Part shown: positions 1 through 64,000 of the stretch, piece by piece
How the letters are laid out: each line of letters begins with the position of its first letter
How positions within the stretch are numbered: position 1 is the first letter of the stretch
Origin: Amoebophrya sp. A120
Taxonomy: Eukaryota > Protista > Dinoflagellata
DNA length: 64,000 bases
Reading direction: 5' to 3'
Assembly: GCA_905178155.1 (NCBI GenBank)
Contig: CAJINV010000021.1
Location: 287,760-351,759, forward strand
Notes under the pieces: model-generated
What the model was told of the DNA's origin: nothing
The model's database searches: none
What the model saw: only the letters and a program-made list of their open reading frames with translations
Position numbers and translations under genes: made by a program

Positions 1-18
1 GGTATTAACGCGGCCGCG

Positions 19-3000
19 ATGAACAAACAAGCTCAAACGGGTCAAAACAATTCCAGTCGTGTGTCCGATGAAGGACGGGAAGTAGAAGAGTTGAGGCGTA
101 GTTCATCTTCAACCTCCGCCGAGCAAGAACTTCTTGCTGAGGACTTCCGGCAGCCCAGTTCCGCTTTCCTTTCCCAACGGAAATACGAGATTCTGGGGGA
201 GAACAAGATTTCCGTGGAGTGTAAGCCCTACGGGTGGTATCTATCGCAGGAATTTTGCGACTTTACCACTTTGTTCCAATTGCACTGCTTGTGGGCTCCG
301 AGTATATTCACGAACTGGATGCTCGCGATTGTCTCCGGCGTGATGTGCCTGCTGTTTGGCATGCGGAACGCCTGGAACACGTTCGACGCACAGAGGGAGA
401 TCCAGCGGCTCGCGAGCCGGACCAGCGAGGATTTCGTACACGTCTTTCGTTACGTTGGGAGGAAGAAAACCGGGAGGAAAAACAACTACAACGACGGAGT
501 CGTCGGGCCCTTCTCCACCACCACCTCGCGAGGTGGATTCGAACAACAAAATAAATTCCTGCAACCCGCGACCAGCAGCGTGCAGAACCGGTCTCGACCC
601 ATGTTCGAAATGGAGTCCGTCCACGTCTCCGAACTCGTTCCTGGGGATCTAGTGGAGATCCCCGCGACAGGCGTGGTCCCCTGCGACTGCGTCGTGGTTG
701 AAGGTGCTGTGGTGGTAAACGAGAGCAATCTGACCGGGGAAGCCATGCCGATCCAGAAGTTTGCGCTCGAAGGAAACGCCTCGGAGAGACTCTGCTGGAA
801 ACGGCACGCGAAGAAGAACATTTTATGCGCGGGGACGGCCATCATGCAGAGCCGGGGGAAGACCGGGAACGACCCGGCCGTCGCGGTGGTGCTGGCAACG
901 GCCGCGGGAACAACTAAGGGGTTGATGATTCGAAGTATCATCTACGCGGAAGAGGTAATTTTTACTAGTATCTATGGGTTTGATTGTGATTCATTTTTTC
1001 AACACCACAGTTGCGTTTGGTTTTGATTTGTTTACTTCGTACAGACAAAAACATTGACTGGGAATCTTCATCATGTTCTTTCACACCTAATCTTGTTCTC
1101 AGGTTCATTTCGAACTTTACGACAAGCTGCCAATCGCAGTGCTGATGAATGCCACTTTTGCCGGAGTTGTCGCGATGCTCACGATCTTCAGCCAAGCCGA
1201 ATGGCAGGCATTGTTGATCGCGGGCTATTTCGAAGCGGTTTGTATCATAGTTCAAAAACGCAACGGCCACTTTAATATACCCAGAATTTTTGGTGTTGGT
1301 CTTGCATGGTAATATTAAAACTAAGCGGGCCCGCCAGCGCGGAGGACGCTGCATGAGCGTGTGATGTTGTTGTCTGGCCGCTAGTTTTAACACAGTTGAC
1401 AGCACAACAATAGATACAGCTTCTCCTGGATTTGATATTCTCGTGTTTGATGCGGTTTTGATTTTGATAGATGGTGCAATATCCCGCCTGGTTTCCCCCC
1501 TGATTCTGGTTGGCTTCAAGATCACGCAGGGCCAGGCCGCGGCCCGGTTAAAGAGTGGTCCCTACGAAATCCAGTGTTTGAGCTATCGGCGGATTCCCAT
1601 GGCGGGAAAGATGGAGGTCCAGTGCTTCGACAAAACGGGGACATTGACAGAAGAGTCGCTGCATCTGCACGCGGTACAGGCGGCGCTTCTTTCTGCGAAA
1701 CATTTAGGACTGGAGGAGAATTTTTACGCAACCGGTGGTGCGACGTCGAATGGTGCTTCTAGTTGTGCAACGGGTGGTCTCATGACCAGAAAACAAGTAG
1801 AACAAGATACGACAGCCACGACGACTTCTCAGCCACCACTCACCGTGCACATGGGCGCTTTACATCAGACCACGAGTGGCGGGCGCGATATGCTGCGTGC
1901 CAACTCGCACGTGTTCAGCCTGGCGGACCTCGCCGCCAGTACCTGTGACACCGTGACGGTGCTCGACGACGGGGTGACATTGGCGGGGAATAAGGTAGAG
2001 TGCGAGCTTGTGCACTTTTACGGTATGGACCGCGATCACAAGCTTGCGGTCAAGCGGTCTCACGCGGGAAGGGATACCGAAAGCGCAGCAAATAAGGAAG
2101 AAGGTGCTGCGCGGGACGCCAAACTGATCCACCGGCACCCCTCGGACGGAAGGATTTTGGCGCGCACGGTTCGCCAATTTGAATTCGACCAACGGACGCA
2201 GCTGCAGTCCGTCGTGGTGGACATTCCAAAGCACGTTCTCGACGGCGCGCTGGAGCCCGCTGATTTGCAGTACGTGTCACAAAGCGGAACCACTACGACA
2301 GGCGATCGAAAGCTGACGTGGGACGAAATGGCGATGAACCAGCGGCGATTGATCCAGAACTACGATTCACGGGCGTCCGTGATTGGAAGTGCGACTCCCG
2401 ATAGGGTGGATCAGCATCTTCATACCAGCCCCTTGCTGTTGAGCAACAGCAGAGATACTTCCGTCGCCGACCATGGAGCGCAAGAAAGCAACGTTTCTAC
2501 GCCGGTGATGCAGATGAAAATAGAGGAAACAGACGCGGACTTTAACTCCACTTCCACGGTGTATCGCAGTAGCCGAGACAGTGGCACGCGCAGCCCTGCT
2601 GGGGGCGGTCTGGTACCACGGGCACAGCATCAACCAGCCCCGGAAATAACTGTGTTTCCACCAGGAGGAGATCCTGCTTTTCAACGAAATCACACTTCCG
2701 CGTCCGTAGCGAGTGCTGCCTCCGTATCTCCTTCCCCCGCCCCTACTTCCGCCGCGACCCGGTTTCTCTTCGCCAAAGGGAGCCCGATCAAGGTGGCCTC
2801 GCAGTGCCGCCCGGACTCTTTGCCGCAGGATTTTCACGCGCGCGCCCGGCACATCGCACGCAGCGGGTACTACCTCCTCGCGTTGGCTTGCCGACCGCTT
2901 CTGACGGAAGAGTTGCAAACAGCGGAGAAGCGCGAGGATTTAGAGCAGGATCTGACTTTTCTCGGCCTGCTTTACTTCAAGAACGAATTGAAAAGCTGCA

Positions 3001-6000
3001 CGGCGACCGCGATCGCGGAGCTGCAAGACGCGGGAATCTTCACGGTGATGGTAACCGGGGATAACTTGTGGAACGGATTGCACGTCGCAAAAGAGTGCGG
3101 CCTGATCCCCGCGTCGCATGCCGGATCCATATTACTGGCCGATGCGGAAGAAAAGAAAACGCCGACAGGAGCAAAGAGAGGGCAAAGGATTGTTGAGAAG
3201 AAAACCACTACTAGTAATCTACTTGCGGTTCCGAGCGCATCAATGGACGGAATACAAGGAGTTTTCATGAATAACGAGAAAAGAAAAGAATTTGAGGCCG
3301 AAGAAACAGGACCACCAGTAGACCACCCGGACGAGGACCAAACGACATCTAGCGGTACAGAAGAAGAGGACACTTCCTCTTCCGAAGATGACAACGAGGA
3401 TCTTGAGAAGAAACCAGTGGAAAAACAGCTTGTCTGGACCCGCGACATCCCGCTCCTCCAGGCCATCTCCCCCTCGAAGCCGAATGTGCGGGCCTCCCGC
3501 GTATTCGCGCGGGGGGCTCCGCGCGCCAGATGTTGCAGCTCTGCGGACCCGGGGTATGACGAGAAAATTGAGAGTTTGATCGAGGACGAAACGACCCTGT
3601 TTGGCGTCACGCAACACGCGTTCACGTATTTAAAAGAGCACGACCCGGAACTCCTGCACCAGATCTTCCCCCGGGTGGTGATTTTCGGCAGCATGAGTCC
3701 CCAGGGAAAAGTGGACGTCGTGTCCAAGTGGGGGGCTTCCAAAGTGGTCGGTATGTGCGGCGATGGCGGGAACGACTCGGGCGCTTTAAAAATGGCGCAC
3801 GTGGGCATGGCTCTAGTCCCGAAGGATGGAACGTCCGAAGTCTCGATCGTCTCGCCTTTCAGCAGCTCCGGCGGGGTCAAGCCGAAAGTTGGAGAGAGTG
3901 GCTCTTCAGCTGCTCAGGTTGAAGTTATTTCCCCCGCAGACCACGAAAAACGCCCCTTGCTGTTGGATTACAGCAGCGACGACAAAATAAACGCAGATAC
4001 GCATCATCATTCCGCGGCAAGCAAGCGAGAAAGGCGCGCAACGGAGCACGATGTCCCCGAAGAGCTGCACCCCGACCCGTCTATTCATTCCGTCGTGAGT
4101 GTGGTAAAAGAGGGCCGGGCTGTGCTGGAGAATTCCGTCGCCTGCTACCAATTTTTCGTGTACTACGGCTGCCTCTCCGTGATCTCCAAGATGTTTCTGC
4201 AGGTGCGCCACGGCTACTACAGCGAGTTGGTCTTTCTCTTCCAGGACGCTTTTCTGGTCGTAGCGGTCACCTACGCGATTGCTTCGTCCAAGCCGAGCCT
4301 CAAGGTCGCGAACTACACCCCGAGCGCGAACATTCTGGGCTACGAGATTTGCTGCGGGATTTTGTCCCCCATTGGCTTCTCCGTGTTGGCTTTGTTCCTC
4401 ACCTACCGGAGTTTAGACGCGCAACCCTGGTTCGTCGCGCCCGACCTCTTCGAGCTCAACATCGACGTGGCGGCTTGGTGGAGCAAGCAGGGCGTCTTTA
4501 CCGCCGCGGTCACGGGGAGCTGGTCCGTGCTCTCCGCGGTCGGCGCGGCGTTGCTCTTCTCCCTCGGCGGAAAGCAGCGGAGAGCCTGGTTTCGAAACTG
4601 GATCTTGCTGGTCGTAGTTTGTGTGGTGGTGCCACTCTGGACTTTTCTCTTGTTCACCGCGAACAACCCACTGAATTGCGTTTTCCGGGTGAATTGCGAC
4701 AACGAAACCAGTTGGGCGACGACGTTTCAGCCGCTGACGTTCTTTTTAAACACCCGGGAACTGTACAACAGCGCCGTGTGGTTTCAGGACGGGAGCGGGA
4801 AAACGGATTTGTTGTGGGTGTCCGAGCAAAAATTGTCTGGTATTGCGCCCTTTCAGGACCAGCCGGCCATCGCACTGACCGGGAAGTTCTGCGAAGCGGC
4901 CAGGGGGTTTCTGGAAAGCGAAAAGAACAACGGGCTGCCCGTGTGGACCAGAACGACGACCAGTGGCGCGGAACAATGTATAGGGGCGTGCTTCATTGCG
5001 TTTTCGTTCAATTAGAATTAGTTTTGCTTTGCTATAGTACGAACAGCGACGTGAGCTTTAGAATTGTCAGCAATGGAAGAGACTTTGTATACAGCAAGTA
5101 GTAGTGGTGCAGCCAGTGCGAACATTAAAACTGTATAGTTGAAGCTCTTGACTTCTGACAAATGCACACTGCAAACAGGCATCCTCGAGTTGGAGCTCGG
5201 TGCACCGGCTAGTTCATTCCAAACACCGTCGCAAAAAGCGTATCACTGCCAGCAGAGTTGCCGCGCCACGTGGTCGTTCCGCGGAGCCGACAACCCCGAT
5301 AGCCACGCCAACGACAATCGCTTTTTTTGCTGGTGGACCGCGGTGACGGATAACAGCTGCTTCCTGGTGCCGCGGCTTGACGCTGCGCGGAAACGCGCCA
5401 TGGGCCCGGAAAGTCAAAATTTTGTAAATGCACAGCTACATCAGCCAGCAGACGTCGCACTACAACCTGGAGGACAACAAGGGCGATCTTCGAATTTTCT
5501 CGGAGCTAACCGAACGCAGGCCGACGTTGTACAGACTCCATTCAAGGCTGACGCCATCGCGCTAAGAGATAGAACAGCGACCAACGCGAGCGGTCCCCAT
5601 AGAAATTCTCCGGAAGAGCCACCCCGTCCCCCGGTTGGGTTTGAGCAACTGAGCCTGAAGACTGTCCACTTTCGCAACGCGCACAACGTTATCAAATGTA
5701 AAAATGTCTGGGTCTGGAAGAATGCAACTTGTCATGCTAAATCTGAAGCAGGCAGAAATCTGTGTTGCATGATTACCAAATGTCGTCCAGTTTTGACCAA
5801 GTCGGAGGGGAGTTTCTCATGCAGGATAGGCATCAGAGGGATCGCACAGATTCTGTCATGCCAGGTCCTGCATTCCAGACCTCATGGGTCATGGAAAAAC
5901 TGCATGACAAATCGCGCATTCTTCCAGACCCAGACACTTTTACATTTGATAAATGTGCTTGCGTGGGAGCAGCCGGCGAACACACCGCTGGAGGAGTCAT

Positions 6001-7729
6001 TGACACAGCCTTATCAAAAAGAAAAATCCCCCCTCCCCATATCGAAAACGAAATTTTTACAACCGGAAGAGCCGTTTGGAAAACCGACTGCGTGATTGCT
6101 GCGGTTTTACACGCTAGCAACCTGAATAAAGCACAAACATAAGGCGGGCGCCGGGGATCGATTTCGCCGCATGGAGGCGCCTACTTTTGCAAGATCGTCT
6201 TGGCAACCAAAAGGGTTCGGGCTCTGGGCGCGATTTTATTGATAGATGGGCCACAGGAATTGACTTCCAAACGAGCCAAATGGTTTGGACCAGAAAAATA
6301 GTCCCAGGCAAGGGGGTTGATGCGGTGTGGCTATAATCCACCCTATTCGCAGGGCTTCCGCCTACGGAGAACCAACCTGGCTGAAGACGACGGCTGCTTC
6401 GTCCCTGATCTGGGGAAAGCTGGCCCGCCGGTCGTTGGGCTGGTGACAATAGGACGAGCCAGGCAACTGGTCGGGTTGGTTGGCCGTAGGACTACTCCCC
6501 GCCCCGCGCGGCGCACCCGGAGGCCTGTCTCCCACCGTGTTTCCGGGGCTTTTCCTTGCCCCGTTCGTGCGCCATCTCAAAGGCAAACCGGGGACCCGGG
6601 AACGGCCTTCCGCGGGATTATTCCAGGAAACGAAAAAGGCGACAAAAAAAAAAAGCCAAAAAAACCCAGCGTTAGCCCCGCGCCGTTTTTATCTTGCGGG
6701 CGCCTTTTTGTAAAAACGCAGCAAACACGCAGACGCCAAAAAAATGCCGGAATCTGCGGATACAGTTGCGGCGTTTTTAGGCAAATTGCCCAAAATCACA
6801 AAAGCGGCGCGCGAAAATTCGGATACAGCTGCGCAGTTTTACAAATGACGCGCAAAAAAGTGTTTTATTTTTCGCAGTGCCATCGTGATTGTGGTAATTT
6901 GGACCGTAAAAAAAACGACCGCGAGCCCGATACAGTTGCGGCGCATTTACGTTTTGGGACCCGGAAAGCGCAAACTTGCAGACAAAATCGCAGAATTAGC
7001 TGCGCGGTTTTAGGTTTTCAGCGGAAAAACGTGCGAGGTGTTGTGGGTTCCGCCCCTGTGGCCTGCCAAAAGCCGACAAAATCGAAACGCGAAACGGCGG
7101 ACATAGCCCCTGCGCATTTACAGACGAGGGGCCCCAACCCCGTGAGCGGTAGCAAAGACATGCACCTGCTGAAAACATCGCAGTTTAGGACTTGGCGGGA
7201 ATAATGAGCAAGGGGCCGGCTCATTTCTGTAAAACCGCAGCAATCACGCTGGCGCTATTCTTAACGGCCCTTTCGGCTCTAACGAAATTTGTGATGCAGT
7301 ATTTGAGTACACAAATCGCATTTGTCTTGCTGGAGGGGACTGCAGACCCATGCCAAGCCTGAATAGAGAGGCTTTGACTTAGGCGCTTAGCATGAAAAGC
7401 GTCCGCGATGTTGGCTCAACAGCATGACAAACCGGCTCCATAATGGGACGGAAGCTGCTGCCCTTGTCTTCTTGCAACACACACGTGATTTGTGACCTCA
7501 AATCAGCAACACAAATTTTCAAAAACCTACCTCTTCAATATGGGGAGGGGGGATTTTTCCTTGCGATAAGCCTTCGATAAACGCGAGAACGTTCTCGTGG
7601 ACCTTCCTATTTCTCGCCACACTTGCGATCGCCTTCACGATAAATGTGCTCATGAGCATTTTTGTGATCAAAGGCCCGGTGGGAGTCTGGTTGTCCGGGA
7701 AACTTTTCGGAGACAAGAAAAGGATGTGA
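19..7729 (+). CDS. P5(B)-type cation/polyamine-transporting P-type ATPase (ATP13A-like), multi-exon; the 5' end may lie upstream of the window
   Basis: Motifs LVPGD, PCDCVV, NESNLTGEAMPIQK, CFDKTGTLT (phosphorylation site), KGSP, MVTGDN, GDGGNDSGALKMAHVG and EGRAVL. Reconstructed exons ~19-954, 1103-1242, 1475-4977, 5179-5689, 5957-6011 and 7574-7729 (last TM helix SWTFLFLATLAIAFTINVLMSIFVIKGPVG). GT-AG introns 955-1102 and 4978-5178; the other three introns are TIR elements. Confidence 0.9.
1243..1469. mobile_element. Introner-like non-canonical intron (TAT...ATA class, decayed foldback)
   Basis: Imperfect TIR tatcatagttcaaaaacgca / tgcggttttgattttgata and inner IR ttaaaactaagcgggcc / ggccgctagttttaa. 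Flanks gtttg/gatgg. Removing element plus 5 nt restores the ATPase frame. Confidence 0.7.
5690..5951. mobile_element. Introner-like intron, TIR family A (tatcaaatgtaaaaatgtctgggtctggaa)
   Basis: ~35-bp TIR and 5-bp direct repeat aacgt/aatgt. Excision gives HNV|LAWEQP in frame. Confidence 0.9.
6012..7568. mobile_element. Introner-like intron, TIR family B (tatc..gaaaaatccccc-C-run-tccccatat), enlarged by a nested element
   Basis: TIR at both ends and perfect 5-bp direct repeat agcct (6007-6011, 7569-7573). Excision joins LTQP|SINARTFSW, the final ATPase exon. Confidence 0.88.
6091..7248. mobile_element. Non-autonomous TIR DNA transposon (MITE-like) nested in an introner
   Basis: 21-bp perfect TIR cgtgattgctgcggttttaca / tgtaaaaccgcagcaatcacg and 3-bp TSD ctg. 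Internal repeats gatacagYtgcg at ~6759, 6822 and 6929. No credible ORF. Confidence 0.85.
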
Positions 7730-9312
7730 CAATATCTTGATTAGAAGTAATTCAGGCGACGTCCTCGTATGTTTAAGTTTATGTCTGAAATCTTCTACTA
7801 GCGAGACAATCGCGCGCCCCTCACCCATGGCCATGAAGAAGTGAAAAAGATATAAGAGATTCGAAGCCACATTGGTTTGGTGAACAGTCACGAACAATAG
7901 TTTCCTCCGAGGTTGCTGCAGGATCTTGGCCCAGCTTGTTCAACAGTGATGGGCCGGCTCTTGTTGCACCCCCACAGAGACTGCTTCTGACATCCACAAA
8001 GATTATACCAGCATACAACTTCTGTGTCTGTGTAACAAAACTATGAAAACAAACTTATCCAATAAGAATATTATCAAACGAAAAACACCTTCGTTGGTCT
8101 TGGTTTGTGAAGAAACGCAGACCAAATTTGAAAATAGTGAACAACCGCAATGAACATGATGCAGCCAAAACGGCTAGCAAGTACAAGTAGTAGTTCTAGT
8201 TGAAGACAATTTTTGCTCTTGATTGTTTGAGTAAAGGTGAAAAATCCACTTGGAGTCCACCACCTCTAAACTGACACACATCGAGCATTTCGCGACTTCG
8301 CTTCTTGTCTTTGGTGCCGCGACGACGTGAGGGTGCAGCTTAGATTCTTTTTTTCTTTTACTTTCTCACCGAAACTCACCAGAACCGCAACACTTCTTCA
8401 CACTTTCAAACTGGGTACGATCATGTAGAAAATGGCGCTCGGATAGTACCCGATAGCGATGACTGTTCCTGTGGTGTGGCCACGGATAGTACGGCGCAAA
8501 CGGAGCCGCGCTTTTTTTCTCCTTGACCTTGTCACCCCACTTGTTTTTTACTTGGTTTTTTTTTTGGTCGATAGCACAATTTTTTATTGGTAACGAAGAC
8601 GAACGCCGGATACTGATACAGTTGTCGATATGCTGGCGAACAGCAGGAAACGTAAAATCCACTAACGCGAACAAAATACTTAAACAAAGAGAAAACATAA
8701 AACGTCGCCGGCAACAAGAGCAGACGTGGGCTTCAAACTTACAAAAAAAAATTCCGGCCGGATTTCACTTGATTCAGAAGCCAAGAAACATTACTCAGAC
8801 TTCATCATAGTATAGACTTCTTTTAACCATGTTTGATTGAAGGCCATATTAACACGGTGACTGTGCGAGTAGATGCTAGATGTATTGGCTGCTCAACATC
8901 GAGCATGATACTGATAGTATTGACAGTAGAACCCATAATTTCCAGGCGGCGGAAACACACAAGATTTTCTGCTGCTTGGGATTTTTTATCTCTAGTTTTT
9001 CTATTTCACTCTTCTACTTCTGTCACTGTTGAAAAGAAGGCAACCTTCAAAATATTGAACAGCAATGGGTGTGCCCCTGCATCACGGAATTTACCCGACC
9101 TCAGATCTACCAGAGCAGAGTACTTGCGCACAAGAATGAAAAGCGAAGACCTCAACAGGAGAAAGATAAAAGAAGGCATGCTTTCGGAAGCCAAGCTTAT
9201 GACTCTGGTTGTCAGGAGTGCAGTTGTTGTTCGCCATCTTGCAGTAGCATCGGCTGCGGTCGGGGCGTTTTTCAGGGGCCATCCATGGTGACGAGGATGT
9301 GTTGACTAATAT

Positions 9313-10763
9313 CAAATAAACTCTTGCCAGGCATCATCTGCCACTGCGTTGCGTCCTCGCAGCTGCGCCGCCGGTGGCGCAATGAGGGCCGGCCGGCTGT
9401 CGAAGCCGAGAATGGCCCGCGCTCCAACTTTGGGCGCGGCCGGAAATTTGCGCGGCGTAGCGCATCGCTGTGAAGACGCGGACGCGCCGACTTGCCTGCA
9501 GGGGGCTGGCCTCGCTCGTTGATGTCGCAGCGGCGTGGCGCGACTGGTCTGCGCGCTTCATTCGAGGCGGCTGCGCGCCAAGCGGGGCGCGGTTCCGCCT
9601 GTACGCTTGTGGCGTCGGTCATGAAATATTGCGCGCCGATGTGGTGCGGCGTTGCTGGCAAGGCGGCGCACCTGCACGGCGACTGCGCGAAGGCCGCCGC
9701 TGTATTCCTGGAGCGCAGGTCGGCCCGCGTTCTTCAGATCAGCCCGGCAGGCCGCCGGGGCAGCGGGTGCCGTGCGGGCTGGGCTCGCCATTTTGGTGTT
9801 GCCGGGGACTCATGGCAATTGTGGGGGAATGGGCGCCATCAAGGTCGCGCGCCGCCTCCCTGCCCTGCGTGCCTGCCTGGCCGCCTACGCCGCCGACTAG
9901 GGCGCCCCTCCCAAGGCCCGTCAATGGCCTTGCTTCGGGCGGCGCCCGCCTTCTGGGGGGCCGGCGCTTCCTTTCGTGGAACGGGGCGCGCGGGGCTTTT
10001 GCTGATTTCGACAAAGAGGCGCAAGACCGGCCGAGTACCGCAAGGGCGCGGCGCGCGGTGCCGGCCCTTTTGGAAGGCGCGGCCCCGGGTCTGCCGTTTC
10101 GTTCTAACCCATCAGAAAAGGCCGCCGGGGGCAGTTGTGTGTGTGCCCTGCGGCGGGAGTCGCCAAAGGCTTCGCAAGACTGGCGGCCGCCCAAGCGGGG
10201 CGCCGGGGTAGCGAAGCGGCCGGCTGCCCTGCGGCGCCCGCCCGCGAGCGTCGCCTGCTTTGGCGGGCGGAAGGGCGCAGGTGGTCGGCCGCGCGGTAGA
10301 TCGGGCCAGCCTGCCGCAGGCTTGCGGCCGGGCGGCAGGTTGTAGGGAGGCGGCGCATTGGGCCGCGCCGTTTGTGATTGTCTGGATGGTAGCTAGGGCG
10401 CAACAAGCCCACGCGCCCCCGCCCCGCCCGCCCTTGCTTGGGCGCAACTGCCGGCCTGTTCTTTGGTGGGCCGCTGTGTGTCGCAGCCTGCCTGCATTTT
10501 CGGCAGGGGGGGGCGGGCGCCCGCGCCCGATTTGCGCGCCGCCCTCCGTGTGGATGCATGCGAGCGAGGGCCGCAGCGTAGCTTGGCGAGCCAGCGGGGT
10601 GATTCCTGAACTCATTCACGGTGGGGCGTGTAGAGTGGATGCCCGGTCGCCGGGGTCATCTGTGGCCCCCTTCGAGAAAGAACAGCAACAGCCTGCAGCA
10701 GCCTCCGCCTGTGCTTGTTGTGTGTTTGTTAGTTTCCTTTGTGTGGGTGGCGCCCCCGTCACT
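9313..10763. other. Very GC-rich intergenic block, possible mobile insertion
   Basis: Abrupt compositional shift, bounded by taatat on both sides (9307-9312, 10764-10769). No TIR or recognisable protein seen. Confidence 0.35.
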
Positions 10764-11545
10764 TAATATTGGGGCCCATTTATAGTATATTTAGTAGGTG
10801 GCACGACCGCGCCCCATTGCATTCGCATTCGTGTTCGCTGTAGATTCAGTTTGGTCTTGGAATAGCCGTATGACTTGTCGCTCCCCAGTTTGCAGGGTCT
10901 GGAAGGTAAACAGGGGTCAGGGAAATGTCTACGGAGCGGAAGACGAGAGCGTCACTGCGGGTGCGGTCCCAGCGCCCGCTTGATGGGTACCAATCAAACG
11001 CGAGGAGCTAGCACTTGAGGCGAGCGAGCTAGAGAATGAAGAGAAGGAAACCATATGTCTCGAGCGAGTAAGAAAAGCCGGGGCGGCATTTTCAAAGATA
11101 ACGACCGACTCCACACCTCTTTGCTTTTTCACGGAGCGCTTGCGCTGCTTCATCTTCATCCATGCTTGTGGTGAGGATGACTCTCATTTCTAGGTCTCGA
11201 ACAAGTACAAGATGAAAAAATCAATACTGAGGCTGGTTCTGCTTCTTCAACAAAAAAAAAAATCAGATAGCTCCAGCGAAATCATCTCTCAGAGTGTAGA
11301 CAGTGACGCTAGCAGGCGAATAGATTAGCAGTCCAAGGGACGTGTAAATGCAATCCTATTTCGAATACGAATTCGAACGGCATCAGCGACTTCACGACGT
11401 TCATGAATGTGATAGGGCGATGGACTTGCAACTCCTACTCTAGACGTGCAAAAGTAAGAGAAGCACATCGCAAAGTAGTGCGTCAGTGCCGTACTAAAAC
11501 TAATTAGCCTTCAAAATAACTTTATCATCAGATCATTACCAAGGC

Positions 11546-13003
11546 ATGCTCTTTCATCGTGGGAAGCTCGTCTCGGAGACGGTGGAGAAATTCTGGTTTC
11601 TTTTCCTCCCACTCTTCTTCATCTACACATACGGCGTTTATTTCCTGCTCGACTTTTTCAACCTCGCATCTTCCACCTCATTATCAACAACCTCCGCTTC
11701 CACGATAGCAATTTACGTCTCCCTCGCACTCTTGCTGTCCGCCATTTCCTACCCGGTGCTTCTCTACCTTTTCTTCGGCCCGAGAAGCCGCGGGTTCAAA
11801 CACTGGGGCCAGAAGCATGTCTTCATTACCGGCGGCTCGGAGGGCACGGGGTTCGAACTCGCAAAACTTTTGGTGCAGAAGCGACAAGCGAAAATTGTCA
11901 CGCTGTTCTCGCGGTCGCAGACCAAGCTGGACGCCGCAAAAAAGCAGTTGGAGGAGATCGTGGAGAAGCAAAAAAAGACGACGACCAGGAACACGTCCTT
12001 GATTCAGGGCTCAACAAGCATCCGGACCATCGCGGGGGACACTACTTCCTTGGACTCACTCAGGAAGGCGGTGGAAGAGGTATCTTGCTAGTGTTGCTCG
12101 ATTTGGGTAATTTTCATATGTCGAATTTTGGCTCGTTCTGATTTTAATTTCAAGCCCGTGTGTGGGGCAGTGCAGATAAATCGAGTTCGAGATTGGAGCA
12201 ACTATGTATGAGTACGACGCAAATACAAGAATCACGTAGAAAATCAAAACGCCCAGGACTCCACGACCCCCGCACCCGACGTGTTGATTGCCGCCGCGGG
12301 CATGGCGATTCCAAAGTATTTCGAAGACGCTTCGCCCGAAGACTTTGAGCGGCAAATGCGGGTCAACTACCTCGGTGTCGTCAATTCCGCAAAAGCGTTT
12401 CTCGAACACATGCCAGGTGCTGTGACGGAAGCAGGAAAAGGTAGCGATTATGCGGACGAAAGACACAAAAATTTTGTCGCAGTTTCCAGTCTGGCCGCAG
12501 CAGTCCCCTTTATTGGGTATGCGAGCTACGCGCCGACGAAAGCAGCGGTGCGGACGTTTTGCGACGTGCTCAGGAATGAGTTTGTCGACTCAAAGACGAC
12601 CAGCATCCACATTTGCTTCCCCCCCGATATGGACACGCCGGGGTTCCACGAGGAGCAGAAGACCAAGCCGATTGAGTGTAAGAAAGTGTTTCCGGAATGC
12701 TTCAACGAATTGTTCCAACCTGGGGATGTGGCCGAGATGATCCTCGCCGGCATTGAGCACGACCGGTACCACATCTTCAGTCCGGACCTGGTCGGGAACT
12801 TCCTGGCCTCCCGCGGCTGGGGCCCGCACCCGCGGCAGTTCGTGTTCCTGGAGTTTGTATTATCTCCGCTGTTTGTGTTGATTCACGAGGCAATCGTGTT
12901 CCTGATGGACCGGTGTGTTGTGAAGTATGATCACCACGGGGCTTGGGGTGGAGGTGGCGCTGGTGGTAATCGGGAACGAAGTCCGGAGAAAAAAAGGGCC
13001 TAG
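11546..13003 (+). CDS. KDSR: 3-ketodihydrosphingosine reductase (KDSR/TSC10-like SDR)
   Basis: N-terminal TM segments, HVFITGGSEGTG Rossmann motif, MRVNYLG, YASYAPTK (YxxxK) and FPPDMDTPGFHEE typical of KDSR. One intron, probably 12080-12256 (GT-AG). Confidence 0.85.
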
Positions 13004-13594
13004 TAGCGTCGAAAAACTTGATGTGGAAGCACTCGCACTTGTTGTTGATTTCAGCGATGAACGTCTTCTACTCTTCAGCGACAACTCTTCGAGCGACTAA
13101 AACAAAGTACAGTAGACCAACGAAGTGCACACATAATGAATGGGCCCACAAGAATAACAATTTGTACTTGTAAACGACATTGATATTGAAATGCCTATAT
13201 GAAGTGGATGATTGAAGAGGTCTTCTTCATCCTTTGGCACGACATGAGGAACGTCACAGCATGGAAAGAGGTAAAGCGCAAGGCGTTAGTTTCATCTCGC
13301 CGAAAACAGCTGCGCTTTGATGAATGTTCCTTGTAGTTTGGTGCTGCCGAGACCTCCGAGGCTGCAAAGACAAAGAGTGCCCATCGCAGATGGAGAAAAA
13401 ATGAGGGATACGGGCTTTACAAAAGATGCTGCGAGGGAGCGATAAACTACAATGTCAGTTTGAGTACGAATCTACCACCCCGTCCTTTCTTTGTTGTTTT
13501 GTGACGGACGACGTGGCGTCGTCGTCGTGTGAATGATGTAGCAGGGCTACGCGGCGAGAAGCAATAAATCAATGCTACGATTGAAATATTGAAG

Positions 13595-14350
13595 ATGATG
13601 CGCCCTGGGGCGAGCAGCGCGAGCGCAGCAGGAGCCCCGGTAGGGAACAATGCGTGGTTGAGCAGAATCATGAGGACAGTCGCGATTGCTCTGCTCAGCG
13701 CCGGCGGCATCACAGTCACTCCCCCAGTAGGCGTCTCCGCAAAACTGCAGAAACTTCGCTTCAACCTGAAGCGGACAAAGCAAAAGCAGCTGCTCGCGAA
13801 CAAGAGGGTCAAGACCGTCCCGGCACCTGGTTGCACCTGCGCGGAATGCGAACAGGGCATGCTGTCTACTTGCATGGCAAGTTACCCCGAGGGCGTGGTG
13901 AACACCTGCGTCGCCCGCTACGAAATGCGCTGCGTTCTCCCCCAAGGAGATCCCATTCTGCAAACGGACAAGGTGCACGATGCCGCAACCATGGCAGGTA
14001 CGAAGGCGAGCGACTGGGTTGGCGCTGAGGTGCCGATGAGCGAATTTTGCCTCTACGAGTGCCGCCCGCAGCAGAAGGCCTGGCCCGCGCGAGCCGACCG
14101 CCCGAGCGAATGGAAGCCAGCAAGATGTATACGTGGTTGCTCCTACTTCACAATATCCGAAAATCGAAAAATCAACTGAGATGTGGGTGAATTAATCATG
14201 AAAACGAATTTCATGATGTTGACCCTGCCACCTCTAATCTACATAGGTACCGCCATCGGCACACTCCGTGGTGGACAGCTGGCTGCGGCGAAGAATGGAG
14301 CAGCGAAATCGGAGATTGACCTGTGCCAAGGAGATCCCGAGTCGGCATAA
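13595..14350 (+). CDS. Small Cys-rich, possibly secreted hypothetical protein
   Basis: ORF 13589-14179 with a hydrophobic N-terminal segment and several Cys residues. Probable intron near 14127-14246; 3' exon frame uncertain. Confidence 0.45.
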
Positions 14351-15317
14351 AAGCATAAAATTTTCTTCCTTGTGGATTTTTTTCTGACGAATGATCGCAT
14401 CATCTTTCATTATGGCACTGGGGCTGGCCGGGTCCAGCACAGAAACGTGTGAGATGTGAGATCAGACGAGGACAAATGAGATGAATGTGAACTTCTATGA
14501 TCATCAGCTAGTGCGACGGGGACGGCTACCTACGTGCCAAAATCATGCAAATGAAAAAAAGAGAATGAACATTGGAGCGTTCCTATGCAGCGATTCTTTT
14601 CTGCACAAGCGCAGGCGCGGGCGTGGCCACCTCGTTCCGCTTGCTTATCTAAACGAAGAATAACAAAGACAGGCAAGTAGCGCTGCACTGTGTTTCTTTC
14701 AGATCACGCTAACAAGCAGCACGTTAAGTGATGAAATAAAGATGTTGAAGATCGTCTAGCCCATTTTGCCGCAGGAAGCAATCTCGTAGATCTTATTCAT
14801 TTTTTTCTTTTCGGATGCAAGTTCAGCGTCAGAAGAACAAGTAAGATCCATGCGATAACGGAGTTAGACAGATCAAAGCTTGTAGAGGATCGCAGGAAGG
14901 AAGCCGGATCATGATGGAAAATGCGTCCTCCATTTGCATTTTTCGCTGGAACTGGATCAATTTCCGTTTGGCATTGGCTTTCCTATTTCTTGTAACCGCG
15001 GACGCGAGCATCGTGAAGAAGCAATTTTAGGCTGCAATAGTAGATCAGCATATTATTCTGCTTAATATCTCTCAACCTCATCTGCACAGCGAACTACTTG
15101 AACAAGCATGAAGTACAAGTAGAATTATCCAGCGGAGAAGGAGATTATATATGATTTTACGGATGATAAGGTAAAGCTTCAGAATAACTTGTGCGCCGCG
15201 TATTTTACTTCTGCGATGATCTACATTTTTGAGGCTTCCGCTATTCTAAAAGTCTAACGTTATTCTCTTTCTCTTCTTCAATTTCATTTTCAAGCGACAC
15301 AAAACAAAGCCGAAACC

Positions 15318-15759
15318 ATGGGCAAGGGTAAGGCGAAGGGGAAGCAGAGTACGGTCTTCGAGGTCGAGAAGTACCACAACCAAATGGTGCATGTGAAATT
15401 CACCGGCGGCAGAGAGGGTACAACTGTTAATCATGCACGACAGATGATCAGTTTTTCTTTTTTCCTTTTCCCGCATGACAAACTGATTTTTGCTTCTTGA
15501 AATGAAAATATTGTAAATTGATGAATGCATAACCACAACAGTGAAGGGCATACTAAAAGGCTTCGATCCGGTTGTGAACGTGGTTCTCGACGAGGCAGAA
15601 GAATTTAGACGAGACCCCAAGGACCCAACCAGGGTACTGGAAGAGACGAGAAAACTCGGGCTCATCGTCTGCCGCGGACCGTCCGTTACATTAATCAGTC
15701 CGCTGCCGCAGGTCATCTCGCAAGAAGAACTGATGAAAGCCGCGGAGAATAACGCATGA
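15318..15759 (+). CDS. LSM7: U6 snRNA-associated Sm-like protein LSm7
   Basis: VKFTGGREV|KGILKGFDPVVNVVLDE...TRKLGLIVCRGPSVTLISP matches the LSm7 Sm fold. GT-AG intron 15418-15541. Confidence 0.9.
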
Positions 15760-16150
15760 TCATGATGATTTTTAACCCCGTGGTCGTGGTTTAGAACCGG
15801 CCAAGCTGTGACACGTGTTATTGACCACGTGAATTTCAAGAACGAAAAGTAATTTCCAAGAAACACGCGCGACGAAAAAAAAAGAAAATATTTATTGCCC
15901 CACCACAGCTTCGCTTTCTATAGAACAAGTGGATGTGGAAGATCCTTTCTTTCTGACTGTGTTCGCAAGAGAGGAGCAATGAGGACCTTGTTGAATTGAA
16001 TGGAAGTCCACCGTTGTTCCGGAAAACAGCTTGCGGTCTTTCGCGAAGTAGATTGCAATTACTCGCACTGAAAAACTCTATGTATGAGGAGGTGCTGACT
16101 GAAGTCCATCTGGAGATCTTCGGCGATTCGAGATCTCGCGACTAGCGGAT

Positions 16151-16205
16151 TGGCGTTTGCGGATCTTTTTTCTCGCGACGATAACCTGGCGTTTGCGGAT
16201 CTTTT
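16151..16205 (+). repeat. Direct repeat tggcgtttgcggatctttt x2 upstream of the giant gene
   Basis: Two 19-bp copies at 16151 and 16187. Confidence 0.6.
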
Positions 16206-16777
16206 CCTTCTTTCACGTAACATTTATGAATGCATTTGCGACATCGGGAGATCGAGATTTTATTCCGAATTCCTTCGTTTCTCTTCGCGTTTTTTTGACT
16301 GACGGGGCCTTTGTCTGCATGCTACCACCAGAATGTAACAGTATTTACTGTCGCGCACGCGCTCAAGCTCAAAATAAATCAAACTCAAAACACAAATACG
16401 ACTACCAGGCCGCGCGTTTGATGCGCTCGAGCTTATGCAATTCTGTCTCGTTGTCGTTCTTCTTGATAGTTGACTTTGCCTTAACGAGTTGCAGTTTTTA
16501 CTTTTTTTTCTTTGGAGTACATCATCTCGATGTCACAGCATGTACTCTTTGATTGATCATATTTTACTACTCTTGCAAAAAAAACAACTGTTGTCTCTGA
16601 TTCCAAAGCTCGACGTCTTTTCGCATCCCAAGCAGGCAGGGCGACCGTTACTGTCCCGTCCGTATAATTTAACCATGCGGTAGTGGTAGAGGTGGACTGG
16701 AGGATCAGGGCAGATATACCACGTAACAAAATAAGACGAGAAAGCGAAAGCCAAATATCAAAACGAAGCCGATCACG

Positions 16778-19700
16778 ATGGTACAAAAATACTACCTCAA
16801 CTTCGAGAGCCAGCACTGGGTTTCCCGCGGGTGGCTTACGTTCAAAGCAGCTTTTTTTTCGGTGACGCTGCTGTTGCTTAGTAGTTGCAGCGTACTTGTT
16901 CGGGATGCCAGTGCAATAAAGTCCTCCGCGCGGCTGCGTACCAGCAGTGAGCCCGCAGCTTCTACTACCGCTCGCAGGGGGGGAGATGAGCATGAGGATG
17001 AACCGGTTTACCAATTTTTTCACACAGCACCAGGAGAGCCGATAGATGTACCAACGGTCGAGGAGCCGTCAACTTCGACACTGCGCTTGTTGCAACCTCC
17101 CCCGGCAGTTGTAGAGAACAATGCCGAGGACCAGCAGGAGCAGATGCCAACGCCCCGAGGACGTGAAGTGGGTGAACCTGGAGCGCGACGACGCTGGTCG
17201 TCCATGTCGCAATCTCCGGAACCGGTAGTTGCAGGTCCGCTGGAACAAGAACTACACCACCACACGCAAGAGACCACATCAAGAAGGCCACCTTCGCTGG
17301 GCCCATCTCCGGCGGAAAGCCCCGAAAGGTGGTTCGGCCCGGTGGACCTGGTGTGGTTGGGCCAGGAGCCGTCTCTAGCGCATGATACTACATCTGCTGG
17401 ACGAGGAGGACGAGGTTCGAGGAAGTTCATCAAAAATCGAGCACCCCCCTCCCGCGGGGTGGCGGGGGGGCGAGATGATTTGTCTGCGTTTCGGCTAGTA
17501 GCGGCCCGCCCCATTTCTGCAAGCCTTTCGGCCCGGACCAGCCGCGACTCCTTCCCGGGAGGGTAGAAAGGCCAAGCGCGCATCTGCCGCGCAAGTATTT
17601 CGCCTTTGGCGCAACTGGCTCGGGGGCTCGTTTACAAACAAGGCCGGCCAAACCTCTACAAAGGCGACAGGCGGCGCCCAGGGGCCCCCCTCCAGGGGGG
17701 TGCCTGAGGGGGGTACTTTTTTTGGATCCCGAAATCGGCCATTTTAGGTCGGGGGAAGGAACGCCAAGGGGGGTGCTTTTTGGGGGTGCTTTTTTTTGGG
17801 CAAAAGGGGGGGCCCTTGGATTGCCCCCGCGGCGCGACTTTCCAAGAGACGGCCATTGCTCATTGGATCCGGAAAGACCTGGCCGCAGAATGCTTAAAGT
17901 ATTGTCGTAGTGCTGCTCTGCGTGGTGACGGAAGACGAAGGCCGAAGCCGGCGGCGCTTCCGGTTGTGTGGGACCCACTGAGCAAAGCCGCCACATAGAT
18001 GAAGCCTACCCGAGCCAAACGCCTGTCCCGTGAGCCCACGGGAGGGGGGTGCTCGATTTTTGATGAACTTCCTCGATTTTCCTTGTCTAACTCTAGCGCA
18101 TGGTACTACATCAGCTGGACGAGGAGGACGAGGTTCTAGTAAAGCGACGAGTACTAGATCTTTTCTGAAGCTGGACGATAGACTCCGCTCTTCAGCACGA
18201 GATGAACCGGGGCGACAACAGGGGGGAGGGCACCATGGCTTCTCGTCTAGGCCTTCTACTAGTCGCGGGACGAGTACCCAGGGTGCTGATCATCACGACC
18301 AGTATGTTGGCGGGCAGATGGAGAAGCAGAGCCAGGATGCCGGAAAGACGTTCTTTTTCGGTAGTGGCACGCGGTTCACTGTTCCTGGAACTTCTTCACG
18401 TTCGCAACAGCAGCAGAAATTGCAAGGCGCCTATCATACGGACACGGCCCAACCACCCGTTCCCGTGGCGCCCGACGACCTGCATGGAGAGAGCCGTGCA
18501 GGTGTTGAGCTCCGCGAAGGTCGTGTGGGCTGGGATGCGGTCGAGAAATCGATAAATGCTTCCCCGTCCTCGGGAGGAGCTAGTACCTCACCATACGATC
18601 ATCATTACGAGCCATCTTCCAATGGCATGCACACCTCGCAGCACTCGTGGAACCCGAATGCGCCTGCCTTCAACTGTGCATATCATGATGACACGAGTGC
18701 CGCTGTTTCATCAGACCAACAACTTCGATACCAGCAGGAGCAGACGGCGCAGATAATGATGCAAATGCAATCCCAAGCCCAAGCGCAACAAGCGCAGATC
18801 TCGCAAGGGAACGGACCTTTGCACATGGGGATGGCCCTGCCTATGGCGATGCCAGTGCCTGCGCAAATGATGCAAATGAGCCCAGGAGTAGCTACACGAC
18901 CTAGCGCTGCTATGCCATGTATGATGAGCGGGCCCGCCCCGGTGCAGCAGATGATGGCTGCAGCTACTAATATTGCTGGAGGACCCACGATGCTGGGTAG
19001 TAGAAGCATAGCGCAACAACTGCAGCAAGAACTGCCCGCGCAACAACACCAACAACTGCAAGGAAACAGCCAAAATGGCAACTACGCTCCCCAGTTTCCC
19101 GCGATTGCCATTCACGGCAACATGGTGAAGTTGCCTGACGGCCGGAGCGCCCTCCTCATTCCGCTAGGCGGAAATGGTACAAACGCAACATCTACTTCTT
19201 CTACTCCCGGTGGTGCAGCTGTTGCTGGTGGTGGGCTAACGCTGAGTGGAACTGCTGGAATGAATCCGTCTACTTTATCGGGCGGAGTAATGCAGCTTGG
19301 TAATGGGGAACACGGTCCCGCTTCCGCCGCGTATCCAGCAGCTTTTGAAATGCAAAACGAGACTGTCAGAAATGTCGGCAAACTAAATCAGGGTAGTCTT
19401 GGTTTTCCAATGAATAAAGGTCAGCCCCAAGAAGAACACGCTGCTCTGCCCGCTTGGGGAGCGCAAGAACAGTTCAACACGGAACTGTTTCCATCTCCAA
19501 GCAACTACGCACATCAGCGGAGCCAGAGCCAGGCTGGAGCTCAAGACAATCACAACGTTGTTTTTGCGGCTGCACGAGAGGATGACGCTGAGCAGACCTT
19601 GAAAGAGAAACACGAGCGCTTCGTTGCCTACGGAAAGCAGATCCAGGACGAGTTGGAGTACATGCAGGGAATGCTGCTCAGCACAGCCGATAAAAACGTG

Positions 19701-22700
19701 AAAGACGAAGACAACAACTCTCGTCAAGCGCAAGCAGAACTGCTGGCTGATCATCCTGAAGCTACAAGAACTACCGGGGCTGGTCGTGCTGGTTGGGAAG
19801 TACACGCTAACGCCGCAGGAAGCAGAACCGGTGCAGCAGCACGAGCTTCGGAAGTTTGCGAGCACGATCATGGCCGGGAGGGCAATATTGGTACAACTAG
19901 TACTTCTTCTTCATCTCATCTACTCGCGGACGTTGCGTCAGCCTCTTCACTCGACCACGCTCCCGAACAAGCAAAGACTAGCGACGAGGACAAGGTCTTC
20001 AAAGATTTAGAGAACGACATTGCACCAGGAGCAGCACCGGTGGCTGCACGTGTGCAGCAACATGCTACATCTCCCGACGGAGCTGCAGTAGACCAAGCAG
20101 CCAACATCCTCGAAAAACAACTTTTGACCACTGAGCAAGCTGTTTCGCCGGAACTGCTGAGACAGTTTGCAGAAGAAGACCTCCGAGCTGCGGAACAAGC
20201 AGCGGCAAAAGCAGCGCCTGCCGCTAAAAGTTGGGCGTCTATGCTGAGAACGACCACGACGGGTTCGAAAATAAATCCTGGCACATTAGCAGGAGCAAAA
20301 GCAAAAGGGACAACTCCGAAAGCAAAACCGAAACCAGTGCTAGACCCTTTTATGAGCCTTTTGCGACCAAAACCGAAGGAACCCTCGTTCCGAGTTTCGC
20401 GTAGCGAGGTTGTACACACTCCGCATGCAGCACAGGCAGCAAGCAGGTTCATGCCAGCAAAACCGGCCAAGACAAATACGCCGACTGGATCTTCTTCAGG
20501 AGCCGGAGCAAGTCCAGGGGGTCTTGCTGGGAAAGAAGATCGGAACAAGATGAGCTCGCCAGAAGCACAAAGTATTGCTCAGGACTTTCCCGCAAAAGTG
20601 AATACGAACCGGCCTAAAAATGGCCCGCCGACACTGCAGCAGCAAGTCGAGGAACAAAATGGTGGAGGCAAGCTCAGCAGCCCAAGGACAACTACACATC
20701 AAACTGAACCGCAGATCAAGCTCGCAGTCGATTCAGTGCTTGCCGAGATGCAGGATCTGGCGCAGAAACGGGGTCTTGCTGTATCGGAACAGATCAAAGA
20801 GGAGGGTTCAGAACTACAACCACCTACCGAAGCCGAAACTTCTGAGGTTGTCGATAAAAATCTAGCCGAAAAGTTTGAAGCTGCGATGAAGATTGAAGAT
20901 ACAACCGCTGCTCATCTTGATGATAATGTTGAATACGAAGACGACGGCGAGAAAAGTGCCGACATTGCCTCCGAGCGGTCGGGGGTTGCAAGCACTGCTG
21001 CCGGGTCGAACTCACGGTTGTTGGAACTCGACACACTCACGTCAACTCCGGTCCATCGGCAGCAAGAACAGTCGCCATATTATTCCGGTCAGCACTCTCC
21101 GCTGCTTTTAGCCCAGCAGCACGACACGGCAGTATTACCATCGCTGCCGACGTCGAGCACCAGTGCGACCGCGAGTCCGCCATCCTCGTCGCCATTGCTC
21201 GCCGCACAGCGCAGTCCCGTGTTGGGTTGTCAGCTTGAGCGTGGTCGTGGTCCACTGTTAACAAGGACGAGTAACAAATCCCAATCCGCAGGATCTTCCT
21301 GCTCAGATATGCAGCTGCTTATTGAACAAGAAAAGCAAACGCTACCGGAGGACAGCGGACAGGCGAACGGAGGAGTGGATAATGCAGCGCTCGACGATCG
21401 CTATCGCAAAGAGGAGCAAAAGCTCTTTCAATTTGGTGCCACGGAAGGAGAGGGAGAAGCTGAGATACCTCCACCTGGAAGCGCGTCGGCACCAGGCTCC
21501 GTCCCGGGGAAGAGCACTGCGGCTGACGCGGTGGGAGCTGCAAGCTCCTCTGCAAATAGAAATACAAGTACACGAGGACCGGCAGCTGCACCTGCACCAG
21601 GGAAAAAATTGAGCAAGGGCCAGAAGAAAAGGCTAAATAAGAAGCGAAGTGAGGGAGAGAAGGCACAACTTGCAGGAACAGAGGTGCAAGAAAATGAGGA
21701 AGTCGAGGCGGATGGAACAACAACTTCTTCTGGGGAGCTTCTTGGGCAACAGTTGACGACCGCTGACGGCGTCGACCTTGATGCTGAGGGTGGAGATCAT
21801 GCTGCGGTCATGGTGCCAGCCCCGCTGGTAGTGGAAAGCGCAGAACAAGAAGAAGACGACAACTACCCTGGTGAAGCCGAACCGGAGCCCGAGGCCGATA
21901 ATTGCGAAGACGAACAAGGCTCGCCCTGCATATTATCGCACCCTCATTCATCAGGACCGGTGTTAGATGGCGACCGGGCTGCAGAAGCAGATGGCCTTCA
22001 AGTTGGACATGACAAAGCCGGAGCAAAAGAAGCTTCAAAATTGGAGGTTGACGATGACGGCCCGAGTCCAGGAGTTCTTGGCGAGTCCCCGTCCGCAGAA
22101 CAAAATATTAACTTGCCCGCGACTCCTTCTCCACCTGCGGCAACGAAGAGGCGCCGCGCAAAGCAAAAAGGGAAGCGTCAGGGAAGACTAGGAGACGAGG
22201 TGGACCACGAGCAAGCGGAACAAGAGGAGCAGGAGGAAAAAGAGCCACATACGGGGGCAAGTACACGACCCATTGCGTCTGAACAAGTAGAACATGCTTC
22301 TGCTAATGCTCCGGCACAAGAAAATCAACGCCCTTCTCCAGCGGTCACAAACGACAAGCCACACCTACAGACAGTAGCAAATAATCCCAGCAAGCCGGCC
22401 ACGCCGTCGGCTCTTTCGGGAAGCCCCCTCAAGGGCGCGAAACAGAAAAAGAAGCCAGGTAAATCCAAAAAGGCCGGCACAAGTGGTGTCGCACCGCCGC
22501 ACCTAGACGGCATTGACTCTGGGGAGGAAAGCTGGGAGAACGACGTGGATCTGCGGCCGGGGCAGTGCGAAAAATTTCTCGCGAAACTGCGCGCGCTGAT
22601 TGTCGACGCCGAGAAGGTTGCGAAGGCCGTTCCGGTGCCCTTCAACTCGGCGCGGAAGCAGGAAATGGAGTTTGAAACGCAGCTGTTGCGGGAGCGGGAA

Positions 22701-25700
22701 GTTTTTTTCGCCACCTACTGCCACGACGACGATGACTTCACGCAGATTCGGCAAATCGTGTTGGAACGCATTCTGAGCCAGGTCCCCTCACACACCGCGG
22801 ATTTTATTCTGTGGAAAACCATGATTGAAAATTTCCTCTCCGACGAGATGCTCTTCGGCCACACGTGGACGACGTTTCTCCAGGCCTCGACCCGGGTCTG
22901 GCTGTATGGGCAGGGGCTGGCGAACTACGAGACCGACTTCGCTTTGTCCCGAGATTTCGTAGAATCCTACCTGAAAAACGTCCGCGGGATCCACGACGAA
23001 CCGGTCGGGGCAAAGAAGATCATCTTGCCGTCCGCCGAGGAACTGCTGACATCCGCTCTTTCCGGCAAACCGGCGACGGAGAGCTGCGAAGATTTTTTAA
23101 CCAAAGCCCCGGGGAAACTGACGGAGCAATTCTCTTCAGCACGATACCTTCATAGTCAACATACGGGCTCGACAGGAGATGATCTTTGCTCGTCCGCCAG
23201 TCGTGAGCAAGGGTCTTTGTCCAAAACATACCTTGCGGTCGACCTGCAGCCTTGGCAGTACAGTTTTGATCCTGTTCATTTCGGGTTGTTCATACACGCC
23301 CACCGGGCACTCCACGAGCCGACGAGTAGTGGTCCGGGACTAGTACTAGGGCCAGAATCTCCTTCAAAAGCTGTCACTTCTAAAAGCAATGTCATTCGCA
23401 CCTACCGTGCGTTCCCTGCGGAAAAACCGATTACCCTGTCGGACATGCAGAGCGGCGCCTTTCCGGATGAGCACGTCCCGCCGTCCGCGGAACAGGCTGC
23501 GCAACTGGGCAACGCACGCTACAACACCGCGATGCCCTACGTCGAGCTGCACCACGTCCATCCTTCGTGGAGCCCGGCCATGCACTCGATCATGCTGCGC
23601 GTGTTGCACCGGCACATCCTGCGGAAAGCGCCGATCCCGCCCCCGGGCGACACCTCCGCCAACGGACTTAGTTCAGAGAGCACGCTTGGGGAGTTGCTGC
23701 ATTACCGAGGTGCGCGGTCTGTATCGGTCCAGCTGAAAGTGATTCCGTTGGAGCAGGTAACTGTTACGACTGGCGGGACCACATCGGGAGGTCCGCGCGG
23801 AAGGAGTAGACCGGAGGAGCCATTTGTGTCCGGAGACAGCTGTACTCTGGACAACCAAGTGGGCGAGGAAGTACGCTGCGGCCCAGAGGATGCAAGGGCA
23901 GGAGCAGCTTCTTCCAAAACTAGGAAAAAGAGAACGACCGCAACAAACACTAAGGCTGCTGGTGGACAAGAAGAAGATGAATCTTCGCAGGGAGACGCTT
24001 CTACTTCTACAAATAGAAGCGATGTGGACCACCACGTCGAAGTGAACCCGAAGGAGCAGGGAAAGCAGCAGACGATTTACACGGTTTCTGAAGCCAAGGT
24101 GAAAATCCACTACCACCGGTTCCGCAACGTGGAGCTCGCCGCAATCGACGCGCAATCCGAAGAATATGTGCTGCGCGCAGTGAACGCGGCTTTGCACAGT
24201 GACGAGACGATCTTCATGCTGTGGCTGGGCTACCGCACGTACCTGATGCACCAGGAGCACGATATCAATGTGGAAGTGGACAGCGGCCGCGTGGTGGCCT
24301 CGCAGGTCGTGGCGGCTTTGCAACATTTGCAGCAGAAAAACGCAACTGGTGGGGCTGGTGAGGCTGGAGGGGCCGGACAACAACAGCGTGGTCGTCTTGT
24401 CCCATCTAGAAGTCCTTCGGAGGGCAATAAAATCGACGCAGACCAGCAACGCGCCCATAATCTTCTGGAACAACAAATGCAGAAACACAGCGAGGAATTT
24501 TTTCTCCTGGATAGAAGGGTTTCGGTTGACGTCAACAGCACCGAGTTGGGCGACGTGAGCCCGGAGCAGATTCGACAGATCAACGAAACTCTGCTGCGGG
24601 GCGGCAACAGCGCTGGTGTTACAGAAGGAGAGTCGAGGACATCTGAGAAAAGCAGAAGCAACAGTACCTTGCTCGAAAAAATGCAGGACCAGCACAATTT
24701 CGAAGACGGTAAACCTTCGACAGCAACGCAATTCGCTGCGGCCGTGTTACGCATGAACAATGGTAAAAAGACCGGCAACTGTGACGGCGTGCGATGTTTC
24801 TCGAATGGTAAAGAATCCGCATCTAGCGCGGCGACGGACACGGAAGTGCTAGCCAGCTCAGGACAGGATCACCAAGAACCTCACTCGGATGAGCGGACCG
24901 CTAAGCAGTCACCTCCCGCTGCCTCGGCGCAGCCGCCAGCTGGTATTTCGTCCACCAAGTCTCGGTTTACGAATGTAGTGATAGCGGTGAGTGACATGTT
25001 GCGCTGCTTCTCGGGCGAGGAGGACGATGATCAGTATGTGGAATCTTTGCTGCTGAACGGCAGTCCACACAGGTTGCGCGAAATGGAGCTGATTCTTCTG
25101 GTTTACACACAGCAGCTCGACGCGGACCCGTCGGCGGTTTTAAAGCAGCACCGGGAGACCGCGCAGATGTGCTACGACCACCTGCGAAGCGTGCGCACCG
25201 GCGGGTTCTTCCCGGCATTGTTCCAAGGCGGGCGGAACGCGGATCCGCCACCGGTGCTGCCCTCCTTCGAAGAATTGAAAGCCCGGTCCGGGTCGGCGGT
25301 GGTTTACGACGAAGGGAGTTCAGTGGACATGCTGTTGTGGCGGGATGGCATGCGGCAGAAAAAAGCGAAGCTGGAGGTGGAAGAGGAGAAAAAGAAGGCG
25401 GACGAAGCAGCAGGAACTGATCGTGATTCATCCAAAGAGAAGAAGGATGTCGAGATGTCAGGTGGAGGCGTTGAAGGTAGCGCTGTTGAGGCTACTACAA
25501 CTCGAGCTCCTAGTTCCACCGCTCCCACGGGGGAACAAGTCGCAGACGACGACGACCCCTTTTTCTCGGAGTCGTCGGTCCTCTACATGCAGCAACTGCG
25601 AGCGCTGAAACCTCTCTTAACCGAGCTCGCCTCGCGACAGCTGGCAACCCTCGGTTTCCCGTGGCTCATCGCGGCGCGCGAAGATTCCCCGTCCTGGCGC

Positions 25701-28700
25701 TCTGGATTGTTCGAGGCGGCCAGCTCTGGAGAAGCTCCGCTAGCAGATAGCCAAGTAGACCCGTTTCCCGCTCGCTCCAAGCTGTTCCAAAAGGTCTTGA
25801 AAATGGAATCACGGCGGTCCTACCACGATTTGGCACTGGGCGCGCACGACAACGAGCGCGTGTACCACTCTGGGGTCGAAACAGAGGCCATGTTTCCGGG
25901 CCTGTGGGTCCCGCACTTGTCGCGGGGGATGCGTCTCAGCGATTACGCAGAAAATGAAGTAGATCTTGACGAACAAGCTAGCGCTAGGAAAATCAAGATG
26001 ACGGAAAAAGAGAAAGAGGAGTCTACCGCGGGGAAAAAGATGTTGCAACGGCGGCTGAAGATTCTCGAGCAGTTTCTTCGCGACTACCTATTGGAGAAAA
26101 TCTTCCGGGACGAGTCCACCTGGTTGGCGCCGCCCACCGAGGAGGAACGAAACGCAGCCCGTGTTGCCGACATTCGGACTCAGCACGACCTGCTCAGCGT
26201 CATCCAGCAGGACAGCTGGGCGGACGCGCAGAAGCGGCAAAGCCCACTAGCGAATCAAAATGGAGGGAAACAAGGCTCGGATCAGGGGGAAAAGCTACCT
26301 GTTGTGCAGAACACTGCCGTGCGGGACCTCATGGTAGAGTGGTTTCAGAAGGAGCAGAAGAAGCACGCCTCACCGGCGGATGCGCCGGCCGTGAAATTGT
26401 TTACCGTCATCAGCCGTGAAGTGATCAACTTCTTCAACATCAGTCCCGCGCTCCGGGACAAAATGTTCTTTGTGGACGGGGGCTTCCGGCCCTCGAAGAA
26501 CCTGTATCTGGTGCAGATACCGGCATTTCTATACACATCGAATCTCGAGGAGGAGGAAAAATGCACCAGCCCAAGTAACGTCTCGCAACCGAAAGAAGAA
26601 TCTTCGCCGATGGGTGCTGGAGAAGGTTCAATATCTACTCGTCCCTGCTCCAGAACGACGACGTCGCACGATCAAAGTGAAAAAGCTAGCACTTGTTCCT
26701 CGTCTAAAAAGGGGAAGAAACTTCTGAACAAAAAAGCTGAGAAGGTAAAGCAGATCAATTGCTCCCTCGAAGGGGATAAGCAAGGGACAAAACCGCTCTT
26801 GGAAGGAACTTACCCGCTCGACCTCGGCTACATGGCGATTACCGTGGATGACGGCCGGAGCTCGCAAGCCCTCATAGATTCTCCCGCGGCTTTGTTCATG
26901 GTCAATGGAGGTATAATCTTCAGATACGACTTGAATTATTCTCAAGAAGAGTCCTGCTCGAGCTTTTTGCCTCGAGGCAATTTTCCTTCGCGCATCTCAA
27001 AATAAAATCTGAAACTGAATATGACATAAATCCGAAGTAGACACTACGAAAATCATCAACCTAAGGTGGCATGCCAAACTTCTTGCACTGTGCGACCAAC
27101 GGTGGTATTGTCGTGGACATTTCGCAGACGGACTTTTTTGTGCCGACCGCGGCAAGCGTCGGTGGGGGAAGGGATCAGGAGGAAAGCAAGCCAGGCAAAA
27201 AGAAGGGAAAGAACAACAAGGCGGGTTCTTCTACTAAAGCTGGTGCATCAGCTCCGACATCAGCGGCTGCAACGACGCCGACTGTGGCTGCCGTGCAGTC
27301 GCTTCTCGCAAAAGTGGACAAGGATGTGAAGACTCATCCCGGTCCGCAAATGATGCTTCCCAGAATGACCATCGGGGACATGCCCAACACCCGTCTTTAC
27401 GACTTGGACGGAGTTCTGGCCGGCTACGGTTCAATGTACGACACTAGTTTGAAATCCAAATCATCAACTACAGCAAAAACTACTACTACTCCCCAACAAG
27501 GAACGAGAAAATCAAAATCATCTTCGGCGCAGCAAGGAACATCGCCGACTGCAGCCGAATCAGTTGCAGATGAGCACCTTGAAGATGCAACCTCCGACCA
27601 GAGCAAGCAGCGGAGAGCTTTTGTGGTCGAATTCCTCGATCCCAACGCCCCGGGCGCTTATCAAGGTGAGCTGGATGGTGACAGCACCGTGAGGTTGCCG
27701 TTGTCCTCTCCGGGAGGTCGCGGTGGAAATTCAAATTCAAACAGTGGCTCCGTTACTTATTTCCTCCCCCCCTCTATCACCGGGAGAGAGACGTTCACGA
27801 CGACGCGCCGCGTGATGGGGCGGGTCCGGCGCTGGGCGCTGAAGAAGTGGATGGGTGCCGGGGCGTCCCACGTGGACCATTTCCTCTTCAAGGATTGGGG
27901 GGCCAGCGAGGTGTGGAAGAATGGCGAAACGGCAATCACGTCGTTCTTGGAAGAGCTGGTGGCTTTGCAGCAGCAGTTAGTGGAGAAATCCTTGATGAGC
28001 ATCCTGCGCTACGTCGCAATCCACAATCACGCGCAGTCCGTGATATTTGGAGGCACGACGACAGTACAGCAAGGTCTACTTTCATCTGCAGGAGGCATCA
28101 AGGGCGGTTCAGCTAGCAAAGGTCGCGGTACTGCTAGGGCGAATAAGCGACAGCAAGGGCAAGGCTCTGGTGCAGCAGCTGCAGCAGGCTTGTGTACCGT
28201 CACGGAGCTGGTTCCTCACCCGAATAGCGTCGAGCAGGCGCTCTTCGGAGGTGCAACTTCCAGTGCTTTCTCTTCGGGGGTACTCACTCCCAGCTCGGAA
28301 AGCGTTGCCTCGTGGTGGACCGAGATAATGTTCAATCCGGACGCTGCCGCGCAGACGGCGCCGACCCACCCGAGTGAGAAAAACGGGACCCAAACGTGCA
28401 ACGCCAAGGAAATCGACTACAGCAACGCAACCTCATTGGGAACTACCACTACGAAGAACAAATTGCAGCTCCTTCAACCAGAATCCGTGGGGGAGTTCGC
28501 AAGCGTCAGGGCACTGCCACCAATGGTTAGTACAACAGGACAGACGAACAGCAAAAAGACCCATGTGGACGAAGCGGCAAGGCAGAAGGAAAACGAAGAA
28601 CTGGCAGAAAGAATTAATGAAAATGTGAAGAACTCCGAGCGGCTGCAAAATTCCTTCGACACCCGACCCGTGAACCGCGCGTTCGTGCACATGCGACTGC

Positions 28701-31700
28701 ATTTGCTGAACAAAATGGTCGCTTCGGTGCGAGAGCTGCACCAGCAGGTGCTGCAGCGGGTCATTCTCGTGGACGCAAAGGCCCTCGCGATTGCCAGCGT
28801 AGGGTCGGAGCAGGACTACAGCTTGGACAGCCAAGCCGGACTGGAGCAAGCGCTACAACGGTTGTCCCAGACCAGCAGTCTGGGCGCCGTGCCGAGGCAC
28901 TTGGACTACAAAAAGCTGCCGGTGGAAAGGCCGTTTTTGAACCTGATTCTCCGTCTGTGGCAGCAGACCGAGGTGTCGACCAGTATTGTATCTTCCACCA
29001 GCGGAGGTGGTCCTCGTGGTGCTGCCGCTGGTGGTGCAAGAACACAACTAAAGCAGTCCTCGAACCTTGCGGCCTTGTTTCCGAGCGAAAACTCGCACTA
29101 CCAGCTATATTTGCCCTTTGCGAAGAATAAATCTGTTAAGACGAGCATGAAGGAGAACACGACAGAGCCGCGGCTTCTCACTGCCAGGGCGCCCTTCACC
29201 CACCCGGCGGTACGGAACGTGCCTAGCCTGCAAAAAAACTTTGTGTTTTTGTCGCAGCTGCGCGCCTTCATCGCCCGTTTGGATGTGGGGGCGGACCTGA
29301 TTGACCGCCTGGCGCACAGAGCGAACGGCGCAGCGTCCAGAGTCGTCGACCTGTCTTCTCTGTCGCGTGTTGACCAGCTCCCAGCTGGAACTACTGTCTC
29401 TGCAAAATCATCATCTGCGACGTCACTGAAGTTGCCGACGGTCGGAATCGGAAATACGGCAGCCAACGAAGTTGTACCAGATCCAGACCCAACATCCGCG
29501 GCGTCCGAAATGGGCAAGCAAAGGCTCGCGGAACACTTTCGCTCCACCCCACTGGCGGCTGCGCAACGCAAGGCCCTGCGGACGCTGATCGATATTCCGG
29601 ACGATGACAATTTCGAGGTAAGCTGGCTCACTTGCTGGACCAAGCTGGACGATTTCATGCGCCAACACGCACCTCCACCAACTGCACCTCCTCCAGTCGT
29701 CGGGTCGCCTAATTTTTCCCAAACAACTTCTGGGCGTCAGCAAAAAACGCCACAGCAGGAAGATCTACTCCAGGAGGACGGCGGCGGTGACACTGTAATG
29801 GGAGACGAGAGCAACATCAAGGGCCCTTCTGGATCTGCAGGAGCCGCTGGTACAACAACAGCCACGAGCGCCGTCGACGCGCAGGCCGCAGCGGTTTTCG
29901 GTACGTCAGCAGCGGCGTGGATGGAAAAGGAAAGCTTTTCCGTGAAACTTCGGCGCAAGCGGGATCAGGAGGTGACCACCTTTCTCTCCGAGTGGCGCTT
30001 GTCCGCGAACACGGCCTCGTTTTTGCTTCATTCCTTGGGGCAAGAGAATTCGGCCGAATTCCTTAGTCGCCACGGCCCGGCGATAAAGGAGCAGATGTCA
30101 GATGTGGCTGCGAAACTGGATTTGGACCATGGTGCAGGAGGGCAGCAGCAGCAGCAGACCACAGATGGAGTCGGAGGTGCGAGCTCTCCAGCTCCGCCCC
30201 CTGTTTACCACAATACCTTGCTGCAGACCATTGCTCCGCTCTTTTACAGAGATTATATTTCCGCGGAGGTTGCGGTGCGCACCTTCAGCCGCAAACACGC
30301 CCCGGACCCGAAAAACTGCACTCCGAAGACCGCAGCGGAAAATTTTTCCAGCGTGTCCAGATGCACCCAGACCATGTTGCAAAATTTGTCACCCGAAAAA
30401 GCCGCGGAGTTTGGAGCGTTACTGTCCAGGTTACGGGGCTTGGGAAGTATGATGCAAGCGTTGTGGGAGGGTCTGCAAACCGTGTACCTGATGGGAGACA
30501 AGTTGCTCCGAAGGAAATCCTTTCTGACTTTCGACGTGTTGCGTCTCGCCCTATCCAGGAAAAAACACCCATCCCCATCCATTTTTTGCATGGCAAATAG
30601 TGGACTTTATGCATGTTTTGCATGACAATTGACAAATTGGATGGGGATGGGTGTTTTTCCTGGATACGCCCGACTCGGCGTCTACTGGGCGTTTGAAAGT
30701 AAAAGCGGCGACGAGAAAGACCAAGAGCTACTCAAAGCCGGCGTTTTGAGGAACGTAGGGTTCACCATTTTCCCGCCCGGTACGCCCCCGTACGCCATCG
30801 AGGTGTTAGATCTTTTGACCCGCGCAACTGGTGCGGCTGCGGAGAGGATTAGGATGGAAAAAAGGAAGAACAATAAAGTAGCAACGAGAACTTCTGAGGG
30901 AACTGGAACAACTACATGCGGTCGCGCCGCCCCTGCTGCTGCTCGTCCGAAGCTGGACACGACTAGCATGAGTGGAAACAAGAATTCTGACGACATGGAG
31001 ATCGAGCGAGAGCCTGTGGAAAGAAAGATTTCCAACGACAGTGAAGGTAGTAGTCGTGCTTCTACCGTCGGAACGGCAGTATCTTCCCCTTCCTGCGGCT
31101 CATCATTATCCTCTCCTGCTAGCACGACCCGGAAACCCCCCATTGTGCAGCGCACGCGCGTGAGCGTGAAGCTGGCGAGCGGCATCAAGGTCGAGGCTTT
31201 TTTAGTGAAGCACGACCTGATTGAGGGGCGCGCGGAGCTGAAGCTTTTTCCAAAGAAGCCCGATGTGCCGGACCGGCTTCACGCGGACATTCGCGATGTC
31301 GACGCGCCGGTGCCGAGCGAAGTCTTCGCGGAAGTAACAGCCACAGTAAACGGGTTTGACGATCTTGGCGACGGCCACAAGATGCAGACCGACGCGAAAA
31401 CCGGAAAACCGATGATAATGGTCGACTCGTCGGCGGTGCGGATCGAGGATATGCCTTACAAAAGCATCGTACTACTGTAAATTGCATTACAAATTGCCTT
31501 AGCATTACAAATAAGATTTTTAAGATTTGTAATGCGGATTTGCTGCATTTGCCTTAGAGGAAAAAGTAAAAGTTGTAATGCATTTACTGCAATTACTACG
31601 AGTGCGATCGCGATGCTTCTGCACTGCATCGAGGGCAGCTTGCTGCAACGGAAGCCGGTGGAGATAAAGAAGGACGGGACGGCACCGCGCTGGGTCTGCA

Positions 31701-32939
31701 CCATTCGAGTGACCAAGTCGGAGAATGCGAGAAAAATCGCGATTGGCAAGCTGTTGCAACTTCCCGAGGAGCGACTAGCCATCGTGCGCATGCCGCCGGG
31801 GGAAACCACAATTGGGAGAATCTACGCGGCCAGCATGGTGTCGAACAAAGTCACGGCGGACGCCGCGGAAAGCAGGAGCCCGGTCGTGAGGAAAGGAGAC
31901 CAGGGCGAGGCAGATTCGTGCTCGCCTGGGCGATCCCCGACGGGGGCCTCCGCGGATCTGGGTACTACGGATGTAGCAACTGAGGAGCAGACGGAACGCG
32001 AGCACGAACAACAGCAAGAGCAAACCCTATTTCCACCAAGACCGGTGTACACAATCGCGGGTCCTTTGCTGCCAAACGTAGCAGAGACGATGCTGCGCAC
32101 TTCAAGAGGTCCTGCCGGGCTGAGCCAGGCAAAGGGAAAGGCGTCGGCGGCGTCTTCAGGTGCTCGTTTGCAGGAGCCGGAGGGAGGACAAGAAGATGAA
32201 TCGCAGCAACACGACGACCCGTCAAGAACTACGTGCACGACGCAGATCCCAGGACTGTCGTCTACTCCCATGTCCTCTCGAGACGATGATGCGAAAAATG
32301 CTGTGTACCGCATTCTCCGTCCCGAATTCGCCGCGATTCGCAAAGGGGCGACGACGATGAACGAAGTACCAGCTGCAACTCCGGACGGCATGCTCAGCCT
32401 GTTTACAATCTTGCTGAACATGAAAAGCATGTACCAGCAGGACGACCAACACCGGAATAAAGGGAGAGCGAAGGCAAGCAAGTTGTCCTCTTCGGCCAGT
32501 GCACGATACGCTACGGAACTCGGTAAGAGTACACCTTTGATGGCATAGTGATCTGCTTCAGTAGCTTTTACGCAGCCTTCTGTTTTTTTTTTTCAGTATC
32601 AGTTTTAGTCCTGCTATGCATATGCTTTTTGTCTTTTGATTTCAACCAGGTTGATACAAGTTGAACGACAACAGAACGCGTCGAAAAAGAATTAAGTGAG
32701 AATCATCTTCAACAACTACAGGCGAAGTCTTCCACGATGTGAGCCTCCATGCTTTGAACGCCCGGAATGAAATTATGGAAGAGGTGCTCAAGACGTCTTC
32801 ATCACGCGGGAGTGCTGGAGGAGGCTCGCTACGGGGACTGCAGATTCTCAAATGGGTTGTGCAAATCGCGGTAGACCTGGTCGCGGATACGGTTCAGGAA
32901 GACCAGTTTGAGAGCCAGCTGCTGGCGATACCGATTTAG
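16778..32939 (+). CDS. Giant (~4,900 aa) low-complexity hypothetical protein with an N-terminal signal/TM segment
   Basis: ORFs 16778, 18030, 27071, 30629, 31532 and 32739 join in frame after removing the element at 17417-18076, GT-AG introns 26911-27065 and 32523-32721, and introners 30552-30666 and 31457-31623. No domain recognised. Confidence 0.7.
17417..18076. mobile_element. GC-rich TIR element in an exon, followed by a 46-bp duplication of upstream exon sequence
   Basis: ~38-bp TIR tcgaggaagttcatcaaaaatcgagcacccccctcccg. 17373-17418 is repeated at 18091-18136 with 2 mismatches, after 14 nt of filler. Confidence 0.88.
30552..30666. mobile_element. Minimal introner-like intron (115 bp, TAT...ATA class)
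   Basis: TIR tatccaggaaaaaacacccatccccatcca / tggatggggatgggtgtttttcctggata and perfect 5-bp direct repeat cgccc. Excision gives VLRLA|RLGVYW. Confidence 0.92.
31457..31623. mobile_element. Introner-like intron, TIR family C (tgcaaaagYatcg)
   Basis: tacaaaagcatcg ... cgatgcttctgca, related to the copies at 50043 and 63101. Removing element plus 1 nt joins IEDMP|CIEGSLL. Confidence 0.8.
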
Positions 32940-34807
32940 GACTGGGGCGATGTTGTTGTAGCCCTACGCAAAGAGAAGTGTCTTCGCAACAACGGAAATT
33001 CTATCTTGCCCTATCAATAGAAATTTCGCGGGACGACCCGGACCGAATAGGCCGTGCTGCATTGCTAGTTTTTTCTATTAACACGCTTTCAGTATCGTTT
33101 TCGTTACGTAATCAACACAGATTCTTCTACTTTACTTCAAAAAAAATCGAAAAGTGGTTTTATATAGCTTCTATTTTCATCCTTTAGAGAATACAATATC
33201 GCCATCCTAGTGCTGGTATGGATGATTTCTGCACAAATTTTTCACTGCATTTGATCTTGATACTGAGTCTTGTTCTTCGGCTGCTTGCACATGGAAAGCA
33301 AACCTTCGTGCGTTTGCGTACATTAATGTCATCGCAAGATGTTCTTCTGGTTCTGAAACACAGGCGCCGACATAGTGTTGATTGTTAGAGTTGTGTGTTA
33401 GTTGGCGTCGATTTGGTCGGCAGGCAACGCACTATTGAACACAAAGATTTTGATCACGAGAATACAGAGCCTCTATTGCACCTAGAGAAGCTTATTTTCT
33501 AGAGTTTATCTATGGTTTTTCTTTTTGCATCGTATGTTGAAATAGATTTTGGTTGTGCAAAATAAAGTTATTGATGAAAGAGCGCGCCGTGACGGCAGCG
33601 CTTTGCGCTTCCTTGTGGCAACTGGAAATGAAAATAGGCAGTCACCATAATTGGAGAACGAAGTTGTCGCGCGACGAGATGAATACATATTTTCAGAACT
33701 AGACGACCACCAAATCCAAATCGAAGACGCGTCACGCTCGGGAAAATGAAACGCTAAATGTACCGCTTCCACCAAAATGATCGCAAGTTAAACTTAAAAT
33801 TGATTACAGGCACAAACTCAAAAATAAAATGCGTGGGCAAAATTTAATTTCATGAAGTTAGTTGATCTAGATGATCATAAAAAATCATGAAGATCCACGC
33901 TCAACACGTAGATGCTAAGTGCCCAATTACGCACTAGAGTACACAGACACGACTATCATAAGGAGATCAGCAACGCACTTCTTTTTTTCCCCTTGGTGTG
34001 TTTCCTGTTCATCGAAATTCAGATCGATGGATCATGCTCCTTGCGCATGTGCACTTCTTGCTAAATTTGACGAGCAATCATGCAACAGCACTTATCTACT
34101 TCATCAAGAAATTTCGAAATTTTTTTTAGTTGTGCTTGTGCATCTTCATGTCTTCAATCTTTTCATTGTTTTTTTTTCCTCACAGCGAATGAACCTGAAG
34201 TAGAGCGGTTTTCTCGCTCGCACATTTTAGGCCGCCATTACTCTGATAGCGTAGCGGTGGAGAAGCTAGCGGAGGCATTGTGTGGTCTTTTTCTTCACTA
34301 AAAATTTGTAATTTGAACATTTCTGACACAAAACTGATTGCGTTTGAGACAAGAGGTGCAAAGCAACTAAGGGTCCTTACAATTTGTTTTTCATTTTTCT
34401 GAACTGTCAGTAGATCTTTCTTATCAAGTACTTAGATTGCTCCTGATCTCATTTGATTATCGCTTTCTTATACTGTATTCACAGTTTGACACTTTACAGT
34501 TAAAAGTTAGTATGCAGCAACCTTAAAATCAAAAATCCATCATAAAGATAAATTAGTTGAAATTATTTTTTTCAGAATTCAGAGTCACGTTTTTACACCA
34601 GAAGTAGTATCTTCGATAAAAACCCAAGAAACAGAAAAAGTAGTATCTGTAGTCTTACGTAGAGTGGTTCCTATAGAAGTTCTAAGAAAGGGGCATTGTA
34701 TTTACTGCCTGCACCTAGTCCTAGATAGTACCACATCGACATCACGCGTGCGTCTACGTTTTCTTTGAAGAGCCAACTTCTGACAAACAATTCCAAATTT
34801 GAGAAGT

Positions 34808-37800
34808 ATGGGCAACAAGAAGATCATGCTGTCGCAACCGAGCAAGCTTCTGCGTTTGTGCGCTGCGGCCGCAGCTGCGCAGCTGACGGCTCTCCACAGC
34901 AAATGCGGTGTAATCAGGTCGTCTATCACTATCCTCGTCGAAGCAGCCGCGCCGCTCGGCCCCGGTCGTACTAGTCGAGAATCACGTCGAAATAGGGCTA
35001 ACGATCGAAATCCGTCGAAATACAAGCAAGAGCAGCCTGAAACTACAAGACAAAATAGCGGAGGGAATGTGAGTGATCCTAACCGCCCTCGCACTTCTGC
35101 GCGGAGCCACCAGACGAGCAACGCTTCAATGATTGGCACCGCCGCTCCAATTCCACGACCTGAGCCGCTGCGTGGTCAGCCAGCAGCGGCTCGAGCGTGG
35201 TTTGAGGTTCCCGCTCCATCCTTTGGAGGTTCATCTTCATCCTCGGCCCCGTACAATCCGACTCTGACTCCAGTACAACAGATACAACCGCCATGGCCGA
35301 CGATGGACTACAACAGTGTGCAAGTTGTACTGCAGCAGCAGCAGCTGTATGCGCGAGTACTAGGGCAGCAACAGCAAGCTTATGCTCACCACCAGATGCA
35401 GATGGCGAGCAACATGAGGCAGCCGCAGCATGAGATGCAGATGGCGAGCAACATGAGGCAGCCGCAGCAACAGCAAGAGCAAACGGCTCGACCACCATTG
35501 GGAGAGTGGCTGCACCAGGGGCCACTCTGGCCTTCCACTACTAGTACTGTGGGACCTCAAGCAAGTGGAGGAGTAGATGTTGCAAGTAGGCCAGGGGAAG
35601 AACTAGAACGACAGAAACATCAACAGGCGCACGATCTTCTCATGGCAGGAGCTACAAGAAAGGCAATAATTCAGTTTCGGAAACAAAACAGCATGCCGTC
35701 CGCCTCAGCGTCAGACGACCGCAGGAGCACGACCACTACTCGAGGCACAAGCGAAACAAGTAAGCAACGAAGCGGAAGCAGCAAGCACAAGCAGCACCAA
35801 CAAGCTCCCGTAACAACTGGGACTGCTTCTTCGCCTGGGTCGACACCTCAAGCGTCGTCGTACATCAGGAGCAATTCCGCGTCTCCCAACAGCGACGATG
35901 TGTCCATGTTTGGAGAGACAACTGAAGACAATTCTTCGCGACCTTCCGCGTCGTCAGCGCCGACGAGTTTTACTCAAAAACAAAAACAAAAAGCCTCGGA
36001 AACAAGTACATGGGTTCCCGCTTACGAAGCCTGGGCCGGGTGGGAACCAAAGTTCCTGGTGTCTCCTCAGTTCTTATCAAAGGAAGAGGTGTCTTAACGT
36101 GAAAAACAAAACAGTTTATTTAATACAATTCAGGTACCATGGCTGCACCAGTCATGCGTGGATTTTCAATTTTCTCTATCGTGGATGGAGCTATGCGATA
36201 CGAATACTTACAAAGTCGAATAATTTGCTGCGCGCCATTTGTTCGTGTCATGCATTTAGAATTACTGCATGAAGAGATGTTGAGATTGGGCAACATGCCT
36301 ATGCCACAAAACTCTTTTCAATAAAACGTCAAGACACTTTTTTCTGTGATAGTTGTTCACCGGCGAGATCGCGATGAAGATTGCCCCGAACGACGACAAC
36401 TACGAGAGAGAGAAACAGCAGGAGAAAGATCATCTGGGCGTGCAAAGGGCGTTGCAGAAGCACGCCGAGGACAATGTCCAGGGCACTGCTCGGCGACACG
36501 GCGTGACTGGTCCGCGGCGGGAGCTACAGCAAGTCACGTGGCAACTCGACTGGGAGGACGATCGAAATGTGCGGGATAGGAGCACCTCCGCCGTGATTAA
36601 TTTGCTGGACCGATTATTGGCCCACAAGCGACGCATCACCAAATCGGCGGAAGTCACCAGCCTGATGCTCGATTTGATTCCCGAAAGCCTGCCTACGAAG
36701 TTTGGCACCGACCACATGATGTTATGCATTGCAAATATGTCTGGGTCTGGAAACTTGTAATGCTAAAAGTGAATGAGAGCTCTACTGCAATACGTAGCCA
36801 AGCATGACAAATTTTTGGGCTCCTTTGTGTTGCGTGTTCCGGATGGCAAACTGCGTTTTTGCATGACAGTTAAGAAGACCGCTTCCTGCCCATGCATCAC
36901 AGATTCTTGAGTCATGTCAGACATGCATGACACGTTAGCAATCTTCCAGACCCAGACATTTTTGCATTCCATAGATGTACGATCTAGACGACTTGGGATA
37001 CTACGGCCTCTACGACTTCTATGGATCTGTCAGGATTGAAATCGTCAAAGTTGAGATGATTTGTCATGCATAAAATGCAACCCTCAAAATGCCTGTCTTG
37101 CAGACTAGGCAAGGGAGGCAGATTGTAAGCCTGTTGCGGGGTAGAAATAGAGCTGCTAAAGTAGCATGACAAAAGGCTTCTTCCTTACCCAAACAGCATT
37201 ACAAGCTGGATTTCGGATCTACCCAAATTTGTCATGCGCCGCTTGAAAATTGGTCTTCCAACTGGTATCCATTTTATGCATGACAAATCATTTCAACTTT
37301 GTCGATTTCAAACCTGACGCTTCCATAACTTCCTTCACGTGAAAGAGCAGATCCATAGTAAAAACTACCAGCAGCTTTGTAAAAAGTCGGGGGCGCAGCA
37401 TGAACATGAAAAAAACCAGCCCCCGCACGCTAAAACCTACGCCTTCGTCAACTTCATCAACGAGGACCATATCGAACAAAAATCTGTTATCGTTATCGGA
37501 TTGGAAATTGCTGGCAAAGGCCAAATTTTTTTTAAGTTTAGCTACTGACTTAGCTACCTCAAGAACTAGCTATGATTTTGAACTAGTTGTGTGCATTTGG
37601 CCAAGCGCCGCGCCGAAGCCTGGATCATGTCGAGCCCATTCTGCCGGACCGTTTCGAGCTGCGCGCCAACCCTCCCAGGTGGATGCGATTTGCTCAGCTT
37701 CCGGCAGTGCAAGTTGGAAGCTTGTTTTGGGCTCATAAAGATCAATTTGTAATGCGGACCTGCGTCACAGACGCGTCACGTTTTTGACATGGAAAAAGTG

Positions 37801-40800
37801 CTGCCGTGCCCACTGCATCACACAGGTAGATGCCCAGAAATGAGATTTTTTGGGGTGCTCTGGTTGCCGCCCAGTCGTTGATGATGAAATCTGCCCACCA
37901 TCTCGCGGCCACCATCGTCACCGGGGTCTGACCTGAGAAATTACGGGAAATAGGATGGCACGCGGACTATAAAAGTGACCAAAAAGTGTCGTAGTCGTTG
38001 TTATCGGTTTCGGCCAGGGCCTCGGAAATCTGGCCAATTTGACCAGCAAAAGTGGCCATTTTTCCGAAGCCTCCGGGCAAACCGATAACAAGCACCCTTT
38101 TTGGTCACTTTTATAGTCCGCGTGCCCTCGTGCTACGTGTCTGTTATCGGTTTCGGCTTGACCACCCCACCGTGATAAAAATCTGTTATCGGTTGCGCTT
38201 TTGGCATCGCGCCAAATCCAACTTTCGCAAAGTAGACCCATAAACTTGAGCTAGCCACGACCTGAGTCGGACTATAAAAGTGGCCAAAAATGGTGCTTGT
38301 TATCGGTTTGGCCTTCTGAACCGATAGCAGACACCTAAGCACGGTGGCACGCGGACTATAAAAGTGCCCAAAAATGGTGCTTGTTATCGGTTCTGCCGGA
38401 GGTCCGGCAAAACGAGGGCACTTTCCCCCCCCAGAAAGGAGGTCCGGAGGGCCTCCGGACAACAAGCATCCCCCTTGCCCAAAAAAAAACCCAAAGAAAC
38501 TAGGAAACAGGGACGCCCACAGCTCTCCAAGCACTCCAAAAAGGAGTCCTTGTCAGCGCGCCGCTTCGCCAGCTTGGCGAGCGGATCGCCCTCGTCGATC
38601 TGCTTCTTCTTTGCCATGTCGATCAGCTCGTTCTTACACCCAAACCACCCCCCCTCGCACTGACAGCAGACGCGTCGCCGCCTATCAGCTTCCGGACATG
38701 CTTTGCAAGCACTCGCAGCCACACTGTTTTGTTGGCGCAGTTGGCAAGACAATATCCAGATCGGACGCGGAGTCTGGCCTGGGGTGACTGCGCGACACCG
38801 AACCGGAACACCACCGCCTCGAGATCCGCCGCGTCAAGTCTGCCGTCTGCTGCCCCAGAAGGATGACCAAATGCACACAACGAAATCAAAATAATCATGA
38901 CCGAAGATAGCTACCTCACTATCTAATTTTGAAAAAATTCTCGCTTTCGTTTCAAATTCTTAATTCGATAACGATAACAGATTTTTGCTCGATAAACCAG
39001 CCCCCGCACGCTAAAACCTACGCCTTCGTCAACTTCATCAACGAGGACGTCGCCCGCATCTTTTCAAATTTTGATAAGTGGCTGCCCACTTTCCAAATTT
39101 TGAAAAGATGCTGAAGGAAACATCTTTTCAAAATTCGACAACCCGAACAGCGCAAATATCAAATTTTGAAAAGATGCTCTTTCTGCATCTTTTCAAATTT
39201 TGATTGATAGGTGGCTGCTCACTCTCCAAATTTTGAAAAGATGCTGAAGGAGACATCTTTTCAAAATTTGACAACCTCAACAACGCAAGCACTTGCTTTG
39301 TTGAGGTTGTCAAATTTTGAAAAGATGTTTCCTTCAGCATCTTTTCAAAATTTGACAACCTTTTTGACAACCCCTTTGATGAGGTCTCCCAAGAGGCTAT
39401 TAACTTAACCTAATCCGCATGGTATGGTGGATTTTGATGAACCTGTTTGGGAACCTCTTTGGTGCGCCTAGACAGAGAATTGTTGACGAAAGTCCAAGGC
39501 TTTGGCTTGCGCTCCAGCTGGCGGGTCGCCAGATGGTAAGCAAAGCCGTGCCTCTGGCGACATTTGTTTGCTTGCCTCTTTTGTGGCTCCGAAGATTGCG
39601 AAGATGCCCCCTCAGCAAGTTTGCGAATTTTGAAAGCCACGCAGAAGAGTAGGCTGCTCACCCTTTCCGCGGCTGTCGAAATTTGAAAAGATGCGCTGGT
39701 AGTATCTTTTCAAATTTTGGAAGCCACAGAAGACTGAGCTGACCTCCCTTTGCGTGGTTTCTCAAATTTGAAAAGATGGTCCTTCTGCATCTTTTCAAAT
39801 CCTGAAAACCACAGCACAGCCAGCTGCTCTCCTCGTCTGCGGCATGTAAAATTTGAAAAGATGCTCCTTCAGCATCTTTTCGAATCTTGGCAACCTCAGG
39901 ACAGAAAACGGATCGGCTCTTCTGCGGCTTCGAAGATTGAAAAGATGCTCCTTTAGCATCTTTGCAAATTTTGAAAACCACAGACGCGTAAGCCGACCCC
40001 GTCTTCTGCGGCTTCAAAAATTGAAAAGATGCTCCTTCAGCATCTTTTCAAAGTTTGAAAAGCACAGAAGAGCAGGCGACCCTCCTGTTTTGCGCCTTTT
40101 GAAATTCGAAAAGATGTTCCTTCAGCATCTTTTCAAATCCTGGAAACCACAGAAGAGTAAACTGCTCGGGTCTCTTGTGGCTTCGTTATGGAAAAGATGC
40201 TCCTTCAGCATCTTTTCAAATTTTGCAGGCCAAAGGCCACGCGCTTCAGATTTGAAAAAATGCTGAAAGGGCATCTTTTCAAATCTCAAGAACCACAGGA
40301 GAGCACAGCAACTTTTTCGCCTGTTGGTTTTCAGATTTGAAAAGATGCGCCCCGAGGTATATTTCCCCGCTTCAGCCGTGTCCACATTTGAAAAGGTTGC
40401 GCCATGAAGCACGAGCCACCTCGTCAGGGGTTGCTCGCTCCTCAGGTCTCCCAGATCTCTCGACCCCTTTGGCTTCTCGGACAGCTGTGGTCTGTGCGCG
40501 CCTCCCTATTCTACCTAGACCTCCCATTCCAGTTGGCTTTTCCGGGTTTCCCAGCCTACGCCGCCTGTCCTCATTTTACTGGGCGCGCGCCAAGTCCTGA
40601 ACCGCTAGGGGTTTGGGAAGCTGCGCAGAAGATGCGGCGGGCGTTGTTTCCGAATCAGGCCCAAGCCAGGCCGGGGCAGATAAGAGGGGAGGCGCAGCCT
40701 TTCGCTCGGCTGCGCTTTGTCGAGGGTAAATTGGCCGGGGGCATTTTCCGCGTTTGTCGCTATTGCCGGGTGCCTTTCCTTACCTGCGCAAGCAGAGGCG

Positions 40801-43800
40801 CGCTCAGGGCCCATGGCCTCATATGATTGGGAGGCTCGTTTGGGTGGCTTTTCTCTTTGGGGTGTTTGGCTTGCGTTTCTGCCCCGGGCCTCGGGGCAGA
40901 AATAGGGCAGCCCGGCTTGACGCGTTTGCAAAGGCGGACGCGCAGCCGCCATCGAAGAGGCGCTACCCGATAATCGGCGAGGGCGCCGAGCAATCAACTG
41001 GCCAAAATTTGAAAAGATGGGCGAAAAGGTGGAAATTTTAGGGCCTTCATAAAACCTACGCCTTCGTCAACTTCATCAACGAGGACGTCGCCCGCTCGTT
41101 TTTGCTGCGCGCCGCCAAGGGCGAGCTGGCGGCGAAAACCTTCCGCCGGGTGAAAATTGCGGCCAAGCAGGGGTTCGCGCGACAGCTGCAGAACTGGGTG
41201 AATCTAGATACAGAAAAGGATACGGGAAAATTGAAAACCTACGAGGACGACCAAGGGAAGGTCAGGACACGGACCACGGGCAGACAAGTGGCCGGTTCGC
41301 AGAGTATAAGTTGTGTAGTTGTTGTGTTGTTGACCACTGAATTTCTTAATGATTGAAGATAAAGTTATGCTCTTGAAGATATTTTTGTCTACGAGTACGA
41401 CCTCCATCGATCTCCAACTCCAAGTTCAAGAAGTGTCTGTTCTTTCCACTGCAACTTTGTGATATTCGGCGGCGATCGTAGGTTTGTGGATCGTTAACAT
41501 CTACGAAATGAAGATTTTTGAAAGGATAAGGAGTGGCAGAAGATCGCATCATCTTCACCGGCAAAGCACGAAGATTCTCGTCGCGCTACTCTAACTCTTC
41601 ACCTTTACAACCTGCAAGTAGTCCTCTATTGCATGCGTATTTGTAAAATGAAAAAAACTATACAGTTCTTGGAATTTCCCGCACGGCGCGCATCCACAAT
41701 AGCCACTTCGTACCCTTGATTTTCAAGCGGTCTCCACAGAGCGAGCCGGCAATGGCCTCGCAGGTGTCGTCGAGGATGCCTTCTAGTACGGACGCCGGAA
41801 TATTAAATCAAGGTGAACATCAAGGTCCTGCTCTGCGCATGCGCACCCCCTACGTGAGCCACGCGTTCCGATTGACCCCTGATTTTCCGAAAAACTTGCT
41901 GGCAGTGGCGCTGGACGTGGAAGGGCCGTACTTGCGCGAGCACGACGTGCGAAAGAACCGCGTCCCGGTTTATCGTGCGGAAAAATCCCCCCTCCCCATA
42001 TTGAGAAGGTATATTTTCGAAAATTTGCGTTGCTGATTTGAGGTCGCAAATCACACTTGTCTTGCAAGAAGAGAAGGGCAGAAGCTGCCGCCCCATTATG
42101 GAAGCGGCTTGCCATGCTGTTGGGCCTAAAGGGCAGCCGTTTGCCATGCTGAACAACTAGACCCATACGCCCCACCTAGCCTGGGGCTCTGGCCGCAGTG
42201 TCTCTCTGGAATACAAAGCTGATTTGTGTACACAAGTCCAGCATCAGAAATTCCTTTTTGATATGGGGAGGGGGGATCTTTCCTCACAATACGGTTCCGG
42301 ACGGGTACAGTTCGCGGGCGTGGCGCAGCCTCGGCTGGATCGTAGAGCAGTGGTATTACAATGAAAAATGCCCCCACCCCCAAACTTGAAAGCATTTGTA
42401 TTGCAAACCTTTCCAAATGAAACATTCGCCCTCTTGCATGTATCAGTACACAGATTTCCGATCGTGAATAGCAAAAATTTGTATTGCAAAAGATCCCAGC
42501 AAGAGCGGTGCTTGTCATGTAAGCGATGCGAAACACGACTACAATCTGCATCAGAAAGATTCATACTCCTTTCATGCATGACAAAAAGTTTTCATTTGGA
42601 AACTTCGCATCACAAATTTTTGCAACTTTGGGGTGGGGGGCACTTTTCACTGTAATAAGTGGCGCCGCGGGTGGGTGTACGCGGACGAGCGGCAGAGGTC
42701 GTTGTGCGCTGAGTACCGACTGAGCCCCTTCGCCTATCTTGCGTGGAAACGCCTCCGGGCCACGCGAGGGATGTACCACGTGCCGTTTCTGCCACTGTTG
42801 CCGGATGTTCTGCCGCAGCCTCACGGCACGACTGGTGAAGAAGATGAACAACGTCAGGGTCGTGATGCTTTCTCGTCGAGTGCTGTGCACTTTGTCAGCA
42901 AGGGCGTGCGATTTACAGAGGAAACCGCAACGGCCTTGTTAACCGCCCTCGTGAAGCCAGAGAACCTCGCAAAAGTCCGATTTCCCTTCCCGAAGCAGGC
43001 CAACAGAAACCTGTGGCAGAGGATTCAAGCCGGAGAAGACGGGAAGAGCGCACTTTCAGGTACGGAGTGTATTAGGATCTACAACAGTACTTGCTATGTA
43101 TAAAGTAGAATGATAAATTGGATTTTTACTCTCGGTTGTTGATAAGGTTGAGATGCAGGTCATTTTTCATCCTGTAATAGTGAATGACGGCATCCAATAC
43201 AAATTCTAATTCTCATCTTCTTCTTCCTTCAAGTTGTACATAGATGATCATGATGTGTTTCTCTACTTAGCGTTAGCAATCTTTCAAGCCGTGCAACCTT
43301 TTCCTTCAGGTGTTAATTGTACTCCTGAAGACCACGAGCAACAAGATGCAAATGCGGCTAGACCAAGAAGTAGACCATTGGAGCAGCAGCCGCAGCCTGA
43401 ATTCAAGCCGTTTGAACCGAGCGAGACATACAAGAAGTTTTTGGCGCAACACGGGCATCATGATGCAGCAACCGGCTACGCACCTGTCCTGGATGCTATG
43501 ATGAAGGACACAGTCTTTTTGGAGTCAATGAATCGCACCGTTGGGGCGGAAGCATCCTGGTTTCGAGAATTCTGCAGCCAACAAGGGCAAGAACCAGCTG
43601 CGTCTTCTGAAAGAACAAGAAAAAGTGGCACAACATCCAGAAATTCGGCCGGACGATCTTCTGGGTCTGGCGCAGCACCACGTATGCCTGCTGCATCCGC
43701 CAGCTCCGCCTCGGCCGCGGCCGCACCACAATCGAAAAAAGCCCCTAGAAATTATGCCACCGCTGCATCAGCACATGGTGCGTGTGGACCAGACGCGAAG

Positions 43801-45003
43801 GAAAAGAACGAAAATACGCGCCACAAAAGTAGCGGGACGGGCAAGGACGCGGCCACTGCGAGCAGTAGTAGAACTGCGGGTGTTGAAAATAAAAGTCGTA
43901 AGCCGATGTTGAACAGGAACCTGGAACACAAGAACAGTGCTGCTGTTGATCGTCAGCAGGACGGGAAGCAGGGACGATCACAACCCTCCACTGAAGATGT
44001 GCCGACGTACGTTGAAGGCTGGGACCACGTGGCCGCCCCTTTTCCCTCCGATGGAAAGGTGCATAATTTGCCACGGCGCGGCAGCTCCGACTCCATGGCG
44101 AGCACCAACACCGGCGGACTAGCGTCGATTGTCACTACGCCCGTACTCGGGCCAGCTGCTCCAGGTACGTGGTAGAGTTATTTTAATTTCAATTGGAAAT
44201 GGAAAGTACAATTAAGTACAACTAGCACTAGTACTAGTAGCTTCAATGACTTGTTTTCCCCATCGATCGTCCCCGTTGTTCATTATATGCATTTGGTTTA
44301 TTCCGTTTCCGTCGAAATAGAGTTGCTTCGTGTCTGTCCTCTAATCCCCAATAAGTGTTGTAGTTGAGTTGTTGAGGGCGTGCACTAATTAATACCTTAA
44401 AAAATTTTTTTCTTTTCAGGGAGCGGAAGAAGGGATCTGGATCATGCGACAGGGAACACGAGCACGAGCGACTCGTCTAGTGATACAGAAACTGCTTCTG
44501 AACAAGTAGATGGCCAGTTGGAGCACATCGAAATCCCGCAGCAGCACGAGTTGTACGTCGACCAACGGCTCAACAGCCAAGGTCGAGGTGAACGTGAACA
44601 ACGAACCGGCACCGCAACTAGCGAAGTTGCTTCCGGTAGAGGGTCCGAGCGACCAACAGCCGCCGATGTGCTGCCGTGTCTTGGACGACAACCACTCGCC
44701 CAACGGAGTTTTACCTACCCCTGTGGTGGAGCAAGTTCCGCACCTGCTGCAGAAGGTCAACGTGGAGAGGGATCCCCGAGGATGAGGACGACGAGCAACG
44801 ATGAAGAACTGAAGCAGCGGGACGACAAAGAACCGCAACACGAACACCAGGAGGAGCATAGTGGGATCATGAGCCCACAGGCGTTCGTGAGAAACACTTT
44901 CCTAACCGTTGGAAATCCACACGCAGCAACACCGCTGGCCGCAACAAGTGCGAGAAGGGGCGCGGGAAACCGCTCGGCCACGGTACCACCGCACGGACCA
45001 TAA
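34808..45003 (+). CDS. Mei2-like RRM-domain RNA-binding protein, heavily interrupted
   Basis: Reconstructed RRM: VTSLMLDLIP...MM|YDLDDLGYYGLYDF|LHV...TYAFVNFINEDVA...VKIAAKQG, resembling Mei2 RRM3 (TTxMxxNIP, YDFxY, YAFxNF, AxxQG). C-terminal VRNTFL motif. GT-AG introns 36089-36352, ~43060-43309 and ~44165-44419, another near 41261-41739, plus six TIR elements. Confidence 0.72.
35394..35469 (+). repeat. Exonic tandem duplication, period 39 bp (MQMASNMRQPQ x2)
   Basis: Two identical 37-nt copies of agatgcagatggcgagcaacatgaggcagccgcagca. Confidence 0.9.
36723..36973. mobile_element. Introner-like intron, TIR family A
   Basis: TIR tatgcattgcaaatatgtctgggtctggaa / ttccagacccagacatttttgcattccata and perfect direct repeat gatgt. 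Frame restored. Confidence 0.9.
37020..37327. mobile_element. Introner-like intron (TAT...ATA class, distinct TIR)
   Basis: TIR tatggatctgtcaggattgaaatcg / cgatttcaaacctgacgcttccata and perfect direct repeat acttc. Joins YDF|LHVK. Confidence 0.9.
37470..38994. mobile_element. 1.5-kb TIR element (TAT...ATA ends) flanked by a 54-bp exon duplication
   Basis: TIR tatcgaacaaaaatctgttatcgttatcg / cgataacgataacagatttttgctcgata. 37414-37467 is identical to 38995-39048. Internal direct and inverted repeats cggactataaaagtg-ccaaaaa and tgttatcggtt at ~37960-38395. Confidence 0.9.
39057..40400. repeat. Array of palindromic units TTTGAAAAGATG-N(~8)-CATCTTTTCAAA
   Basis: About a dozen units. Seven are regularly spaced at 39685, 39770, 39855, 39939, 40023, 40108 and 40191 (83-85 bp period). 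Confidence 0.9.
39057..41019. mobile_element. 2-kb TIR/foldback-like element followed by a 46-bp exon duplication
   Basis: TIR catcttttcaaattttg / caaaatttgaaaagatg. 39012-39057 is identical to 41050-41095, after 30 nt of filler. Confidence 0.85.
41971..42291. mobile_element. Introner-like intron, TIR family B, opposite orientation to 6012-7568
   Basis: Family B TIR and perfect direct repeat cggtt. Interior 41971-42125 is the reverse-complement homologue of ~7415-7568. Joins NRVPV|PDGYS. Confidence 0.9.
42354..42657. mobile_element. Introner-like intron (TAT...ATA class, distinct TIR)
   Basis: TIR tattacaatgaaaaatgcccccacccc / ggggtggggggcacttttcactgtaata and perfect direct repeat agtgg. 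Joins EQW|RRGW. Confidence 0.9.
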
Positions 45004-48000
45004 CGTCCTACACCTAGTACTACTTCATCGTTCGGCAGGAGTAATATGCGTCCTAGTAAAAATTAAAACTTAAACTACTACAACTTCATCGCTCGTCGGC
45101 AATATTTGGGTTTCCGCTATCGGGGTCGTGGGTCACTGCATGTGCATGCTGCAACGCCGTTGAGCTCTTCATGCTCATCGTTCACTTGTTCCTGTGTGCC
45201 CCAGCGGCTGTACCGGTACTATTAACCACGCAAGAGGAAATGGAAATGGGTTCAGGAAAACTTCTTAAGTAGAGAGGCCCGTTGGTCATAGACGTGAACT
45301 TGTACGATTCAGCGTCTCGACGTCCTATGATCATGTCATGTAACACTAAAAGTGCATCCCTCTATTGCAATCGCTTTCGCTGTATCGACATACCGAGGCG
45401 GTCGTATGCTGGGGCACTGGGGCAGCTACTGACGAATGAAAAATAAAGGAGATTTCCTCTTGCAAAAATCTATAATGAAAGATCGCTGCATTACTTTTTA
45501 GAAAGACGCCTTGGAGGGCTCAAATAGTCCTTACAAGAATCGGTACTAGTCTTGAGGTCTGCATTTTTCGCCATGGTCTCTGTATGGAGAAAGCTACTCT
45601 TCAACGATCGCCAGTACGAACTGGCAGTCCAGTTCGTTAAACACGGCGCGCGGAGGACGAGAAATAAGCACTTACATCCAAATTCTGAAGAATCTTGAGG
45701 GGGGCGACCGCGACCGACACACACGATATGGCCGGTTGGCTTGTTGTGACACCCGTCGGCTCGTCGTCTTCCATTTGCTTTTATTTTGGCAAAACTCATA
45801 CTGGTGATCGTCTATGACCATATGCGAGGCCGCAAGACTTGCCGATGCACCAGCTTTCCGTTTTTCTTTCCTGCGTTGCTAGAATCAAAGCGATTACAAT
45901 GGCACAGGATTTTCTACTAGGAGAGTAGAACATGAACAGACTCGCTGACTAAGTTATTGTATCGCCCAATTGACATTAAATGGCCCACGTTTTTTTTTAT
46001 GCCAACAACATCTCATATACTATTTTTTCAAAACGGAAACAAGAACAACAGACACCGTCGTGGCTAGCAGATAGCGCCGTGGTTTTCCATTTTTAGATGG
46101 CTAGCAGCTGCTAGTATTAATTTGTTGTTTTGAGCTGATCAGGTCTTGACAAAAAGTGCAAATATGAACCAAAAACGAAGATACGGCTATGAAGAGCGAT
46201 CGACTAAAGTTTTTTGTTTTGACTCACCGCAAGACTCTTTCTGCGACCCGCTATTTCTATTTGATAGTGGAGCACGCAGCTATGTCTTGCAAGCCGCTGC
46301 GTGGGTTTCGCTTCTGCCACCCTTCATCGCCATTTAAGGTGGAGGGGGTCAGACAGGTTTATATTCTATTTCGGAAACATTTACCTTTTCCGGGAATACA
46401 GGCTACGAGTGCGACGTACGACTCGTTCTACAGAAAAAAAAAACCAAATCTTGTCGGCGTTTTGAGAACATAGCTGGTGACATTACTTACTACAAGAAGG
46501 ATTCCTCCTCCTCTCGCACGCATGAGTTTACTTTTTAAGTATCGTATTCTTCTACTTACGTAGCCTCCAGATGAACCTTCGAAAACATTTTTTCCGAAAT
46601 ATTGCAAGCTGCATGGATCATGGCCAGAAAATACCCATGTATCTATTCTTCCTTCCACCTCTAAGTACCAAGATTTTTGCGAAACGCAAACGGCATTTCA
46701 TGTGTAAACAGTCACGCTGCACCGAGACCGACGGCCGGCACCCGGACCTCTTGTCGCATCATTTGCGGAAAAAAAATTGGTGTTGAAGGAGTGTTGTAGA
46801 TGGGAGCAACTGAGGAGCAGGTGGCGGTCGTCTTTGTTAGGAGGGATGAATGATTGTAACTACCTTCGACGCCAGCGCCAGGAGGGAATTGCAATCCAGA
46901 TTCCCTCGTCCGACGTTGACGCAACTGTATCTGTACCTAGGTCTTCTTCTACCTTCCACAGTCAACTGAACGAAGAACAGCAAAGACGAGTTCTTTTAGC
47001 CTACTACGAAATGGAATAAATCCAAGCCGCCGCATCTAAACATGTGAAGTAGATCGGAGCATGACAGATACATCGGAAATATGTTGTTTCACATCATGAC
47101 CGAAAGAAAAAAAAATCAAAATGGAATGAAATTCAACTCGAATTTGGAAGAAATGGAAATAAAATGCATTGAAAGATTTACTACGCAGTCTCATACAACA
47201 AGAGTTGTTTGCGAAATAAAACGAGAACAGCTCGCGCCTTCTTCGGCATGGCTGGATCATGAGCACCATGATCATTTGCTCAGGCTGCTTCGTGGTGATT
47301 CATTTATGATCCATGCCCGTCCGACGAAACAAGCTTCATCTGCATAATTATGCCCACAACGAACCATAGGTGGGTTTCCAAATATGATTTTATGATTTTT
47401 TTTTGCAGCTGTAGCACTCATGATTTCAGAACTTGAGCACAAGAAAGAAAATTTTTACCTTTCCAGCGTAGCTCCTCGGAGCATAGTTTTATAGCCCACT
47501 CCAGCTCAGCTCCTCGGAGCGTCAGTTTTAGTTTCTTTAGTTTTAGTCTGCAAAAAGTTTAAGCGTTAGTTATCTCTCTCTCAGTTCCTGCATTGAAACT
47601 TCTGACAAACGCAAAACTGTTTTAAGGCCGACGTGGTGGTTAGGATTGCCTGACTGCTGCGTTGAGCCCGGCTCGCGTGGCTGCGCCACGTGCGCCGACA
47701 CCTCTGATCTCTGATCTGCAGGATGAAGATTTTTTCTGCCTATAGTGAAAAACGCACAAGGGTGATCGATAAATACGAGAAGTGAACAAGATGTTGTCGC
47801 GGGAACTCGATCAAAGTGCGCAACTCCTTGTGTTTTTACATACATACCTAGTAAACATCATTTTCATGTTGTTTTGGTTCCCCATGTTGATGTTGTTCGT
47901 CCGTCTTCGTTATCCTCATTCCATCGCGCCATGTTCTTGTTCGTCAAGGTTGGTTCATCTTTTTTACACTCTTAGACACCGACGTAGGATGATTTTGATT

Positions 48001-48354
48001 AGTACCACTCAGCAGGGAGCGAGGGGGATTCCAAAGAAGAGAGCGAAGACGAGCAGAAGCAGTGTGGAAGAAAGATGCTGCTAGGCTTAGCGATCGATAT
48101 CAACGATATTGGAAGACCATCTGGTGAAGATCATTGTTTTTCGGGGCTTCTGGGATCTTGAGTACTCCCCCGCCCTTGTTGCTGATGAAGAAAAAAGAGT
48201 TGGCTCCACTTGAAGCATTATGCCATATGTGAATACGTAGACCGATACCGAAAGCATAAAAAACAGTCATGTAGCTTTATCGTTCTCGTCGTGAAAATTG
48301 CACCAGGCACGTTTATTTCTACACATCTTCGTGATTTGTTTGATTTTGCTGCAG

Positions 48355-51300
48355 ATGCGGTCGCGGCGTCCTTCGATGGCTCTATTGGTAGCTCTTGCTC
48401 TACCTCTCTGTCGTCATTTTTTGGTCCAGTCCGTGAGTGCCGAAATCTTCACTGGCACTGTCCGTTCGTCCACGGAGTGGCCTGTGGTGGTTGCGAAGTT
48501 TGTGTACGACTACAATCCCGCTTGTTTTCCCCCGTCGTTCTGCCGCCCAGACCAATACCCGGGGGAACTGGACTTAACATACGAAGTGACCACCATCGCT
48601 GATGACGGAACAACAGCTGGAAGCTCCTCCGGGGGAGATGCAGCAGCTTCGGCGTTTGGTTCCACGACAAATGGGAATGGGGCAAACAGCGAGGCAGCTT
48701 CATCCGCCAACACTCTACATTCCTCCCAGTCCACGCTAGCTCGGTATGCGGGCCGGAACGCGAAACAGGAGGACACGCAATTTTATTTCGGGTTGCTGGA
48801 TGATGAAATCGCCCAGTTTCCGCGCCTGTTCCCGGCCGGTACGGTGTCCTTTCTCGGAAGCCCCACACAATCCGCGTACGAGACCTGCGATCAGGCTATT
48901 CTTTGAAAATTTACCATGATGCATCTTTCCGTCCATTTTTTGCGAGACCGAATACAGAATCTAGATCTGCGTTCACATGTTTTGCATGACAAAAATTGGA
49001 TCATGCTGGGGATCATGGTCAAGTTTCAAAGAATACAGCTGTTCAACAACGTCGCCGGCAATTGGCTCCGACTGGAGCAAGGCGACGGCGAGATGGTCAA
49101 AGTGACGGATGACGGGGACATGGGTGCAGCCGCCGTTCCGGCTGGTGCTGCCGGAATGAATATGAATAACATACTGCTTCGGGGCGGGAGCCCAGCAATC
49201 TCAAGCGCTTCATCGAAACTTCCTTCCACCGGTTCTACTCCAACAGCGTCGCAAAACCCCTTCGCGGCTTGGTTTGGCGGTGGGCAAAGTGGTGGACCCA
49301 CGTCCGCGGAGATTGCGGGGAAGTGCACCGCCACGTGGTCCGTGGCGTTTGCAAATCAGTACCTTCTCGGCTGCGTTCCGAACGACAATTGCAAACCCTG
49401 GAGCACGATGGAAGCCGCGAAGCGTGCGTGCATCGCCCAGGGCCCGAACTGCGGCGGGATCGTGGGGGCACCGACTGCCGATACTGCAAGCGGGGGGAGC
49501 AACAGTAATATTGACGCCGGGCAGCAGGCAGCCGCTCCCGCGAATACTAACTTGCAGTGTCGCGCGTTCAGCCACGCTGTAAACCACTGGGAGATCCGGG
49601 AGGGGAGGGAGGTGCTTTACGCAAAGGACCAGAACGATTTGGCCGCCCGGGAATCGAAGGAAATCGCGTACAAGAAGACCAGCACAAACAGCAACACCGC
49701 GATCACCTTCGCGCCCGGGGAGCCCTGCGCGTGGCTGGCCAACTGCGTCGCGGGCGACGAGTGCAAGAAGTACTACCAGCGAAGTGACGCCGAGCGAGCC
49801 TGCATCGCCGCGGGGGAGACCTGCGGCGGGATCGTGTCCCGCCCCTGCGGCGGGGACAGCCGAATCGCGTGCGACGAAGAGTCGGCCGGGCGGCTGGGCT
49901 CCTCCTCGCCGATCCATCCGGAAAACATCCACCACTGGGAGATTCGAAGGGGCGCCAGCCCGATGGGCCACACGCAGGAGGTGAGCTACCTGAAGCACAT
50001 GTCCCTGGACTGCGACGTGGTGCCAGCAACCGGAATATCCTGTGCAAAAGTATCGTACTCGTACTAATTGCAGATATGCATCACAAATCCAACTTTCTAC
50101 CTGAAATAGCATGACAAATTGAATTTTTTTCTTGGAAAAATTTGTAATGCATTTTAATGATACGAATACTATACGGTACTTTTGCAATGCATACGGAAGC
50201 TCAGAAACCGTGGACGGCGACGGGGACGCCGCGGTGGCGACACTTCAGCTAGGCGACGCCAGTACAACGAATAATTCTAAAACCCCCTTCGTCTACCTGA
50301 AGGGGCGGCATCGGCAATCCATCCTGCAGAAGTGCAGGCGTCGCGTTTGGCACTTCTTGTTTCTCGCCTGCAGCGACCGACCAGCCGCGGGAGGTGATAC
50401 AACTTTTTCGACGATCACCGGGCAGCCGCTGTACGAATTCAAGTACACGATACGGGCTCGAAATACGCTCAATGGCTGGGAAACCGAACTGGGCGCCGAC
50501 GAAAACCAGCTGTTTCCTATTTTGCTCTTTCAAATTTTCTTCCTCGGCACGTTATCTTGGCAATTACGACCCAAGATGTTCTCGATCTCGACGGCATCAT
50601 CAAATGTTGGAGGTTCTACATCGCCTTTCGAAAGAGACCTCAACTACGCGTTTGCCGGGGAGTTTTTCGGCCCGCGCGCGATCCGGGGGAAATTCTCCCT
50701 CACCGGATTGGTCCAGCACGGGACGTTCATTCTTTTCGCCGCAGCGGTCGTGCGTGCGGTGGATTACCCTCTGAAAGCGTTTTCCGGGCAGCATTTCGCT
50801 TTTTTCGGCTTTGTTGACTTCACAACCATCGCAAGTCTGGTCGAGGCGGCGGGGAAAGCCTGTCTAAACCTGATCTTCCTCTTCTGCGCCAGCCAGTCCC
50901 CCAGCCAAATCAGAAGGTCCGCGGCACGGTTCGTTTCCCAAATGCGGAAATCGAGCAATTTAGTGGACGGTAGTACGTCTGCGTATGCAGGAGGAATATC
51001 CCTTATTTCTACGTCCAACTCTGCCACCAGTTACTACATCCGCAACCTGGCCGTGCTTTTTTTCATTTGCAACGTCATCTTAGACCAGTGGTCGCGCGCT
51101 CGGCACCTGAAAACACTGACCACCGTGTACCAGTACGACACGGCCCCGGGGGAGATCGTGGTTTTGCTGGATGTGGCGATGTTGGTTCTCGTTTGTTTCC
51201 TTCTATTCCGTTCCTTCTACGGTGACCCAAGGTATCGGTCCAGATTGTTCTTTCTGCGGTACGGCGGCCTGTTTCTGTTCTGGTTCGCAACTTTGCCCGC

Positions 51301-51841
51301 CGTGGCCATCATCGCACCTCACGTGGACCCGTGGGTGAGAAAGCGAACTGCTTTCATCATCAGCGCTTTGTCGCTTGATTTTGGCGTATACCTGGCAAAC
51401 CATTTGGTCTTCGGCTGCACGTTGATCCTGCCAAATGCACAGAAAAATAATAGTGTCTCGACGTCAAAGTCCACCACAGCGGGGTTGTACGAGTACGTAT
51501 ACGCCAGTGAAACCTTCCAGGACGAGGACAACTCCGACGGGGATTTTGTCAACTACGACGACTTTAACATGGAACTCATCGAACCGGGCGGAGGTGGGAA
51601 CAATACGACGAGAACCTCTTCTAGAGTAGCAGCAACGACAAGAAGTAAAATGAACTCGTCCTCGCACAACTTCCACGACGGTCTCGATTTCACGCCGGAA
51701 AAAAGACCGTCGTTGACATCGACTTACGGCAGCAGTGGCTTGACAAATTACAGCTCGTTAGGTGGTGGCGGTGTACTGGACGATTATGGCAAGGGCGGGG
51801 CCGATGATCTGTTTTTCGAGGAAGGGCACGCGCTCTTGTGA
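48355..51841 (+). CDS. TMEM145/GPR180-like multi-TM membrane protein with inserted Cys-rich repeats
   Basis: Signal peptide, EWPVVVAKFVY, RRRVWHFLFLACS and WETELGADE followed by a multi-TM region, resembling TMEM145/GPR180. Two introner introns; start codon approximate. Confidence 0.72.
48897..49035. mobile_element. Introner-like intron (TAT...ATA class), also readable as GC-AG intron 48895-49038
   Basis: TIR tattctttgaaaatttaccatgat / atcatggtcaagtttcaaagaata and flanks caggc/cagct. Joins CDQ|LFNN. Confidence 0.88.
50043..50186. mobile_element. Introner-like intron, TIR family C
   Basis: tgcaaaagtatcgta / tacggtacttttgca. Removing element plus 1 nt joins GISC|AYGSS. Confidence 0.85.
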
Positions 51842-53059
51842 CACCAGCGTGTCCTAGGGGTTCCTGTCTTCGTTAGCACCGCAGTACTTTTCGACATCCA
51901 TGCATTCATTCTTATTCGAAGTGCAGCCATAGCATCAAAAGCGGATAGAGACATATGAGAGAAAAAGCACTTCATATAGCTTGCTGAGTCTCCGCAGCTA
52001 GGCGGTCTTTCGTATACATGGAAGAGCCGCGAGCCGAGAACTTATGTTCTGACAAGCGTCGACTGTGCAAAGCCAGAGCTAAAGACCAATCAGCATAAGT
52101 ACTTAGCTGGAAGTTCGTGGACGAAGATCGATGGAAATTTTTAAGTCGTGTCCCATATCGATGAACCTTTCCTGTACCTAAAGCTGAATTTCATTTTTTT
52201 TGAATTCCGGACGATCCTGTTCCGCCCGCTGCTGGCAAGAAAACAATTTCCATAACAATTTCCGATGGATCAAAGCACTTTTTTGGCAGATCACGCTTTC
52301 AGTACATAAATTTTTCTTTTTGCAGCAGCTGTTGCTGTTGCTGACAACTAGCACAGATCTACTTCATTTTGGTTTTGCTTTTAGGTGCTTTTTTTCTGGA
52401 ACGACGCCGACATTACTTTTTACTTGAAACTACACAAGCAGCGACCGACAAGCGAGCGTCATCAAATTTTTAGTCACGAGTTGAACCTTATTCCATTTGA
52501 TGCTTCATTATCATTTGTGTCACAGTTGAACCTTCGACTTCGTTCTTGACTTTCTTTTCTCGATTTTGTTTACATTTTCAGACGAAGACGTTCACACAAC
52601 ACCTGACACTTTTTTAGTATTCATAGATCTTTCTTTGATTGACGTTTCCTTTCGCCTTTTTGACAGACGCGACGCTAAAGCTGCCCTCCTGCGCATGACC
52701 GGCGACGAGTTGAGCAAGTGAATTAGAATTTTGCTCCTCCTCCAATGCTGGATCATAGAAAGTAACCTAATTTTTGCGTTGGTTTTTCATCTAGGTCAAC
52801 GCATTGCATGGCCGTTCCAGCAGGCCTAATTGAAACAAAATGTCGCGCGTCGTCGACGTGATCCCCAGCATGTTTGCGAAACTAAAACCAAGAAACAGAA
52901 AGAGGCGAAACGCAACTCTAACTTAGGAGGACAGCTAAAAGCACCACCAGTCCTGAAAAAAGTTGTCTTTTCAGACGGGAAACCAGCGTACGATTCGACA
53001 GAGCCAGAAGTTACAGTCCGCCTCCTGAGCACGGCGCCTCGGCACGAGCTACAGAAAAT

Positions 53060-56000
53060 ATGTGGATTTTTTTCCTGGTAGTATTTGCGTTTTTCGCGAT
53101 TTTACTACTGTGTTTCCCCTGTGCGAAGTGTCTGACGCGCAAGTGGTTCCGCAAGAAAGCACTGCTTCTCGAAGCGGAGCAGCAGTCGAAAGCAAACTCG
53201 GGGAGGAGTAGCATCAAAAGCTGCAACACAAGTTGCTCCCGCGGTGAACTCGGTGGAAAAGTAGATTTTTCCGGTGAGGACCCTCAAGGCCGCAGTGGCG
53301 CGACAAGGACAAGGAGCCAAGATCTTCAACAAAGGAACCCAAGAAATGAAGGAGCGGCAGACCATCCGCCCCGGGGCGGGAGCAGACCGAGCGGAGGTAA
53401 ACCTAAACCGGGGAGCAATCACCACCATGAGCTGCTGGGCAGCAATCCGGACGAGGAGAAATTAAGAATACGATTGTTGTCAAATAGCAGTAGCGGAGTG
53501 GAAAGACCAGACCAAGGCGTCGAGAACAACATCAACAAGAAGCATGACGTTGACCACGACCATGACGCTGACGCACGCCAGTCGCAAGAAGAGTGCAAGC
53601 ATCAGGATGAAGATCACTCGCACCAGCTGTCAAGCAGGAGTGGCTCCAAAAATGAAATTGCCAGACGCATTCAAGCTGCAAATAAAGATGATTCATCCGA
53701 AACCGAATCCGGGAACAAGAACCAGCAGTACTACGGTGACGCCAACCTGACGGACCAGCGACTTTTCGCGCTCCGGCGTCTCGGGGTCGCCTTTTTCATC
53801 GTTGGTGGGACGCAGAATCTGGTCGCGAACATCCGCAGCCCCTTGTTCCAGGAGTTTGCCGACCCCCGACAGGAACCCGTGGCGAAGTTGCACACCTTTT
53901 GGGTCAGCATGTTGTTCAACATTGCCTACGGATTGACCGCGCACTTCTGGTCACCGAAAGCTGTAGCGACCATCATGCCCACGATTTTCGGGTGTCACAT
54001 GATTGGAACCGCAATCTACTTCTCCGTGTTGCAGTCGCTTGGCGGGAAGTCGCAGATGCGGGAGCTCTTCGACAGCCCAGAGGCAGGCCGGCACTACTCG
54101 GAATTTGCGCTTCAGGTTTTTCTGAACCAGCATGCGCGGGAACGGATGGTGTATCTGAACTACTATTTCGTCGGGGTCAGGAATAATTTAATCGTCGCCA
54201 TGGCCTTCAGTTTCGTGCAGGTGTACAGTAAAAAAACGTCGAAGTGGACAAACATGAACACCATGACGCTGCTCACTCTGTGGGAACAGGTAACAAGTGT
54301 GCTGCAGTTGAGACTTCTGAGTGAGAATTTCCAGCAACCGCAGGAAGCCCTGCTTTTATTTCCAAAAAGAAAACGAGAACGACAAGGTGGAGCGGATTTT
54401 TTCGCTTAAAATCGTTTAGTTCTACTTACCTTTTCCACCTTTTTTTCCTCGCAGTACAGTAGTTCTCAAAATGTTCATGTTGCTCACACTACAAAAATCC
54501 TCAGGTTGGCATCCTCGCGTTCAGCGTGGTGGGCGTCTTCACGCGATTTTTCGAGTTGAAGATGGACAACAGCGTGCACGCCGCGGGGAACATGGTGTTG
54601 TTCGGTCTCTCCGGCATCGCCACCCTGCTGCTTGTGCCGCTCTTCCGGTCCGCGTTCTTTACCTTGGAAAAAGAGGAAGAGGAGGAAGACGTTCTTGCGG
54701 ACAACTTGTCGAAACCTGAAAAGAACCCACTTTCGGAGGTGACTGATGTTGAAGCCGACGCTCTTGTGGTCAAGAGTGAGGAACATCACGACAGCGGGGC
54801 ATCCTTCGCCTCAGATCCAGAAGAAAGAGGAAACGACCGGATTTCATCACCGAGAAGTAGAACGTCATCTGTACAGGAACTTCTAGTAGAAAAAGAAGCT
54901 GCGAACTCAAAAAACATCCAGAGCGACGAGGGCACGACAGACGATAAAAAAAAGCAACATTATTGCAGCAAAATCTGGGAAGGTTTGAAGTACTCCTTCT
55001 TCGGCGTTTACTTGGTTGCTCGGTACCGGTACGTACTGTACCTCTTTTTCCTGAATTCCCTCGTCTATCCCCTGCGCGCCATTCTGGACATTCAGCTCGC
55101 GCTCATTCTGAACCAAGCCGTGGAGCGCGCGCCGGACGACGGGACCACACTGAAGGTGCCGGAATACGCCGGTGGGTGGATGGGGTCGCAGGTGACGGAC
55201 GTGAAACTGGTTCTGCAGTCCACTATCGGGATCGCCGCCGCGCTCGTTTGCACCGCTGCGGTCTACTACGCGTTTAGCGACATGGCGAAAAAGACCGGGG
55301 GCACGCGGAGGGTGCTGGTCCAAGCGCCGATCGCGGTGATGCTGGTGATCACGGTACTGTGCGTGACGTCGCTCACGTCGGAGCAAAGGGGGTATGTGAA
55401 TCTCAATGTCGAAGTTTTTACGTCAACGAGTAGAAATAGTATACTAACTGGATCCGGCCCAAACGTGGCGCTACACACGCCCGCGATCGGATGGAACGAC
55501 AAAAATTTCGAGACCGCGAACCGCCAGCGCGGCTTCCGCAACGCCGTCCGGGACAGGGATGCAGTTTGGTTTCTGGAACAACCCAGTAGAGAGGTTCAGG
55601 AACAAGTGTTGAACGATGATGAGAACAATGATCTTCCCGTAAGACTGAGAACGGTGACGAAGCACAGTTGTCAGCTCGCGCGCCCAAGGGTTGACCCATC
55701 GGTGAGAAGAACGCAGGACGCAACGGAATGCGTCGGGAAGGTTGCAGTCTACCGCTGGCAGCAACATTTACGAGGTAAGGACGTGCCGCTAGCAAACGCG
55801 AAGGTTTTTACTTCGACTGCTGTGGGAGCAGGAGGTGCTGCGCAACAAGGATCAGAACCACCACAACAGGGGATGACAGGTTCCGCGCCTACTGGTCGGT
55901 CTTCTTCCCTCCCAACTCAGCTTGCGGTGGAGCTGGACAATTTTACGCCTTTGCTTCCAACGCAGCGAAGAGGACACAATAGCTACAGCAGTGAGGACAG

Positions 56001-57675
56001 CTGTGCATCGGTGGAAGCGAACTCGGTGACGTTTTCCCGATCGAACCTCCAGCAGGCCATGAAGATCTTTTTCTTCGCGTCCAATTACGAGCAGTGCAGC
56101 ACCCAGTGCCGCGACAGCTGCAAGAACGGCTACGGTACCTGCACCCACTTCTTGTTTTCTTGTCAAGAAGGCGCCAGTTTGCGAAACGACGGCAAGGCTT
56201 GCTCGATGAACGGGAAGACCGTCGCCTGGGCGCAGTGCGTGCTACTGAATCAACATCAGAATACTAGCGCTGGTACTGGTGCTAGAGCCAGAGCCGGTCT
56301 CCATCAGAGAAGTGGTGCTGGAGCTGCTGGTGCAGGAGAGGCTGCAGGAGGCAATAATTCTGGTCAAACAAGTAGAACAAGTCAGAGAGAAGCAAGACGG
56401 CACGCGCGAGACGCACAGATTTTCGACGCGAGCCCCTTCAAGTCTTTCCTCTTGTCCACGCACCTGCCCTCCCTGCGTCTCTTCAGCCTGACGCCCGACC
56501 GCAGCTTCCAGGAGGTCGCAAAACTGGCGGAAGAGGCACAGGCGGCCGCACTGATCATCGACGTCAAGAGGGATGTCTTTGTCGTGGCGGAAAAGGACAA
56601 CGATAATACCAGCCAGCCCAGCATTCTCACGGCGATCACCAGTCGGAATTCGTTCTCAGATTCTTTCGTTGCCGACGCGGTGGCCGATTTGGACAGGAGA
56701 CACAGGGAAGAAGATGAAAATGGAAATAATCTCGAAGTACCAGACATTCGTCCGCCACCAGCGAACAACGCTGTGCTCGATGAGGTTATCCGCATCAAGT
56801 GGCTAGAAAGGGTTCCTCCGATAAACCTGAGTTACTACTATCTCGGTGCAAAAGCTAGTACCGGAGGACAGAATACTCAGCCTGCTCCAGGTGCAGCAGA
56901 AGTTCCTGGTGGCGAGCATGAGCAACAGCAAGAAACCCCCACTGGCGGCCAGGCAAGAAGAGCAGCAGCCTCAGCAGATCCGGAACCAGATTTGAATACC
57001 GGGTCCGCGAGTTTGTTCGAGTCTTGGCCCCGGCTGTCCGCGCTGGCCCGGTACATTCTGTGCTCCATCTTCTACATTTACCTCAACGTGGCCATGTGGT
57101 GTTTCAATGCGCCCATGATCAACGTGCTGTACCTGCGCACGAGCAAGGACGTGAAAATCCAGGCGCAGTCCTGGTCGAAAAACTTCGGTGTGGACGCGCT
57201 GAAAATCTTTGGTACTTTGTTCAACAACGCGGTGAATATTCCGACGTTTCTCCCCTTCACCAACTGGCTCATCACCGTCGCGGCAGGGCTAATTTGGATT
57301 TTCGGGATCATCTTTCCCGCGTCGCGGGAGTACCAGAGGCTGGAGCGGGAAAACGCCATTGTCGGGGAGGAGAGTGCTGTAGAAATGACAGAAGGTCATA
57401 ATCGTGCTCCTGGGGCGGGTCAATTTGATGATGGAGTTGAAGATGAAGATCTTGTAGAAGAAAGAAGTGCTGGAAAGGACCACCACGACGAGGAGTACAG
57501 AAGTAACACCTCCGAGTTGTTCTATGAACACGATCCTTTAATAGGAGGAAGTGATAGCGAAGACGAAGCGGAAAGAGAAGATCTGCTGGAGAAGGGCCTA
57601 CTGAAGAAAAAAGACCCTCGAGAGTCCGACTCTCACCACCAGCGACTGAAGCAGCGACAGAACAACCCATCTTGA
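53060..57675 (+). CDS. TLC/NTT-like (ATP:ADP antiporter family, MFS fold) nucleotide transporter, divergent, with large insertions
   Basis: Multi-TM protein. C-terminal NAPMINVLYLRTSKDVKIQAQSWSKNFG...KIFG resembles the TLC motif (E-x-LY-x-P...K-x-KAKSW-x-D-x-FG...K-x-x-G). GT-AG intron 54290-54504. Confidence 0.6.
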
Positions 57676-59045
57676 TCCTAATCGTCCGCCACGACCCCAC
57701 AGTATCATGAGTAGTTCGATAGATCAGTAATTGTTCTTTTCGTGTGCGACGCACCAGCGACCGACATTCATTCTTCGACAGTCACACTTTGCGAAGTTTT
57801 ACATGTATGAAGATATTACACTTCGACTTCTGCTCCGCCCGAAGCGAAGCAAATGATTTTTTAGCGAGTCCCCTGGAGTTCACCGCTGCTGCACAGACCA
57901 CACCATGCTGTGTGTTTGTGTAGCGAAATTACTAGTACAATTAAAGCAAGTGAGGAACGTGCAGCCTGTGACAGTTGTAAATTCTGTGTTAGCGGGCCCT
58001 GCTAAAAATATTAAGTACCCCGAAGCGACTACAGGTACAGTATAGCGAAGAATGAAACCCCCACATAGGAAGATCACCAACATGATACAATTTTTTCAAA
58101 ATAGCTGTCTTTGACTTTGACTGCCCTTACTAGCTACCCAGCTGCAGGAGCCTGACTGACCCCGTGAAGCACGGCGACTGGTGTTTCATACATATTGATG
58201 AAGCCGCTCATCATATGTAGAACAGGAAATTCCTAAGTGTCACCTCCACAGTATGTTGAAAACCTTGAATTGCCGCACGGAAGGCTACATGGATTTTTCC
58301 TAACGCAGGGGACGCGAGGAGGCTAAGAAGCTGCCGCTGCTGCTACAAACCTACAACACGACACTGCAGCAGCATGTAGTAGCCGTTGGTTTGTTTTTCG
58401 GTTGCAAACCAATAGATACGGTACTATCGTGTTCTTGTCGTGGAGCAGCTGCACTCCAGTACTAGACGTAGTGATAACAGGCTTTTTTTCTTGGCGCTGA
58501 GTGGATCATCAATCGGAATGACCGATCGAGATTTAAACGGTAGTACCTACTTACAGGACGACAAGGACTCCAATTGGTGATGCAAGAAATTTAGTCGGAT
58601 CTCATCTGATACTGATACAGAAAAGATCGAAAAAAGATGCCGATGAACCGAGCAAGAGCATTTGCAATTGCATTGATTTTGACGACAAATAACGCTCCGA
58701 GAGGCTGTCGCTGTGGACGCGGCCGACGACATCGCAGATCTACTACTTAAGAACATCACCGTGCCGTGGTTTCTCTGTGTCTTCTTTTTCGAAGAAGACG
58801 TTTGTAGTCGCCGGTGATTTATTTTGACGAGCGCCTCCGATGACCACGAGTAGAAAGATACTGATCTAGTTTTTTATTGCGTGGTCCGAGTTCTACGAGT
58901 ACCATCTCAGTTCCATGAATCATATATACATATTGTGTATTAACTCCTACTAGTACCTTCACAGTTCTCGCCGTAGTTCACAAAGATCTCCTCGTTCATG
59001 TTCTTTTTGATTTATTTTGTTTTTCTTTTTCATTTTCCTTTTGAC

Positions 59046-60040
59046 ATGCGGGCGCTCCGGTGGTTCCAGCACAGCACACTCCGGACGGTGGAAGGCGAAA
59101 AAAGGGCGTGGCAGATGGCGCAGGAACAAAGCGAAGCCGGAGGGGAAGAGGAGTACGCCAGTCGGCTGGAGCTATGTCAGCGAACAGGCGTCCCGCCGGT
59201 GGAAACACTTATACGAGAGCGGAGAGTGGCCTGGGCAGTCCATGCACTTCGCAACAGACGAGAGGCGTGCCACTATCTGGTCCGGGAGGAAATCAGGAAG
59301 CGCACACCCTGGGGCAGGATGTTGCAGGACGACTTTGAAGCGGTAGCGCTACCACTAGAAGGAATTCTAGAGATGGAAAAACCGCCAGCCGCCACGGCAA
59401 TCAAGTCGCACCTGGTCACACACCGGCCCACGAAACCACTGCCGAAGGAACGAAAGGGGGACAACCGTGGAAAGACGAAAGCCTGCAAAGAAAAAACCAA
59501 ACGCCAGAGCGAGAACATACAGCGACAAAGAGAGGAAGCACAGCGGCAGATGCAGGACTTCATCGCGGAAATCAGCGGCAGGCGCTGGGAAAGAGTTCCC
59601 AGTGCCGGAGGCAAATACTGGCAAACGACGAAAACCGACGACGATCCGACCGCGGTGCAGTTCGAAATTGAAGCCGAGGACTTTTGTGAAAGCACCGGCC
59701 GAGAAGAATACAGAGTGTGCGGCGTCTGGTTCCAGAAGATGAGTGATGGAACCTACGCCGCCAGAGCGGTGTGAACGAAAGAAGAAGGAAGTGATGATGA
59801 TGAAGAAGATACATTTGTAAGCACATCCGAGAAACGCGTGAGGAAACGATGAGACTCTCAAAAGGATACAAGCTTGTTGTGAATGAATGAATGAATTTTC
59901 CTTTTTGTTTTTTCTGCGTCCTCTAGAACCCAACGGCATTCAGGAATTAATATCAAAACAGGGACGCTAGATTACGGGCAGGCAGTACCCAAAGCCAGAG
60001 GCGAAGGCCATTGGAGTACAGCGTCACGTAGCCTATAAAA
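59046..60040 (+). mobile_element. 5'-truncated non-LTR retrotransposon (RTE-like) 3' fragment
   Basis: LIRERRVAWAVHALR...RTPWGRMLQDD resembles the post-RT IRxRRLxWxGHxxR...WxxxxxxD motif of RTE-type LINEs. Followed by a 3' UTR with (gaat)n and a short A-tail. No TSD resolved. Confidence 0.6.
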
Positions 60041-60835
60041 ATCTTGTTCTTCCACTTCCTCGTTACTAACGAGGACTACTTCCACGGTCAATCATCAATC
60101 GTTTCGACTACAACTACGTTCGCACCAAACTACAACATGCATGTATAATTTGTTTATTAGGGCGCCTGCTTGTTTTTGCATAAAGGAAGCATCTAATTAG
60201 CTCGTGCTGTGCTGAAATATTGTTTTCTACGCCATCAACTAGGAGGGGCTGATCTAAGTGCTTACTTTATTTGTTTTAAAGTACCTGGTGAGATAGTCAG
60301 GGCTCGTTCTCTTCTGCAGCTCTCTATTAGCGACGTCAAGAACTTTTAGTATTAAACTCGATACGATATTTACATTTTCAACACTACGAATTTAAACTCG
60401 GGAAATTGTCTATAACACATTACGAGCGACTACAACCGAAATACGCGATTTTCTCTTTCGGAAATAGATGACATTGGTATCGCGTTAGCTTTAGATTAGT
60501 GTCTGCGTTGAACTGCGTCTAAACTTGAAGTCAAGTTGCTATAATTTTGATTTCTCAGCTGTGACATTATAGATTCGCTTTTATTTCTTGAAAAGAGCAT
60601 CAGCTAAAGGGCACACTGGTGCCAACATCATCATCATCAGCATATGGCTTTATCTTGAAGAGGTATAGCATCTAGGACAGAAGAATCGTTGATCGTGTTT
60701 ATTGATACGATCAAGATCCGGCGGAACTACACGAACACTTACACCTGAGTTCGATAAGTATTGTCAGTATAAGCGATTACAACTCTACCTTTACGCAGCT
60801 AGTACATCTTCGACAGACGAGGATCGTCTAGCAAC

Positions 60836-63800
60836 ATGCCGAGCGACGGCTATCACACGACCGCATCGGGCGGCGCATCAAGTAGAAATTTGCGACCACC
60901 CTCGACGAACAACAAGAACCACCGATACGACCATGCACAACAACGACAACGCGACGCCCCCTTGTCTTCGGCGTGTCGTGACGGAGGTGATCATGGCGGG
61001 GCGGGGGGACCAGGACCAGCAGCACGAGTTTCCATTTGTTCACGGCAGCCTCAGCAAGAAGCCCAGGGTTTTTACAATCTGTCGCAGCAGCAAGATTTGC
61101 GTACAACCCGTACTACGGGCTTGAATACCAGTAATGGCCAGAATTTATTTTCAGCTTCGGCCCAGCACGACCACGACCACACTTATGGGAGGATGAACCC
61201 CGATGACCTACTGCCCGATTCTTGTCCTCATGTAATCAAGGGGAAGGGGCGGGGCGGTAGTTCACCCGGTAATCATTTTCAGCAGGGACCACCACACCAA
61301 GAGCACTATGGCTATGCAGGTGGCCATACGTCGTCGCAAGGTGGGCCGCCGCGTGCTCCCACTAGTAGCCTCATGATGCACAATCAGCCACAGCACAAGA
61401 AAGTTAGTTATGGAAAAAATGGACAACCAGGCGCTGACTATACGTACCACGATCATGATGCTCCTTCCAACAAGGGCGGGCATGATCATGGCCATGGGGG
61501 GAAAAATAAAGTGAACAAAAACTACGAGGATGGCCCTGCGAAGATTGCTTCGAACGAGTCCTTGAAGATGATGATGACTAAGGGCAAGGGAAAGAACGGG
61601 ACCGCGACTGGTGGCACTGGTATGATTTTTGCTGCATAAATTCAAAACATCAACATAGGTACTTAACTGAATCAGAATCCGTTGCGTATGAAGATTTCTT
61701 GGGCTTCTTGTCCATGAAATAATAGCTGTGCGAGCTTGGTGCAGTCGTTTTTGTGCTCCGTACTAGTTTTTCACTCCTTCTCCCTGATACTGATAGGTGG
61801 CGAAAACTTGCATGATAATGAAACAGTACAGATGGTCGTCGTCTTCCGCGTTCTTGAGACTTTCACCGGAAGCTTCATCTCCTCCAATATTAAATAAAAG
61901 GTGCTTCATTTCTTTTGCCGCAGAAGAACAACATCACGAGCAAGAAAGGTGCTGGCCGAGGAAAGCCTTTGTTTCACCCCGCTGGTAAGGACGTAGGAAG
62001 AGGAAAATCAAAGCACCAGACGGGGGTCACCAACAAAGAATTTTTCTACACACGTCGTGAGGACTGCACGTCGACCAGTGATGGAAAAGGAAATGGCAAC
62101 AGTGATCTTTTCCTTTGCGGCGAAAAGGAAAATTCGACCGGAGCAGTGGTTCCTGCTGTGGTGACAGCAGGCAAGGACTGCGCGTATAACGTGAACCATC
62201 CCGCGAATTACTCAGTGCGGACGAAACTACAAAATGCTATTAGCAACCAGTCTCAGTCAAAGGGAGAACTCCAGGCGGGAGATGGTTCTGAAGGAGGGGC
62301 AGCGGGGGATCACAGGCGGCAGATGCGAGGAGGACACGACCACCAGCCGCAAACGGTAACACAGAAGGAGCAAGTGGTGCCTGCAAAGAGTATCCTCTGC
62401 AAAAGTATCGTCTAATTGTGGCCATACATGTCAGACTCAGATCTGCTTTCTCATTCTCACATGAATCTGAGTGACGAAGTCCACTGACTTTGTTTCCCTC
62501 TTGACAAAAAATGTGATGAAGATGCAGCTGTAAAGTGCTTTTCCTTTTCCACCTCCAGTAAAATAAAGTAGTACGATAGTAATAGTTAACAGTACTTTTG
62601 CATTTGCATAAAGATTGGCTCGAGGCCGCAACTTGTTCCGGAAGTAGATCAAGATCTGCGCATTCGGCAGAAAAAGACCGACTTTATTGTGGTGGCTTCC
62701 ACTAGGCTGCAATCGGGGCTCGAGGAGCCGGAGTTGGAAACACTGGCAGAATATCAAATGCAGAAATGTCTGGGTCTGGAATGTTGCCGGGTTTGTCATG
62801 CATATTTTGCATGACCCAGGAGCAGGATGTCTGTAATGCACGACCTAGCATCACAGATTTTTAGGGGGCTTTCTGGCGCGTATTCCGCATGAGAAATGCC
62901 CTTTCCGTGTGGCACAAAGTAGACTTCTCTTGCTGGTCAGGCAATACAGATTTTTTCAGAGTCCACCAAAGCTAGCATCACAAGTTCCAACCTTCCAGAC
63001 CCAGACACTTTTGCATTTGATACAGAAGAGCTGGGGTTGGACTACATCGTGGAATCTCTCCCACCGCATCCGGAATCGCTGTCCGCTATCTGGTATGCAG
63101 TGCAAAAGCATCGTGCTAGTATAAATTGCAATACAAATTGGCTCAGCATTACAAGTTAAATTTGTGATGCGGATTTCCCTTAGCACTAAGATTTGTATAT
63201 GCATAAATGTACTTCGTTAGAAGTACGAGTGCGATACTTTTGCAGTTCATATCTGGGACCCCGAGGGGATCCGCGTGAGGATCTTGAAGCAATACGTGGC
63301 GGAGCAGGATCAAGATCAACAGCAGCGACAAGGACGTCGCGGGGAGCACCTCGTGCTGATGTGCGGACGAACCACGAGCGGACTTCCCCGGTCATTCAAT
63401 AATCGCCGCGGGGATTCTGCTTCTGGTTCTTGTTTGCGGGCCGCGGACGGACACGGAGTAACATCAAGTACTACTACCTTCGAACGCCGCGGCGGGCGGG
63501 GGAAGAACGCCAACGCGGGTGGTCATGGACGGGGGGAATTGAAACTGCTGATCTGCTGTCTGCAGGGAACCAGTCACATCCAGGCCTTCGCACGGGTCCA
63601 ATACGCGTTCGATCGATTACATCGCATTAACAGTGACGTTTGCCGACGGTTCTCATTTGTTACAGCTGCTCACCAGCAAAGCCGGCTGCTGCGGCGCTCC
63701 ATGGTGATTTCCATCCCGAAGGACATCCTTATGGGACTCTCAAACGTTACATTCTCAACTGTTACATGATTTGTCATGCAAAATGAACATCAACATCCCA

Positions 63801-64000
63801 CAAGGTGAAACTACTTCGCATGACAAATTTTTGAAAGGCTAAACAGCGCCTAAATCTGTGCGGAATTTGTAATGCTACAGGTGCGCCCTCCCTGCTTTGA
63901 CTTTTGCCATTCTTGCATCACAAATTCATGTAACAGTTGAGAATGTACTAACAGTTGAGAACGCCATAATCCTCAGCCAGCAACTGGAGGTCTACAACGT
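60836..64000 (+). CDS. Hypothetical protein, 3'-partial, with a G/H/K-rich N-terminus and four introner introns
   Basis: Open frame reconstructed across the elements: KSIL|CIKIGSRP...LAE|ELGLDY...WYA|VHIWDPEG...LSN|AIILSQQLEVYN. Exon structure at 61620-61923 unresolved. Confidence 0.6.
62398..62602. mobile_element. Decayed introner-like intron, TIR family C
   Basis: tgcaaaagta / tacttttgca ends. Removing element plus 2 nt gives the only long open frame. Confidence 0.7.
62752..63022. mobile_element. Introner-like intron, TIR family A
   Basis: TIR tatcaaatgcagaaatgtctgggtctggaa / ttccagacccagacacttttgcatttgata and perfect direct repeat cagaa. Confidence 0.92.
63101..63244. mobile_element. Introner-like intron, TIR family C
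   Basis: tgcaaaagcatcg / cgatacttttgca, interior homologous to 31457-31623. Removing element plus 1 nt restores the frame. Confidence 0.88.
63748..63959. mobile_element. Introner-like intron with a partly duplicated right TIR
   Basis: 22-bp perfect TIR tacattctcaactgttacatga / tcatgtaacagttgagaatgta (ends 63947), then an extra taacagttgag. Flanks aacgt/aacgc. Confidence 0.82.

Follow-up and report, generated by a model that had tools for sequence, protein, structure and literature searches.

Introners of the dinoflagellate Amoebophrya sp. A120 were described by Farhat et al. (2021; PMC7789003) as elements with inverted repeats made of TAT, seven variable bases and AAA, flanked by direct repeats of 3–5 nt and grouped into 1,954 families; a hairpin was proposed to join the exon ends, and the accessible part of that text reports no transposase for A120. 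Internal binding sites are described for two other kinds of element: the protein of the Lemi1 transposon binds subterminal repeats of the Emigrant MITE (PMC1636448), and TnpA binds clustered 10-mers in Spm elements (bioRxiv 10.64898/2026.08.24.746577). TA..TA termini combined with a short target duplication (TSD) and no target preference are known from IS3EU/GingerRoot and Ginger elements (PMC10045372; PMC6839031), and the supplement of PMC12130899 classes A120 family 38 as Ginger-like, giving it TA/TA ends and a 5-bp TSD.

The window analyzed here, a stretch of 64,000 bp from A120, contains 16 TIR elements (6,286 bp in total) that share organism, non-canonical introns and terminal consensus with the introners of PMC7789003 (Table 1). 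The protein encoded at 12257–13000 is 100% identical to one recorded for Amoebophrya sp. A120. TAT...ATA is present at both ends in 15 of them, TIR positions 11–14 are mostly A, and one TIR is common to 5690, 36723 and 62752. In contrast to the direct repeats of 3–5 nt given in PMC7789003, we find a uniform 5-bp TSD outside TAT...ATA. The original prediction held that the TIRs differ completely. This was overstated, because the 16 elements form one class, united by TAT...ATA-type ends together with a 5-bp TSD. It also missed three elements (36075–36351, 37470–38994 and 62391–62610), and four of its element starts (31457, 50043, 63101 and 63748) are corrected to 31450, 50036, 63094 and 63730. 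The elements 5690 and 62752 are homologues in opposite orientation, as are 6012 and 41971; excision of 5690 with one TSD restores a plus-strand ORF. A further candidate from a blind scan (33002–33564) was dropped for two TSD mismatches and weak arms. Many DNA contigs pile up on the window elements, which are repeated in the genome.

Table 1. Elements and introns of the window, with motif sites (position within the element and strand, unless stated otherwise) and the length skipped in RNA runs
Feature	Positions	Strand	TSD	Motif sites	Skip in RNA (runs)	Remarks
Introner	5690..5951		AACGT/AATGT	39-, 70-, 124-, 163-, 181+, 213+		TIR TATCAAATG..GTCTGGGTCTGGAA
Introner, CCCCTCCCCA TIR group	6012..7568		AGCCT	42, 75 nt from left end; 53, 85, 137, 169 nt from right end		323 bp without nested element
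Nested TIR element, other class	6057..7282		at least 8 bp			1,226 bp; own internal repeats
GT-AG intron, LSM-domain gene	15418..15541	+		exact 15473, weak 15435; 38 nt apart		boundaries inferred from reading frame
Introner	30552..30666		CGCCC	sense 37+, 69+; 32 nt apart	120 nt (4/4)	spliced
Introner, GCAAAAG(C/T)ATCG TIR group	31450..31630			35+, 53+, 77-, 123-	186 nt (4/4)	spliced; one irregular end
Introner	36075..36351		GTTCT/GTTGT	two weak antisense, 74-, 170-	282 nt (2/4)	spliced
Introner	36723..36973		GATGT	32-, 80+, 102-, 139+, 172+, 203+	256 nt (4/4)	spliced
Introner	37020..37327		ACTTC	41-, 73-, 145+, 177+, 209-, 259+	313 nt (3/4)	spliced; TIR of 58 nt, takes in outer motif copy
Long TAT...ATA element	37470..38994			four internal, none near ends		probably composite; exon duplication of ~50 bp at flanks
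Introner	41971..42291		CGGTT	54-, 86-, 138-, 170-, 271+
Introner	42354..42657		AGTGG	42-, 125-, 158-, 195+, 215-, 223+, 254+
Introner	48897..49035		CAGGC/CAGCT	88+ only, 42 nt from 3′ end
Introner	50036..50193		CGGAA	43+, 74+, 106-
Decayed introner	62391..62610		AAGAG/AAGAT	0		excision restores ORF
Introner	62752..63022		CAGAA	41-, 79-, 97+, 136+, 173-, 190+, 224+
Introner	63094..63251		TCTGG	35+, 53+, 68-		homologue of 31450
Introner	63730..63968		ATCCT	41-, 89+, 137-, 186+

For comparison we used 649 kb of loci from a close relative with 97% protein identity to A120. BLAST matches among these loci were obtained for 12 of the 16 window elements, with up to 91% identity, and the sequence logo of 435 elements from the relative starts with TAT, followed by an A-run about seven bases later. 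No target-site preference was found. The elements resemble IS3EU/GingerRoot and Ginger in their TA..TA termini and short TSD without target preference. However, the TSD of IS3EU/GingerRoot is usually 6 bp long (PMC10045372) and here it is 5 bp, no integrase-like DDE transposase was found in the window or in the relative's loci, and we do not assign the elements to that group. The accessible text on IS3EU/GingerRoot and Ginger (PMC10045372; PMC6839031) mentions no internal binding array.

Removal from RNA was tested across 17380–37379. In one sample, RNA-type contigs skip all five elements of this region exactly, each as the element plus one TSD, and the TSD in the RNA joints measures 5 bp as in the window DNA. 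The runs concerned (X3–X6) were taken as RNA because two GT-AG introns are also skipped in them. Two raw RNA runs (X10 and X11) placed 2 and 3 reads, respectively, on 44100–64000. GT-AG or GC-AG is possible at any sliding register in only 11 of 156 exonic elements of the relative.

Inside the elements lies one recurrent motif of 10 letters. GCATNACAAA occurs in 25 exact copies in the window (15 on the plus and 10 on the minus strand), against a mean of 0.65 and a maximum of 3 in 100 shuffles, and 24 of the 25 lie within the 16 elements, where shuffling the elements themselves leaves 0.16 expected copies. When one mismatch is allowed, 51 sites fall inside the elements versus 16 in the remaining 57,714 bp. 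The consensus of 66 window sites is GCA(T/A)(G/C/T)ACA(A/G)(A/G)T; its variable fifth position is never A (0 of 66). Variation among sites is lowest at positions 1–3 (G, C, A) and 6–8 (A, C, A). The nested 6057 element served as a negative control and contains no site. In favor of class specificity, four other insertions of the window (5,358 bp) are free of sites. An Rfam search of the window gave no match and viral scans found nothing; a prokaryote scan returned four isolated matches. Two matches from a metagenome scan look like chance matches in non-introner DNA.

The enrichment claimed in the original prediction is borne out, and the motif positions it quoted agree within 1 nt. Among the 12 elements it named as rich in the motif, 11 carry an exact copy and, with one mismatch allowed, 10 carry copies in both orientations; two one-mismatch copies each are present in 30552 and 41971. 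Of the three elements added here, 37470–38994 has one exact copy deep inside, and 36075–36351 and 62391–62610 have none within one mismatch. The claim that ordinary GT-AG introns are poor in the motif needs qualification, as the single exact copy outside the elements (15473) lies in such an intron.

The motif could simply reflect common ancestry of the element interiors. Only 3 of 120 pairs of window elements appear homologous, which argues against a by-product of alignable sequence. A motif matrix trained on the window only was then applied to the relative. It found the motif in 326 of 328 elements that the search pattern did not match. The motif is also present in 41 of 42 pattern-independent family representatives, and it is shared by at least 17 TIR groups and by 48 interior families. 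The proposed family-independent cis-signal is therefore upheld. Mismatch to the family consensus amounts to 9.9% in motif columns and 9.7% in TIRs compared with 21.7% in the other interior, and the motif columns lie below the interior in 13 of 13 families. Since terminal features and TSD length are the same throughout, the class is likely to have a common origin. A weak motif copy is present at TIR positions 4–13 of 12 of 84 ends. Nevertheless, we regard it as highly improbable that the motif is a passive relic of one ancestor with internal repeats, devoid of current function: its columns change half as fast as adjacent ones, paired sites keep a spacer of fixed length though unrelated sequence, and the number, order and orientation of sites vary among families. 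A deep shared ancestry of the families, beyond the reach of alignment, is possible.

The transcript strand of the relative's elements was called by a codon model. Sense and antisense sites are equally frequent (642 versus 621), so the strand bias considered in the original prediction is absent, and they are equally conserved (mismatch 10.1% and 9.5%, p = 0.27). Asymmetric families insert both ways (39/33, 31/24, 24/17 and 16/21 copies). One family of 46 copies has its six sites all on the same strand; among its 41 oriented copies, 16 are fully antisense, and both orientations occur at the same locus. These observations bear on a signal acting in RNA, for example a branch-site box some 40 nt upstream of the 3′ end, carried on both strands. 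The U-N-A-C core does resemble a branch-site box, a sense site lies 37–44 nt from the 3′ end in 9 of 16 window elements, and predicted RNA folds pair 31 of 62 sites chiefly with a second copy. In the relative, however, a sense site 36–45 nt from the 3′ end is missing from 210 of 291 oriented elements, 33 of the 291 have no sense site at all, and 5′-only cases outnumber 3′-only cases (40 versus 15). Duplexes between motif copies are impossible in the one-strand family, two elements that have no sense site near the 3′ end, 31450 (none in the last 110 nt) and 36075, are spliced, and the sites are phased with the period of B-form DNA (see below). Because of the balanced strands, the two-way insertion of the one-strand family and splicing without a sense copy, we hold an RNA splicing signal to be very unlikely. 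Of the two functions offered in the original prediction, the data agree with the first, a binding site for a shared transposase or host factor; the second, an RNA splicing element, finds no support.

The arrangement of the sites follows the geometry of double-stranded DNA. Same-strand distances of 31–33 nt account for 13 of 46 in the window, in 13 independent elements (null mean 1.1, maximum 6 in 3,000), and for 32 of 127 in the 42 representatives of the relative (null mean 3.6, maximum 12). Opposite-strand pairs in the relative (n = 121) show a period of 10.45 bp with a Rayleigh value of 24.1, which was reached by none of 600 nulls that keep the 31–33 pairs. Twelve window elements alone give the same period and phase at p = 0.28, and same-strand phasing beyond the 31–33 pair has p = 0.11; the two strains from which these data derive are closely related. 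A distance of about 40 nt from the element end stands out in the window (12 of 51 sites) and is family-dependent in the relative, where 17 sites compare with a null mean of 7.0 and a maximum of 21 and a second class lies at 30–31 nt. Such phasing (10.35–10.45 bp), the A-rich 3′ half of the motif and the relation of introners of other algae to nucleosome linkers (PMC9860276) would suit an effect of DNA shape or nucleosome positioning, by A-tract bending or wrapping, in which no protein reads the sequence. We consider this improbable: the invariant positions lie outside the A-tract, which is the profile of base-specific recognition, and element lengths (106–385 bp) have no clear period.

In our view, the motif array probably represents double-stranded DNA binding sites of one protein, a shared transposase or cofactor, and is likely needed for jumping. 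This putative protein would bind as a unit over a pair of direct copies separated by three turns of the helix, and several units facing the same side of the DNA could build a complex that holds both ends together. One integrase-like enzyme system, recognizable by TA..TA ends and a 5-bp TSD, may serve all families, which would be free to drift in the interior and in the core of the TIR as long as they keep the motif and the terminal TAT-N7-AAA. Splicing would proceed separately, directed by the TIR hairpin and the TSD rather than by the motif. Subterminal repeats of this kind are found here in both orientations inside the ends, more conserved than their surroundings. As in Emigrant/Lemi1 and Spm/TnpA, a short motif is clustered in both orientations in a non-autonomous TIR element, and in those systems cooperative binding depends on site arrangement (PMC1636448; bioRxiv 10.64898/2026.08.24.746577). 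In those accounts, as far as accessible, the protein is known and the motif either belongs to a single family or duplicates a stretch of the TIR, whereas here it crosses the TIR groups and families counted above and is distributed over the entire element at a fixed pair spacing and in phase with the helix. We found no candidate for the binding protein and no autonomous element in the window or in the 649 kb of loci. Transposases were sought by inspecting ORFs, with crude integrase patterns and with Pfam on four ORFs, and none was found.

Indifference to strand and phasing along the helix would suit any DNA-binding protein, including a host protein that reads the phased array in chromatin after insertion and acts, for example, by polymerase pausing, loading of the splicing machinery onto non-GT-AG introns or chromatin opening; the array would then be a DNA-level intron mark working in either orientation. 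We see this as possible though unlikely; in its favor, 15 of 87 predicted TIR-free GT-AG introns carry the motif. These contain 20 sites (16 antisense, 4 sense) against 2–3 expected, at a density of about 1.0–1.3 per kb (1.03 versus 0.18 in intergenic DNA and 0.08 in exons), and some have two sites 33 or 38 nt apart; the sites may be relics or host-maintained. In addition, new insertions cluster at 25–115 nt from members of other families (143 of the 376 gaps; null maximum 101), and motif divergence climbs by only 0.25 per unit of interior divergence, remaining at 11% in the most diverged copies, a constraint that is also compatible with continuing host selection. A survey of A120 (PMC7789003, in the part available) did not detect U1 snRNA. 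Gaps between neighboring insertions have no helical period, and no paralogous insertion pairs, which would report decay after insertion, occur among 443 elements. Against a host mark, 36075 is spliced with just two weak sites, and neither 72 of the 87 GT-AG introns nor the window's two RNA-confirmed GT-AG introns have a strong site.

A host mark is further disfavored by the pattern of constraint. Mismatch is alike (9.9%) for copies in predicted non-exon and exonic context, and the ratio of motif to interior divergence is 0.42 for shared changes, 0.69 for private changes and 0.68 in the 14 closest pairs; saturation affects this ratio, which stays below 1 for private changes. Judged from these sequence comparisons, the rise from 0.42 to 0.69 and the equal conservation outside exons suggest a role in mobility rather than in splicing. 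A more specific version seems rather doubtful to us: a host protein on phased arrays would mark introns for removal during transcription, replace U1-based recognition of GT and draw new insertions beside old ones. If true, introners would have spread owing to a strand-independent DNA code that some GT-AG introns keep, and intron definition would be written in double-stranded DNA.

The terminal repeats of these introners were already known. The array of one motif across A120 families has apparently not been described before: PMC7789003, in its available text, treats terminal repeats only and says nothing of a motif in the interior, its spacing or its phase; its supplement text lacks the motif string; and our search of accessible literature text found no description of the motif, the string matches among those listed falling under unrelated titles. 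In A120, non-GT-AG introns number in the tens of thousands (PMC7789003). An internal code of fixed geometry common to the families argues for one system served by one protein, for which two direct copies 31–33 bp apart would be a precise bait. The motif may also serve as a marker for decayed introners and for introns turned GT-AG, and it allows mobilization and splicing to be tested separately. For the splicing of these introns, one candidate for the missing RNA signal is removed, which directs attention back to the TIR hairpin and the TSD.

The window contains 25 copies of the motif GCATNACAAA where 0.65 would be expected, in agreement with the predicted enrichment over background, and 24 of these exact copies lie inside 16 elements totalling 6,286 bp. 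A motif-blind search that required TAT...ATA ends and a 5-bp duplication yielded 13 elements and one candidate that was later dropped; three further elements with less regular arms were found by hand. When element interiors were searched without a prior motif, the 7- and 8-mers common to the most elements were motif fragments. Deletion of the element and one TSD copy restored a long + strand reading frame in 16 of 16 cases, and RNA-type contigs of one sample exactly skip element plus TSD in all five elements of 17380–37379 (120, 186, 282, 256 and 313 nt), as they likewise skip two GT-AG introns. One protein of the window is identical to a record named Amoebophrya sp. A120. The elements agree at their ends with the introner consensus published for A120 and are members of that class (PMC7789003). 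Four other window insertions, including a TIR element nested inside introner 6012, contained no motif sites.

Features of the window and of loci (L numbers) of the close A120 relative
Feature	Position	Remarks
Introner clusters (start positions)	5690/6012, 36723/37020, 41971/42354, 62391/62752/63094	
GC-rich block	9330–10800	63–66% GC; without motif; no Pfam match for the one ORF tested
LSM-domain gene	15319–15760	intron after GGRE plus one base
TIR insertion of another class, 660 bp	17417–18076	exon duplication of ~50 bp on flanks (near 17382, 18091); without motif
GT-AG intron, RNA-confirmed	32523–32721	very end of long gene, adjoining apparent stop codon
Exon piece of ~50 bp, three times	37416, 38995, part at 41051	flanks element 37470–38994 and the tandem array; presumably holds an RNP1-like sequence; all within 37416–41100
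85-bp tandem array	39570–40225	palindromic units
242-aa ORF	59046–59774	in multi-copy stretch (variant contigs); no Pfam match; presumably like the tail of a non-LTR retroelement
Same GC-rich insert, ~800–870 bp, twice	L007:505–1608, L039:16949–18096	each copy inside an introner, the two introners being of different families; identity 87% across 543 nt; without obvious TIR
Motif pairs in predicted GT-AG introns	L076:7323–7440, L024:4569–4742, L058:6261–6395	

The original prediction held that the motif is more than the common ancestry of alignable interiors. With 35 nt cut from both ends of each element, 2 of the 120 interior pairs were clearly alignable even with the motif masked, and a third (31450/63094) before masking; two of these three pairs lie in opposite orientations in + strand genes. 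Thirteen independent interiors are left once homologous pairs are reduced. Judged by these alignments, the presence of the motif is not simple homology of the interiors. A larger test set came from a pattern scan of metagenome contigs, which gave at least 137 stretches in at least 133 loci, at least 131 from one assembly. Since one protein in it shares 97% identity with the A120 orthologue, this set represents a close relative, not an independent lineage. Of the 435 elements that a motif-blind scan located in the listed loci, 107 fitted the search pattern and were excluded; 326 of the remaining 328 carry a site (matrix trained on the window). The elements up to 420 nt form 48 interior families, and sites were found in 41 of 42 representatives of families without any pattern-matched member, which supports a motif shared across families.

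In 13 families, each with six or more unmatched copies, mismatch to the consensus was 9.9% in motif columns, 9.7% in TIRs and 21.7% in the remaining columns (the motif columns were picked from the consensus, which slightly favours conserved ones), and motif windows ranked below most non-motif windows in divergence. Spacing is also regular: 13 of 46 same-strand distances in the 13 independent window elements measure 31–33 nt (null mean 1.1, maximum 6), and 12 of the 51 sites in these elements end 37–44 nt short of the terminus towards which they are directed (null mean 2.1, maximum 8). Among the 42 family representatives of the relative, 32 of 127 distances fall at 31–33 nt (null mean 3.6, maximum 12), with spacers between paired sites alike in length, not in sequence. 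End distances in the relative are less uniform than in the window, with peaks at 30–31 and 40–41 nt and 17 sites at 37–44 nt (null mean 7.0, maximum 21). The 121 opposite-strand pairs in the relative are in phase with a period of 10.45 bp, to a degree that none of 600 nulls reached; with a single family drawn for each of 17 TIR groups, the median Rayleigh value was still 11, a figure without a matched null. The window alone shows the same phase and period, but with p=0.28. As B-form DNA makes one turn in about 10.5 bp, this period puts the sites on the same side of the helix. The motif array is a real feature.

Recognition of the motif in RNA by the splicing machinery, one reading of the original proposal, is unlikely, as several observations speak against it. 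Sense and antisense sites number 35 and 31 in all 16 window elements, and 642 and 621 in 291 oriented elements of the relative, 33 of which lack a sense site; no strand bias appeared, and both kinds are conserved equally. One 46-copy family carries six sites as three pairs, all on the same strand; of the 41 copies with a known orientation, 16 are antisense throughout, and single loci (e.g. L013, L023, L074) hold copies in either orientation. From their position in coding frames we infer that the wholly antisense copies are spliced. Introner 36075 is spliced without a sense site and introner 31450 without one near its 3′ end. Neither a strand-specific RNA signal nor a motif–motif RNA duplex can account for these cases and the antisense copies. 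A TIR hairpin was predicted in 15 of 15 folded elements (15–24 of the terminal 25 nt paired), in line with the hairpin proposed in the literature. Reading of the motif at the DNA level is well supported.

A simple gene model, used on the relative's loci, predicted both RNA-confirmed GT-AG introns of the window exactly. Site density per kb is 14.5 in elements and 1.03 in predicted introns (homologues masked) versus 0.18 in intergenic DNA and 0.08 in exons, and among 87 GT-AG introns that were predicted with high confidence and have no TIRs, 15 contain sites (16 antisense, 4 sense). Both observations, and the low motif divergence even among the most diverged copies, would speak for a host role, which we consider unlikely. 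The motif/interior divergence ratio is 0.42 for shared changes, 0.69 for private ones and 0.68 in the 14 closest pairs; because constraint is weaker in recent, copy-specific changes and does not vary with exon context, we favour, with some reserve, a motif that serves mobility. Interior divergence is no higher in copies with a TSD mismatch than in those without, which suggests that it mostly predates insertion. A mobilising protein would thus be the more probable reader of the motif, and a host factor with a role after insertion the less probable one.

The distribution of insertions suggests that new introners insert beside existing elements: 143 of 376 neighbour gaps in L001–L076 measure 25–115 nt (null mean 80, maximum 101), only six fall below 30 nt, and elements that lie close together seldom belong to the same family (4 of 106). 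Predicted exons hold 352 of 391 elements and make up 57% of labelled bases in L001–L076, an excess that the gene model may inflate. TA..TA ends, together with a short TSD, suggest that the enzyme behind the elements is integrase-like, and PMC12130899 annotates one A120 family as such; the TSD of IS3EU/GingerRoot is usually 6 bp, whereas that of the window elements is 5 bp. In its action the motif may resemble the binding repeats that lie subterminally in MITEs and Spm elements, a likeness that implies no membership. Unlike in known cases, one motif spans many TIR groups and fills the whole element, its pairs fixed in spacing and its sites in phase with the helix. The literature searched, with some figures and supplements beyond its reach, held no description of the motif.

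At least one of the site-bearing GT-AG introns, that of L076, looks like a decayed introner with donor G|TAT, and conversion of introners into ordinary introns is a possible route. GTAT is the top donor (49 of 87 predicted GT-AG introns), as expected from a G preceding the TAT terminus. Predicted GT-AG introns of L001–L076 are A/C-rich over the last 30 nt, with no polypyrimidine tract there, and their top 5-mers include nothing that is obviously a branch consensus. The LSM-domain gene of the window, which we take to be LSm7-like, may share its intron position with human LSM7; if this is true, its intron would be an old one containing a perfect motif.

What the first reader, a model, noticed from the sequence alone, without database searches (positions are those of the whole stretch)
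17373..18136. Independent third case: TIR element, filler and 46-bp exon duplication that together form a canonical intron
Seen: a 660-bp element with ~38-bp TIRs, unrelated to the other two, is followed by 14 nt of filler and a 46-bp copy of the upstream exon. This is the same length as at 39012/41050. Filler plus duplicate reads ttttccttgtCTAACtctAG, resembling a pyrimidine tract, branch-point-like CTAAC and acceptor. With GT at 17415 this gives a phase-matched GT-AG intron 17415-18096 joining ORFs 16778 and 18030. Two mismatches between the copies indicate the structure is real and has aged. Inference: long duplication is a recurrent property, not a one-off.
Basis: partly seen in the sequence, partly recalled or inferred. 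Interest (0 to 1): 0.8.

Follow-up and report, generated by a model that had tools for sequence, protein, structure and literature searches.

The report
Clipped transposon intron with long duplication
In a gene of the marine parasite Amoebophrya, a transposon with one intact end and one clipped end sits between two 46-base copies of gene sequence, likely left by host repair of a one-ended transposition; the single transcript-like contig that crosses it lacks the insert in frame but skips the predicted GT splice site and joins beside a predicted RNA hairpin, which makes it a likely natural test case for how this parasite's unusual introns are cut.

Summary
The repeat is real: 46 nt with 2 mismatches around a TIR element, in a gene of Amoebophrya sp. 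A120. Two readings need correcting. (1) The 14-nt 'filler' is the element's own intact 3' end: other family copies run to 18090, then enter different flanks, and at least one carries those 14 nt at a left-type end. This copy (17417-18090) has lost 14 nt of its left TIR. (2) The only junction contig (1 of 4 RNA-type runs, depth 3.3) joins 17405^18097 (GA..AG, 691 nt, in frame, +9 codons), not GT 17415. That GT lies inside a predicted stem rebuilt from the duplicated exon. Long duplications flank 3 of 4 long elements and 0 of 14 short ones here. All three have an intact downstream end; two have a clipped upstream end with microhomology. This fits a one-ended transposase event finished by host templated repair, as described for retroviral half-site integration, rather than a family TSD. 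A120 introners are published; I found no paper on this long-duplication variant (7 searches). An unreviewed note of this scan reported the class on another piece of this genome.

The parts
16778..17405 (+). Upstream coding exon (ATG 16778) up to the observed junction
   Evidence: ORF; X3 contig covers 17302-17403 then jumps
17373..17418 (+). Upstream copy of the 44-46 nt duplication (likely the new copy); last 2 nt (TC) shared with the TIR
   Evidence: X1 contig spans it to 17446 with 0 other letters
17408..17415 (+). Exon-derived 8-mer predicted to pair with the orphan element end 18081-18088 and rebuild the hairpin base; contains the G of GT 17415
   Evidence: pair probabilities 0.93-0.94; centroid structure
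17406..18096 (+). Removed segment, 691 nt, GA..AG reading (equivalent cuts 17404-18094 and 17405-18095); leaves 9 extra codons
   Evidence: one X3 contig, depth 3.33; translation
17415..17416 (+).
17417..18090 (.). Non-coding multi-copy TIR element, 674 bp as it stands
   Evidence: variant contigs along its whole length in X1; no Pfam hit for its two ORFs
17417..17454 (.). Left TIR, lacking the outer 14 nt that the right end has
18039..18090 (.). Right TIR, intact, 52 bp, including the so-called filler 18077-18090; terminus TTAG on the minus strand
   Evidence: other copies end at 18090/18091 with other flanks
18091..18136 (+). Downstream copy of the duplication (likely the original target); supplies AG 18095-18096
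   Evidence: X1 contig from 18062 with 0 other letters
18097..27005 (+). Downstream coding exon, low-complexity ORF of about 2970 codons, no family or relative found
   Evidence: patchy X3/X5 contig cover to 21400
37413..39048 (+). Comparator 1: TAT..ATA element 37470-38994 with both ends intact, 5-nt repeat GACCA/AACCA and a 51-nt in-frame exon duplication
   Evidence: gene model P0001 keeps a 17-residue tandem repeat
39012..41095 (+). Comparator 2: element 39058-41051 with intact TAT-type right end, left arm about 33 nt short, 44-46 nt duplication
   Evidence: P0001 removes it with one copy
6049..7290 (.). Control: nested 1.2-kb element with TTAC/TTAG termini (6057-7282) and an ordinary 8-bp target duplication

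Best explanation
This is a damaged copy of a multi-copy, non-coding TIR transposon inside an exon: its downstream end is intact, its upstream end lacks 14 nt and abuts a 44-46 nt copy of the exon, likely because only one end was handled by a transposase and host repair joined the other, and one transcript-like contig shows the insert removed in frame at 17405^18097. Inferred DNA steps: the free upstream end (not joined at insertion, or cut later in an abortive excision) was trimmed, annealed by short imperfect homology to exon sequence about 45 nt beyond the intact end, primed synthesis back to the target site and was sealed to the upstream flank. Inferred RNA steps: the end of the copied exon pairs with the orphaned 14-nt tail and rebuilds the base of the TIR hairpin; the G of GT 17415 falls inside that stem; the loosened A120 splicing machinery cuts just outside it (0-2 nt 5', 4-6 nt 3' of the virtual element ends). 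The protein would gain nine duplicated residues instead of being truncated at codon 262.
For: Shown: family copies end at 18090/91 with at least two different flanks, and the single-copy contig starts at 18062. Interior letters of X6 record 16 / X7 record 18 match this copy's LEFT interior in register (21 of 30 by hand, against 10 of 30 for the right interior; 18-nt motif hits 17459-17476, 0.08 expected by chance), yet the records reach 18090, so a full left end exists in the family. Case 2 has the same anatomy. Junction microhomology: TC shared, 6 of 10 matches, top 2% of junction pairs. The break point ranks 6 of 286 exon positions for pairing with the orphan tail, case 2 ranks 12 of 276. 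Long duplications at 3 of 4 long and 0 of 14 short elements (Fisher p 0.005; 0.02 if cases 1 and 2 count once). The junction contig has 0 other letters and none between the sides. Precedent: one normal end, one truncated end, large host duplication and short homology in aberrant HIV proviruses (PMC5041404, passages).
Against: The junction rests on one contig of depth 3.3 in a run whose RNA status is a guess; X5, X6, X7 (same sample) have no contig there and X9 laid 0 reads (no test). The flanks of other family copies could not be paired, so their duplication lengths are unknown. No empty allele, ortholog or deposited gene model of this gene was found, so which copy is new is inferred. The wider local-alignment score at the junction is unremarkable (15% of pairs score as high). 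The second left-type record is ambiguous (18 of 30 left, 14 of 30 right by hand, 0.46 expected). Case 1 has an intact left end and keeps a 5-nt repeat, which fits repair after insertion better than half-site insertion, so the timing may differ between cases. A strict 'one before, four after' cut measured from the rebuilt stem gives 690 nt, one short of the 691 seen. Hairpin pairing is computed, not probed.
Confidence: 0.6

Rival explanations
1. One-sided recombination with a spliced cDNA or an empty allele: a normal insertion was broken at its upstream end, the upstream exon invaded an element-free template, copied about 45 nt across the insertion site and was end-joined back to the element (an aborted intron loss).
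For: The extra copy is on the upstream side in 3 of 3 cases, the polarity an antisense cDNA template predicts (inference). Case 1 is explained base for base by a normal 5-nt insertion followed by a 51-nt copy rejoined at AC. A120 holds retroelements (PMC12130899, passages).
Against: 3 of 3 on one side has p 0.125-0.25, and cases 1 and 2 share one exon. No empty allele appears in X1. The homology between the clipped TIR and the target at the break is explained more directly by priming from the element end.
Confidence: 0.16
2. A dedicated transposase class cuts its target with a 40-55 bp stagger, so the long duplication is the ordinary TSD of these long elements.
For: Three unrelated elements with 44-55 nt duplications of similar length. 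An unreviewed note reports 37-57 bp repeats on another piece of the genome. Long TSDs exist for R9 and Dualen LINEs (PMC9977147, passages) and, from recall only, for some bacterial IS elements.
Against: Two of three copies have a clipped upstream end, by different lengths (14 and about 33 nt). The elements have different termini (TTAG, TAT). A 1.2-kb element with TTAC/TTAG termini has an 8-bp TSD, and 13 TAT elements have 5-nt repeats matching at 3-5 of 5 bases.
Confidence: 0.13
3. On splicing only: the main product is the canonical GT 17415..AG 18096 (or AG 18132) intron, and the contig seen is a minor isoform.
For: AG|GTTCG is one base from the AG|GTACG donors of two canonical introns in gene model P0001. 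A pyrimidine run and CTAAC precede the AG; CTRAY lies within 20 nt of only 125 of 4200 AGs. GT-AG makes up 35% and GA-AG 1.5% of A120 introns (Table S4). Contigs show presence, not absence.
Against: 0 of 1 junction contigs use it. G17415 is paired at 0.93 in the predicted stem. U1 snRNA was not found in A120. In-frame pairs are common here (54 of 126).
Confidence: 0.2
4. Assembly artefact, or a dead gene.
For: Repeat-rich region; low transcript depth; no homolog of the protein found.
Against: X1 contigs match both junctions exactly, the copies differ at 2 sites, and the X3 contig carries the diagnostic bases of both copies. The ORF stays open for about 2970 codons.
Confidence: 0.03

Closest known systems
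Introner elements / non-canonical introns of Amoebophrya sp. A120 (Farhat et al. 2021, PMC7789003; abstract, sections 10-12, 16, 25, supplement part 3 and passages read; figures not visible)
   Same: Same organism; repeated, non-coding, inverted-repeat element in an exon, hairpin-forming, absent from a transcript-like contig without a GT donor.
   Different: Published direct repeats are 3-5 nt (searched to 8 nt) against 44-46 nt here; published A120 ends start TAT, this one TTAG; one end is clipped; removal is not precise (adds 9 codons).
Aberrant one-ended (half-site) retroviral integration finished by host repair (Varadarajan-type proviruses, PMC5041404, passages read; author name recalled)
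   Same: One normal end, one often truncated end, host duplication at the aberrant end, short homology at that junction.
   Different: There: a retrovirus, drug- or mutant-induced, duplications often hundreds to thousands of bp. Here: a TIR DNA element, natural and fixed, 44-55 bp, tolerated through splicing.
Introners that co-opt splice sites from the TSD or add codons (Gozashti et al. 2022, PMC9860276; Roy et al., bioRxiv 10.1101/2020.10.14.339549; passages read)
   Same: Both splice boundaries come from duplicated target sequence; GA donors in recent dinoflagellate introner introns; net codon gain known (Aureococcus, +4 residues).
   Different: There the TSD is 3-9 bp and the register is fixed per family; here a 44-46 nt duplication offers many registers and appears sporadic.
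[quoted passage not shown]
   Same: The duplicated segment contains AG|GT, so a 718-nt GT-AG intron would restore the old mRNA exactly.
   Different: A transposon lies between the copies, and that pair is not the junction seen.
Long variable TSDs of R9 and Dualen LINEs (PMC9977147, passages read)
   Same: A long host duplication flanks a mobile element; one precise and one truncated end.
   Different: Those are non-LTR retrotransposons; this element has TIRs, no A-tail and no coding hit.

Membership tests
Amoebophrya A120 introner element | Inverted repeats joining the two intron ends | tested here: met
   38 bp perfect, 50 nt at 92%; fold z -6.8 on 20 shuffles; longer than the published 8-20 nt
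Amoebophrya A120 introner element | 3-5 nt direct repeat overlapping the exon/intron boundary | tested here: not met
   44-46 nt repeat; only 2 nt (AG) repeated at the junction itself
Amoebophrya A120 introner element | Member of a repeated family | tested here: met
   variant contigs along the element and other flanks in X1, X3, X6, X7; copy number not measurable from contig depth
Amoebophrya A120 introner element | End motif TAT + 7 nt + AAA | tested here: not met
   intact end reads TTAG; spacing to the A run fits if read from TAG
Amoebophrya A120 introner element | Removed from RNA at non-GT-AG boundaries | tested here: inconclusive
   one contig, depth 3.33, RNA status guessed
Non-autonomous TIR DNA transposon (MITE-like) | TIRs, multiple copies, no coding capacity | tested here: met
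   2 internal ORFs, 0 Pfam families; no Rfam match near threshold
Non-autonomous TIR DNA transposon (MITE-like) | Short fixed-length TSD | tested here: not met
   not met in this copy; the family TSD could not be read because left and right flanks of other copies cannot be paired from contigs
Non-autonomous TIR DNA transposon (MITE-like) | Cognate transposase and superfamily | not testable with these tools
   no whole genome held
Canonical U2 GT-AG intron | GT donor used | tested here: not met
   0 of 1 junction contigs use 17415; low depth
Canonical U2 GT-AG intron | AG acceptor | tested here: inconclusive
   AG 18095-96 is one of three equivalent cuts
Canonical U2 GT-AG intron | Branch at CTAAC, lariat | not testable with these tools
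   needs lariat reads
One-ended integration or excision finished by host repair | One normal end, one truncated end, host duplication at the aberrant end | tested here: met
One-ended integration or excision finished by host repair | Short homology at the aberrant junction | tested here: inconclusive
   TC shared, 6 of 10 matches (top 2%), pairing rank 6 of 286; wider local score only top 15%
One-ended integration or excision finished by host repair | Event observed de novo or against the pre-event allele | not testable with these tools
   no empty allele or ortholog found
Non-LTR retrotransposon with long TSD (R9, Dualen) | Reverse transcriptase or SINE-type tail, no TIR | tested here: not met
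   TIRs present, no Pfam hit, no A-tail

The most novel reading that the evidence does not exclude
In A120, long TIR elements regularly acquire 40-55 bp exon duplications at one end; the break point rebuilds the hairpin base out of exon sequence, and the splicing machinery re-registers on the rebuilt hairpin while passing over an in-frame AG|GT. Such copies would be a natural mutant series that decodes the unknown non-canonical splicing rule, and a genome-wide source of internal peptide duplications (9 residues here, 17 in P0001).
Probability: 0.3. Interest if true: 0.75.

Novelty: new variant of a known kind. Interest (0 to 1): 0.5.

Why it matters
How Amoebophrya removes tens of thousands of non-GT-AG transposon introns without a detectable U1 snRNA is an open question. 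Ordinary introners hide the cut inside a 5-nt repeat. A copy whose hairpin base has been rebuilt from exon sequence, with an in-frame GT on offer, separates 'find GT' from 'measure from the hairpin'. It also shows how a botched transposition can be tolerated and add short tandem repeats to proteins, which bears on the rapid protein evolution reported for this genome.

Tried and rejected
No whole genome is held, so the suggested genome-wide flank census could not be run. Two exact-pattern scans of metagenome contigs found 0 loci. No second copy of the terminus in the window. No RNA holder was listed on record for the stretch; 6 of 11 listed runs were laid (X1, X3, X5, X6, X7, X9); X9 laid 0 reads, which is no test; X5, X6, X7 have no contig at the junction, which is no evidence. 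Both lays went to the focal locus, so cases 1 and 2 have no read evidence, only the deposited model P0001. Protein searches for the host gene found nothing within the lengths searched; the representative search returned only two fragments of this same ORF, so no gene model of the junction was seen. Rfam: 2 weak matches far below threshold. Rejected: 'filler' as non-templated repair DNA; precise removal through the repeat (718 nt); summed contig depth (about 2200-2600 at 18072) as a copy number; the two mismatches as proof of age (they fit the 3-4% spread among family variants, but error-prone repair could also make them); phase match as evidence. The census script often mis-called direct repeats and was replaced; one search also lists many chance pairs, which I set aside by eye, keeping 13 short TAT elements plus one read by eye at 31450 for the 14. 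Literature searches found no report of 40-55 bp duplications at Amoebophrya introners; figures S19-S25 of PMC7789003, the datasets of PMC12130899 and preprint supplements were not seen and could bear on this.

Full report
Observation. The spacing is 718, not 720, because TC at 17417-18 belongs to both repeat and TIR. GT 17415..AG 18096 is in frame, but so are 54 of 126 GT/GC/GA..AG pairs around the two copies. If the element is retained the frame stops at codon 262.

Organism. A neighbouring gene (34808-45000) is 100% identical to a protein labelled Amoebophrya sp. A120 by its source. The window is full of short TAT..ATA elements with 5-nt repeats (13 recovered, matching at 3-5 of 5 bases). 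These fit the published A120 introners: 8-20 nt inverted repeats, 3-5 nt direct repeats, TAT ends, 65% non-canonical introns, U1 snRNA not found (PMC7789003). The deposited model, from a transcript-guided pipeline, removes such elements with one repeat copy.

The filler is the element's end. In run X1, which has even depth of about 43 over the flanks and so behaves as DNA, the single-copy contig on the right starts at 18062, 30 bases before 18092; sequence up to about 18091 is therefore shared with other loci. Records in X1, X3, X6 and X7 align to 18090 or 18091 and then go into at least two different flanks. The interior letters of X6 record 16 and X7 record 18 match this copy's left interior in register: 21 of 30 by hand against 10 of 30 for the right interior, and an 18-nt motif from them hits 17459-17476 with 3 mismatches (2 hits in the window, 0.08 expected). 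A second record type is ambiguous (18 against 14 of 30). So the family has a full 52-bp end on the left in at least one copy, and this copy (17417-18090) has lost 14 nt there. A 1.2-kb element with similar TTAC/TTAG termini at 6057-7282 has an ordinary 8-bp duplication.

The junction. Of four RNA-type contig runs, all one sample, one (X3) has a contig across the site: 182 nt, depth 3.33, letters 1-102 on 17302-17403 and 103-182 on 18095-18174, no other letters and none between. The cut can slide by two, giving AG..CT, GG..TA or GA..AG (17406-18096). It skips 691 nt, stays in frame and adds nine codons over the collapsed exon (3178 against 3169 residues to the stop at 27005). The joint is not in X1. 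RNA status is the tool's guess and one contig cannot exclude other isoforms; raw-read run X9 laid 0 reads and is no test.

Why there. Folding gives a long terminal stem (z -6.8 on 20 shuffles). Exon-derived 17408-17415 pairs with the orphaned tail 18081-18088 at probability 0.93-0.94, which puts the G of GT 17415 inside the stem. The observed cuts lie 0-2 nt 5' and 4-6 nt 3' of the virtual element ends, close to the published 1-5 nt between inverted repeat and splice site. Unreviewed notes of this scan propose a 'one before, four after' cut: the 3' side fits one of the three cuts, but a strict reading from the rebuilt stem gives 690 nt, not 691. A spliceosomal GA..AG reading fits as well; GA donors are common in recent dinoflagellate introner introns and make up 1.5% in A120. 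For the GT rival: AG|GTTCG is close to the AG|GTACG donors of two canonical introns in P0001, and CTRAY precedes only 125 of 4200 AGs.

Recurrence. A self-comparison finds three such duplications in 64 kb, at elements of 674, 1525 and 1994 bp: 3 of 4 long elements and 0 of 14 short ones (p 0.005, or 0.02 counting the two adjacent cases once). Case 2 also has an intact TAT-type right end and a left arm about 33 nt short. Case 1 has both ends, the repeat GACCA/AACCA and a 51-nt in-frame copy; P0001 keeps it as a 17-residue tandem repeat and collapses case 2. In cases 3 and 2 the duplication ends where the exon pairs unusually well with the orphaned tail (rank 6 of 286 and 12 of 276); a wider similarity score is unremarkable for case 3 (top 15%). 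An unreviewed note reports 37-57 bp repeats around 0.7-1.8 kb inserts on another piece of this genome, with a half-insertion reading; I could not check that DNA.

Mechanism. One normal end, one trimmed end, a host duplication on the trimmed side and short homology at that junction are the described products of one-ended retroviral integration finished by host polymerase priming and recombination (PMC5041404, passages). I infer the same for a TIR element, either at insertion or after a later single-end cut; case 1 favours the later timing because it is explained base for base by a normal 5-nt insertion plus a 51-nt copy. Confidence 0.6. Rivals: one-sided copying from cDNA or an empty allele (0.16; 3 of 3 copies upstream), a long-stagger transposase (0.13), artefact (0.03). 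On splicing alone, GT-AG as main product 0.2. Shown: the anatomy, the family end, one junction. Inferred: all repair steps, the hairpin's role, which copy is new.

Comparison and verdict. It works like an A120 introner but fails two defining features (3-5 nt repeat, TAT end). Splice sites taken from target duplications and net codon gains are known for introners with 3-9 bp TSDs; intron gain from duplicated proto-splice sites and 4-12 bp repair repeats in Daphnia are known; long TSDs are known for LINEs. Seven searches found no report of this long-duplication variant in Amoebophrya. All papers were seen as passages, except PMC7789003 (named sections and part of its supplement). New variant of a known kind; interest 0.5, held down by the single junction contig and the missing family census.

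Noticed in passing
window 37413-39048: TAT introner with a 51-nt in-frame exon duplication; the deposited protein P0001 carries the resulting 17-residue tandem repeat around a YAFVNF motif (RRM-like by recall; Pfam found nothing in the 104-aa ORF).
   Followed up: partly
window 39058-41051: 2-kb element with an array of about 85-bp palindromic units related to its TIR; left arm about 33 nt shorter than the right TAT end.
   Followed up: partly
window 6012-7568: A 1.2-kb TTAC/TTAG-ended element with an 8-bp TSD nested in a TAT element whose un-nested relative lies at 41971-42291: two TSD classes (5 and 8 bp) in one genome.
   Followed up: partly
window 17465 and 17811 (run X1): One contig joins these places on opposite strands: a family member with a rearranged or differently built interior.
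   Followed up: no
window 17668-18091 (runs X3, X5, X6, X7): RNA-type runs hold interiors and ends of other copies of this family, one at depth 15 with its flank, so some copies may be retained in transcripts.
   Followed up: no
window 27005-27065: Frame change between the 3000-aa and 1186-aa ORFs across an A-rich gap ending in AG, with no obvious GT donor or TIR: a likely non-canonical intron.
   Followed up: no
window 58977-59774: ORF whose middle resembles, by recall only, the C-terminal region of non-LTR retroelement proteins; no Pfam hit.
   Followed up: no
window 1365-5015, 12212-13003, 50123-51841: P-type ATPase-like ORF (Pfam Hydrolase; DKTGT motif by recall), short-chain dehydrogenase, and GPR180/TMEM145 transmembrane domain.
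   Followed up: no
window 19093: A>T difference in one X3 contig of depth 3.4; may be an error.
   Followed up: no

What the first reader, a model, noticed from the sequence alone, without database searches (positions are those of the whole stretch)
37414..41095. Two stacked TIR elements each followed by a ~50-bp copy of the exon they interrupt (RNP1 motif present three times)
Seen: the RRM core coding sequence (KTYAFVNFINED) occurs three times, at ~37414-37467, 38995-39057 and 41050-41095. The copies are separated by two unrelated TIR elements of 1.5 and 2.0 kb, and the duplications are perfect 54 and 46 bp. Established: DDE transposases make target duplications of roughly 2-11 bp. Inference: these elements insert by a route that re-synthesises ~50 bp of upstream target, so an intact exon piece lies downstream and the insertion can be spliced or recombined out without loss. 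An in-frame AG sits in the filler at 41040-41041 (ttttag|ggc ctt cat aaa acc). This may be an undescribed self-rescuing insertion or intron-birth mechanism.
Basis: partly seen in the sequence, partly recalled or inferred. Interest (0 to 1): 0.88.

Follow-up and report, generated by a model that had tools for sequence, protein, structure and literature searches.

The report
Introners with rebuilt, exon-copying ends
Two transposon-derived introns in a gene of a parasitic dinoflagellate each have a normal end and an odd end carrying a 44-54-base copy of the exon they interrupt, likely left by DNA repair rather than by a special insertion route, and the messenger RNA keeps two of the three copies, so the protein is predicted to carry a 17-residue repeat.

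Summary
The triplication is real: two DNA runs show three entries into the repeat, each at single-copy depth. The elements are Amoebophrya-type TAT...ATA introners, whose normal target repeat is 5 bp (216 of 349 pairs exact). Both have a canonical 3' end followed by a 5-bp target. The 5' end is odd: 54 nt (E1) or 44 nt (E2) of downstream exon sits before the element, joined by 2-8 nt of microhomology; E2's 5' arm lacks 27 nt, E1 keeps ACCA of its old target repeat. A third case, E3 (17373-18136), has the same anatomy. RNA contigs and the annotated protein keep two copies: E1 is spliced at its arms, leaving an in-frame 17-residue duplication; E2 leaves with one copy. Best reading (inferred): normally inserted introners whose 5' junction was rebuilt by templated repair; rivals are one-ended integration and mRNA-templated repair. 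A dedicated long-duplication route is not supported. New variant of a known kind, useful as a natural test of how these introns are spliced. E2's 5' junction was not seen directly in reads.

The parts
34808..45000 (+). Host gene, 11 exons, 1424-aa annotated protein P0001 with a likely Mei2-type RRM; 7 of 10 introns are TAT...ATA type
   Evidence: RRM below cut-off
37414..37467 (+). Copy 1 (54 nt), starts at the 5-bp target AACCA; inferred to be the added copy
   Evidence: transcribed (RNA contigs)
37466..37469 (+). ACCA: AC microhomology plus CA, four of the five bases of E1's target repeat; splice register of E1
   Evidence: sequence; registers 37466-37470 give the RNA junction
37470..38994 (.). 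E1, 1525-bp TAT...ATA element, both arms intact (28 of the first 29 nt complementary, pairing to about 134 nt); multi-copy; no Pfam family above cut-off in two ORFs tested
38995..39057 (+). Copy 2 (63 nt): E1's target AACCA, 14 nt, E2's target AAACC (39014-39018), then 39 nt of downstream exon
39050..39057 (+). Microhomology join into E2's truncated 5' arm (TCGCCC, 6 nt; 8 with GC)
   Evidence: junction not bridged by any contig
39058..41051 (.). E2, about 2.0 kb, internal 85-bp palindromic tandem repeats, 3' arm intact to ATA (41049-41051), 5' arm lacks outer 27 nt; the AG at 41040-41041 lies in the 3' arm
41052..41095 (+). Copy 3 (44 nt) starting at the 5-bp target AAACC; continues into the downstream exon to 41302
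17373..18136 (+). E3, third case: 46-nt copies at 17373-17418 and 18091-18136 (2 mismatches), TIR element ending in TAA at 18088-18090, 5' arm lacks outer 14 nt, joined at TC; the copy holds AG|GT, so a GT-AG register exists
   Evidence: no read or RNA test
36723..37327 (.). Two control introners (36723-36973, 37020-37327) with exact 5-bp repeats, spliced out in RNA run X4

Best explanation
E1 and E2 are Amoebophrya-type TIR introners with a canonical 3' end and 5-bp target, and their 5' junction was likely rebuilt by templated DNA repair after, or while finishing, a normal two-ended insertion. Inferred steps: a break or stalled strand at the 5' junction left an upstream end finishing in the target repeat; it re-primed on the other copy of that repeat across the looped-out element, copied 39-49 nt of downstream exon, and returned to the element through 2-8 nt of microhomology, losing 0-27 nt of the arm. 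Shown: E1, with both arms, is spliced at its arms and leaves a 51-nt in-frame duplication in the RNA. Shown only by the absence of any other contig and by the annotated protein: E2 leaves together with one copy. Its register inside the 46-nt repeat cannot be told, because every register gives the same mRNA.
For: Each duplication starts exactly at the base after the terminal ATA or TAA (3 of 3). E1 keeps ACCA of its target repeat on the 5' side, as expected if a normal repeat came first. Microhomology at all three joins (AC; TCGCCC; TC) and truncated arms in 2 of 3. The family norm is 5 bp: 216 exact and 38 with one mismatch of 349 pairs. Four 35-63-nt near-perfect repeats flank inserts without TIRs in a relative, which points to a general pathway. 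Closely linked repair duplications with 2-9-nt microhomology are known in vertebrates (PMC2671141, abstract and section 7). RNA back-jump 39046 to 38996 at depth 18.4 against 14.3 upstream; protein P0001 has the 17 residues twice.
Against: Two rare events 19 bp apart in one gene is a coincidence that the model does not explain. All three cases have the same polarity to transcription, which a DNA-only model does not predict (two of the three share a locus, so this is weak). No empty or unrepaired allele was seen. The 95 of 349 pairs with two or more mismatches were not checked by hand. No TIR-type case was found in about 449 kb from a relative, though short-read contigs may break at long multi-copy elements. 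E2's 5' junction was not bridged by a contig.
Confidence: 0.5

Rival explanations
1. One-ended integration: the transposase joined only the 3' end; host enzymes extended the free target strand by 44-54 nt and joined it to the other, often truncated end.
For: Same anatomy as aberrant proviruses: one normal end, the other often truncated, host duplication larger than 5 bp (PMC5041404, passages). Single-ended events are reported for piggyBac and Mos1 (PMC3952818, passages). One A120 introner family has TIRs with LTR-type ORFs (PMC12130899, passages). Fits E2 and E3 as well as the best model.
Against: E1's 5' side matches its target repeat at four of five bases, which this model must take as chance (my estimate: about 1 in 16 to 1 in 256). 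Proviral duplications were usually hundreds to thousands of bp, against 44-54 here.
Confidence: 0.2
2. Aborted intron loss: the element's 5' broken end primed on the spliced mRNA or its cDNA, copied back across the splice junction and was rejoined upstream.
For: Predicts the polarity seen in 3 of 3 cases; copy 1 crosses both insertion sites in the empty form; one template could serve both neighbouring events. Retroposition of mRNA in dinoflagellates is recalled, not tested here.
Against: Only two independent loci; no RT or cDNA evidence; the DNA of the far flank gives the same letters; polarity of the four cases in the relative could not be read.
Confidence: 0.15
3. One reading: these element families insert by a route that always makes about 50-bp duplications (like IS1549/IS1634), as built-in self-rescue.
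For: Three long elements (0.7-2.0 kb) in one window, lengths 44, 46, 54; flanks of other E1/E2 copies were not measurable; bacterial precedent of 8-514 bp repeats.
Against: Three unrelated elements; truncated arms with microhomology; E1's duplication is not removed from the RNA; termini are those of a class with 5-bp repeats (PMC7789003 section 11); long repeats also occur without TIRs.
Confidence: 0.07
4. Part of the structure (E2's 5' junction, or the order of E1 and E2) is an assembly or gap-filling error.
For: No contig of X1, X2 or X4 bridges 39057/39058; a published assembly of this organism used short-read scaffolds with gap closing.
Against: All three paths run through 39012-39048 at additive depth; E1's 3' junction continues as exon to 39023, so no canonical E2 start follows there; E3's copies differ at 2 positions, which a gap filler would not give.
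Confidence: 0.08

Closest known systems
Non-canonical introner elements of Amoebophrya sp. A120/A25 (Farhat et al. 2021, PMC7789003; abstract, sections 10, 11, 16, 23, passages and supplement passages seen)
   Same: TAT start of the inverted repeat followed by an A-run, direct repeat at the boundary, no GT-AG, spliced from mRNA; E3's end resembles the TTA + two purines motif given for A25.
   Different: Published repeats are 3-5 nt (surveyed 3-8 nt, supplement legends); here 44-54 nt on one side, with truncated 5' arms, and the elements are 0.7-2.0 kb (analysed introns were 40-1000 bp).
Aberrant one-ended retroviral integration (PMC5041404, passages seen)
   Same: One normal end, other end often truncated, host sequence duplicated beyond 5 bp.
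   Different: Non-autonomous TIR elements inside exons; short, similar lengths; E1 keeps part of a normal target repeat; products are spliced and fixed.
Repair-mediated duplications (Pace et al. 2009, PMC2671141; abstract, section 7 seen)
   Same: Nearby donor within 5 kb, 2-9 nt microhomology, small deletion.
   Different: Here the donor begins exactly at the far target repeat of a transposon.
IS1549 / IS1634 long variable direct repeats (PMC2266710, passage seen)
   Same: DDE elements flanked by long repeats (8-514 bp).
   Different: Bacterial, a property of those elements; here a minority class with damaged ends.
Intron gain by tandem duplication of AGGT (PMC3443670, passages seen)
   Same: A duplicated exon piece offers donor and acceptor in register (GT-AG in E3, GA-AG in E2).
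   Different: Use of these registers is untested; E1 offers the same GA-AG register yet its RNA contig shows splicing at the arms.

Membership tests
Amoebophrya A120-type introner element | Inverted repeat of 8-20 nt or more beginning with TAT at both ends | tested here: met
   E1 37470-38994. E2 has only the 3' terminus, see next row
Amoebophrya A120-type introner element | Both termini present (E2) | tested here: not met
   5' arm lacks outer 27 nt; filed as a damaged member by its 3' end
Amoebophrya A120-type introner element | 3-5-nt direct repeat at the boundaries | tested here: inconclusive
   E1 GACCA/AACCA (four of five); E2 AAACC is present 39 nt upstream of the physical 5' edge; both embedded in longer duplications
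Amoebophrya A120-type introner element | Repeated in the genome | tested here: met
   Depth 130-300 over E1 and 285-1090 over E2 against about 48 single copy in X1; another E1-type end with a different flank
Amoebophrya A120-type introner element | Removed from mRNA without GT-AG | tested here: met
   E1: RNA junction contig, no GT-AG register. E2: inferred from RNA contigs and P0001; no GT-AG register among 47, one GA-AG
Long-target-duplication transposon (IS1634-like behaviour) | Most copies of the element make long repeats with both ends intact | tested here: inconclusive
   Other E1/E2 copies not available (no genome; no E1, E2 or E3 hit in 163 loci); class norm 5 bp; ends damaged in 2 of 3
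One-ended integration product | One canonical end, other joined by host repair with larger duplication | tested here: met
   Anatomy met in 3 of 3; cause not testable
One-ended integration product | No earlier two-ended state | not testable with these tools
   Needs sister alleles; ACCA at E1 argues against
Mei2-type RRM (PF04059) | Score above Pfam cut-off | tested here: not met
   15 bits against 25; none for whole P0001; Atlas 0.88 with 10 of 10 best hits in one family or clan

The most novel reading that the evidence does not exclude
These are frozen, half-finished intron losses: spliced mRNA serves as repair template at broken introner 5' ends, always placing 40-55 nt of downstream exon in front of the element. 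This recurs across the genome, builds short in-frame protein repeats when the hairpin survives (E1) and turns into repeat-bounded introns when it does not (E2, E3), showing that Amoebophrya picks splice sites by the hairpin.
Probability: 0.15. Interest if true: 0.82.

Novelty: new variant of a known kind. Interest (0 to 1): 0.52.

Why it matters
How Amoebophrya removes its non-canonical introns is unknown (U1 not found, PMC7789003). These loci separate hairpin, direct repeat and splice dinucleotide: E1 has a 54-nt repeat and a GA-AG register that would restore the gene, yet the RNA contig shows splicing at the arms; E2 has lost the end of an arm and leaves with one copy. A genome-wide set of such elements would map what the machinery reads. 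They also show a route by which introners add short repeats to proteins, and their polarity is a simple test for RNA-templated repair.

Tried and rejected
No whole genome is held, and the records behind the metagenome loci could not be opened further, so flanks of other E1/E2 copies were not tabulated. No listed holder is on record as RNA; X4 is taken as RNA from its spliced joints. The first lay was swamped by high-copy short introners. No orthologue of P0001 beyond itself, so the single-copy ancestral state is inferred, not seen. No annotated protein was found for the E3 gene, so its splice outcome is open. No solved-structure match. No transposase-like family above cut-off in four ORFs of E1/E2; the Atlas look-up for one of them gave no answer. 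The 44-nt repeat at 49421/49793 is read as an internal protein repeat (82%, no TIR). 6012-7568 has a 5-bp repeat but is a short introner with a nested insert, so it is no control for long elements. Heterozygous bubble rejected: each path is at single-copy depth. Literature: five searches on Amoebophrya introners, aberrant integration, intron gain and single-ended transposition plus searches listed no paper describing this anatomy in Amoebophrya; most hits were seen as listings only, and subscription papers and the figures of the supplement were not seen. One recalled paper on raltegravir was not held. Look-ups of earlier findings by place and sequence were empty.
Full report
Observation. The protein encoded around them is identical to P0001, which its source labels Amoebophrya sp. 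A120. The window holds many TAT...ATA inverted-repeat elements; of 16 pairs with at least 16 of 20 complementary bases, 8 have an exact 5-bp direct repeat and 3 have one mismatch. This matches the introner elements described for that organism: inverted repeat starting with TAT, direct repeats of 3-5 nt (PMC7789003 section 11). Seven of the ten introns of the host gene are of this type.

Anatomy. E1 runs from 37470 to 38994 with both arms intact. It is followed by AACCA and preceded by GACCA. E2 ends in ATA at 41049-41051 and is followed by AAACC. Its 5' arm pairs with the 3' arm only from 39050, so the outer 27 nt are missing and the join has 6 nt of microhomology, 8 if GC is counted. The duplications are therefore 54 and 44 nt, and each begins at the first base after the terminal ATA. 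The simplest reading is that the 3' junctions are the original ones and that the extra copy is the one on the 5' side. The AG at 41040-41041 is part of E2's 3' arm. A third element in the window, E3, has the same build: 46-nt copies at 17373 and 18091 with two mismatches, a 3' end in TAA, a 5' arm short by 14 nt and a TC join. Leaving out E3 with one copy gives a frame open for 223 codons upstream and 2963 downstream.

Is it an artefact? In one search, DNA run X1 (13 contigs laid, 8 listed) shows the E1 3' junction at depth 39.4 and the two-copy segment at 74.7; subtraction gives 46.9 for the upstream entry and 40.4 for a third entry starting at 39012. In X2 (16 laid, 8 listed) the three entries are 17.2, 25.1 and 17.4, and the three-copy core has 57.9. 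So three paths enter the repeat, each at single-copy depth. X1 and X2 are one sample. An exit after 39048 at about 16.7 in X2 is the E1 5' junction. No contig bridges E2's 5' junction; X1 also lacks the E1 exit, so such edges are dropped, but this junction and the order of the two elements rest on the assembly.

What the RNA keeps. Run X4 is RNA by its spliced joints. All 6 of its contigs on the stretch are listed and account for the depth table. One 58-nt contig reads 39019-39046 and then 38996-39025: a 51-nt back-jump at depth 18.4 against 14.3 upstream. This is E1 removed in the ACCA register, with both copies kept in frame. P0001 agrees: QPPHAKTYAFVNFINED occurs twice; that gene model may rest on the same RNA data. 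Run X10 laid no reads. All 47 registers for removing E2 with one copy give the same mRNA; one is GA-AG and none is GT-AG. E1 offers the same GA-AG register across its own duplication, yet the contig shows splicing at the arms. E3 has a GT-AG register; its RNA was not tested.

How common is it? A pattern for one short introner family found 167 stretches in metagenome contigs, stored as 163 loci, about 449 kb without overlaps. Across these and the window, 349 TAT...ATA pairs gave 216 exact 5-bp repeats, 38 with one mismatch and 95 with more, the last not checked by hand and partly false pairings. Among the 288 with 90-nt flanks only E1 has a long duplication. A search for 25-150-nt direct repeats in unique sequence left 20 rows; three had inverted arms inside, all in the window (E1, E2, E3). 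Four rows in the loci are 35-63-nt repeats of 97.5-100% identity around 0.8-1.7-kb inserts without TIRs (L030, L034, L058, L068); ten were tandem or diverged repeats. E1, E2 and E3 had no hit in these loci, and the loci were picked by a short family in short-read contigs, so long elements may be under-counted.

Mechanism (inferred). I favour repair at the 5' junction of a normally inserted element (0.5): the upstream end, finishing in the target repeat, primes on the far copy of that repeat, copies 39-49 nt of exon and returns by microhomology. E1's retained ACCA is the main reason. Repair duplications with such signatures are known (PMC2671141). One-ended integration gives the same picture for E2 and E3 (PMC5041404; PMC3952818; 0.2). 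An mRNA or cDNA template would explain the shared polarity and the two events 19 bp apart (0.15), but there are only two independent loci. A dedicated long-duplication route has a bacterial precedent (PMC2266710) but fits poorly (0.07). A partial assembly error remains possible (0.08).

Comparison and verdict. The elements work like, and E1 is, an Amoebophrya introner; E2 and E3 are damaged ones. The published survey covered repeats of 3-8 nt and introns of 40-1000 bp, so this class would have been missed; my searches listed no paper describing it. Each ingredient is known elsewhere, so it is a new variant of a known kind. Its value is as a natural experiment on an unsolved splicing mechanism and as a visible route to short protein repeats. 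The RRM identity is likely but under the Pfam cut-off; whether the doubled motif alters the fold was not tested.

Noticed in passing
window 17373-18136: Third TIR element with a 46-nt exon duplication and a truncated 5' arm; its terminus resembles the TTA motif reported for strain A25 rather than TAT.
   Followed up: yes
window 6012-7568: A short TAT...ATA introner (relative of 41971-42291) with a nested 1.2-kb TTA...TAA element (6057-7282) flanked by an 8-bp repeat.
   Followed up: partly
window 36723-36973 and 37020-37327: Summed contig depth of up to 3e5 and 1e5 against about 48 single copy in X1: very large introner families; the first family also occurs in metagenome contigs.
   Followed up: partly
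L058:1823-3609: 63-nt repeat around a 1.7-kb insert whose minus-strand ORF looks GIY-YIG-like by eye (recalled motif; no Pfam hit); possibly a truncated Penelope-like element.
   Followed up: partly
L030:832-1865, L034:6725-7616, L068:437-1912: 35-49-nt near-perfect repeats around inserts without TIRs; the L068 insert itself holds two ordinary introners with 5-bp repeats.
   Followed up: partly
window 41303-41667: Intron of the host gene without TAT...ATA arms, supported by an RNA contig joint; boundaries not worked out.
   Followed up: no
window 5690-5951, 36075-36351, 48897-49035: Introners whose 5-bp repeats differ at one or two positions; useful for placing the true splice register.
   Followed up: no
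window 16727-32548: Very long gene (about 4900 codons by my sum of ORFs) with few introns; no homologue found for residues 30-400 of its largest ORF.
   Followed up: partly
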